A DNA stretch of 32,000 nucleotides. Origin: an uncultured bacterium (GTDB taxonomy: Bacteria > Auribacterota > JACPWU01). The DNA is taken from positions 30,001-62,000 of the forward strand of contig CAZXEQ010000002.1 in NCBI GenBank assembly GCA_964640155.1, written 5' to 3'. Under the pieces are notes generated by a model that saw nothing but the letters and a program-made list of their open reading frames with translations, ran no database searches and had not been told where the DNA came from. Shown in pieces: positions 1-32,000 of this stretch. How positions within the stretch are numbered: the first letter of the stretch is position 1; each line of letters starts with the position of its first letter. A program made the position numbers and the translations under genes.

Positions 1-316
1 CTTCCTTAAGCTGTCTAAAGTCAGAATCAATATACAAAGAATTATGAGGCCGCCCATGAAACCATCTTCCTTTTCCATACTTACCATTGACAAGCGTTGT
101 TCCAGCATTGATCGCTTTCTTACAACTGACTTGATTCACAGGAACAGATTCATCCAAGGACCAATATCCCAAAACTCCACGAGAGATTAAATCCTTTTGA
201 TTTTCTAACTCAATATCACTCAGACGAAGGGCAAGATTTTCTACTAGAAGAATATCCGCTTGATAAAAACAGACGGCCGCAAGAGCAATCACCCCCAATA
301 GTTTGATTCGACTCAA
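1..316 (-). CDS. N-terminal fragment of a membrane-anchored LamG/concanavalin-like domain protein, paralog of the N-terminus of the 961-aa LamG-CotH protein; continues beyond the left edge
   Basis: Absent from the ORF track because it runs off the window. The reverse-complement frame from 316 is open down to position 1: (TTG)L-SRIKLLGVIALAAVCFYQADILLVENLALRLSDIELENQKDLISRGVLGYWSLDESVPVNQVSCKKAINAGTTLVNGKYGKGRWFHGRPHNSLYIDSDFRQLKE. It aligns with residues 1-105 of the protein at 1034..3919 (MKRVWIFAVIILGCIFFYEGDIFLL; GVIAYWTFDG...GATLTNGRFGKARKFYGRPNNTLITGVDF). TTG 316-314 overlaps the TGA 315-313 of the upstream gene (TTGA junction). Confidence 0.6.
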   Translation of the reverse strand, partial: MSRIKLLGVIALAAVCFYQADILLVENLALRLSDIELENQKDLISRGVLGYWSLDESVPVNQVSCKKAINAGTTLVNGKYGKGRWFHGRPHNSLYIDSDFRQLKE

Positions 317-1005
317 CGAATTCCCCCGGGGCGATTAAAAAAGATATGGATAGATTGACTTTCAGATAGAGATTTTATTTCAGACTGAACTTCTTCTACA
401 GGTTTTTTTAAACCCGAAAATGAAAAATGAATCGAGGCTATCGCGTCTCGACTCGACGCACTCTCTAATACATTTCTAGAGGTATGTTCTTTCAGATAAG
501 CGCAAACTTGCTTCAATTTTTCTGCCGCCTTTTCTTGAGTCATTGTCAAAATCAACATCCCATCTCTTCCTCGATGTTTCAGCAATCTTTTTCCTCGCAA
601 AGCAAATAAGGTTACGATCGCAACCAAATACAGCACCATTAATAATTGAAAATTAAAAGTTGCGCAAGTAATTGATGAAGCAATTAAAAGCATGATAAAA
701 CCAACTTCTTCTGGTTCTCGAATAGGAGTTCTAAACCTCACAATAGACAAGGCTCCTAATAAGCCAAGGGACAGAGGCAGCGACATTTGTACCCCCAAAA
801 ATAAGGTTGTAATAGAGATCCCTAGCAATGGGAAGGCACGATGAACTTGACTCCCAGTTCCTCTATTTTCATAAAAATAAGTATAAAGGAGACTTGCGAC
901 CAGGGCCGACACAAGAGACACTACGAGGGCTAGCACAAAACTACTAGGATCTATTCTGTTTGCTGCTTCTCGACTTAATTCTAAAGTTTTAAATACATTA
1001 TTCAT
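313..1005 (-). CDS. DUF4956-family integral membrane protein
   Basis: 230-aa ORF with ATG at 1005, preceded by AAAGGAACAAAGG. The N-terminal half has several hydrophobic helices and the motif LGLLGALSIVRFRTPIREPEEVGFI, which I recognise as the DUF4956 signature. The C-terminal tail is soluble. It sits in the VTC/CotH neighbourhood typical of this family. Confidence 0.8.
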   Translation of the reverse strand: MNNVFKTLELSREAANRIDPSSFVLALVVSLVSALVASLLYTYFYENRGTGSQVHRAFPLLGISITTLFLGVQMSLPLSLGLLGALSIVRFRTPIREPEEVGFIMLLIASSITCATFNFQLLMVLYLVAIVTLFALRGKRLLKHRGRDGMLILTMTQEKAAEKLKQVCAYLKEHTSRNVLESASSRDAIASIHFSFSGLKKPVEEVQSEIKSLSESQSIHIFFNRPGGIR

Positions 1006-1033
1006 ACCTTTGTTCCTTTTTTATTAACATATT

Positions 1034-3919
1034 TCATTGTATCTGAGTTTGTCCAATTTGTGCAAAATACTGATCTAAAAAAACAAGTCTTTTCTTAATC
1101 CATTCTCTCATTTTATTCACAAAATCTTCTCGCGTTTCTGTCGTGGGAGAAGGCCATATTTCAAAATTTCTTTTGACACGATACTTCACCTTTTCATCAA
1201 TTTCATCCATCCTCTTCATTAAGGCGTCTTCAGAAAGAATATCTTTTCTTAACTCCTGCCATCGCTTATATAGATTTTGATTATAACCTGGGAGCACCTT
1301 CATCAATCTATTAAACAAATCATTGGTAACAATCCGGGTTTCCTCTCTCCCAAAACTTTTGTCATAGTCCCATGGCACCAGAAAAAATAAATCCTCAGTC
1401 CCATTGTTCCTCGCAATGAAAAGGTTATGATTGGGACCATCCATTTGATTTACAAAATTAAGCAATATTTGAAAATCCATCACATTATTGATATCCATAA
1501 CTTGATGGACCTTTTTTTTGAATTCCTCGTCCGAAGAGTTTCCTAAAAAAAGAATCAATTCTTCATAAGGAGCCCAATATTCTCCAAACTTTAAATGAGG
1601 TTCCTTTTGCACATAAGCTTCTTTTGCTAGACGGGAAAAACTAGCCGTTCTATTTTCTGCTTTATAAATAACACTGTGCCTGGCATCCCCTTCACGATAA
1701 GGTTCTAATTGCAGTAAATCTATTTCGATATCATTTTCAAACTCGTAAATCCCCTGGAATTCATGATCAATAAAAAGCTCTATAAGAGAGTGATGCGGAG
1801 CATATCGAGGATTCTGAATGGTAGAGAAACTCCTGAAAAGATCATAGGCCATTTGATTTCTCATAAAGGAAAGATCAATGTAACTCCCCATTAAAACCAA
1901 TTCATCCGCATGAGTCCCTAAAAGATCATGAAAGCGTTCCATACAAATTTTGTAAGATTTTTTAGGATAATTAAGCGCCGTATTACCATGGAGTTTGGTT
2001 TTTGCAAAAATTTCTTTAGAAACATCTTCTTGATAGGGTTCAATTATGTTAAAGACACAAGACACATAATCATTGCGATACAATCTGTGTCCACTGTAAG
2101 AAAGGTGAAGTATTGGCATTTTCAAAATCCTGGGCATTACTGTAAAATAAAGGGCCTTGCGCGTCTCATAGGATCCCTTCGTAAAAGTGACCTCTACCTC
2201 TACTTGCTCTGTTTCATCCCCTTTGACCCTATTAACTTTACCCATAGAGTCTATCAGCTCCGGCCTCTTCGATTCCCATCTCAACTTAACACCTTCTATC
2301 TCTTCAATCGAAAAATCTAAGTCTCCCAATATACATTCCCTACCAGGATTATTTTTTAAAACCATCTCTTCTTTAAAAAATGTCTTTACTCTTTCTGCTA
2401 TATTCTTATCTTCTTTTTCATATTCTTCCAAATTCATGGCCTTTAGTTTTTTCCTGTCTTGCTTAATTTGGTATAACACTTCCCGACTTCCCATATGATT
2501 TGTTTGATCTGCCATAAGTAAAGATCCATAACTCTTTGTCAACGCATCATATTCTTTTAACAGGTTTGATTTAGGAACAGGCAATTTCTTTAAAAACTCC
2601 TCTATTTCCCATACATCATGTATCTGTCCTTCGTAGGAAAAAAGTCCTGCATTCTCAAAATAATACAACCCTTGATATTCCCGATTAATCCATACCACTC
2701 CTATCCCTCCCTCTGAGCATGGAAGATGGTATTTTTTCTCCAAACTCTTTCTAAAAATAGCCCTTAATCCTCCATTTTTTGTAGGAGGAACAAATATAAG
2801 TTTTTTTATCCCCTGATATTGGGCTTGCCCTTCCAGTTCAACACTAAAAGTTTTTTTCCCATAGGGACTTAATCGAGAAGCGTCCCCACAAAGTTCCATA
2901 TCTGCTTTTTCTAGCCGTCCTTCTACTTCCATTTTAATTTTTCTCGTTTTGGATATTTTCTTTGGAACAATTCCATGTTCTACACTCAGATAATGGTATT
3001 TATTAAAACTTTTTATGTCCTTCTTGCTTAAATAGAAATGGAATTGGGGCAAGTCTGCTTTTATGATTTTTCCTTGATGGTAATAAGGATTCAACAAGTC
3101 GATACTTTTGATAGCTCTTTGTAATATCTCTAGACCCATCTCCAGCACGTTCTTTTTTATCACGCGCATTCTCTGACTTCTGTATTGATAGGACTCCTTA
3201 GCTTCACTTTCTTTTCTTATTTCTTCTTCTCCCATCACATAACCTCTTACGATGACTTCATCTAAAATATAGTTTAAGAAAAATCCATTTTTCATCTGAC
3301 CTAAAACTATATTTTCAGGACGCTGATAAACAGATTCTAGGGGTATTTTTTGTTTTAAGACCCCATCTTCATAGACTGCTGCTTCCTTTTTTGAGGCGGA
3401 TACTGTACAAACAACATAGACAAATTGATCGTACTTCTGAAATGGATAGGAGAGAATTTTATCTTGCCGGTTTCCAGCTAAAATTTTAAAGGAAAGTTGG
3501 TCCTTCTCTAACCAAATAAACTCTAGCCCTCCTCGATGATTACAAAGAAGGGTTTGTTTTTCCTGAGATCTAGAGAATTTAATCCAGAAAGAGAAACTGT
3601 ATTCTGATTTGAAACTTAAAAAATCAACTCCCGTAATAAGGGTATTGTTAGGTCTGCCATAAAATTTTCTGGCTTTACCAAAACGTCCGTTTGTTAAAGT
3701 GGCTCCACGGTTCAGTCCTTTTATTTGACTTACCTCATCGACAATACCTGCTCCATCAAAAGTCCAATAGGCAATGACACCCTCTTTTTCATAATATTTT
3801 TGCATCCCCCATTGAACATGCAGCATTTGATGATTTAGAATTTTTAGGAGAAAAATATCTCCTTCATAAAAAAAAATGCATCCCAAAATAATGACGGCAA
3901 AAATCCAAACGCGTTTCAA
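1034..3919 (-). CDS. Membrane-anchored LamG-domain / CotH-family (atypical kinase fold) protein
   Basis: 961-aa ORF. The start is TTG (3919-3917), 4 nt after AAGAGGTG. It has an N-terminal signal-anchor (VWIFAVIILGCIFFY). Residues ~50-235 resemble a LamG/concanavalin lectin fold (YWTFDG, LTNGRFGKARKFYG, FSFSFWIKF, LDEVIV). The C-terminal ~350 aa carry CotH hallmarks: LHGNTALNYPKKSYKI, DLSFMRNQMAYDLFR, ELFIDHEFQGIYEFEN, NHNLFIARNN..FFLVPWDYDKSFG. Confidence 0.8.
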   Translation of the reverse strand: MKRVWIFAVIILGCIFFYEGDIFLLKILNHQMLHVQWGMQKYYEKEGVIAYWTFDGAGIVDEVSQIKGLNRGATLTNGRFGKARKFYGRPNNTLITGVDFLSFKSEYSFSFWIKFSRSQEKQTLLCNHRGGLEFIWLEKDQLSFKILAGNRQDKILSYPFQKYDQFVYVVCTVSASKKEAAVYEDGVLKQKIPLESVYQRPENIVLGQMKNGFFLNYILDEVIVRGYVMGEEEIRKESEAKESYQYRSQRMRVIKKNVLEMGLEILQRAIKSIDLLNPYYHQGKIIKADLPQFHFYLSKKDIKSFNKYHYLSVEHGIVPKKISKTRKIKMEVEGRLEKADMELCGDASRLSPYGKKTFSVELEGQAQYQGIKKLIFVPPTKNGGLRAIFRKSLEKKYHLPCSEGGIGVVWINREYQGLYYFENAGLFSYEGQIHDVWEIEEFLKKLPVPKSNLLKEYDALTKSYGSLLMADQTNHMGSREVLYQIKQDRKKLKAMNLEEYEKEDKNIAERVKTFFKEEMVLKNNPGRECILGDLDFSIEEIEGVKLRWESKRPELIDSMGKVNRVKGDETEQVEVEVTFTKGSYETRKALYFTVMPRILKMPILHLSYSGHRLYRNDYVSCVFNIIEPYQEDVSKEIFAKTKLHGNTALNYPKKSYKICMERFHDLLGTHADELVLMGSYIDLSFMRNQMAYDLFRSFSTIQNPRYAPHHSLIELFIDHEFQGIYEFENDIEIDLLQLEPYREGDARHSVIYKAENRTASFSRLAKEAYVQKEPHLKFGEYWAPYEELILFLGNSSDEEFKKKVHQVMDINNVMDFQILLNFVNQMDGPNHNLFIARNNGTEDLFFLVPWDYDKSFGREETRIVTNDLFNRLMKVLPGYNQNLYKRWQELRKDILSEDALMKRMDEIDEKVKYRVKRNFEIWPSPTTETREDFVNKMREWIKKRLVFLDQYFAQIGQTQIQ

Positions 3920-3934
3920 TGCACACCTCTTAAG

Positions 3935-4615
3935 CTAAACTCCATGAACAAATTTTGAAAGACACATACCATATTTAGAAAAACTTTGAGACCGAAACCC
4001 CATCTCATACAAACGGTCTAACCAAGGAACTTCTGTTATCTTCTTTTCTTTAATCTCTAATACAATGGTTTCAATCTCTGGAGCACTGTCACAAGGCAAT
4101 ATTTCTCTGTTCGTCTGTGCAGATCGAATGGACGTATCCAGACTCACACGAGCACCTGAATAAGGGCAAATGAACCTTTCTCTGTCATATACGACTGTTA
4201 GAATTGCAAACAATCCTGCAGGCAGGGCTATCCCCAACTCATGGGCATTCTCATAGATCACTCGTGTCAGAGTCACGTTCTCTAAAGGAACTTGATCAAG
4301 CCAATGTTCTGGGAAAAAAATCTTTTTTCTTAATTTATCCCCTCGAAGACCTTCTTTTGTCTTGATTTCTAGAAACGCGGGAATTTGACCTGTCTCATCC
4401 TTGGAAGTTGGATGATACCAACGTAATCGTACTTTTGTTTTTAAATAATCTCCATTAGCCTTCTCTTGATAGGATGATAACTCAAGCGTGTCATAATAAA
4501 TGCTTGAGATACGTCCTGAAGGAAACTCCAGATCTGGAATGCAAACGTGTTGAAGCCAGCCACGCGCAAATTCAGCGGCTATTTTAGGAGCTGTAAACTT
4601 TCTTTCGTTTCTCAA
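3935..4615 (-). CDS. VTC-domain protein (CYTH / triphosphate-tunnel fold, polyphosphate-polymerase-like)
   Basis: 226-aa ORF with TTG start at 4615-4613. It shows the alternating charged beta-strand motifs typical of triphosphate-tunnel enzymes and bacterial VTC-domain proteins: NERKF, SIYYDT, KVRLRWY, FLEIKTKEG, DRERF, RVSLDT, VLEIKEK. Only 15 nt separate its stop from the CotH start. Confidence 0.8.
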   Translation of the reverse strand: MRNERKFTAPKIAAEFARGWLQHVCIPDLEFPSGRISSIYYDTLELSSYQEKANGDYLKTKVRLRWYHPTSKDETGQIPAFLEIKTKEGLRGDKLRKKIFFPEHWLDQVPLENVTLTRVIYENAHELGIALPAGLFAILTVVYDRERFICPYSGARVSLDTSIRSAQTNREILPCDSAPEIETIVLEIKEKKITEVPWLDRLYEMGFRSQSFSKYGMCLSKFVHGV

Positions 4616-4691
4616 TTGAAAGATAATCCTTTCGATATCTTATTGACAGGCCGTTGTTTAGCTGATAGTCCACCAAAAGTTTCTCTCGACC

Positions 4692-4705
4692 TTGTAGTAC
4701 TACAA
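4692..4705. promoter_or_regulatory. Perfect 14-bp palindrome TTGTAGTACTACAA, candidate operator upstream of the VTC/CotH/DUF4956 module
   Basis: Read directly: positions 4692-4705 are self-complementary at all 7 pairs. A further GTAGT half-site lies at 4710-4714. It sits 77 nt upstream of the TTG start at 4615, inside the longest spacer of the window. With no loop it cannot be a good terminator hairpin. Confidence 0.35.
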
Positions 4706-4864
4706 CGAAGTAGTCCCAATCTTTAGAAACAAATAATAAAAAAGTACAAGTCCATAATGTATCCTATAGATCGTGGCCTTGTTGGTAAAGAAGCAGTCAA
4801 AAATGAAATCAGACTAAACTTTTGGAGTGTATTGTACCTAAGCTGGGGATTTTAACAATCAAAC

Positions 4865-4892
4865 GAATCCCTGATAATTTTATAGGGGATTC
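4865..4892 (-). terminator. Weak hairpin downstream of the SDR gene (possible intrinsic terminator)
   Basis: GAATCCC (4865-4871) pairs with GGGATTC (4886-4892) across a 14-nt loop. On the minus strand the stem is followed by GTTTGATTGTT. It lies 53 nt past the TAG at 4945-4947. The long loop and interrupted U-tract keep confidence low. Confidence 0.2.
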
Positions 4893-4944
4893 ACTTATAG
4901 AGGATAAAAAAAGTCACTCACACGGGAAAATCGCATATTTTGAG

Positions 4945-5931
4945 CTAAGAAATATAGCCCTGTTCACGATACCATTTGGCAGTTTGAGCAAGTCCTTGCT
5001 TTAAACCTACCTGAGGATGATAACCCAATTCTTTTTTAGCTTTTTCAATGCTGAAGGCTCGATTCTGTCGAAACCAATCGACACGTCTACGAAAGAGGGG
5101 AGGATCCACTCTAAACGGTTTGTAAAGAATTTCACAACCTAAAGCCAGCGTCCACAAAGGCCAAAAAGGCAAATGAATCAAATTCAACTTGATTCCCAAA
5201 ACATCCGCAATGGAAGTCACAATCTCATTTAAAGAATAATATTTCTCATCTCCAATTAGATAGACTTCCCCATTTCCCTTATCCGAAGCTGCAGCTAATT
5301 CAAAAGCATCTACCAAGTTATCAATATAAACAGGATGATAATGAGACTGTCCATTCCCAAACATCAAGAACTTTCCTTTACTCACCATTTTGAAAAGCAT
5401 CAAGAAACGCTCAGGATCTCCCGGACCATAAATGGCTGTAGGTCTTACCGTAACTATTTTAAGTCCTTTGCCTAGAAATTCCTGAACAACCTTTTCCCCT
5501 TCATATTTGGTGTACTGATAATAATCTGCAGGAGTAATCGGAGAAGTCTCATCTGCAGGCTCTTTCTTCACATTACCATGAACACCACAAGTACTACAAT
5601 TCACAAATTTCTTAACCCCATATTTCAAAGCGGCTTCTAATAAATAGCGTGTTCCTTCTACATTGACATCCCAATAAATTTTCTTTGGTAAATTCACTTT
5701 TCTAAACATCGCAGCCACATGATGAACCACTTCACATCCTTTGGTCACTTCATCTACCAATTGACGATCTGCCACACTACCAATGTGAATCTGAGCTCCC
5801 ATTTTAGATAATTCATCATAAAAAAGGCCCTTTTGATTATCAATCACAACCACTTGATGACCCTTTTGTAAAAGACGCCGCGTCAAATGACTCCCCGTAA
5901 AGCCTGTTCCACCTGTGACCAATATTTTCAT
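4945..5931 (-). CDS. NAD(P)-dependent sugar epimerase/dehydratase (extended SDR family)
   Basis: 328 aa. The ATG at 5931 is preceded by GGAGAAAAA. It has the Rossmann motif KILVTGGTGFTGSHL and the catalytic YxxxK (YQYTKYEGE). The C-terminal substrate-binding region is typical of UDP-/NDP-sugar epimerases. Confidence 0.85.
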   Translation of the reverse strand: MKILVTGGTGFTGSHLTRRLLQKGHQVVVIDNQKGLFYDELSKMGAQIHIGSVADRQLVDEVTKGCEVVHHVAAMFRKVNLPKKIYWDVNVEGTRYLLEAALKYGVKKFVNCSTCGVHGNVKKEPADETSPITPADYYQYTKYEGEKVVQEFLGKGLKIVTVRPTAIYGPGDPERFLMLFKMVSKGKFLMFGNGQSHYHPVYIDNLVDAFELAAASDKGNGEVYLIGDEKYYSLNEIVTSIADVLGIKLNLIHLPFWPLWTLALGCEILYKPFRVDPPLFRRRVDWFRQNRAFSIEKAKKELGYHPQVGLKQGLAQTAKWYREQGYIS

Positions 5932-5955
5932 TTTTTCTCCCTCTTCATTCTATCT

Positions 5956-6843
5956 TTAAGACTTTTTAATTTTTGCTTTTGCAATAAGCATATACCCACT
6001 CAAAAAGAAAAGTAATTTATCCAACTGTCCTAAAAACCATAGCACTGGATAAATAAAAGAATACATCTTAAACATCTTTTGAAAATTTTTTAAATCTGCT
6101 CCCCCAACAACAATACCTTTTTTAGAAGAATCTTCGTTTTTCTTCAACAAACTTAAAACAAAAATCATGAGAGTATCTATCGATTCTGAGAAAAATTTTG
6201 AGTATGTATGATACGAAATCAGTGAAAATTTATCTCCTAAAATTTCTTTCAAACTTTTCACCGTATAACCTGGTCGTAAATGACCATGCTTTTCATCTGT
6301 TTGTCCAATCATTAATCTAAATTTTCGAAGTAAACTATTCTTGATATGAGGAACATTTAGAATCAATTCTCCTTGCGGTTTCATAATCCTAAATAATTCT
6401 TCAATAAAAGCCCTATCACTTTCAATATGCTCCAGAAAATCAACAATCACCACTCGATCAAATTCATTATCTTCAAAAGGAGTTCGTTCTCCATTAATCT
6501 GAAAAACATTTTCTTTTACTAAATCTCGGATACATTGAACAGTATTCTCGTCTAAATCAGCACTTTTCCAATGCCCACCTCTCTTACGAAGAAAGTAACT
6601 CACAACCCCATTATCGGAGCCAATATCCAAACATGCTAGCCCTTTGGTTTCAGCCAAAAGAAACGTAATCTCTCTCAGTTTGTTTTGCTTGAGAACAGAC
6701 TTACTAAAAAGAAGAATTGGCCAATTTCTATCCATTTTAATCCTTAAAATGAACTCCGCAATAAAAGTATGTTCTTTATAGATTCGAGTGGCAGGCCCCG
6801 TACTGCTTTTCAAAAGAACATACTTTTGTACGTCCCATTTCAA
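5956..6843 (-). CDS. Class I SAM-dependent methyltransferase
   Basis: 295 aa. Motif I variant is CLDIGSDNGVVSYFL, followed by an acidic loop (ADLD), post-II/III motifs DRVVIVDFLEHIE and MKPQGELILNVP, and a hydrophobic C-terminal tail. TTG 6843-6841 overlaps the TGA 6842-6840 of the upstream gene. An internal Met (MDRNWPILL) is an alternative start. Confidence 0.75.
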   Translation of the reverse strand: MKWDVQKYVLLKSSTGPATRIYKEHTFIAEFILRIKMDRNWPILLFSKSVLKQNKLREITFLLAETKGLACLDIGSDNGVVSYFLRKRGGHWKSADLDENTVQCIRDLVKENVFQINGERTPFEDNEFDRVVIVDFLEHIESDRAFIEELFRIMKPQGELILNVPHIKNSLLRKFRLMIGQTDEKHGHLRPGYTVKSLKEILGDKFSLISYHTYSKFFSESIDTLMIFVLSLLKKNEDSSKKGIVVGGADLKNFQKMFKMYSFIYPVLWFLGQLDKLLFFLSGYMLIAKAKIKKS

Positions 6844-8510
6844 AATAAAGTATAAATTTTTTGCATTTCACTAAGTTCTCTTTGCTTTTTCTCCAAAGTC
6901 CAGCCCAGTTCTTCCCCCATCACATCAGCACAAAATTTTAAAATTTCTTCACCTGGATTTCCTGCTGAACCTAATTCTGTTCGTCTTAAAATAATATCTG
7001 ATAGCTTTTGTGCCATCTCTTCTCGCACCCCATAAACTACTTGAGCTTTTAAAAGAGATAATGATGGGGACAACTTGTGATCTTCTTTTTCATTACGAGT
7101 ATATTTCAAAACTTCAGAGTGTGTTGATCCATAATTATAGATAAGACTTTGAACTTCTTCAGCTCTTAAGCCCTGTCCTCTCAATTTTTCTATAGCCTCT
7201 TCTAAATATTGATTCAACTGTTCAATATTTCCCCCATCAACAGGTGTAATGGCCGACATAGATGAAGAAGACTTCTCCCCTCTTATTTCAAACACCTTAT
7301 CTACAACTTTTTCTGCTACATCTCTGGCTGTTGTATATTTAACACCTACTGTTGAGATAAGCCCATGCAGACCTTGCGTTCGATGATCTAAAATCTGATA
7401 CTTTTTTGAAATCTGTACATTTCCTGCTTTAGGATTAACCCCAGAGCTTGGTAAAAACCCAGAATGAATCCAGGAAACATCTTTTAATGTCAATTGGGCT
7501 AAAGGGCAAGCTTGATTAAAGTCTGTCAGAAATTCTTGAACATCTTCTTGAGTAACTTTTAAATCATCTGGGTTTTTATCATAGTATGAAAGCGCAGTCC
7601 CAACCACAGAACGATTCCTCCACGGAGTAATAAAAAACAATCTGGATCCCTTATTGATTAAAGCATCTTTATCATAAAATTTATTTTTCCCATAAATGCC
7701 AACAGCATATCGATCAAAAAGAAGAGGAGTTACCAAATTAATCGATTTAACCAAAGGAAATTTTTGCCGATCTCGATATTCCTCAAGAAGACCTAACACA
7801 CGATAAACCCATGGCCCTGCCGTGTTCACAACCATTCGAGACTGAATCGAAAATTTCTCTGCCGTTAAAGTATCCTCTACTTCTACTCCACAGACTGCAT
7901 CTGTTTTTCTTAAGAAACCTGTGATCTTCACATAATTAGCACAGTGAAGACCTTTCTTCTGTGCCGATTTCAAAAAAGATAAAGTGAGCCGTTCTGAATT
8001 ATAAACTTGGGCATCATGGAATACGGCTGCCCCCGTCAGGTCTTCAGAAGGCATTTTAGGGAGAAGTCTTAGGACCTCATTTTTAGAAAGTGTGTATCCT
8101 CTGGGGATATGCTTGGAAGCATCTACATCCCAATTCCGATCAAAACTTACAGCATCATAAATAGACAATGCTATCGAAAAGAGGGATTTACTTTTCATGC
8201 CATGTCCAGAGGTTGGGATCAATACGGGCAGAGGATGAACTAAATGCGGAGCAATTTTCATAAGAGTGGTTCTCTCTCGTATCGACTCCCTCATGCGTTT
8301 GAAATCTGCATGCTGTAAATATCTAAAACCACCATGAATAATTTTCTGGCTATTGGCAGAAGTCGCACCCCCAAAATCCCTACCTTCAACAAGAGCAACT
8401 GAAAGCCCTCTTAAAACAGCATCCCAAGCAACACAAGCCCCATAAATACCCCCGCCAATAATCAAAAGATCATAGGTGACTTGAGTCAGTTGAGTCAAAT
8501 TACGCTTCAT
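6840..8510 (-). CDS. FAD-dependent oxidoreductase of the glycerol-3-phosphate dehydrogenase/oxidase (GlpD/DAO) family
   Basis: 556 aa. The N-terminal dinucleotide fold YDLLIIGGGIYGACVAWDAVLRGLSVALVEGRDFGGATSANSQKIIHGGFRYL is near-canonical for GlpD-type enzymes. The C-terminal ILRRTELG region is typical of the GlpD C-terminal domain. Its ATG at 8510 overlaps the GT4 stop by 11 nt. Confidence 0.8.
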   Translation of the reverse strand: MKRNLTQLTQVTYDLLIIGGGIYGACVAWDAVLRGLSVALVEGRDFGGATSANSQKIIHGGFRYLQHADFKRMRESIRERTTLMKIAPHLVHPLPVLIPTSGHGMKSKSLFSIALSIYDAVSFDRNWDVDASKHIPRGYTLSKNEVLRLLPKMPSEDLTGAAVFHDAQVYNSERLTLSFLKSAQKKGLHCANYVKITGFLRKTDAVCGVEVEDTLTAEKFSIQSRMVVNTAGPWVYRVLGLLEEYRDRQKFPLVKSINLVTPLLFDRYAVGIYGKNKFYDKDALINKGSRLFFITPWRNRSVVGTALSYYDKNPDDLKVTQEDVQEFLTDFNQACPLAQLTLKDVSWIHSGFLPSSGVNPKAGNVQISKKYQILDHRTQGLHGLISTVGVKYTTARDVAEKVVDKVFEIRGEKSSSSMSAITPVDGGNIEQLNQYLEEAIEKLRGQGLRAEEVQSLIYNYGSTHSEVLKYTRNEKEDHKLSPSLSLLKAQVVYGVREEMAQKLSDIILRRTELGSAGNPGEEILKFCADVMGEELGWTLEKKQRELSEMQKIYTLF

Positions 8511-9672
8511 GAGAAGTGAGTTCCTGTTTTAGACCATCATATAACCCATTCAGAGTTTTACAAAAAACCTCATAACTGTATTTACTTTCGACCAATTGCT
8601 TCCCTGCTTTTCCTATTGTGTCTCTCAATTGAGAATCTTTCATAAGACAAAGAAGCCCTTCCCCAAAAGCCTCAGCAGACGGTTGAGCTAGAATAGCCGT
8701 GGAAGAATCTAAGACCTGAGTATGGGTTTGAAGATTTGTAGCAACAATTGCCTTACCGCTGGCAAGATAAGAATAAAGTTTCATGGGAGTGTTACTACCC
8801 TGAATGCGCGGGGAAGCCAGAATATCTGCTTGTGCAAGATAGGCCCCTAGCAACTCAACAGGTTTTTTGCCAATAAAATGAACTTTATCCTGAATTTTCA
8901 AATGTATTGATTTTCGGCGATACTTATCAATATCGGTTGCTTCACCCCCAATAATGACAAGATCTGTATCTTGCCGCTCTTTTAATACATAAGAAAAACT
9001 TTCCAGAAGAAGATCCATCCCTTGATAAAATTCAAGATTCCCCACATACATGATCATCCATTGACTGATTTTATGTTCACCTCTTATCAAAATGGGGCTG
9101 AGGTCCTTAACTTCTTTAAGAAGAGGCACATCTTGTAAAACAACTATTTTCTTAGGGTGATATTTTAAAATTCCTACTGATAAAGCTTCACAAACGACAG
9201 CAACAACTTTGGCGTTTCGAACTAAAAGACTTTCAAAAAAATTCATTATTTTTTTCAGCATTCGAAGCATGGGATAACGTTCAATCAATTGTTGAGGCAA
9301 TGAAGAGTCCACGTCATACACATAAGGAATTCTAAAAATCCACTTTAGTATTAAAGCCATGAAAGCCGCCTCTTCAACTGCATGAATCACATCATATTTT
9401 TTCTGGATTACCATTCGAACGGCTTTTAAAAACATAAAAAAATCGCAAAGAACTTTCTTATACGAATACCCGGGACGAATACCTCTCACTCCTGGGATAG
9501 AGATGATTCGATGAATTTGAACATGCTCATGCTGGACATCTCGCCCTTCATGATAAGTCAAAAGATCCACTTCATCTCCACGCTCGGAAAACACTTTTAA
9601 AAGCAAATTAACTGCAATGGGAGTCCCTCGATCTTGGAAAAAGGGTTGAGGGGCTAAAAGGAGAATTTTCAT
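8500..9672 (-). CDS. GT4-family (GT-B fold) glycosyltransferase
   Basis: The family-typical N-terminus MKILLLAPQPFFQDRGTPIAVN starts at ATG 9672-9670, which overlaps the TGA 9671-9669 of the upstream gene (ATGA) and follows AGGA by 9 nt. The C-terminal Glycos_transf_1-like region reads IGGEATD...FIGKKP...ILASPR..NTPMKLYSYLASGKAIVAT. The track ORF runs to 9747, but those 25 extra codons lie inside the upstream methyltransferase. Confidence 0.8.
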   Translation of the reverse strand: MKILLLAPQPFFQDRGTPIAVNLLLKVFSERGDEVDLLTYHEGRDVQHEHVQIHRIISIPGVRGIRPGYSYKKVLCDFFMFLKAVRMVIQKKYDVIHAVEEAAFMALILKWIFRIPYVYDVDSSLPQQLIERYPMLRMLKKIMNFFESLLVRNAKVVAVVCEALSVGILKYHPKKIVVLQDVPLLKEVKDLSPILIRGEHKISQWMIMYVGNLEFYQGMDLLLESFSYVLKERQDTDLVIIGGEATDIDKYRRKSIHLKIQDKVHFIGKKPVELLGAYLAQADILASPRIQGSNTPMKLYSYLASGKAIVATNLQTHTQVLDSSTAILAQPSAEAFGEGLLCLMKDSQLRDTIGKAGKQLVESKYSYEVFCKTLNGLYDGLKQELTSHEA

Positions 9673-10406
9673 GATTTTTGTCCTCGAACAAATTTTAAAA
9701 TAACAGGAGAACCTAATAAAGCAGTCAAACCTAAAAGTCTTGCGCATCTTTCTAAAAAATGAGACAAGCCAGGAAGCTTTAAAACTCGATGAAGCACCAT
9801 AGGAAAGAAAAACTCAGGGAATCGAGACTTCAGAGAAAAACCCTGTGACTCAAAAATTTTTCGCAATTGTTGCTTTTTAAAACAGGTGTAGACACGCGTA
9901 TTCCCCTCTAAGTGCTTTTTAAATTTAAAAAGTAGTGGGGTCACAGAATTAATACTTTGCATCTCAGGATAATCAAAAATCACACATTTTTTAGAAACAC
10001 GACATAACTCTTGAATGAGTTTCTCCCATTGAACCACATGAGGAAGAAGACGAAAGCTCATAACAACATCGAAAGTTTGATCGGGGAAAGGCAAATTTAA
10101 CACATTTCCAACTTCAAATAAGCAATCTCCCTTATCTAAAAACCTTTGAATTCTTGTTTTGCAAATATCTGCACTTCCCAGAACAGTCACTTTAAATCCC
10201 TCTTGAACAAGAGCCTCTGTCATCTGTCCATGACCGCCCCCAACATCTAAAATACTGGCGTGGGAATAGGAAGAAAGCATTTTCAAGGTTGCTTGTTCTT
10301 GAATCTTTAAAAACCAATCTCCCACAGCACCTGAAAAACGATGTGCATAATCTTCAGAGGAAGTTTCAATATCTGCTGTTTCTGGGAAATTATTTTCGTA
10401 ACTCAT
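9669..10406 (-). CDS. Class I SAM-dependent methyltransferase
   Basis: 245 aa. Motif I is ILDVGGGHGQMTEAL, followed by VTVLGS and FDVVMSFRLLPHV. ATG 10406-10404 overlaps the TGA 10405-10403 of the upstream gene (ATGA). Confidence 0.8.
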   Translation of the reverse strand: MSYENNFPETADIETSSEDYAHRFSGAVGDWFLKIQEQATLKMLSSYSHASILDVGGGHGQMTEALVQEGFKVTVLGSADICKTRIQRFLDKGDCLFEVGNVLNLPFPDQTFDVVMSFRLLPHVVQWEKLIQELCRVSKKCVIFDYPEMQSINSVTPLLFKFKKHLEGNTRVYTCFKKQQLRKIFESQGFSLKSRFPEFFFPMVLHRVLKLPGLSHFLERCARLLGLTALLGSPVILKFVRGQKS

Positions 10407-13400
10407 TTCTCTACTTCAATCCTATCGATACAACAATCGACCCCCTCCTCAAATCGAACAGGAAATTCCAAATCTGCATCTTGATCTAAAGTAAATTCAA
10501 GCCGAAAAGGCTGATAGTTCTGTGTTTCTGTAAAATCTTTCAATCGAAGCGTTTTTTGAGCAATGATTTTTTGCCCATAATTTGTAGTCACAAGAAGAGA
10601 AACAACAGAAGAGTTGACATGTTTTTTTAATGTTAGATCAGAAACTTTTATCCAGAATGTTGCTTTATAATTTCCCTTTGAAAAGGGCGTGTAGGGACCA
10701 AAAAGAACATCTCTGCGGGGACTTCCCTGATTCACTTTAACCACTTTCCCTCCAGAAGCCTGCGCATCTGCTACAACAGCAGCTTGGCAATAAAGATCTT
10801 CTGCTTCCAAAAGCCAAGGATTTTTTGAAATATTTAAAAACCCAATGGATATTCGATCTAAGCTAATCTTGCCTACTCCCCCATAAACGACCTTGGGCTC
10901 AATCTCTGCATAATCAGACACTTCAAAGGGGACGATAAAATCTTTAAAGCTTTCTTTTTGAAACTCACTGGAATCAAAGTCTTTTGCCACAACTAAATAA
11001 TGAGGCTCTTTATTCCATAGTTCAAATCTCAAAACGCCTTTACTCTCTGCTAAAAATTCTCCCTTCAAGCGAAATAAAGCCTGATAATGCCCGCTAGGAT
11101 ACCCTCTCGCTTTTTGAGATAAAAGCCATTCTCCTATCCCTGCTTCAGCATCTACAGTCACAACTTTGCCATTCGATGCATTCTCCAATAGTTCTTCGTA
11201 TCCTTTTTTTCTTTTTAAGCTTTCTCCTTGCGTTAAACTAAAAACAGGGCTGATGATTTTAGAAGATCCTTTCAACAAATCAGGCTCTTCTAACACTTCA
11301 AAAAGAAAAAGACTTCCCTCCTGCTTTATAAACTTTAAGAATCCATTATCTTTAAGTCTAGAGATTGTAAAATGAGCGGGGAAAGGGCTTACTTTCCCTG
11401 GAAATGCCTCTTCATGAAAAACGACAAATTTTACTTCAAACTCCCTTAACAGTTTCCATATCTTTTCATTCACCTCTCCTGTGTTCATAGCAGATAATGG
11501 ATAAAACACCTTTTTGACGTAATCCCATGAAATAGCTGGCCTGTATCCATTGATCATAGGCAACCGATGACGTGTTGCATAATATTGATAAATAGAAGAC
11601 CACGAACTTTCCCCAGGCCAAATAGGAAGAGCTAAAACTCTTTTATGGTTTAAGTTTTTTTGAACATGTTCATAAACAGAGTGGCCACTGGGCATCAAAC
11701 TAATACCAAGAGATTTTGCAGGAAGATAATCGATGCAAATGCCTATCATAAGAAAAATGGCGATCCACATCGATTTTTTTTTAAGCAAAGAAAAACATGC
11801 TTTTGCACCAAAAGCAGCTAAAAGAGATAAAAACAAAAAAGATAAATAGAGAATGCGTGTTGGGACACGAATATAATTAAAATGAGGAACGTTCTGATAG
11901 AAAAAATTATACAGGGGAAATATGTGATCCAATCTAGGTCCAAATGAAAGATAATAGGTTAGAAGAAATAATCCTGCTGAAATTCCAAAAATAACCTTTT
12001 CCTTCAGTGAAAAACTTTTCCTTAAAAACTTATACATTAAAAATCCTGCTAATGCTAAAAGAACAGAAAAAATACCAGGATAAACAAAAAACTCACCATT
12101 CTCATGGAAACGCTTAAAAATATCTGTCATCGATGGGGAATAAAGTTTGATAATCCCTACAGATCTCCCACCAGAAACCACAGAAGAATCTAATTTTGTT
12201 ATTTTTTCAAACATAAGCCACCCCACAAGCGTCGTAGCTGGAATGACAAAAGCAATAAACACTTTGACCAGGTTTTTTTTAAACTCAAGAGTGATTCCTG
12301 AATTAGAAAAGATGCTCTTTTGATGCTTCATCATAAAATAGACTTTCAAACCTAAGCACATTCCAAAGACGATCATCATTAAGTGAGATCCTAATCCTTC
12401 CATTTCATAAAAAAACTGAATGGGATAGATCAAAAAAAGAATAAAAGGGAGAAAACTTATTGCATCATTTTTTAAAGATTTTTCTATATTCTGCCCACTT
12501 AATTTAGAGAAAAGCCAACTGTAGAAAATCCAACACCCTCCTATCAAAACCATTCCGAGAGGAATCAGACTCCAAGCCCACATAGAAGAAGAGCGACGAA
12601 ACATCCATAAACTTAAGAATAAACCAAAAATGAAACTTAAAACTCCTATCCCCCATGTCCATCGAGACGACCTGAATTGTTTTAACTCATTTTTATCCTT
12701 TTGAGAAATCTCCCAATCAACAGTAGATGAAGAAACGCGATGTAATCTAAAAAGAGGAAGAATTAAAAATATTCCTAAAAATACGGGCAAATAAAAAGCC
12801 ACATGAAATTCATCCATGCCTAGACCCAGAAAAATGAGGCCCGAGATAAACCCTAAAAACCAATTTTCTTTTTGTAGTGCTCGAGCATAAATATAAATAA
12901 TCCAAGGGATAAAGAAATGTGTAAAACCTCCTGGATGACCTCCTAATAAATGCACAACTCGATAAGGATAAAGCGCATAAATAGTCGCAGCAATCAGAGC
13001 TGCCCATCCTACCCTAGTCCACAGATAGGCTAATCGATACATTCCCAATCCAGCCAAAGGAAATGTTAATAGAACTAATAAGTTATAACCCCCCTGATCC
13101 CCCAAAAGAAGCGCAAAAGCGGAGAAAAAAAATGCTAAGGGAATATATTGGTTATTAAAATGCTCCTGTAAGCCATATTTGGGAACATTGAGCTGATAGG
13201 GATCTTTAAAAAAAGGCGTATGCCCCTGAAGAGCATCCTTAAAAAGCCACATATAGTAAAAAAGTTGAATATAATCACCCTGTTCTAAAGTGACAACGGG
13301 CTTATTTTCAGCAGAAGCATGCGTGTAAGGAAGCCCTCGATCAAAATACCGAATCAAGGGAAAGGTATAAAGAACTCCAAGAATAAGAAAATAGAGAAGA

Positions 13401-13429
13401 AGGCCAGATGTAATAATCAATTTTTTCAT
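10403..13429 (-). CDS. Large polytopic membrane protein, YfhO/GT-C-like, with two tandem C-terminal beta-sandwich (CBM-like) modules
   Basis: 1008 aa with ATG at 13429. Residues 1 to ~590 are rich in hydrophobic helices (more than 10), with an early acidic loop (LEQGDYIQLFYYMW). The soluble middle region is paralogous to the 683-aa protein at 19423..21474. The last ~280 aa form two related ~140-aa modules carrying AS(N/G)GKVV.V, G.Y.A.F..K and D(R)I motifs. The second opens with LLEAEDLY..ADAQASGGKVVKV, which is reminiscent of CBM6/35-type modules. Confidence 0.6.
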   Translation of the reverse strand: MKKLIITSGLLLYFLILGVLYTFPLIRYFDRGLPYTHASAENKPVVTLEQGDYIQLFYYMWLFKDALQGHTPFFKDPYQLNVPKYGLQEHFNNQYIPLAFFFSAFALLLGDQGGYNLLVLLTFPLAGLGMYRLAYLWTRVGWAALIAATIYALYPYRVVHLLGGHPGGFTHFFIPWIIYIYARALQKENWFLGFISGLIFLGLGMDEFHVAFYLPVFLGIFLILPLFRLHRVSSSTVDWEISQKDKNELKQFRSSRWTWGIGVLSFIFGLFLSLWMFRRSSSMWAWSLIPLGMVLIGGCWIFYSWLFSKLSGQNIEKSLKNDAISFLPFILFLIYPIQFFYEMEGLGSHLMMIVFGMCLGLKVYFMMKHQKSIFSNSGITLEFKKNLVKVFIAFVIPATTLVGWLMFEKITKLDSSVVSGGRSVGIIKLYSPSMTDIFKRFHENGEFFVYPGIFSVLLALAGFLMYKFLRKSFSLKEKVIFGISAGLFLLTYYLSFGPRLDHIFPLYNFFYQNVPHFNYIRVPTRILYLSFLFLSLLAAFGAKACFSLLKKKSMWIAIFLMIGICIDYLPAKSLGISLMPSGHSVYEHVQKNLNHKRVLALPIWPGESSWSSIYQYYATRHRLPMINGYRPAISWDYVKKVFYPLSAMNTGEVNEKIWKLLREFEVKFVVFHEEAFPGKVSPFPAHFTISRLKDNGFLKFIKQEGSLFLFEVLEEPDLLKGSSKIISPVFSLTQGESLKRKKGYEELLENASNGKVVTVDAEAGIGEWLLSQKARGYPSGHYQALFRLKGEFLAESKGVLRFELWNKEPHYLVVAKDFDSSEFQKESFKDFIVPFEVSDYAEIEPKVVYGGVGKISLDRISIGFLNISKNPWLLEAEDLYCQAAVVADAQASGGKVVKVNQGSPRRDVLFGPYTPFSKGNYKATFWIKVSDLTLKKHVNSSVVSLLVTTNYGQKIIAQKTLRLKDFTETQNYQPFRLEFTLDQDADLEFPVRFEEGVDCCIDRIEVEK

Positions 13430-13475
13430 AGGAAAGTTTCATTCACTAACAAGTCCGTGGTTTACTAGGCCATTC

Positions 13476-13504
13476 ATTATAATGTAAGCCAGTACTATTG
13501 AGAA
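13476..13504 (-). promoter_or_regulatory. Candidate sigma70-type promoter for the 1008-aa gene
   Basis: On the minus strand there is TTCTCA (13504-13499), a 17-nt spacer, then a perfect TATAAT (13481-13476), about 45 nt upstream of the ATG at 13429. It lies in a 190-bp spacer. Hexamers like these arise easily in AT-rich spacer DNA, so this is tentative. Confidence 0.3.
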
Positions 13505-13619
13505 ACAACGGTCCTGCAGTGTATCCTGCCATTGCAACTTGTTCAAGCCTTTTCGAGTGGGAGGTATTTTTATATTAAAGTAATGATCAGATTATTAGAT
13601 AAGATCAAAGTCCTATTCA

Positions 13620-15623
13620 TTAGCCGTTGCTATAGAGCTCAATCTCACTCACATTCCAATGAGACGGAGCAGGATCTTCTATTTCAATCCTAAATCCGTC
13701 TGCTTCGATAGAAGGAAATCGAATCGTTTGAAGATGATCCCCATATACAGGATGGCCATTTTTGAAGATAAACGGATCCAACTTAAAAGAAACGTGGGAG
13801 ACAACCTCTTGCCATTCCTTCTGGGTATGAGCGAAAACATTGATAGAGGTAGCCCAGTGATGTCTATCCCCATTATAAAAAAAAGAAATTCGATTTATAG
13901 ATCTGTTCTTTTGAAGCATTCCTTGTATCCACATCCCTTTCTTTTGAGGTTCATAACTTCCCCAGGAAGTAAAATAGTCCCCATCGTTTAATCTTTTTAA
14001 AGAGGCTTTGTTAGAACTAGCGGACAAAACAATCTCTTCTTCTAGCATTAATTGATCTTGCAAAGACATTTCGTGTTTAAAGTTAAAATAAATTTCAAAA
14101 TCTCCACAAATTTCCTTTTCATAGGAAACCCCCATCGTTGAAAGATCTTGTTCAAAATCTTGAATTGTTTCAAAACGCATATTTCCAGAGAGGCATAAGA
14201 TATAGGCTACATTCCTTGCACAATCCACAGAGTCTTTATAAAGCAGTGGCCAGCCTAAAAATCTTCGATTAAAAGGTTCGCTACAAATAATCCTCTCATC
14301 CGTTTCATAAGGGATTCGGTTGGCCACCCAAAAACCTGCATAGCAATAGCGAATTTGATGATCATCAAGAAAATGAATCACAGGTTGAAGATTAAATATG
14401 GCCGCATGCTTCTTTGCAAAATCAGGTTGCTTCCAATGATGTATGATTTGAATTGAAGCCGATAAATTAAAGACTGAAAGAAAACAAGCAAAAGCACCTA
14501 TTATATATTTTAGAGGGCTTGGACACTTTGCATATAAATCACTTAAGATAAAAGGGAAACAAACCACCATTGGGAGAAGATACCTGTACGATGAATGCTG
14601 AGAACGTATATCCAATATGAAGAAAATCTGACACAACCAAGATGCTGCAACAAAAACATCATTGATTTCAAGAGTAGGCCACTTTAATCTTATAAATCTT
14701 CTAGAAAAAAGAATCATTCCGAGAACACTAGCCCAAACTAAAATCAATAAATAAACTCCCATAAATATTTTAATAAACATGTTTGGGAGAAAATCTAACA
14801 CTCGTCCGATGTCTGGGAAAATAGGAGGAGTTAACCCCATCACACCTGGGAGCGTGCTTTCCATCATCGAAAGCCACATGGGAAAAGCTTCATGCCAATG
14901 TCGGGTCCCCATAATGCTCTGATAAGCGCCGGGGTCCATGGTGAAGGCCAATCCATACGGTATTAACCCTATGATGCCCCCAATGGTGTAAAAGCTTGTT
15001 CTCTTTAAAACACTCTGCCAATCCCATCCCAAACAAATCCATATTCCAACAGGCATCACTATACATAAAGAAAGCATATGACTGCTAAAGCTAAGCCCTC
15101 CTATCAAGCCCGCCAGAGCAACCCAGAAAAGATTTCTCTTTGTAACACTTATCCATCCCAAAAGAAGATTGATGCTTAAAAATAAACATAATGAACTATA
15201 CCCGGGCAAAGCATATCCTGATTGTAAGATAAGCCAATAACTTGACGGAAATAACAAAAGCAACATTGCAGGCCAACCTTTTTTAATGAGCCCCTGACGG
15301 GAAAGAAGAATCAAAAAAACAAAAAGGGTTATTAAGCCCAATAAAAAGGCCATGTATCTTGCGCCCAAAGCATTTCGAGGGAGGGTATTCACCAAAGGGG
15401 CCAGTAGGTAAGATTCGATCGGGAACAAATAAGGTTGACCTGGAAATAAAACAGGAAGTTCTGAATGATTTAAAATTTTTTTTGCCTGTAAAACAGCAGA
15501 TGCTTCATCCACAGAAGCTGGAACCCTAGAAATACTAATCACAAAAAGCGTACATCTTAAAATAAGAGCAGCTATTAAAATAAAAAGAATAACAAATCGA
15601 TTTAAAAACTTCATTTTAATCAA
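13620..15623 (-). CDS. GT-C glycosyltransferase (ArnT/PMT, GT39/83-like) fused to a C-terminal F5/8 type C (discoidin) domain
   Basis: 667 aa. The start is TTG 15623 (GGAG 8 nt upstream) or ATG 15614. The polytopic N-terminal ~400 aa carry an acidic first-loop motif (SRVPASVDEASAVLQAKKIL) like ArnT/PMT enzymes. The C-terminal ~125 aa match the discoidin pattern: LNDGDYFTSWGS...MWIQGML..RSINRISFFY......FRIEIEDPAPSHWNVSEIELY. Confidence 0.65.
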   Translation of the reverse strand: MIKMKFLNRFVILFILIAALILRCTLFVISISRVPASVDEASAVLQAKKILNHSELPVLFPGQPYLFPIESYLLAPLVNTLPRNALGARYMAFLLGLITLFVFLILLSRQGLIKKGWPAMLLLLFPSSYWLILQSGYALPGYSSLCLFLSINLLLGWISVTKRNLFWVALAGLIGGLSFSSHMLSLCIVMPVGIWICLGWDWQSVLKRTSFYTIGGIIGLIPYGLAFTMDPGAYQSIMGTRHWHEAFPMWLSMMESTLPGVMGLTPPIFPDIGRVLDFLPNMFIKIFMGVYLLILVWASVLGMILFSRRFIRLKWPTLEINDVFVAASWLCQIFFILDIRSQHSSYRYLLPMVVCFPFILSDLYAKCPSPLKYIIGAFACFLSVFNLSASIQIIHHWKQPDFAKKHAAIFNLQPVIHFLDDHQIRYCYAGFWVANRIPYETDERIICSEPFNRRFLGWPLLYKDSVDCARNVAYILCLSGNMRFETIQDFEQDLSTMGVSYEKEICGDFEIYFNFKHEMSLQDQLMLEEEIVLSASSNKASLKRLNDGDYFTSWGSYEPQKKGMWIQGMLQKNRSINRISFFYNGDRHHWATSINVFAHTQKEWQEVVSHVSFKLDPFIFKNGHPVYGDHLQTIRFPSIEADGFRIEIEDPAPSHWNVSEIELYSNG

Positions 15624-15717
15624 AAGAGAAACTCCTTCTTTTTAAGCCTTAAACACACAGAGTCGATAGGAGTGTAACAAAATAGAAAATAAAAATAAGA
15701 AGGGGGATTTCCATCAA

Positions 15718-15744
15718 AATGAATAGGGATTTTCCCGATTCATT
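15718..15744 (-). terminator. Hairpin downstream of the GT2 gene (possible weak intrinsic terminator or operator)
   Basis: On the minus strand the sequence is AATGAAT-C-GGGA-AAA-TCCC-T-ATTCATT. That gives 7+4 bp with one C/T mismatch, followed by TTGATGG. The stem is A/T-rich and the U-tract is poor. Confidence 0.2.
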
Positions 15745-15829
15745 AAGAGGAATGCAAGAATTGACACCATCTCTTAAGAAGAACTCTAAACAGAGCAAAA
15801 ATATTTCTTTATCTTTAATAAATCATTTA

Positions 15830-16513
15830 CTACTCCACAAAACGATATTTTAAAAGTGTCCAGAGAGCTGAAAATCCGTCTCGCCAAGTAATTTTTTTGC
15901 CTTCGTCATACTCACGCCCTGCATAAGAGATAGGGACCTCAAAAATCCTAACCTTTCTTTTCAAAAGCTTCGCAGTTACTTCAGGCTCAAACTCAAAACG
16001 TCTCGATTTTAAAGGAATTTCTTTTAAAATTTCTGTTTTCACAAGTTTGTAACAAGTCTCCATGTCTGAGATCGTAGTATTATAAAGAAGATCTGTTGCC
16101 AGACTCAAAAATTTATTCCCCAACAAATGCCAAAAAAGCATATTTTTATGAACCCCTTTAAAACGTGTCCCATAAACAGCTTTGGCCCCAAATTTCTGAA
16201 CTGGTTCTAAAATCTTATGATAATCTTCAGGATCATATTCTAAATCTGCATCCTGAATAATGACATAATCCCCTGTAGCCTTGGTCAAAGCAGTTCGAAC
16301 TGCAGAACCCTTTCCCATATTTTTTTGATGATGAAGAATCGTCAATTGAGGATATTCTTTTTGAAGTTCTTGCAAAATCTTAGGAGTCGTGTCTGTCGAA
16401 GCATCATTGACAATAATGATTTCTTTATCCAAAGATACCTTTAAAACACGGTTTACGATCTCTTTTAAAGTAGGTTCTTCATTAAAAACAGGAATCAAAA
16501 CAGAAAGCTTCAA
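15830..16513 (-). CDS. GT2 glycosyltransferase of the polyprenyl-phosphate sugar synthase type (DPM1/GtrB/ArnC-like)
   Basis: The family-typical N-terminus (L)KLSVLIPVFNEEPTL starts at TTG 16513-16511, 5 nt after GGAGG. Other motifs are IIVNDASTDTT, GKGSAVRTAL and the DxD motif IIQDADLEYDPEDY. The protein is short and soluble (~227 aa), as in Pol-P-sugar synthases. The track ORF starts at GTG 16576, which adds 21 non-conserved residues. Confidence 0.8.
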   Translation of the reverse strand: MKLSVLIPVFNEEPTLKEIVNRVLKVSLDKEIIIVNDASTDTTPKILQELQKEYPQLTILHHQKNMGKGSAVRTALTKATGDYVIIQDADLEYDPEDYHKILEPVQKFGAKAVYGTRFKGVHKNMLFWHLLGNKFLSLATDLLYNTTISDMETCYKLVKTEILKEIPLKSRRFEFEPEVTAKLLKRKVRIFEVPISYAGREYDEGKKITWRDGFSALWTLLKYRFVE

Positions 16514-16596
16514 GAACACCTCCACTATAACTTTTAAAACATATAAGTCGAATACGTTCCCATTTAGAGAATGCACATCATATCAAGCATTGACTA

Positions 16597-18267
16597 TCAC
16601 TTCAAGTCATCTAAAGAAAGGGGTTTTGCTTGATAAACTTGAATATGAGATTGAATGATTTTTTTCTTTTCTGGAGGAAAAGCATTTTCATCTATGACCA
16701 AAGTACGAAAACTCTCCACACTATCCAACTTTAAATCAAAACCTTCTAATAAAGGGGTTTTCTGAAATGAGAAAAAATAAACTTGTCCACCCTCTTTTAA
16801 CCATCGTTGCATCTCTAATTTAAGATCAACATCCAAATATTCTGATCCAGTCCAGTAAATCTCACTCCCATAAACCCCTTTCAAAACAGACACAATCTTT
16901 TCATCATCAGAGAGAATTAAAGCATTCTTTAAAAACCCTTTTCTAACTCCATCATAAAAATTTAATATGCCTGCTCCATCTCTTAGCCAAAGAACATCCT
17001 TAAAAGAATAAAGATTGATCCCAGATAAGATTATAATCCCCACAATAGCAACCATTTTAGCCAATTTACCCAAACGAGATACCATGCCTAAAAGCCCCCC
17101 AACCCACAATGAAAAAATGGGAATGAGAGAAGGAATCCAAGGTCCCATAGCAATAAGCGAATTAGATTTTGTAAGAGGCTGAAACATCTCAAAAATAGGA
17201 TAAAAAAGAAGCAGAATCATTAAACCTGAAAATTCTTGCTTCATTTCTTTCAAAAAAAATATCAAAACTCCTCCAACAACTAAAAAAAGAAGAGGAAGTG
17301 AGAAAAAATTCATCAATTGAGAAAAAGTATTCGTTCGCAATCCAATCCACAAAATTCCAATTAAAGCAAAACTCAAAATTAGTTTTTCAAGGATTTTTAA
17401 TCGAGAGTTTACTGCCATCCCATCCAAAACAAAGCCAACGGCTCCAAGAATGAGAAGAGACCCCAATCCTGTTTTAGTCATACTTGCTAAAATAAAAGAA
17501 ATGAAAGCTAAAATCCAAAAACGCTTATCATTTTGTTGAGACACAAGTGAAATAAGATAGAAAGATCCTATCACCAAAGCCTGTGCAAGCGAAAATCCTT
17601 CTGGTAGACGACAAAACCAAAGATTCGTAAAGTTCGTAAGAAGAAAAAATGTTACACCCATGGCACCCAATCGTCCAAACATTCTATCTGCAAGTAAAAA
17701 TAATGCGCCCATCGAGAGAACACCAAAAACAGGAGATATAAGTAAACTCAACTTTAACCCAAAAAAACAATTGGCCCAAGCTAACCAAACGCACGCAAGT
17801 CCCCCTTCACGGACCAAGCATTCAGGAGAGAACGTCTTTACATGTAAAGTCCCTTCACGAACCAGTTGGGCCGCTTGTGTAAAAGTAAATCCCACTCTCT
17901 CAGAAGGCCACATCATAAAAAATAAGGCAGCTAAAAAAATAATGAGTACACAAAAGTCTTTCCAGACCAAAGGCCTTTTCATCAAACTAATTTGGAACCT
18001 GAATCGGCGAGGCAGAAACATCAGAAAAGATACAATGACAATAGAAAATACTAAATTTTGAGCAGTAAAAACGCCGAAAAGAGCACATCCCAAAAGTAAA
18101 ACAGAACTTAAGACAACGCTTAGCAGTACACGTAAAAAAAGCTGCTCAGTGAAATGTATGAGAGAAATTTTCAAAAAAGTTCGAGTCAGAACATATCCTG
18201 GCAGAAAAAAGAAAAGAGGAAGAACTAAAACAAAATTTACAACAAGAGTTAACTGATCATGAATCAC
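16597..18267 (-). CDS. Polytopic integral membrane protein of unknown family (possible GT-C glycosyltransferase or glycan polymerase) with a ~130-aa soluble C-terminus
   Basis: 556 aa, hydrophobic almost throughout residues 1-420 (more than 10 helices), then a soluble tail (WLRDGAGILNFYDG...). GTG 18267-18265 overlaps the TGA 18266-18264 of the aminotransferase (GTGA). I could assign no diagnostic catalytic motif by eye. Confidence 0.5.
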   Translation of the reverse strand: MIHDQLTLVVNFVLVLPLFFFLPGYVLTRTFLKISLIHFTEQLFLRVLLSVVLSSVLLLGCALFGVFTAQNLVFSIVIVSFLMFLPRRFRFQISLMKRPLVWKDFCVLIIFLAALFFMMWPSERVGFTFTQAAQLVREGTLHVKTFSPECLVREGGLACVWLAWANCFFGLKLSLLISPVFGVLSMGALFLLADRMFGRLGAMGVTFFLLTNFTNLWFCRLPEGFSLAQALVIGSFYLISLVSQQNDKRFWILAFISFILASMTKTGLGSLLILGAVGFVLDGMAVNSRLKILEKLILSFALIGILWIGLRTNTFSQLMNFFSLPLLFLVVGGVLIFFLKEMKQEFSGLMILLLFYPIFEMFQPLTKSNSLIAMGPWIPSLIPIFSLWVGGLLGMVSRLGKLAKMVAIVGIIILSGINLYSFKDVLWLRDGAGILNFYDGVRKGFLKNALILSDDEKIVSVLKGVYGSEIYWTGSEYLDVDLKLEMQRWLKEGGQVYFFSFQKTPLLEGFDLKLDSVESFRTLVIDENAFPPEKKKIIQSHIQVYQAKPLSLDDLK

Positions 18268-19382
18268 AACGCCCTCTTGTGAAAATCCAAAATATTTTTT
18301 ACGACATATTGAACTTGCCCTGAGGTCATTGAAGGGAAGATCGGAAGAGCTAAACTTTCACGAGCAGCCTTTTCAGCGTTCGGGAAATCTCCCGAATGAT
18401 AACCCAATGAAGATAAGCAAGGCTGTAAATGCAGCGGCATGGGATAATAAATTTCTGTCCCAATTCCTTTTTCAGAAAGAAAGTTTCTTAAGAGATCTTT
18501 TTGGGAAGTTCGAATCACAAATTGATTATAAGTGTGAAAAAAACCTTTAGGTTCATGAGGCAGTTGTAAAGGCGTATTCTTGAGAGTCTTCAAATAATAT
18601 TGAGCAATTTTTCTTCGAGCTTTAATCGCTGCTTGAAATTTTTTAAGTCGAATCAAAAGAATCGCTGCCTGAATTTCATCCAGTCGGCTATTCCACCCTA
18701 CTATTTCATGATAATATTTTTGAGAAGCCCCATGAGCTCTCAGCATTTGAATATGCTTAGCCAAAACTTCATCATTCGTTAAAACCATCCCTCCATCCCC
18801 TGCACCTCCCAAATTTTTAGTAGGATAAAAGCTTAATGCCGAGAGCCTTCCCATCGAACCAGATGGCTTCCCTTTAAAAACAGCTCCTAAAGATTGAGCA
18901 GCATCTTCAATCACTTCTATTTTTTTTGCCTGAGCCAAAGACAATAATTCCTCCATCTGAGTACAAACACCGAAAAGATGAACAGGTATAATTGCTTTTG
19001 TCCGAGAAGAAACCGCTTGAGAAATTTTTTTGGGATCTATCGAGAAACCGTCTTTCTCAATATCGACAAAAACAGGTTTTGCCCCTACTTTTAAAATGGC
19101 TGTCACTGTTGCAATAAAAGTATAGGGAGTCGTAATCACTTCATCCCCAGATCCAATCCCTAATGCTAGCAAACTCAACCAAAGCGCATCGGACCCAGAA
19201 GCCACTCCAATGGCATATTTTGTTTTACATAAAGCTGACAACTTCTTTTCTAGCCCAAGAACATTTTCACCTAAAATAAAATGTCCTGATGAAAAAATTT
19301 CAGACAATGAACGCTGAAAGGCTTTCTCATCCTTTTGAAAATCTTTTCCCACTATAAAAAAAGGAACTTTTATTTTTTTCAT
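18264..19382 (-). CDS. DegT/DnrJ/EryC1/StrS-family PLP-dependent sugar aminotransferase
   Basis: 372 aa with ATG at 19382. Motifs: GVASGSDALWLSLLALGIGSGDEVITTPYTFIATV, IEDAAQSLGA, and the Schiff-base lysine in SFYPTKNLGGAGDGGMV. Confidence 0.9.
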   Translation of the reverse strand: MKKIKVPFFIVGKDFQKDEKAFQRSLSEIFSSGHFILGENVLGLEKKLSALCKTKYAIGVASGSDALWLSLLALGIGSGDEVITTPYTFIATVTAILKVGAKPVFVDIEKDGFSIDPKKISQAVSSRTKAIIPVHLFGVCTQMEELLSLAQAKKIEVIEDAAQSLGAVFKGKPSGSMGRLSALSFYPTKNLGGAGDGGMVLTNDEVLAKHIQMLRAHGASQKYYHEIVGWNSRLDEIQAAILLIRLKKFQAAIKARRKIAQYYLKTLKNTPLQLPHEPKGFFHTYNQFVIRTSQKDLLRNFLSEKGIGTEIYYPMPLHLQPCLSSLGYHSGDFPNAEKAARESLALPIFPSMTSGQVQYVVKNILDFHKRAL

Positions 19383-19422
19383 ATGCTTATACCTTAATTA
19401 TCAATATTCAACTACCTAAACA

Positions 19423-21474
19423 CTAAGATTCTCGAGCTAAAATTTGCAAACCCGAAAAGGCAACGCTTTTTTCCTTTTTATTTACCCCCGGCTCACATTT
19501 TAAATCAATTACATTTAAACCTTGAGCAAACTCAATATTTCGCAAAACAATTTCTTTAATCTTATCCGGTTCTATCTCCCATTCTCCAAGCAGCTGATTC
19601 TGAAAACCAATCGTTACAGCTCTTTTAACCAAGGATGAAGTTAGCAGAAACTTAAGTTGATATACACATTTTCCTGATTCTCTTCGATAAAAAGCAAAAC
19701 CTCCATTCCCAGAAAACCAAGCCCACTCTTTTTCTCCTAATCCTTTTTCTGGCAAATATGCGTTCATACTAACCCAAGTAAGATCTTTGGGCTCAGCAAC
19801 AATCTCAAATACAAACGCTTCTGGAAAATCTTTCACAAGCTTTAGACCGGACGCTTTTAAAAATCTTTCATAAATATTTTTTCGATAAAATTCTTTATGA
19901 AAAATTGCATATTTAATTCCTAAACTGGCTAACCGTTCTGTTACTTCTGGCTCCCAAAGATTTCTATTTGATTTCAAAAGCCACCCTGGAGGAGTTTTAT
20001 CCGGAGCTCCATTCATCATACGTTTAGCATGAAATCTTTGATAAGACAAATATTGATAATGTCGCTTGTCATCAGCTCCAAAAATAGGATATTCAGCGAT
20101 CATAATACCTCCTGACTGCTGACCCAACCATTGATAAACAGGAGGAACTGTCGAAACATCTACATTCCTAATAGGAGGAACAAGCGTATATTCAAAAACC
20201 AAGCCTAAAAGCAAAAAAGAAAAGCAAACAATTCGCATTTGAATACGAGAAAATTTTTCAAGCAAACATTTCAATCCCCATCCAGCTAAAACGGTTACAC
20301 TCAAAGAAACAAAAACACCTGCTCTTGCATATACCCGAAACATGGGGAAGAACTTATATAGAAGATGTGAGGGCATATATAACTTTATAAACTTTAAATC
20401 TATTTCTGGAGGGAAAGAGAAAATCATCATTCCAATCCCACACACCATCATCGCTGAAAGAAAAAAAGATTTTTCTTTAGGCAAACTTTTTCTTTCCTTC
20501 CACCAACGAAAAATACCATAACCGGCTAAAGAAAGAGGAATCACCCCTAAGTATAGAGTTCTTTCAAAGAAATGCCTCCCCCCTAATTTATTCGAAATCC
20601 GTTCGGAGAAAGATCCAAAAATAGGGTGTAACTCTGACGGGACAAAATAATCCCAACACCTTGCAGCATAACTAAACACATCATGATAATTTCTAACCAA
20701 TCCTACTTGCTCATGTTCAGACACAGGGATAAAATGAAACATTCCCAAAATCGCCTTATAAATAAATGGAATAGAAACTAAAAAGCTCACAAAAAGAATG
20801 CCTAAAATACCCATCCCCTTTTTAAAAACAGTTCTGTCTCTTCTTTCAAAAACAAGGAAGCGATACCCAATAAAAATCAAGCTAAAAAAAAATGCAAAAT
20901 AACCGTAATAAGTATACGAAAGAACAGTCACAGCAAATAAAAATCCTGTTAATATCCCATTCTTCAAAGTAGACTGCTCTAGATATTTCCAGAGGCAAAA
21001 CACATAGAGAACAATCCATTGAGCATGAGCATTCCCTAAATGTCCCGCCAAAGTTTGGGAAATGAGATTTGGAGAAAAACCATAAACAATCCCCGAAAAG
21101 AGGCCGATCCAACCACTCTTAGTAAGACCATAAACTAACCATGACACTGTTAATGCTGAAAAAGTAATGCCTAAAACACAAAACAAATTATATGCAACTA
21201 CTTCATTAAAAAGGATCTCTAATAAAATACTTTGTCCAAAAAGAATAGGAAGAACATGTTGTAGCATACCATGTGAAATTTCAAATGGAGCTCCTGTAAG
21301 AGAATTCAAACGAACTAAATCATTCAATATTTTTGAGTTCTGCCAAAAACCGTACAATCCACCCATAGTGTCTTCAGGCCAAGCGGTAAGACCAAAAATA
21401 TGCGTAAAAAAATAAGCTGGAAACGGGAAAAGATATAAAAGGGTTAAAAGAAAGAAAAAAAGGAATTTTTTCAA
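19423..21474 (-). CDS. Polytopic membrane protein, YfhO/GT-C-like, paralog of the 1008-aa protein
   Basis: 683 aa. TTG 21474-21472 overlaps the TGA 21473-21471 of the upstream gene. No ATG is available without deleting the N-terminal helix. Its C-terminal soluble region aligns with the 1008-aa protein: IMIAEYPIFG..HYQYLSYQRFHAKRMMNGA vs VLALPIWPG..IYQYYATRHRLPMINGY; LGIKYAIFHKEF vs FEVKFVVFHEEAF; FVFEIVAEP vs FLFEVLEEP. Confidence 0.6.
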   Translation of the reverse strand: MKKFLFFFLLTLLYLFPFPAYFFTHIFGLTAWPEDTMGGLYGFWQNSKILNDLVRLNSLTGAPFEISHGMLQHVLPILFGQSILLEILFNEVVAYNLFCVLGITFSALTVSWLVYGLTKSGWIGLFSGIVYGFSPNLISQTLAGHLGNAHAQWIVLYVFCLWKYLEQSTLKNGILTGFLFAVTVLSYTYYGYFAFFFSLIFIGYRFLVFERRDRTVFKKGMGILGILFVSFLVSIPFIYKAILGMFHFIPVSEHEQVGLVRNYHDVFSYAARCWDYFVPSELHPIFGSFSERISNKLGGRHFFERTLYLGVIPLSLAGYGIFRWWKERKSLPKEKSFFLSAMMVCGIGMMIFSFPPEIDLKFIKLYMPSHLLYKFFPMFRVYARAGVFVSLSVTVLAGWGLKCLLEKFSRIQMRIVCFSFLLLGLVFEYTLVPPIRNVDVSTVPPVYQWLGQQSGGIMIAEYPIFGADDKRHYQYLSYQRFHAKRMMNGAPDKTPPGWLLKSNRNLWEPEVTERLASLGIKYAIFHKEFYRKNIYERFLKASGLKLVKDFPEAFVFEIVAEPKDLTWVSMNAYLPEKGLGEKEWAWFSGNGGFAFYRRESGKCVYQLKFLLTSSLVKRAVTIGFQNQLLGEWEIEPDKIKEIVLRNIEFAQGLNVIDLKCEPGVNKKEKSVAFSGLQILARES

Positions 21475-22154
21475 GTTTTATTCTCTGGTATCTTCCTGGC
21501 AAAAAAAACCTCCCCGCACTGAATTCCCACCCCTATAAAAAGAAACACATAAATTCCTTGAGCAAGATCCTCAACAATAGGGAGATTCAGACTGATTAAA
21601 ACAGAACAGGATAAAATTAAAAATAAAGCAGCACCGATAAAATAAGATGAAGGATTTTCAATAAGATAAAGATGCGTTTTCTCTAACTTTTGTTCAAAAT
21701 CCTTTGAAGGGGAAAGCCATTTTCTAAAAACGTAAAGAAGTAAGTAATACACAGATAAAGAGACCACCACAAGATTCACAAATAACAAGCAGGAAAAAGT
21801 TTTTAATCCAAACCCCCAGTTAGCTCCCTTCCAAATAATCCACGTACAAGAAGGAATAGCAATTGTTAAAGCTGTTCCTAAAAACCATTTTCTGCTTTTC
21901 TTCTTATATAAAAGGAGCAAGAGGATAGAACTTCCAAGACTAAAAATGCTGTAAAACATCAACCACTCACCTTGAAATCTTGCTAAAAACTTAAGAGCGT
22001 TATGGGAAAGACCTGGTTCCTTTATAACAATACTGAAATATGGAAATAAAAAAATTGTTAGTTTAAAGGTTAAATAAGCGCAAAAAATATTAAAAAAAAC
22101 CATCCCTATGTGAATTGAATCCCAAAACAAATAACGAAGCTCCCTAGAAGTCAT
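21471..22154 (-). CDS. Small (~6 TM) integral membrane protein with no recognisable family
   Basis: 227 aa. The ATG at 22154 is preceded by AAAGGA. Several long hydrophobic segments are present. Its stop is translationally coupled (TTGA) to the 683-aa membrane protein. Confidence 0.5.
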   Translation of the reverse strand: MTSRELRYLFWDSIHIGMVFFNIFCAYLTFKLTIFLFPYFSIVIKEPGLSHNALKFLARFQGEWLMFYSIFSLGSSILLLLLYKKKSRKWFLGTALTIAIPSCTWIIWKGANWGFGLKTFSCLLFVNLVVVSLSVYYLLLYVFRKWLSPSKDFEQKLEKTHLYLIENPSSYFIGAALFLILSCSVLISLNLPIVEDLAQGIYVFLFIGVGIQCGEVFFARKIPENKT

Positions 22155-22173
22155 CTAACAATTCCTTTATCTC

Positions 22174-23130
22174 TTAATCTTTTTTCAACCATACTTGCAT
22201 ACAATCTCCCAAGCCCCCCCAAGAAAGAAAAGTTGTTCCAGGGAAAAGGCCCAACTTAAGAAAAGTACTACTTGGCAACTTTGCGTTCACCCCCAAAATT
22301 TCTTTATGTCTAAATCGATTAAGCCAATAATGAATACTAAAAAGAAAATACCAAGGATAACTTTGAAAAGATTGTTTAACAATCTTAAATCCAACCTTTT
22401 TACTAATAAGACGCATTGTCCTCATTGAATAAAGGAAAAGATGTCTGGGCGTTTCTAAAGGCATCCAAAACTTTCCAAATAGATGGGAACCAAGTGAATC
22501 AACATTAGGAGTTCCTAAGATAACAACTCCATCTTTTTTTAAAATCCTCTTAATCTCTACTAACGTTTCTATGGGATCATACAAATGCTCAAAAACATGA
22601 TTTATTGTTATCACATCAAAAAATTCATTAGGGAATCTTGCCTCTTTCAACGATCCATGAAACACGCTCAACCCCTTTTCTTTTGCTCTAGAAATTGCAA
22701 CTTCACTAAAATCGACACCTTGAACTTCCATTTCATATTTTTTCATCTTATCAAGAAAAGTTCCTTCTCCACAACCGACGTCCAACAAACGCGCATTCTT
22801 TTGAACCTTCACACTTCTCAGTAAAGGCTGTAGAGGAAAAAGAAGGAACCTTTTAAAACTTTTTTTTCGACTTCCATAGTAGGTTTGTTCCAAAATTTTC
22901 TTTAAAAAATTATCTGTTGAAGCTTCGTCTTGTCCTTGATAGGCCCCATACTCTTGAGGATAGAATGATGCGATTTCTTTTTCATCTGGTTGAGGATTAA
23001 TAAAAACGAGACCACAAGAACATTTCCATAAAGAAAACTCGCCTTGAATTCCATGCATCCGATCATGGTTTTTAAAAAGAAATCGAAAGTCATTTGCGCC
23101 GCAAAGAAAACAACTCTTAAGATCCTTCAT
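22174..23130 (-). CDS. Class I SAM-dependent methyltransferase with an N-terminal Cys4 zinc-ribbon
   Basis: 318 aa. The Cys4 pattern is CFLCG...WKCSCG. Motif I is LLDVGCGEGTFL, followed by VQGVDFS and FDVITINHVFEHL. The ATG at 23130 lies 1 nt after the TGA of the 1390-aa gene. Confidence 0.8.
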   Translation of the reverse strand: MKDLKSCFLCGANDFRFLFKNHDRMHGIQGEFSLWKCSCGLVFINPQPDEKEIASFYPQEYGAYQGQDEASTDNFLKKILEQTYYGSRKKSFKRFLLFPLQPLLRSVKVQKNARLLDVGCGEGTFLDKMKKYEMEVQGVDFSEVAISRAKEKGLSVFHGSLKEARFPNEFFDVITINHVFEHLYDPIETLVEIKRILKKDGVVILGTPNVDSLGSHLFGKFWMPLETPRHLFLYSMRTMRLISKKVGFKIVKQSFQSYPWYFLFSIHYWLNRFRHKEILGVNAKLPSSTFLKLGLFPGTTFLSWGGLGDCMQVWLKKD

Positions 23131-23131
23131 T

Positions 23132-26100
23132 TCATGATACCTCTCTTCTTTTTAACCTTAAAAAACAATAACCCAGACACCCTAAAGCAGTTATAAAGGT
23201 AATACTAGACACCATCACCCCCAACTCAAACCACCTCTGCAGAGTAAACTCAATCACAATCTGAAAATCTTTTCCTTGAAATTCAGGCTTCACATTCACC
23301 CACCATCCATTTGCAAAACCATTTACTACTATATGACAAGGAATCTCTATTTTCTGATCATGATCTCTCCAGAAATTTAACAAAGCTGACCATGACTCAC
23401 CTTTATTGGGAAATGATTCCTGGGGGTTATCCATTCTAATATAAGCTTTCCAATCCGGATGGAAAGATTCACTAAAAACCATCCAAAAAGGGCCATGCGC
23501 ATTTTTAACGTTAACAACATAGCGTGTCAGATTGAGCTTTTCAAAATTTAAAATGGGCCGGGAAGAACTATATTGTTTTTCAACTTTTGGAAGAAGCATC
23601 AACCAATTCCATTGAAATTTCTTACTTCTTAAAAATTCAAGAGAGTGGTGATTATTCATTGAAAATGGAGTCCAAAAATCAAATTCAAAACGATTTTTAC
23701 TAACTCTCTTAATCTGAGATGGATTTACTCGTGTAGATACACCCTTTAAACGGAAAAGATCAATATTTTTATCTTTTTCATTAAATTCTAGTTTTATTCT
23801 TTTATACTCTGCAAACTGGTTTGAACATAACTCATAGATAAAAACTGCTTTCTTTTCTCCAGGCTTACTAAATTTAATTGTATACCATCTTTGGAATTGT
23901 TCTTTATTGTCAACTTCTTTCAAAATTTCCTTTAAGTTAATATGAACCATCTTCCTTTTATTATCTATAGGAATTGTTGGGAGATCTCGTACAATCTCAA
24001 CAAATTGATTATCATCTCCTCCTTTTCTAAAACCAAAAGAAGCTTTAACACGATCACTTTCATAATTCGTTAAAATAAGATTTACATTTTCTTTTTTTCG
24101 AATATCCAGATAAGGTTTTTTTCTAACCTTAAAGCAGAATCGCTCATCTAAAGGAATATTCTCTAATTTACTCACAAAGTAAAAAATTCCATCTTTAAGA
24201 TAACACCATCCACTTTCAGAATCTCTTTTTAAACTTAGGTCATATTTCACTTGAAGTGGTAAACGGTGGATCATTTTTAAACCATACAATTCAAAAAGGT
24301 ACCATCCTTTCTTTTTCTTTGAGCAGTCAACCCCCCAAATCTTATGAGGTAAAATTTGTACACCCGTCAAATAATAATGCTTTCTGCCCGGAAATTCGTC
24401 CTGAACTTTCCTTAGGAGGTTCACAAAAAATGTCTCTTTTTGATCAGAGGTTTTCTTAGGATAACTTGTGCGCGGGATAAGTAAATACTCCTGTTTATCA
24501 TTTTCTATCTGCACTCGAAAAACAACTTGAATTGTTTGAACAGAAGGATCCTGCAACTTATAAGTTAAGGCCAAAAATGGATATTTTTTTAAATCAATCC
24601 GTTCCCTCCTTTTAAAAGCTACCTTACTTTCAATATTTTTCTGTGATTGAACATGATAATTTATTTTTATAAATTCATCGGCATAAGAATCAAAGTAGGC
24701 TTTAAGTTTTAAAACATCATTCTCCCAAATCTTTAAAAACTTACATCCTATCGCCTCATAGTCAACACCTTTGGACACCTTCTCATTCTGCCTCAAAAAA
24801 CCTTGATTCTTTAAAACCGGATTTAAAATAACATTAAAAAAATTTCTTTTCATTCGCACGAAAGGTTCTTTCAGAGAAAAACACCCCTTAAATTGATACT
24901 CTACATCTTGCGCAAAGAGAAAAATTTTTTTTATTTCTTTATTCAAAACTTCCGCATTATCATTTTTTGAGGGATATATTAAAAAGACATAAAAATAATT
25001 TTTGAACCTCTCTCGCACCTTTTTAATCTTTTGTTTTGGAATTAATAAAAATTCACATTCTCTTTGGGCTTTGATGCACCTAAAAATTTTTTTCTGAACA
25101 TCCTGAATCTTTACTTCATGCTTACCACTCTCTAACCTTATGTTTGCTCTTTTTATCCACTCATCACGAAGCTTATTATTTGATTTGCCTTTTCGTAACG
25201 CAAGCCCATCGATTTGAATAGGAACCTTATTATATTTTTGAAGATTCCATATTTCATACTCGCAAGATATTTTTATATCAAACTCTGTCTTCATGCCTCT
25301 CTTAAGCTTAATTAAAAAGACATCGTCCTTTCGGTGAATTTTAAAATCTTTAGTTTTCTTCTGGACAAAAAGATCCACAGCTCCATTCTTTAAATAATCC
25401 AAAACAAAATTTTCCAAATTTTTATTTACTAATAAGATCGGACTTTGTTTTAAATCAAGGTCTGCAGAATTAGCCAATAGTTCCTCAATTCTATGTTTAT
25501 TTTGTTCCATAAAAATGAATGCTGGTTGATTCCCAAGATAAGAAGCTTCAGCCAAAGGTAACAGGCTTCTCATCTCACCTGAAATGATACTTGCACCAGA
25601 AGCAGCATAAATTTTTGGAAGAACATGCTGATTTTTAAAAAAAACGATATGCTTCCCCCCATAGAGCTTAGTGAGATATGGGACGCTCTTTAGTCCATGC
25701 ACAATTCTTTTTACAGAAGGGAAAACATTACTTGAATACATATTTAAGCGAGCAATAATGTATTTAATATTTGCCAAATTGAATAAAGAAGGAGGTCTTC
25801 CTTCTACAGTTAGATTCATTTCTTGTTCTAGAAGTTCATCAAAAACTTTCAGAGAACCTAGATTCCTTCGATCTGCTTTATTACCAACAGTCCCAGGAAC
25901 AAGCGAAAACCCTGAAAAAGTATCAGCAAATTCATGAAAAGCCCCACAAAACTTCTTCCCGTTTAGTAGCCCCACAAATCCCCCGGCAGGAAGATAAAGC
26001 GCCTTAAACATTTCTGAACCCTTCAACATTTTCTCAACATATAGATATTCTCCTGGAAATTTGTGGGTTCTAAGCCTAATATCCATGCCTTCTTTGGGAG

Positions 26101-27304
26101 TTGCATAAAGCTCCCCTTTCCAAAAAGGATAAGAATTACAACCCACGAGAAGAGCTAACATACATCCCAAAAATTTACTTGTGTAATTAGGTTTAGAAAT
26201 TACTCCTCCTTTTCGTCTATGAACAAGACTTTCTATTGCATAAGCAATAAGGACCGAATACCCTAAAGAAGAAATAATTATAAACCGGCTTGGATCTCGT
26301 ATAACAATAGTAAAAGGGATAAGATAGTAAATCTTCTGGAGAGAATAAAATCCATACGGAATAAACGTAAGAACAACAAGAAACAATATGATCTTATTCT
26401 TTTTTTTCAGTAATAAACTCAGATAGGAAAGGAAAGCTGGTATGAACGTTAAAAAAAGTAACGAAGGAGGAAAAGTTGTTTCATATTGAAAATTAAAAAG
26501 ACTCCCCCACAATCTCAAAATATTCAGAAAACTTAATCTCTGCCCTAACGGTACATCCGTACCAGAAGCTGTCTGACTGATCATGCCACTTGAGTGAGCT
26601 AATAGAGGAGCAATCCATGATCCATTCATAAGAAAAAAAATAGAAAATACAATAATAAACGCCTTTATAGCCGCTACAAATTCTTTCAAAGAACTAACTA
26701 TAAAAAGAGATAATAAGAAAAAAACAATTGCATACCAAACAACAGCTTGTGAAGCCAAACAAAATCCAAAAAAATATATGATCCCTGCAAGCACTGCATA
26801 GCTTTTTCTGTCTTCTCTGATCGCCTTTGAAAATAATATTAAAGCAAAAGGCAACAAAGCTCCCGACAGAAGAACAAAAGCCCATCCCATGATTGTATAA
26901 TTAAAAAAAAGTGGTGTTGTAATGAAGTAGAAACCACCCAGCAAAGAGGGGAAAATCCTTATCTGAAGAAATCTGCACCAAAAATAAACTGCAAATCCAG
27001 AAAAAGTAGGGACAAATAACAATAAAAACTTTGTAACAATCTCTCCCTCAATATGTAACTTTGCAAGAAAACCAAAAAAGAGATGAATTGGAAGCATGAT
27101 GTAAGATTGAGCAACCCCTAACAAGCTACCAACATTTGTCCAAAGGTATAAGCCATTTTCAGCCCAAACCTCTGTTTGCTTTATTGTAATAGGGAATAGC
27201 CAATCCCCTCCCAGAACAACACCAGAAGAGACAAGAATTCTACGGCAGAAAAAAGCAGAGAATATAAGAAACAAAACAAGAACAGGAGCTTCTCTCAGTT
27301 TCAT
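23132..27304 (-). CDS. Giant polytopic membrane protein with AftD/YfhO-like (GT-C) architecture
   Basis: 1390 aa with ATG at 27304. The N-terminal ~400 aa are polytopic, with an early GGDWLFP...LYLWTNVGSLLG loop. A ~950-aa Lys-rich soluble region follows, ending in the pattern FSESFHPDWKAYI...HIVVNGFANGWWVNV...IVIEFTLQRWFELG. A single C-terminal TM helix (VMVSSITFITALGCLGYCFL) closes the protein. That terminal pattern is what I associate with YfhO/DUF3367 (AftD-type) proteins. Confidence 0.6.
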   Translation of the reverse strand: MKLREAPVLVLFLIFSAFFCRRILVSSGVVLGGDWLFPITIKQTEVWAENGLYLWTNVGSLLGVAQSYIMLPIHLFFGFLAKLHIEGEIVTKFLLLFVPTFSGFAVYFWCRFLQIRIFPSLLGGFYFITTPLFFNYTIMGWAFVLLSGALLPFALILFSKAIREDRKSYAVLAGIIYFFGFCLASQAVVWYAIVFFLLSLFIVSSLKEFVAAIKAFIIVFSIFFLMNGSWIAPLLAHSSGMISQTASGTDVPLGQRLSFLNILRLWGSLFNFQYETTFPPSLLFLTFIPAFLSYLSLLLKKKNKIILFLVVLTFIPYGFYSLQKIYYLIPFTIVIRDPSRFIIISSLGYSVLIAYAIESLVHRRKGGVISKPNYTSKFLGCMLALLVGCNSYPFWKGELYATPKEGMDIRLRTHKFPGEYLYVEKMLKGSEMFKALYLPAGGFVGLLNGKKFCGAFHEFADTFSGFSLVPGTVGNKADRRNLGSLKVFDELLEQEMNLTVEGRPPSLFNLANIKYIIARLNMYSSNVFPSVKRIVHGLKSVPYLTKLYGGKHIVFFKNQHVLPKIYAASGASIISGEMRSLLPLAEASYLGNQPAFIFMEQNKHRIEELLANSADLDLKQSPILLVNKNLENFVLDYLKNGAVDLFVQKKTKDFKIHRKDDVFLIKLKRGMKTEFDIKISCEYEIWNLQKYNKVPIQIDGLALRKGKSNNKLRDEWIKRANIRLESGKHEVKIQDVQKKIFRCIKAQRECEFLLIPKQKIKKVRERFKNYFYVFLIYPSKNDNAEVLNKEIKKIFLFAQDVEYQFKGCFSLKEPFVRMKRNFFNVILNPVLKNQGFLRQNEKVSKGVDYEAIGCKFLKIWENDVLKLKAYFDSYADEFIKINYHVQSQKNIESKVAFKRRERIDLKKYPFLALTYKLQDPSVQTIQVVFRVQIENDKQEYLLIPRTSYPKKTSDQKETFFVNLLRKVQDEFPGRKHYYLTGVQILPHKIWGVDCSKKKKGWYLFELYGLKMIHRLPLQVKYDLSLKRDSESGWCYLKDGIFYFVSKLENIPLDERFCFKVRKKPYLDIRKKENVNLILTNYESDRVKASFGFRKGGDDNQFVEIVRDLPTIPIDNKRKMVHINLKEILKEVDNKEQFQRWYTIKFSKPGEKKAVFIYELCSNQFAEYKRIKLEFNEKDKNIDLFRLKGVSTRVNPSQIKRVSKNRFEFDFWTPFSMNNHHSLEFLRSKKFQWNWLMLLPKVEKQYSSSRPILNFEKLNLTRYVVNVKNAHGPFWMVFSESFHPDWKAYIRMDNPQESFPNKGESWSALLNFWRDHDQKIEIPCHIVVNGFANGWWVNVKPEFQGKDFQIVIEFTLQRWFELGVMVSSITFITALGCLGYCFLRLKRREVS

Positions 27305-27328
27305 AAATACTATTTTGTCCTAGTTAGA

Positions 27329-28288
27329 TTAGAGACGCTGCTTACCTGTTAAGAAACCCTTCAAGTAAAAAAATGAATACCTAAATAGAATATAGATATT
27401 AACAAAAGGGAGAATTAAAACTCTTGGATTTTTTCGATCCAAAATAAACATATTTTTTGTGATAAAAATAGAATAAATAAGAACAAGAGGAACAAAAAAA
27501 AGCCTTAGAGAGCGAATCAGCAATCCTAATACAAGAACAAATCGTGCATTTATAAAAATCAAGTCTTTAAGAGGAACCTCTTTAAAATTCTTTCTTAGAC
27601 AAGCACCCCCTGCTTCAGCATATTGACTTTCTTTATAAATGTATCTTTTAACTCCAAAATTCTTCCCACTGTACAAAAGATGTTCTACGATCGTATTGAC
27701 GCTAACAATGGAGCCCTCCTTTTGTAATCGAATATATAAGTCTCCGTCTTCTCCTGCTGTACGAAAAGTCTTCTCATCAAATAAGCCAATATTAAGCAAT
27801 GCCAATCTTTTAAAACAATTAAACATTCCATTACGGCCTGGACACAATTTATTTAAATGGCGAGATAAAAAACTTTTTTCCCAAAAACTATATGATTCAT
27901 TCTCTGTCAAACACCATTTCACATGAGAGTACGTGCCTACAACATCTTTAGACTCTTTGAATGGCTTAACAAGCTTTTCAATGCCATCTTCATCACAAAT
28001 AACAATGTCAGAATGGAGCGTAATAATAAGATCTGTTTGAGCCAATCGAATACATTCATTGTACGAAAAAGAAAGACCCAAATCTTTTTCATGATAAATA
28101 TTAACCACAGAATGGCGAGAGTTTTGTTTATATTCTTCCATGATAGAATGAGAAGAATCTTTTGATTGATTATCTACCAAAAAAACTTGAGAAATGGGAT
28201 AGTTTTGTTTCTCAAGATTACTCAGCGTTTTCCGCAATGTTTTTTCGGAGTTATAAACAGGAATAATAACAGTTACATCGTAAGGCAT
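27329..28288 (-). CDS. GT2 (GT-A fold) glycosyltransferase with C-terminal transmembrane helices
   Basis: 319 aa. The N-terminus VTVIIPVYNSEKTLRKTL..NYP...VFLVDNQSKDSS is canonical GT2. The C-terminal ~80 aa are hydrophobic (FVLVLGLLIRSLRLFFVPLVLIYSIF; ILPFVNIYILFRYSFFYL). Confidence 0.8.
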   Translation of the reverse strand: MPYDVTVIIPVYNSEKTLRKTLSNLEKQNYPISQVFLVDNQSKDSSHSIMEEYKQNSRHSVVNIYHEKDLGLSFSYNECIRLAQTDLIITLHSDIVICDEDGIEKLVKPFKESKDVVGTYSHVKWCLTENESYSFWEKSFLSRHLNKLCPGRNGMFNCFKRLALLNIGLFDEKTFRTAGEDGDLYIRLQKEGSIVSVNTIVEHLLYSGKNFGVKRYIYKESQYAEAGGACLRKNFKEVPLKDLIFINARFVLVLGLLIRSLRLFFVPLVLIYSIFITKNMFILDRKNPRVLILPFVNIYILFRYSFFYLKGFLTGKQRL

Positions 28289-28297
28289 TTTTACATG

Positions 28298-29938
28298 TCA
28301 ACTTTTTTCAAAAAATTTATGAAAACATTCTAAAATGTAAGAAATCTCATTTTCGGAGAGACCAGGATAAACCCCTACCCAAAAAGTATTATTCATAACA
28401 AAATCAGTATTCTCAAGATTTCCATAAATGCGATAGTTTACATTATCAAAGCAAGGCTGTTTAATAAGATTACCTGCAAAAAGCATTCTTGTTGAGATCT
28501 TATTATTTTCTAAATATTGAACAATTTCATTTTTTGTAAAGCCTGCCTCTTGACGCACTGTTAACAAAAATCCAAACCAACTTGGATCAGCTCCTAATTC
28601 TATTTGGGGCAAAATAAAATACTTTTCATATTTTCTTAATCCATCATATAAAAGCTTAAAATTTCTTTTTCGTGAATTAATAAAAGAAGGCAGTTTTTTA
28701 AGTTGTTCAAGTCCGACAGCTGCCTGCATATCTGTCGCTTTCAGATTATAACCTATATGAGAATAAATATATTTGTGATCATACCCCTTCGGAAGCTCTC
28801 CTAATTTCCAACCAAAGCGATTATTACAAGTATTCGCATGTCCCGGTTCACACCAGCAATCACGTCCCCAATCTCGAAATGATTCTATTAATTGCTTTAA
28901 ACGCGTGTCGTTGGTGATAACAGCTCCACCTTCTCCCATCGTAATATGATGCGCAGGGTAAAAACTGAACGTAGCAATATCCCCAAAAGTCCCAGTATAT
29001 TTTCCATTATATTGGGAACCTAAAGCATCACAATTATCTTCGATCACCCATAGCTTATACTTTTGAGCAATAGACATTATTTGGTCTAAATTAAATGGAT
29101 TCCCTAATGTATGTGCTAAAAAAATGGCTTTCGTTTTTCCAGACAAGGCTTTTTCAATTTTGTCTGCTTGTATATTGTAAGTTCCCAGATTTACGTCTAG
29201 AAAAACAGGCACAAGACTATTTTGAAGAATGGGACTCACTGTTGCAGGAAAAGCACACGCAACTGCAATCACTTCATCCCCAGGCTTCAGCCTTCTTTCT
29301 CCTAGCTTGGGAGATGTTAAAGCTGACAAGGCCAAAAGATTTGCTGATGATCCAGAATTGGTTAAAAGACAGTGGCGAATTCCTAAGAATTTAGCAAATG
29401 TTTTTTCAAATTCTTTGGCAAACCGCCCGGTCGTTAACCAAAAGTCAAACGCTGTATCTACAAGCCTTTTCATTTCTTCTGCATCATACACACGCCCAGA
29501 ACAAGGCAAAACTGTTTTCCCCAGAACAATTTCTTTGCTCTTGTGATGAACAATAGCATGATGTTTCTCAACAATACGAAAAGCCATTTTTCTTAGGATT
29601 TCATCTATCTTAGGAATATCCAATCGACCTCGTCTTTGAAGAGGAAGGTCTGAGTGTAAAATATCGATTTTATCTTTTACGATAAGACATTCATCTAAAA
29701 GATTTCCTTCAGATAAATCTTCTTTCTTTATCTTAATTCCTTCTTGTTCAGAGGATTGATATGAGTCTATTCTTAAAATTTGAAGAGCGTCTTCATCCAC
29801 CTCATAGACCATTCCTAATCTGTTCATCTTAAGGTCGATTGAAGAAGGAAAAGAATAGGCTACAACATCTCCTATTTGAAGATCGATAAATGAACTCACA
29901 GTTTTCTCTTTATTTTTTGAAACAAGATTCTTGCTCAT
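28298..29938 (-). CDS. rfbH: CDP-6-deoxy-D-xylo-4-hexulose 3-dehydrase (E1; RfbH/DdhC/AscC type) with a ~105-aa N-terminal extension
   Basis: 546 aa. Residues ~111-546 are collinear with RfbH as I remember it: [77 protein letters not shown]. The PLP lysine is replaced by His ([14 protein letters not shown]). Cys303, 361, 363 and 371 give exactly C-X57-C-X1-C-X7-C, the E1 [2Fe-2S] motif. The ATG at 29938 overlaps rfbG by 29 nt. Confidence 0.85.
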
Positions 29939-31031
29939 TATTTTTTAGACCATATTTTTTAAAATCATGGATAAGAAGTTGAGATAAATCTGCAGAATTT
30001 GCCCCTTCATAAAAAGCTTTATACCAGGAAATCGTTTTTTTAATTGAATCTGTAAAATTATACTGAGATTTCCAATGAAGAACTTTTTGAGACTTCGTTG
30101 TATCAAGTTTTAATAAATGCGCTTCGTGGGGATGTTTAACTCCATCTATTTTATACTTTCCACTCCCCCAAGTTTGAATGGCTAATTTCACTAATTCCTC
30201 CACTGAGGCATGACTCTGACTTCCATCATTTGGACCAAAGTTCCATGCATCCCCATATTGAAGGCCATCTTGATACATCAAAGAACCCAACAAGAGATAT
30301 CCTCCCAAAGGGTCCATGACATATTGCCAAGGACGAATGGCTGAAGGATGGCGAATCACAAGGGTTTCGTTCTTTGACAAGGCTCTCACACAATCAGGGA
30401 TAATTCTATCTTTACTCCAGTCCCCTCCTCCAATAATATTGCCCGAACGAACAGAAGCTAAGACAACGTCGTGCTTCTTACGATAATCTTCCGGATTAAA
30501 AAAAGAGCTGCGATAAGCACTTGTTACAATTTCTGCACATCCCTTACTAGAACTGTAAGGATCATACCCTCCCATGGGGTCTGTCTCTTTATATCCTTGA
30601 AGCCATTCTTTATTTTCATAACATTTGTCACTTGTTACAATACAACAAACTTTCACACAAGGCGTTTTCCTAACGGCTTCTAAAACATTGACTGTTCCCA
30701 TCACATTTGTTTCATAGGTCATTTTAGGATGATCATAGGAAAAACGAACCAAAGATTGGGCAGCTAAATGAAAAACAAATTCTGGCTGAAATTCATTAAA
30801 GATTTTTATCAATCGTTCTTCGTCTCGAATATCAGCTTCTTCGTGGCGTATCCTGTTCTTAAGATCAATCGCCTGAAATAAATTTGGATCTGTTGATGGC
30901 CCCAAAGCATATCCTAAAACTTGTGCCCCTAATTCACTCAACCATAAGGAAAGCCAACTTCCCTTAAAACCCGTATGTCCAGTAACTAAAACTTTCTTAT
31001 TCTTATAAATAGACCCCAAGGACTCACCCAT
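29910..31031 (-). CDS. rfbG: CDP-glucose 4,6-dehydratase
   Basis: 373 aa. The N-terminus [32 protein letters not shown] is characteristic of RfbG/DdhB. The catalytic YxxxK is present (YSSSKGCAE). The ATG at 31031 overlaps the upstream stop by 8 nt. Confidence 0.9.
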
Positions 31032-31482
31032 GTTTTAAACTCCAATCATACGGAATCTCTTTGGTGAAAGGATCCTTCCTTGTAATTTCATGAGGATCAT
31101 GCGGAATAGTCGAACAATTAGCAACAATAGCTGGATTTACTCCAATATTTTTAAAACCATTCCAAATTCCAGGAGGGATTTTAACCAGGCTATAATTCTC
31201 CTCACCAATAAAAAGTTCTATAAGATTTCCTTGAGTCTTAGAATCCTTTCTATCATCGTAGAGCGCTAATTTTATCATTCCTTGAACCACTGCATAATTG
31301 AGAGTCATTTTCTGATGCAAATGCCATCCTTTGATCACTTCAGGATAAGCCACTGAGAAATAAATCTCTCCAAATTTCTCAAAGAGAGAATCATCGCATC
31401 TGAGCATATGATAGATACTGCCCCTCTCATCCGGAATTTTTCTCAAAGGTTTTACCACAACCCCTTCAATGCTATTGTTCAC
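31024..31482 (-). CDS. RmlC-like cupin, short sugar-nucleotide 3,5- (or 5-) epimerase family
   Basis: 152 aa with GTG start 31482-31480. Motifs: PLRKIPDERGS, IKGWHLHQKMT, KIPPGIWNGFKNIG. These match the small dTDP-4-dehydrorhamnose-3,5-epimerase-related cupins. It overlaps the upstream gene by 11 nt. Confidence 0.75.
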   Translation of the reverse strand: MNNSIEGVVVKPLRKIPDERGSIYHMLRCDDSLFEKFGEIYFSVAYPEVIKGWHLHQKMTLNYAVVQGMIKLALYDDRKDSKTQGNLIELFIGEENYSLVKIPPGIWNGFKNIGVNPAIVANCSTIPHDPHEITRKDPFTKEIPYDWSLKHG

Positions 31483-32000
31483 ATTTCCCTCCTGCCTTTG
31501 CTAAATATTCTTTGAACCATGTAATGGTAAGATTCAATCCATTTTCTAGAATTTTAACTTCTGGTTCCCATCCTAAAACCTTTTTGGTTTTACTGATATC
31601 TGCACAAGCAAAACCAACTTCATTCTTTCTACTGGAAATAGCACCCCACAAAGGATTCAATTTACTATCCAAAATTTCTTTTATTCTCTCCACTACTTTT
31701 CTAATAGTAACCACCTGTCCTGTGCCTATGTTAAAAATCTCATGACCATTTAATATAGGAGACAAAGATAAAGCTTTCATATAAGCATTAACAATATCTC
31801 CAACATAAACAAAATCCCATTCTTGAGTGCCTAATGTCATTTTGGGTGCTTTTTCATCTAAAAAAGACTGAATAACATATGGAATCAGTCGTCTCTTATG
31901 ATCCTCAGGTCCATAAGGAGGGAAAAGGCGAAACGTCATGATATTCAACCCATACTTCTGAGCATAAAAACTGCAAGCCTCCTCAGCACTGCATTTACTG
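31472..32000 (-). CDS. NAD-dependent epimerase/reductase (extended SDR), C-terminal part; the start lies beyond the right edge
   Basis: The track ORF begins at an internal TTG (31948), but the frame stays open to position 32000: ...SKCSAEEACSFYAQKYGLNIMTFRLFPPYGP. That is the SK of the SDR YxxxK motif followed by the canonical R.F..YGP segment. The C-terminus (NIGTG..VTI, KTKKVLGWEP) is typical of NDP-sugar epimerases/reductases. Confidence 0.75.
   Translation of the reverse strand, partial: SKCSAEEACSFYAQKYGLNIMTFRLFPPYGPEDHKRRLIPYVIQSFLDEKAPKMTLGTQEWDFVYVGDIVNAYMKALSLSPILNGHEIFNIGTGQVVTIRKVVERIKEILDSKLNPLWGAISSRKNEVGFACADISKTKKVLGWEPEVKILENGLNLTITWFKEYLAKAGGKCEQ

Follow-up and report, generated by a model that had tools for sequence, protein, structure and literature searches.

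In a 32,000-nt stretch of DNA from an uncultured bacterium of the candidate phylum Auribacterota (hereafter the window), we found four adjacent genes that encode three protein families: a VTC-type triphosphate-tunnel protein, a DUF4956 membrane protein and two CotH proteins. VTC, DUF4956 and CotH almost certainly work in one pathway. Tentatively, and at somewhat less than an even chance, we propose that the four genes form one envelope module of three conserved parts, in which polyphosphate (polyP) is made inside the cell, passes through DUF4956 and is used outside by CotH. The trio itself has already been described; what is new here is its setting away from pel genes, the long LamG-containing form of CotH, the duplication of CotH and the phylogenetic breadth. 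The genes and the spacer upstream of them are arranged as follows.

3935-4615, minus strand: VTC, 226 aa (PF09359, E = 8e-23)
1034-3919, minus strand: CotH_A (gene 2), 961 aa, LamG-aBig_2-CotH
313-1005, minus strand: DUF4956, 230 aa (PF16316, E = 1e-13)
1-316, minus strand: 5' end of CotH_B, 105 codons from a TTG start at 316, running off the window
4616-4944, minus strand: spacer upstream of VTC, 329 nt, no gene

This arrangement reproduces the one described by an earlier sequence-only reading of the same DNA. The genes are co-directional and tightly packed, with gaps of 15 nt and 28 nt, and the CotH_B start overlaps the DUF4956 stop codon by TTGA. The longest spacer of the window precedes the unit (329 nt, compared to 206 and 190 nt for the next longest), and it is the probable site of a promoter for the module and of a terminator for the epimerase gene upstream. 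Its minus strand contains two sigma-70-like matches (4877-4849 and 4858-4831), a number that does not exceed chance expectation, and some 55 nt past the epimerase stop codon there is a hairpin (GAAUCCC…GGGAUUC). No Rfam family was found in the 329-nt spacer, and its folding is ordinary (z = 0.21). The four family assignments of that reading were correct, each with a score above the Pfam gathering cut-off: 81.6 bits for VTC (PF09359, cut-off 23), 166 bits for the CotH domain of CotH_A (PF08757, cut-off 23.8), 51.4 bits for DUF4956 (PF16316, cut-off 30.6), and 37 and 43.5 bits for Laminin_G_3 in CotH_A and CotH_B, respectively (cut-off 27.6).

The three families sit side by side at 79 independent loci in about a dozen phyla, and their adjacency is therefore not due to chance. 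These loci come from Auribacterota, Verrucomicrobiota/Kiritimatiellia/Lentisphaerae, Rokubacteria, Acidobacteriota, Spirochaetota, Desulfobacterota, Planctomycetota, Bifidobacteriaceae and others. In 73 of 78 loci DUF4956 comes after VTC, and CotH comes next in 62 of 66, which bears out the earlier suggestion that the trio is co-conserved between genomes. Start and stop codons within the trio often overlap by 4 nt, as in locus L004. The order is VTC-CotH-DUF4956 in the window and in locus L003, and VTC-DUF4956-CotH in L004. Because gene order has been shuffled within the lineage while the set has been kept, the three genes almost certainly act together.

The VTC protein is predicted from its sequence to be a stand-alone triphosphate-tunnel enzyme of the type of Vtc4, which is the catalytic subunit of yeast polyphosphate polymerase. 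A profile of 34 VTC homologs matched the Vtc4 structures 3g3q and 8i6v with an E-value of 3e-9, but Vtc2 with only 4e-5. Residues R264, R266, K281, Y359, R361, E426 and S457 of Vtc4 bind triphosphate or Mn and are needed for polyP synthesis in yeast, and K458 is the lysine that tells active Vtc4 from inactive Vtc2/3. Eight of nine Vtc4 residues for polyP synthesis are aligned and identical in the window's protein, where they correspond to R63, R65, K85, Y143, R145, E187, S213 and K214. All eight are invariant in the 34 bacterial homologs except Y143, which is conserved in at least 90%. The lysine pairing comes from the alignment of "fSKY" with "fSKF" of Vtc4. The ninth residue, K200, lies in the first tunnel strand of Vtc4, and the N-terminus of the bacterial protein falls outside the HMM alignments; it contains invariant E4 and K6 residues ("ERKF"), of which K6 is the likely counterpart. 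Thus, the tunnel and catalytic residues on which the VTC assignment had been staked are present. The protein was also taken to be soluble, and we found the Pfam VTC domain alone and a single weak hydropathy peak (residues 124-142, KD 1.73) inside that domain, which we interpret as a strand buried in the tunnel fold and not as a membrane segment. The SPX and C-terminal transmembrane (TM) domains that are fused in Vtc4 are absent from the 226-aa protein, as judged by Pfam and hydropathy. We know of no biochemical demonstration that any bacterial VTC-domain protein synthesizes polyP.

DUF4956 is the most conserved member of the trio, with 50-57% identity between phyla. A search for DUF4956 recovered 2,718 clusters at 50% identity (E up to 1e-3). 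An alignment of 55 sequences contains an invariant or almost invariant block, FYE.RGTGSQ..R.FPLL…Q.S.PLSLGLLGALS..RFRTP..EPEE.GF, and the membrane core is far more conserved than the remainder, an ACT-like domain. Hydropathy analysis detected four TM segments, consistent with the small membrane protein originally described. An AlphaFold2 model (pLDDT 79) has helices at residues 20-45, 54-74, 98-115 and 119-143, followed by a beta-alpha-beta-beta-alpha-beta domain at 149-223. Only this C-terminal domain gave Foldseek matches, to ACT domains and to the MgtC C-domains 2lqj and 7qa5 (E ~3e-3); the latter two have TM-scores on target of ~0.5, and ACT domains of unrelated enzymes score as well. Neither sequence nor fold searches recovered a relative of known structure for the membrane part, and no similarity to a Vtc1-type TM domain was detectable. 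Because the stretch after TM4 is strongly basic, we assign both the invariant RFRTP..EPEE loop and the ACT-like domain to the cytoplasm, the side on which VTC is also predicted to lie. Candidate "Rosetta stone" fusions between VTC and DUF4956 were rejected: the only long DUF4956 matches (P0384 and P0376) join a partial DUF4956 to PMT_2 and/or BPD_transp_1, and they look like assembly or frameshift artefacts.

CotH_A was described from its sequence as a signal-anchored LamG domain fused to CotH, and this description stands with the addition of an aBig_2 domain. The Pfam matches are Laminin_G_3 at residues 104-234, aBig_2 at 531-595 and CotH at 643-948 (E = 1.8e-48). Its TTG start at 3919 is preceded by a strong Shine-Dalgarno sequence (AAGAGGTG). 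The protein has one KD peak, at residues 6-24, and the positions of K2/R3 ahead of this segment and of acidic residues behind it indicate an N-in/C-out signal anchor. Phmmer aligned CotH_A with B. cereus CotH (5jd9) at E = 4e-8, and its "MDGPNHN" and "PWDYD" motifs align with D228 (catalytic) and D251 (metal-binding) of B. subtilis CotH (PMC7821199). CotH_B (P0003) retains D..HN and WDYD, and both aspartates are also kept in P0002-P0006. By an alignment-based count over 62 CotH proteins from trio loci, all 62 have both WDxD aspartates and 56 have the upstream aspartate. The catalytic aspartates that the original interpretation depended upon are therefore present in CotH_A, in CotH_B and in most CotH proteins of the trio loci.

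A structural model of CotH_A, built from an alignment of six sequences, matched 5jd9 in Foldseek with E = 1e-9 and a TM-score on target of 0.72, and it is a low-confidence model (mean pLDDT 58.6, falling below 50 in the middle region). The LamG region is modeled at pLDDT 70-90 and matches the jelly-rolls of clostridial neurotoxin Hc domains. Residues ~355-425 aligned with the CotH N-lobe by hhalign (E = 1.6e-4, with a probability of just 51%), and the order of secondary-structure elements in the poorly modeled middle region agrees with that lobe. These results suggest that residues 245-530 may contain the remnant of a duplicated CotH N-lobe.

The fourth gene was initially read as a LamG protein paralogous to gene 2. 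The paralogy was confirmed, but the protein is more than a LamG protein. Metagenomic contig L001, which is 100% identical to the window over their overlap, lengthens CotH_B to at least 831 aa, in which there are matches to Laminin_G_3, aBig_2 and CotH and which are 54% identical to CotH_A; the complete protein, P0003, has 959 aa. CotH_B therefore has the full LamG-aBig_2-CotH architecture, and it occupies the canonical CotH place directly after DUF4956. Each of the two CotH proteins has one N-terminal TM segment by hydropathy. Over the trio loci, an N-terminal hydrophobic segment was found by hydropathy in 57 of 69 CotH proteins compared to 1 of 78 VTC proteins. The proposed topology of cytoplasmic VTC, membrane-embedded DUF4956 and exported CotH is thus borne out as a prediction. 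Most CotH proteins of the trio are short forms of ~550 aa, and no LamG domain was found in three short or intermediate forms scanned against Pfam. The long form had seemed rare, with at least six proteins recovered by the 961-aa query, but Pfam scans of the locus proteins overturned that view and showed that LamG-aBig_2-CotH is standard in Verrucomicrobiota, Kiritimatiellia, Lentisphaerae and Auribacterota. Targeting by a LamG "lectin" could thus apply in this lineage, where the domain is present, but it is not a general feature of the trio.

Glycan-related genes are common around the trio. They occur within ~10 kb in 32 of 51 evaluable loci, with GT2 genes in 23 of the 51, often directly upstream. 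GT2 and LPG_synthase_TM genes are the commonest neighbors across phyla, and GT4 and epimerase genes also recur. The upstream cluster in the window encodes polytopic membrane proteins with sub-threshold PMT_2 matches, and a DUF2079 membrane protein is directly upstream of the trio in the two closest relatives. The association with GT-C glycan clusters drawn from the window is thus supported only in part, since the neighbors that recur across phyla are GT2 and LPG_synthase_TM genes instead.

The trio was said to recur in genomes with no demonstrated function, and the literature examined agrees, listing the trio only as accessory to Gram-positive pel operons, with modest knockout phenotypes. Genes for CotH, a polyphosphate polymerase (VTC) and DUF4956 are accessory genes of Gram-positive pel operons (Whitfield et al. 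2020, bioRxiv 10.1101/768473), and SIR_1594-1592 of S. intermedius is the same trio at a pel operon (mBio 2025, PMC12345266). Deletion of the S. intermedius CotH and DUF4956 homologs altered Pel levels and aggregation, with more Pel in the DUF4956-homolog mutant and less in the CotH mutant, and deletion of the VTC homolog had no aggregation phenotype (PMC12345266). A strictly linear pathway would not predict that loss of VTC is silent when loss of CotH or DUF4956 is not. The authors of that study favored cytoplasmic polyP, and they reported that trio synteny was not found outside pel loci (PMC12345266).

The module described here resembles the pel accessory module in several respects: a single operon has these three families side by side, secretion is predicted for CotH, VTC is predicted to be cytoplasmic and has its catalytic residues, DUF4956 is predicted to have four TM helices and an ACT-like domain, and an exopolysaccharide or glycan locus is adjacent. 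It differs in its surroundings: the pel module is contiguous with pelDEADAFG and DUF4832, and we found no pel gene and no DUF4832 among the Pfam matches of the window's genes, including those in the 27 kb upstream of the trio, or among the genes listed for L003 and L004. The pel module also has a CotH-FN3 form in place of the long LamG-aBig_2 form, and CotH is duplicated here, with one copy between VTC and DUF4956. Finally, the pel module is found in Gram-positive bacteria, whereas the present host belongs to a Gram-negative-type candidate phylum. Contrary to the published impression, the trio is not restricted to pel loci, a statement that for the 79 loci is based on recurrent neighbors rather than a dedicated pel scan.

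Together, these data partly support the overall interpretation of the sequence-only reading, and the mechanism that we consider is plausible but inferred throughout. VTC would dock on a DUF4956 oligomer at the inner face of the membrane and polymerize polyP from ATP. The growing chain would be threaded outward via DUF4956, much as the yeast Vtc4 tunnel feeds the TM-helix pore of Vtc1/3/4, a system in which the coupling of polymer synthesis to membrane transit is established. Outside the membrane, where there is no ATP, CotH may take the exported polyP as its phosphoryl donor or transfer polyP itself to a surface glycan, glycolipid or protein. In the present lineage, LamG could hold the kinase to the glycan that the neighboring cluster produces. 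Export through DUF4956 and the use of polyP by CotH are the parts that we hypothesize; to our knowledge, CotH is known solely as an ATP-dependent Ser/Thr kinase, and its use of a polyP donor would be unprecedented. In its full form, a bacterial VTC-like polyP exporter with VTC on a DUF4956 pore and a CotH that uses polyP instead of ATP on surface glycans or proteins, the proposal is possible but more probably wrong than right by some way.

We considered four other explanations. That the genes are unrelated neighbors brought together by chance or annotation has next to no likelihood: the window holds only one locus, but the families are contiguous in 62-73 of the 66-78 loci that could be evaluated, which span many phyla, and the set survives shuffling of its order, so that this idea is refuted. 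An unlikely but substantial alternative is a regulatory link, in which polyP or a short oligophosphate would remain cytoplasmic. DUF4956 would serve as a membrane sensor or anchor and, through a small ligand bound by its ACT-like domain, would tune the synthesis or secretion of an envelope polymer. CotH would be a normal ATP-dependent kinase that phosphorylates proteins of the matrix or surface after release, with ATP from lysis or leakage. The genes would then travel together as regulators of the same exopolymer. ACT-like folds are typically ligand-binding regulatory domains, the characterized CotH uses ATP, and the opposite Pel phenotypes of the S. intermedius DUF4956 and CotH mutants, the silent VTC deletion and those authors' preference for cytoplasmic polyP all fit such a link. 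It leaves an exported kinase with no obvious source of ATP, however, and the near-invariant, often translationally coupled gene order in about a dozen phyla argues for a physical complex over loose co-regulation. A membrane core that is more conserved than the ACT-like domain would also be unusual in a mere anchor.

The two remaining alternatives give the tunnel enzyme or the membrane protein a different task. VTC might split triphosphate, polyP or a nucleotide and thereby drive or gate transport by DUF4956 of phosphate, a metal-phosphate complex or a lipid-linked sugar, on which CotH would then act. Triphosphatases and cyclases with the same basic tunnel residues also belong to the triphosphate-tunnel superfamily, and genes for polyprenol-phosphate-type GT2 and flippase-like LPG_synthase_TM proteins recur beside the trio. 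Nevertheless, the protein belongs to the VTC family of Pfam and not to CYTH proper, it keeps the Vtc4 residue set including the equivalent of the Vtc4-specific lysine K458, and we know of no transporter that is energized by a tunnel enzyme; we regard this possibility as quite doubtful. Less probable still is that DUF4956 is a factor for virulence or phosphate homeostasis that acts as Salmonella MgtC does on ATP synthase or PhoR, adjusting phosphate and ATP pools with VTC while CotH functions separately. This reading is given in the S. intermedius paper (PMC12345266) and is consistent with an apparently shared layout of N-terminal helical membrane domain and C-terminal ACT-like domain, and with the Foldseek matches to MgtC C-domains. 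Membership of DUF4956 in the MgtC/SapB family was not supported by sequence: hhalign against E. coli YhiD gave a probability of 0.4% with the membrane domain unaligned, and a Pfam scan that admitted E-values up to 10 gave no MgtC match. ACT-like folds are widespread, and an MgtC-like role leaves the obligatory CotH partner unexplained.

The export of polyP by a VTC-type polymerase with a membrane partner and an exported CotH would touch two gaps at once. We know of no ATP supply in bacteria for kinases outside the cytoplasmic membrane (in the periplasm), and of no bacterial polyP synthases other than PPK1 and PPK2; the module would provide an extracytoplasmic phosphoryl donor and a non-PPK polyP synthase. 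If correct, the proposal describes a new way for bacteria of at least a dozen phyla, among them gut Bifidobacteria and pathogenic streptococci and clostridia, to power extracellular chemistry. The module is common, as the number of DUF4956 clusters attests, and it adjoins loci for biofilm formation and virulence such as Gram-positive pel operons and NELoc-2 of C. perfringens. If the mechanism is regulatory, the genes are an ordinary conserved operon of unassigned function. The analysis yields catalytic residues to mutate, a predicted topology and an invariant DUF4956 motif.

DUF4956 may be like MgtC/SapB in its layout, in which helices in the membrane precede an ACT-like domain at the C-terminus, without detectable sequence kinship. 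The Fam20 enzymes of the animal secretory pathway are atypical kinases that act outside the cytosol on secreted proteins and glycans (Fam20B is a xylose kinase), using ATP imported into the Golgi, and their resemblance to an exported CotH is a functional analogy only. CotH_A shares its fold and the D228 and D251 equivalents with Bacillus CotH (5jd9/5jda), yet it is predicted to be exported via a signal anchor whereas Bacillus CotH is assembled in the mother cell, and it has three times the length, including LamG, aBig_2 and the N-lobe-like remnant; no CotB/CotG-type substrates or sporulation genes were seen in the window. The yeast VTC complex (Vtc4/Vtc3/Vtc1) is similar in its Vtc4-type tunnel domain, with the same triphosphate/Mn residues including K458, and in its obligatory membrane partner, and it is the precedent for synthesis coupled to transit. 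In contrast to Vtc4, the bacterial enzyme is the tunnel domain alone, without SPX or a fused three-helix TM domain, and the system has no inositol-pyrophosphate regulation. The sequence of its partner is not related to that of Vtc1 and includes an ACT-like domain, and what lies across the membrane is the periplasm or the cell surface rather than the vacuole.

All ORFs in the region lie on the minus strand. The four genes of the module follow the longest spacer in the window and are joined, in transcription order, by 15 nt between VTC and CotH_A, 28 nt between CotH_A and DUF4956, and a TTGA overlap between DUF4956 and CotH_B, as the sequence-only reading had described. Its assignments of a VTC protein, a LamG-CotH protein and a small DUF4956 membrane protein were likewise borne out by a Pfam search, in which every match listed here exceeded the curated threshold, and four transmembrane helices are predicted for the DUF4956 protein. 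An NCBIfam search with the VTC, CotH_A and DUF4956 proteins returned no model for any of them.

Features of the module and its upstream spacer
4616-4944, minus strand, spacer of 329 nt, the longest in the window (runners-up 206 and 190 nt)
3935-4615, minus strand, VTC gene, 226 aa, Pfam VTC (E 8e-23)
1034-3919, minus strand, CotH_A gene, 961 aa, Pfam Laminin_G_3, aBig_2 and CotH (CotH E 1.8e-48)
313-1005, minus strand, DUF4956 gene, 230 aa, Pfam DUF4956 (E 1e-13)
starts at 316 and exits the window, minus strand, CotH_B gene, from its ORF and the identical metagenome contig L001

Opposite the CotH_A gene, on the plus strand at 1928-2498, run two ORFs of 130 and 103 aa; they are low-complexity shadow ORFs, and nothing marks them as genes.

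A profile of 34 bacterial VTC homologs matched yeast Vtc4 with an E-value of 3e-9, but inactive Vtc2 with just 4e-5. VTC residues R63, R65, K85, Y143, R145, E187, S213 and K214 correspond to Vtc4 R264, R266, K281, Y359, R361, E426, S457 and K458, respectively, so the tunnel residues are present, K458 included. Seven of the eight are invariant in the bacterial alignment; the exception, Y143, is at least 90% conserved. The yeast VTC cryo-EM study showed that these Vtc4 residues bind triphosphate and Mn2+, that each mutation reduces polyphosphate, and that K458 is the single residue replaced in the inactive Vtc2/3 subunits. The position of Vtc4 K200 falls beyond the aligned region, and its counterpart is likely to be the invariant ERKF motif (E4, K6). 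Neither an SPX nor a transmembrane domain was found in the bacterial VTC protein.

The CotH domains also retain catalytic residues. Using phmmer, CotH_A residues 649-944 align with B. cereus CotH (5jd9), and its MDGPNHN and PWDYD motifs match the positions of B. subtilis D228 and D251, mutation of either of which inactivates the kinase (PMC7821199). Both motifs are conserved in CotH_B and four other long homologs. When 62 CotH proteins from trio loci were aligned, both WDxD aspartates were found in all 62 and the upstream aspartate in 56. The AlphaFold2 model of CotH_A is weak overall (pLDDT 58.6); within it the C-terminal domain has a TM-score of 0.72 on the 5jd9 target, and the LamG region matches clostridial-toxin jelly-rolls. 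A weak resemblance to the CotH N-lobe was found for residues from about 355 to 425 (hhalign E 1.6e-4, probability 51%).

CotH_A and CotH_B each carry a single N-terminal hydrophobic helix with K/R before it and acidic residues after it, a pattern predictive of a signal anchor or signal peptide that leaves most of the protein outside. The proposed division into signal-anchored CotH and soluble VTC proteins extends across loci, where an N-terminal hydrophobic segment occurs in 57 of 69 CotH proteins versus 1 of 78 VTC proteins. In the NCBI version of CotH_A (P0001, 930 aa), the start lies 31 codons beyond the TTG at 3919 (window 3827-3919, minus strand), and the helix is lost. A strong Shine-Dalgarno sequence precedes this TTG, and the paralog and orthologs conserve the helix, so the start given in the database is probably wrong.

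The DUF4956 model (pLDDT 79) shows four transmembrane helices followed by a beta-alpha-beta-beta-alpha-beta domain at residues 149-223, which a cluster of basic residues after the fourth helix places in the cytoplasm. With four helices and a cytoplasmic C-terminal domain, the invariant RFRTP..EPEE loop falls on the same side of the membrane as VTC. Foldseek matched only the C-terminal domain, to ACT domains and MgtC C-domains; no solved relative of the membrane part was found by fold or by sequence search. Membership in the MgtC family, suggested in the literature, gains no support from the sequence. DUF4956 is by far the most conserved member of the trio, with 50-57% identity between phyla and a nearly invariant core of 60 residues, a pattern that would fit a catalytic or conducting role better than that of a passive anchor. 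Its invariant positions include R56, R90, R92 and K/R96. The whole family comprises 2,718 clusters at 50% identity (E up to 1e-3), nearly all of them stand-alone proteins of about 230 aa. In two database proteins, P0384 (663 aa) and P0376 (283 aa), part of a DUF4956 domain is joined to BPD_transp_1, and P0384 has PMT/PMT_2 (GT-C) in addition; both are probably chimeras produced by assembly or frameshifts, not genuine fusions.

The fourth gene had been recognized as a LamG paralog of CotH_A from its beginning alone. The Logan contig L001, which is 100% identical to the window across 1.1 kb, extends it to at least 831 aa with Laminin_G_3, aBig_2 and CotH matches and 54% identity to CotH_A. The complete protein (P0003, 959 aa) comes from the 502-kb NCBI contig that also encodes the proteins of the window. 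Therefore, the fourth gene encodes a full second LamG-CotH enzyme. The canonical site after DUF4956 is taken by CotH_B; the inserted copy is CotH_A, between VTC and DUF4956. The closest genomes are Candidatus Auribacterota MAGs, among them JAYRIK010000103 (VTC 80-81% and CotH 71% identical). Of the two nearest-relative loci, L003 has the window's order VTC-CotH-DUF4956 without CotH_B, and L004 has VTC-DUF4956-CotH with a 4-nt overlap at each of its two junctions; a DUF2079 polytopic membrane protein gene lies directly upstream of the trio in both. Pairwise identities indicate that the CotH duplication occurred within this lineage, before the window's organism split from that of L003.

A single scan with the VTC alignment against GTDB species representatives yielded 79 loci. 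These span Auribacterota, Verrucomicrobiota/Kiritimatiellia/Lentisphaerae, Rokubacteria, Acidobacteriota (Vicinamibacterales), Spirochaetota/Leptospirales, Desulfobacterota, Planctomycetota, Bifidobacteriaceae, Eisenbacteria, Binatia, Moduliflexus and others. Neighbors were tallied with profiles built iteratively from the loci themselves, and a sample of proteins was verified against Pfam. In 73 of 78 evaluable cases, the gene immediately downstream of VTC is DUF4956, and 62 of 66 have a CotH gene following within 2.5 kb, figures that cover this VTC subfamily rather than all VTC or CotH genes, since the loci were picked by similarity to the window's VTC. At least some of the DUF4956 misses are over-extended ORF calls; one locus, L030, gave no DUF4956 match at all. 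The canonical order is VTC-DUF4956-CotH. Short CotH forms are about 500-570 aa, and the long LamG-aBig_2 form (about 950-1,040 aa) is found in Auribacterota and in PVC-like phyla, the relatives of Planctomycetota, Verrucomicrobiota and Chlamydiota. Some CotH proteins are fused to other domains: the Vicinamibacterales protein at L044:3314-5530 has a C-terminal FGE-sulfatase (formylglycine-generating enzyme-like) domain (E 2e-47), and that at L054:6674-8893, also from Vicinamibacterales, has the same length (740 aa) and belongs to the same cluster.

One Verrucomicrobia contig (L013:1-14418) carries two complete, divergent VTC-DUF4956-CotH(long) sets, between which lie genes for asparagine synthase, hexapeptide transferase and epimerase. 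Nine Desulfocapsaceae/Desulfofustis loci (L045, L052, L055, L059, L066, L068, L071, L074 and L081; e.g. L066:11410-12255) contain an extra ORF of about 280 aa between DUF4956 and CotH. It was picked up by the locus-derived DUF4956 profile, had no Pfam match at E up to 1e-4, and may be a divergent second DUF4956-like subunit.

Upstream of the module, a co-directional glycan cluster occupies about 27 kb (4945-31948, minus strand). It encodes epimerases/dehydratases, two DegT aminotransferases (one, at 28298-29938, minus strand, extended by 150 aa at its N-terminus), three methyltransferases, a DAO/DAO_C FAD oxidoreductase, one GT4 and two GT2 glycosyltransferases of the polyprenol-phosphate-sugar-synthase type, and five large polytopic membrane proteins (1008, 667, 556, 683 and 1390 aa; 6-11 hydrophobic peaks). 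None of these five matched a Pfam family above threshold, and two gave sub-threshold PMT_2 (GT-C) matches (E 0.008 and 0.002). Two short ORFs overlap at 31024-31482 and 31472-31948 (minus strand); the 158-aa member covers just positions 162-240 of the 240 in an NAD-dependent epimerase/dehydratase profile, its C-terminal half. This points to truncation or a frameshift of the gene, or to loss of the start codon close to the edge of the window.

Across loci, 32 of 51 have one or more glycan-type genes within about 10 kb of the trio, so the link to envelope glycoconjugate synthesis is frequent, not universal. The anticipated association with glycan clusters stood in this form; its GT-C specificity did not, the commonest neighbor being GT2, which is present at 23 of 51 evaluable loci and often sits immediately upstream in the same direction. 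LPG_synthase_TM occurs at about 18 loci, and epimerases, GT4, hexapeptide acyltransferases and asparagine synthase also recur. Spirochaete loci have MacB/ABC genes downstream. Four spirochaete/Leptospirales loci (L034, L038, L039 and L047; e.g. L047:3064-9669) have an extended co-directional array in common, LPG_synthase_TM (missing in L034)-GT2-VTC-DUF4956-CotH-MacB-type permease, and thus the trio may belong to a larger conserved operon in these lineages.

Accessory genes directly adjoining pelDEADAFG were reported by Whitfield et al. from streptococci, clostridia and bifidobacteria: cotH, a "poly-phosphate polymerase", DUF4956 and DUF4832 (bioRxiv 10.1101/768473). In S. intermedius, SIR_1594 is a secreted CotH-FN3 protein, SIR_1593 is VTC-like and retains catalytic residues, and SIR_1592 combines four transmembrane helices with an ACT domain; loss of 1592 or 1594 alters Pel levels and aggregation, whereas loss of 1593 does not. 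The authors left the mechanism open and reported finding no such synteny beyond pel loci (PMC12345266). C. perfringens NELoc-2 carries a CotH gene and VTC-domain genes, each of the latter followed by a predicted cytoplasmic-membrane protein of about 225 aa annotated "tubulin/FtsZ". We found no functional study in the literature on DUF4956, bacterial VTC, or CotH and polyphosphate. Given these descriptions, the trio is a recognized unknown rather than a new discovery as a gene set, and the earlier statement agrees with our tally in that it recurs and with the literature in that it has no demonstrated function.

The genetic linkage of the trio is tight and ancient, and its recurrence excludes chance adjacency of the module genes. 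We are therefore confident that the trio forms one pathway or complex. Its components appear intact, with a polymerase-like enzyme predicted inside, kinases outside and a conserved membrane protein between them, whose conserved loop and ACT-like domain face inside. The sequence-only reading had coupled VTC through DUF4956 to exported CotH that phosphorylates or polyphosphorylates a surface glycan or protein. Part of this interpretation is supported, namely the families, the residues, the topology and the co-conservation, and the mechanism is proposed by analogy. In yeast VTC, polyphosphate synthesis is coupled to membrane transit (cryo-EM study). By the same logic, VTC seated on DUF4956 would extrude polyphosphate, CotH would consume it outside the cell, where ATP is lacking, and in this lineage LamG would tie the kinase to the glycan made locally. 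We hold this full scheme tentatively, at somewhat below even chances. Its main rival, which we consider rather unlikely, is a regulatory arrangement in which polyphosphate remains cytoplasmic and CotH uses ATP; the S. intermedius mutant lacking VTC, with no phenotype, fits that arrangement better than polyphosphate export. A hydrolase-driven transporter and an MgtC-like phosphate regulator are lesser rivals. The polyphosphate export hypothesis is sharp and directly testable and, if true, would matter well beyond this organism.

Compared with the pel-linked trio, the window locus has no pel genes in the 27 kb upstream, its host is of the Gram-negative type, and its CotH is of the long LamG form and duplicated. 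These features are new from the window, and the 79 loci add phylogenetic breadth and near-obligate linkage to what the pel operons had revealed.

Follow-up and report, generated by a model that had tools for sequence, protein, structure and literature searches.

A conserved locus encoding putative GT-C glycosyltransferases and a predicted polyprenyl-phosphate-sugar synthase in an uncultured Auribacterota bacterium

Related glycosylation systems and layout of the locus

Three-component systems for extracytoplasmic glycosylation include GtrA/GtrB/GtrC, ArnC/ArnEF/ArnT, CsbB/GtcA/YfhO and the GT136 systems (PMC11127046, PMC8035078). As in these systems, the locus described here encodes a predicted GT2 polyprenyl-phosphate-sugar synthase together with GT-C transferases, and transferases with periplasmic CBM-type domains are common to both. 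A nucleotide-sugar pathway adjoins the synthase, as with ArnB/ArnC/ArnT. The locus differs in its number of GT-C proteins, with five from at least two lineages in comparison to one, and in having a conserved 227-aa membrane protein instead of a recognisable GtrA, SMR or MATE flippase, none of which was found in the cluster. The sugars it probably donates (3,6-dideoxyhexose, amino and methylated sugars) are not known to occur as Pol-P-linked donors, and no backbone pathway is in view at the cluster. The general logic of the cluster is already known, and most of its protein families are unclassified.

We analysed a window of 32,000 nucleotides of a 502-kb contig. In the ORF listing, region 10403-28288 is on the minus strand throughout and encodes large proteins of 1390, 683, 556, 667 (664) and 1008 aa (Table 1). 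All five were polytopic by hydropathy analysis, in agreement with an earlier note on this DNA, which had counted five such proteins within 18 kb. The length of 667 aa is counted from a TTG start, and the database version (P0029) has 664 aa. Interspersed among the large genes are two genes for GT2s and one each for a DegT aminotransferase, a methyltransferase and a membrane protein of 227 aa, all of which had been noted before; apart from the membrane protein, they were classified by Pfam and NCBIfam scans. Several junctions had been described as 4-nt overlaps, and three were found in the region, at 10403-10406, 18264-18267 and 21471-21474. An additional 4-nt overlap lies beyond it at 6840-6843. 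The gene order of the locus is preserved in the related loci L015, L016 and L017/L018, and the triad of 1390-, 227- and 683-aa genes recurs across several metagenomic loci. Downstream, the accessory genes at 4945..10406 have the same order in L016, with 79-95% identity, and are partially conserved in L017/L018.

Table 1. Predicted features of the locus (window coordinates)
Feature	Coordinates	Strand	Basis
SDR epimerase/reductase	4945-5931	-	Pfam, NCBIfam
Methyltransferase	5956-6843	-	Pfam, NCBIfam
FAD glycerol-3-phosphate dehydrogenase/oxidase-like	6840-8510	-	Pfam, NCBIfam
GT4	8500-9747	-	Pfam, NCBIfam
Methyltransferase	9669-10406	-	Pfam, NCBIfam
1008-aa GT-C-like transferase, periplasmic alpha/beta region and two C-terminal repeats	10403..13429	-	hhalign
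667/664-aa PMT_2-like GT-C with C-terminal discoidin (F5/8 type C, CBM32-like) domain	13620..15623	-	homologs
227-aa DPM1/ArnC/GtrB-class GT2	15830..16513 (ORF to 16576 from GTG)	-	PDB, NCBIfam matches
556-aa PMT_2/ArnT-like GT-C	16597..18267	-	relatives matching Pfam PMT_2
372-aa DegT/PseC/ArnB-type sugar aminotransferase	18264..19382	-	DegT_DnrJ_EryC1 E=5e-115
683-aa GT-C-like transferase	19423..21474	-	hhalign links to 1390 and 1008 families
227-aa ~5-TM membrane protein, unclassified family	21471..22154	-	synteny
318-aa class-I SAM methyltransferase	22174..23130	-	Methyltransf_23 E=2e-28
1390-aa AftD-like putative GT-C glycosyltransferase	23132..27304	-	AF2 + Foldseek
319-aa GT2, two C-terminal TM segments	27329..28288	-	Pfam Glycos_transf_2
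RfbH dehydrase	28298-29938	-	NCBIfam 724 bits (cut-off 423)
CDP-glucose 4,6-dehydratase RfbG	29910-31031	-	NCBIfam CDP_4_6_dhtase 480 (cut-off 278)
RmlC/AscE-like cupin	31024-31482	-	part of pathway 28298..31948
SDR	31472 onward	-	part of pathway 28298..31948
RfbF	just past window end, L001:2-751		NCBIfam G1P_cyt_trans 332 (cut-off 300)

Classification of the large membrane proteins

None of the five large window proteins reached a Pfam or NCBIfam GT-C threshold. All five are best read as GT-C-type, based on one good model and on transitive and profile-level homology. The 1390-aa protein, which had no sequence match in Pfam, NCBIfam or PDB, was found by hydropathy to consist of an N-terminal TM block to residue ~395, a soluble region of ~960 aa (the earlier estimate was ~950 aa) without detectable CBMs, and a single C-terminal TM segment at ~1360-1382; a conserved C-terminal domain (~1250-1355) lies ahead of this last helix. 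The AF2 model of residues 1-600 (pLDDT 78.9, pTM 0.82) had AftD (6w98) as its best Foldseek match in the PDB (E=6.9e-11, TMq 0.64), followed by STT3, DPY19, AftA, PglB and ArnT. Significant E-values were obtained for GT-C enzymes only, with MFS and other transporters at E>0.05 and probability <0.3, and on this model the protein is best read as a GT-C-fold glycosyltransferase. In the family alignment D34, directly past TM1, is invariant and E275, R336, R340, D408 and E424 are near-invariant. The family was found in MAGs of Chlamydiae, Patescibacteria, Bdellovibrionales, Thermodesulfobacteriota and Gammaproteobacteria, with no Actinobacteria among the hosts.

The analogy with mycobacterial AftD drawn in the earlier note is apt for the 1390-aa protein. 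Both proteins, ~1380-1390 aa long, start with a GT-C TM domain followed by a very long periplasmic region and a C-terminal TM anchor, and both have a conserved Asp past TM1 (D34, in comparison to D41 in AftD, PDB 6W98). As in the Emb/Aft arabinan system, the locus groups several GT-Cs with a lipid-donor synthase. However, identity to AftD is only 14%, and Pfam gave no match to DUF3367/AftD or to YfhO, families to which the large proteins had been likened. The AftD C-terminus contains a multi-helix TM region and an ACP-binding four-helix bundle (bioRxiv 10.1101/2019.12.22.885152), whereas the 1390-aa protein has one TM helix there. Its donor is probably a hexose derivative, in contrast to the decaprenyl-P-arabinose of AftD.

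Based on hhalign comparisons, the 683- and 1008-aa proteins are predicted to be remote paralogs of the 1390 family (683 vs 1390, 97.6%, E=4e-12, 429 columns; 683 vs 1008, 98.9%, E=1e-17; 1008 vs 1390, 95.4%). D35 is invariant across 11 sequences of the 683/1008 superfamily, and the Pfam match of the 683-aa protein to PMT_2 was sub-threshold (18.7 bits). The model of the 1008-aa protein, made from an MSA seeded with the 1390 family, had a pLDDT of 47.6; its structure matches were nonetheless to GT-C only.

PMT_2 (PF13231) ArnT/PMT-like GT-C enzymes are of the CAZy GT39/GT83 type. Neither the 556- nor the 667-aa protein itself matched PMT_2 in Pfam at E<=0.01, and both are linked to it via their homologs. 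The 556-aa family is rare, as a search of 1.84 billion representatives gave only about 10 close relatives, and its profile matched that of distant PMT_2-bearing relatives (hhalign 100%, E=6e-62). PMT_2 was matched by 24 of 36 aligned relatives, and PMT or STT3 by a few. The 556-aa protein departs from PMT_2 enzymes in that three additional TM segments at its N-terminus precede the conserved Glu loop, in which E123 is near-invariant (at least 90%). The 667 family shares with PMT_2 enzymes a DE motif past TM1 (D36 and E37, both invariant) and differs from them by its added discoidin domain. Homologs P0060-62 (E=1e-38 to 4e-32) bear PF13231 and PF00754, and another, P0059, is annotated as ArnT-like.

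Lectin-like or discoidin ends had been proposed for both the 667- and the 1008-aa protein. For the former this held at the family level, with F5_F8_type_C in 24/34 members (PMT_2 in 7/34) and a match of the family profile to CBM32 structures (E=1e-5); the protein itself was sub-threshold for F5_F8_type_C_2 (19.7 bits vs cut-off 27.8). It was not confirmed for the 1008-aa protein, which ends in two tandem ~140-aa repeats (728-866 and 867-1008; hhalign 77.7%, E=2e-5). These may be CBM-like, given a CBM_4_9 hint (E=0.08); the model cannot be used for this part of the protein (pLDDT <50).

Instead of the five paralogs assumed earlier, the large proteins thus form two groups, 1390 + 683 + 1008 and the PMT_2/ArnT-like 556 + 667. 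Composition does not drive the GT-C profile matches: comparison of 667 with 683, 1008 and 1390 gave 0.5-1.6%, and negative controls against the 227 family gave 0.1-25%. The acidic residue past TM1 is conserved in all families and matches the GT-C catalytic signature.

Donor synthesis and partner genes

Among solved structures, the closest relatives of the 227-aa GT2 were P. furiosus DPMS (5mlz, E=5.6e-19, residues 1-206), ArnC (E=7e-14 across the full domain) and GtrB sll0501 (E=6e-13), and NCBIfam matched AglJ (3e-34), Dol-P-hexose transferase and PpgS. The protein is predicted to be a DPM1/ArnC/GtrB-class polyprenyl-phosphate-sugar synthase, as had been claimed. Its start is most likely Met22, giving 227 aa as in the orthologs of L015 and L016, and therefore an apparent N-terminal TM segment is probably an artefact of ORF extension. 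The 319-aa GT2 (Glycos_transf_2 E=1.5e-25) has TM segments at ~253-308 and an ArnC/GtrB-like architecture. Its best PDB match was chondroitin synthase, and ArnC matched the N-terminal half only; its class is ambiguous, as the sequence is equally close to processive or ordinary GT2s.

The 227-aa membrane protein had no match in Pfam, NCBIfam or PDB. It had been called an orphan, but homologs occupy the same position in L015, L017, L019 and L020 and follow the 1390 homolog in L005. It is a conserved partner between 1390-type and 683-type genes, and a candidate flippase or subunit. Most related loci have homologs of the 318-aa methyltransferase beside their 1390-family genes, with orthologs 52-68% identical in L006 and L015 and relatives 25-33% identical in L007-L014. 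The DegT aminotransferase matched the PseC and ArnB models of NCBIfam under their cut-offs.

A predicted CDP-3,6-dideoxyhexose pathway (RfbF/G/H) lies immediately upstream of the GT-C cluster at 28298..31948; the first reading of the sequence had missed it. As in the Salmonella/Yersinia rfbFGH and asc pathways, RfbF, RfbG and RfbH are all present as equivalogs with scores exceeding curated cut-offs, and a cupin of RmlC/AscE-like type and an SDR reductase/epimerase accompany them. Unlike in those pathways, no E3 (RfbI/AscD) reductase is adjacent to RfbH, which carries a 112-aa N-terminal extension. The neighbours are a TM-anchored GT2 and GT-C, whereas in Salmonella/Yersinia they are cytoplasmic O-unit transferases and Wzx/Wzy. 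The module recurs with a TM-anchored GT2 (43% identical to the 319-aa protein) and a 1390-family GT-C in a Bdellovibrionales MAG (L012).

Proposed role of the locus and alternative readings

We consider it probable that a conserved envelope-glycan (or glycoconjugate) locus has its core in this region and acts by extracytoplasmic, lipid-phosphate-sugar-dependent glycosylation, with an expanded multi-enzyme form of the three-component (Gtr/Arn/Aft-type) logic. Unusual nucleotide sugars would be made in the cytoplasm, namely a CDP-3,6-dideoxyhexose by RfbF/G/H with the cupin and SDR, an amino sugar by DegT, and methylated derivatives by up to four SAM methyltransferases. The DPM1/ArnC-class GT2, and probably also the TM-anchored GT2, would load single sugars onto polyprenyl phosphate. 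The lipid-linked donors would then be flipped across the membrane, for which the conserved 227-aa membrane protein is the sole local candidate. On the outer face of the inner membrane, the five GT-Cs, with their conserved Asp/Glu in the first loop past TM1, would move the sugars to an acceptor, to which large periplasmic domains, one of them discoidin/CBM32, would guide them. Serial assembly of one glycan outside the cytoplasm, as suggested earlier, is one form that this could take; decorating a glycan that is produced elsewhere, or O-glycosylating proteins, would fit equally well.

The earlier note had recognised no Wzx, Wzy, ABC or initiating phosphoglycosyltransferase (PGT) genes, and this holds. 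In Pfam scans of the 22 ORFs of at least 150 aa, none proved to be a Wzx/Polysacc_synt, Wzy_C, Wzz, ABC, Bac_transf or Glycos_transf_4 membrane protein. Neither the window nor the short stretches inspected next to it (upstream about 1.2 kb, downstream about 2.5 kb) showed a gene for Wzx, Wzy, Wzz, ABC, a ligase or an initiating transferase, and four syntenic loci likewise showed none. Such genes could lie further out on the contig. A base polymer (O-antigen, LOS core or capsule) may come from a conventional Wzx/Wzy- or ABC-dependent pathway elsewhere in the genome, with the five GT-Cs as independent Gtr/ArnT-like enzymes each adding one side-chain or terminal sugar. We regard this as possible, if somewhat unlikely. 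Every three-component system characterised so far decorates a pre-made glycan (PMC11127046), the locus has no initiating PGT, the flanks inspected span a few kb, and the discoidin domain, together with the possible CBM-like repeats, hints at binding of an existing glycan. However, five GT-Cs with one clear and one possible donor synthase exceed the need of simple decoration, and in the four syntenic loci the entire cluster, with its GT4, methyltransferases and sugar pathways, is kept together while backbone genes are absent.

A protein acceptor would also account for the missing PGT and Wzx/Wzy. The PMT_2-like 556- and 667-aa enzymes, and possibly the AftD-like ones, would in that case modify secreted or envelope proteins from Pol-P-sugar donors, for which actinobacterial Ppm1/Pmt and P. 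aeruginosa TfpW are precedents. The connection of both families to PMT_2/PMT/STT3 models and the position of the DPM1-like GT2 directly between their genes agree with this, but ArnT-like lipid and glycan transferases fall within PMT_2 too, so that the family link does not point to a protein acceptor in particular. As the discoidin/CBM32 domain and AftD-like architecture point to glycan acceptors and no obvious target-protein gene is in the locus, protein O-glycosylation seems unlikely. Least probable of these readings is that the large membrane proteins include flippases, polymerases, ligases or scaffolds sharing no more than the many-helix architecture. The sub-threshold family scores and the low-confidence 1008-aa model would allow it, whereas the GT-C-only Foldseek matches of the 1390-aa model, the specificity of the profile links and the loop-1 acidic residues argue against it; by structure and remote homology none was classed as a transporter or Wzy/ligase-type polymerase.

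A density of five GT-C genes per ~20 kb, which had been called unusual, is not without precedent, since the M. tuberculosis aftA-embCAB-aftB region is equally dense. Related MAG loci typically have 2-3 GT-Cs each.

Gene content of the cluster and of related loci

The window has a GC content of about 36%, and its minus strand carries every ORF of at least 150 aa (n = 22). Between 10403 and 28288 the ORF listing gave five large ORFs with exactly the sizes that the earlier note had listed. The genes it had described between them were confirmed, namely two GT2s, a methyltransferase, a DegT aminotransferase and a 227-aa membrane protein. The 4-nt overlaps at gene junctions were also found, at 10403-10406, 18264-18267 and 21471-21474. 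No promoter or terminator signal in the window rose above background, and there were no tRNA or Rfam matches in it.

Coordinates of the cluster genes, the nucleotide-sugar genes and the family of the 227-aa membrane protein (window positions unless a contig or locus is named)
Feature	Coordinates	Strand	Basis
1390-aa membrane protein	23132-27304	-	ORF listing
683-aa membrane protein	19423-21474	-	ORF listing
556-aa membrane protein	16597-18267	-	ORF listing
667-aa membrane protein (664 aa in its database version, P0029)	13620-15623	-	ORF listing
1008-aa membrane protein	10403-13429	-	ORF listing
GT2, 319 aa, C-terminal TM segments	27329-28288	-	Pfam/NCBIfam
GT2, DPM1/GtrB/ArnC type	15830-16513	-	PDB, NCBIfam
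Methyltransferase, 318 aa	22174-23130	-	Pfam/NCBIfam
DegT aminotransferase	18264-19382	-	Pfam/NCBIfam
227-aa membrane protein	21471-22154	-	ORF listing (no Pfam or NCBIfam hit)
227-aa family, other loci	L015:12480-13175; L017:1750-2451; L005:7844-8587; L019:9081-9839; L020:2308-2949		
RfbH	in 28298-31948, upstream of the cluster	-	NCBIfam, 724 bits (cut-off 423)
CDP-glucose 4,6-dehydratase (RfbG)	in 28298-31948	-	NCBIfam, 480 bits (cut-off 278)
RmlC/AscE-like cupin, 152 aa	31024-31482	-	
SDR	in 28298-31948, upstream of the cluster	-	
Glucose-1-phosphate cytidylyltransferase (RfbF)	just past the window end, Logan contig L001		NCBIfam, 332 bits (cut-off 300)

As had been read from the sequence, no Wzx, Wzy, Wzz, ABC exporter, O-antigen ligase or initiating phosphoglycosyltransferase (PGT) was found by Pfam among the 22 window ORFs. 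None of these genes was found just outside the window either, in contig L001 (L001:2-1727, extending some 1.2 kb upstream, past the window end) and contig L003 (some 2.5 kb on the downstream side). Four syntenic loci (L015-L018) and the other fetched loci with relatives of the 1390-aa protein also had no Wzx, Wzy, Wzz, ABC exporter, ligase or PGT. The match of PF14667 (Polysacc_synt_C) to the 152-aa cupin (31.7 bits, cut-off 28.7) was rejected as flippase evidence and not read as a Wzx-type flippase, because the cupin has no TM segment.

Gene order in L016 (GCA_041906865.1) was as in the window, with 63-95% identity between the proteins. Identity was 41-85% in L015, where no 667-type gene was present within the 21.5 kb fetched of a 26-kb contig, and 30-65% in L017/L018, from a 'Chlamydiae bacterium' MAG. 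On the strength of these syntenic relatives, the DNA probably comes from an environmental chlamydia. In L017, HipA/HipB-type toxin-antitoxin and nucleotidyltransferase/HEPN pairs were inserted between the 683-type and DegT genes (L017:4539-7144).

Relationship of the five large proteins to GT-C transferases

By hydropathy analysis, each of the five has 8-12 or more hydrophobic segments in addition to large soluble C-terminal regions; GT-C enzymes have a polytopic N-terminal membrane domain of about 7-13 TM helices. NCBIfam and single-protein PDB sequence searches were empty or returned nothing relevant, and profiles of the 1390 and 1008 families had no relevant match among PDB sequences. PMT_2 (PF13231), with a Pfam gathering threshold of 26.1 bits, scored below threshold in the 683-aa (18.7 bits) and 1008-aa (16.8 bits) proteins and had no match in the 556-, 667- and 1390-aa proteins. 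As these direct family searches failed, the GT-C classification rests on structure and remote homology. The earlier note had labelled the proteins as YfhO- or AftD-like, but for the five proteins Pfam matched neither family: YfhO (PF09586) had no match in any window protein or scanned homolog set, and DUF3367 had none in the 1390-aa protein or in any of 20 members of its family.

In the 1390-aa protein a TM block extends to about residue 395 and leads into some 960 soluble residues and a single TM helix at the C-terminus. Only 22 relatives of it were found among 5.8 billion proteins searched. Residues 1-600 were modelled by AF2 with 20 homologs in the MSA, and the model (pLDDT 78.9, pTM 0.82) was helical through residue 395. 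When this model was compared with the PDB by Foldseek, the top match was Mycobacterium abscessus AftD (6w98, E = 6.9e-11, TMq 0.64), followed by STT3/OST, DPY19, AftA, PglB, ArnT, ALG3, Pmt and EmbA/B. In total 28 GT-C chains led the list, and transporters were confined to matches of low probability and E > 0.05. In the family alignment D34, which is part of a GGDW motif eight residues after TM1, is invariant, and E275, R336, R340, D408 and E424 are near-invariant. These conserved acidic and basic residues are reminiscent of K39, D41, E251, K361 and D474, which are essential in AftD (bioRxiv 10.1101/2019.12.22.885152).

AftD consists of an N-terminal TM domain, a long periplasmic region with three CBMs and a multi-helix C-terminal TM region that binds ACP (bioRxiv 10.1101/2019.12.22.885152). 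The N-terminal TM domain and the long periplasmic region are common to both proteins, whereas the 1390-aa protein has a single C-terminal TM helix instead of the multi-helix region. No CBM was detected in its residues 560-1390, the Pfam scan at E <= 10 being empty for the soluble region, and identity to AftD in the structural alignment is 14%. The hosts also differ: the AftD family belongs to an actinobacterial arabinan context, whereas the 1390 family was found in non-actinobacterial MAGs, of Thermodesulfobacteriota, Chlamydiae, Gammaproteobacteria, Patescibacteria and Bdellovibrionales. Genome collections were scanned for this family with a 7-sequence alignment. In the related loci 1390-family genes almost always adjoin SAM methyltransferases and GT2s. 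Four loci (L005, L006, L010 and L011) have the 1390-type gene as two adjacent ORFs or two paralogs, and in L006 (Chlamydiae MAG JACPWU010000036) the two flank a methyltransferase 52% identical to that at window 22174-23130. Such doubling may reflect a split gene, a frameshift in the assembly or a true duplication.

The 683- and 1008-aa proteins are paralogs (BLAST E about 1e-8; hhalign 98.9%, E = 1e-17), and D35 in their first loop is invariant in an 11-sequence alignment of the superfamily. Compared with the 1390 family by hhalign, the 683-family profile reached 97.6% (E = 4e-12, 429 columns) and the 1008-family profile 95.4%. The 1008 model had a pLDDT of 47.6, and its significant Foldseek hits were all GT-C; as the 1390 family and the 683-aa protein had both served as seeds for its MSA, this result counts for little. 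At the C-terminus, the Pfam scan at E <= 10 was empty for the 683-aa protein and gave CBM_4_9 (E = 0.08) as the sole match for the 1008-aa protein. Residues 728-1008 of the latter (window 10403-11245) form two tandem repeats of about 140 aa (hhalign 77.7%, E = 2e-5) with the common pattern E.E.L....v.d..AS.GKVV.V...G.Y.A.F.lK...DRI.v, and these are probably beta-sandwich carbohydrate-binding modules.

The homolog search with the 667-aa protein gave 34 sequences. PMT_2 and discoidin domains are present in those at greater distance (E = 1e-38 to 4e-32), and one sequence is annotated as ArnT-like. PMT_2 matched 7 of the 34 members, and D36 and E37 after TM1 are invariant. The discoidin end that the earlier note had seen on this protein was borne out for the family, with F5_F8_type_C in 24 of 34 members (best E = 3.9e-19) and a match of the family profile to CBM32 structures (E = 1e-5); the window protein by itself is sub-threshold (19.7 bits, cut-off 27.8). 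The 556-aa protein is rare: the 1.84 billion cluster representatives included about 10 that are closely related to it, and about 50 hits were more distant. An aligned set of 36 (7 close-family and 29 distant relatives) had PMT_2 matches in 24 and PMT or STT3 in a few, and the close family aligned with the PMT_2-linked distant relatives at 100% (hhalign, E = 6e-62). E123, after the fourth TM segment, is near-invariant. A match of Ctf19_RWD1 to the 556 C-terminus was at chance level (E = 0.27, Pfam scan at E <= 10) and was rejected. Membership of PMT_2 thus applies at superfamily level only, with the window proteins sub-threshold or unmatched and homologs of the 556- and 667-aa proteins significant.

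In profile-profile controls (hhalign), the 667 family scored 0.5-1.6% against the 683, 1008 and 1390 profiles, and all GT-C profiles scored 0.1-25% against the 227-aa membrane family. As these control scores are low, TM composition alone is not the source of the high profile scores. All five proteins are best read as GT-C-fold transferases, from the 1390 model together with profile and transitive links, the 683-, 556- and 667-aa proteins being placed by sequence links alone. They had been proposed from the sequence as five GT-C paralogs, but they fall into two lineages, one AftD-like (1390, 683, 1008) and one PMT_2/ArnT-like (556, 667). An acidic residue is conserved in the first loop after TM1 in the 1390, 683/1008 and 667 families, and after the fourth TM segment in the 556 family. 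Their short, positively charged N-termini suggest that these acidic loops would lie on the extracytoplasmic side. Use of polyprenyl phosphate (Pol-P)-linked donors on the outer face of the membrane would fit the co-location with a DPM1/ArnC-class GT2, which is the one indication of it.

Predicted donor synthesis and the 227-aa membrane protein

The DPM1-type GT2 probably starts at Met22, as its orthologs do, giving a protein of 227 aa. In the PDB it matched the Pyrococcus furiosus Dol-P-Man synthase (5mlz, E = 5.6e-19) over the full domain, and ArnC and GtrB over the whole catalytic domain; the NCBIfam models for AglJ, Dol-P-hexose transferase and PpgS matched as well. With 5mlz, ArnC and GtrB as its best solved relatives, it agrees with the earlier assignment as a Pol-P-sugar synthase by class. 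The 319-aa GT2 has an ArnC/GtrB-like length and C-terminal TM pair, and its role is ambiguous because its sequence is equally close to chondroitin synthase.

By sequence, the genes that directly adjoin the cluster upstream are assigned to a CDP-3,6-dideoxyhexose pathway, RfbF, RfbG and RfbH all scoring above their NCBIfam cut-offs. The 546-aa DegT-family protein was rejected as an aminotransferase, being the RfbH dehydrase equivalog of NCBIfam; it has a 112-aa N-terminal extension in which no domain was detected (Pfam scan at E <= 10). An E3/RfbI-like reductase was not found among the window ORFs (Pfam) or near the Rfb genes. In a Bdellovibrionales MAG (L012), RfbF, a fused RfbG-RfbH (820 aa) and the SDR recur with a 1390-family GT-C, a cupin 66% identical and a TM-anchored GT2 43% identical to the window counterparts. 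This joint recurrence argues that the dideoxyhexose would feed the GT2/GT-C pair.

The 227-aa membrane protein had been described as an orphan, but it is a conserved partner, since it recurs with 1390- and 683-type genes across loci. Profile searches of all fetched loci found the triad of 1390-, 227- and 683-type genes in the window and in L015, L017, L019 and L020, the 1390- and 227-type genes in L005, and the 1390- and 683-type genes in L014 and L022. Members of the 227-aa family always lie between or beside AftD-like and 683-type GT-C genes and have a conserved C-terminal TM hairpin (PS..F...C..L...AE.LA..Y.LL.IGV); no Pfam or PDB relatives were found. No GtrA, SMR/ArnEF or MATE flippase family was detected by Pfam on any window ORF, and the short gaps between the genes leave no room for an overlooked small flippase ORF. 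The Pol-P-sugar synthase is a feature shared with three-component Gtr/Arn systems, but those have a dedicated small flippase, and none was recognised in the window. Within the locus, the candidate for flipping of lipid-linked donors is the 227-aa protein.

Proposed glycosylation scheme and neighbouring genes

The best-supported reading is an expanded glycosylation system of the three-component type (PMC11127046, PMC8035078). Unusual nucleotide sugars would be made in the cytoplasm and loaded onto polyprenyl phosphate by the GT2 synthase or synthases, and the lipid-linked sugars would then be flipped, possibly by the 227-aa protein. In the periplasm the five GT-Cs would transfer the sugars, with their large ectodomains as guides.

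The product of these transfers can be pictured in several ways. The five GT-Cs may extend one glycan serially, by the analogy with arabinan assembly drawn in the earlier note. Alternatively they may decorate a polymer made elsewhere, or they may glycosylate proteins.

An expanded three-component system would be of a kind already known, and the mycobacterial aftA-embCAB-aftB region equals it in density, with five GT-Cs in about 20 kb. The novelty lies in the GT-C families, which are unclassified, in the 227-aa partner and its conservation, in the link with CDP-dideoxyhexose synthesis and with several methyltransferases, and in the phylogenetic setting. A full-text literature search returned no paper on the co-occurrence of dideoxyhexose and GT-C chemistry. 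More far-reaching, and in our opinion rather unlikely, is an undescribed, self-contained extracytoplasmic assembly line that recurs in MAGs of Chlamydiae, Patescibacteria, Bdellovibrionales and others. It would combine at least three GT-C families absent from Pfam and the 227-aa protein as flippase or subunit with Pol-P-linked 3,6-dideoxy, amino or O/N-methylated hexose donors, and would build an envelope glycan without Wzx/Wzy, ABC or a classical initiating transferase. If the scheme is right, poorly studied lineages such as environmental chlamydiae, CPR bacteria and Bdellovibrionales would build or remodel surface glycans mainly on the outer face of the membrane, by means that have been described in detail for mycobacterial arabinan alone. 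At least three GT-C families without Pfam models would join those already known, and they might qualify as new CAZy families, like GT136 in 2024 (PMC11127046). The 227-aa protein would become a candidate flippase or accessory subunit, and lipid-linked 3,6-dideoxyhexose donors would be predicted.

Among the neighbouring genes, those that follow the glycan cluster (window 313-4615; L003:2123-4615) encode a protein with a VTC domain, a membrane protein of the DUF4956 family and a CotH kinase of 961 aa that also contains Laminin_G_3 and aBig_2 domains; past the window start there is another CotH paralog, with 54% identity. In L017/L018 the cluster is again followed by VTC, DUF4956 and CotH genes, and the trio at L017:17269-19969 is preceded by paired genes for a PAS histidine kinase and a response regulator. 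At 6840-8510, amid GT4, methyltransferase and epimerase genes, the window encodes a homolog of FAD-dependent glycerol-3-phosphate dehydrogenase/oxidase (DAO and DAO_C domains). This protein is kept in L016 with 85% identity, and it may point to a glycerol-derived substituent.
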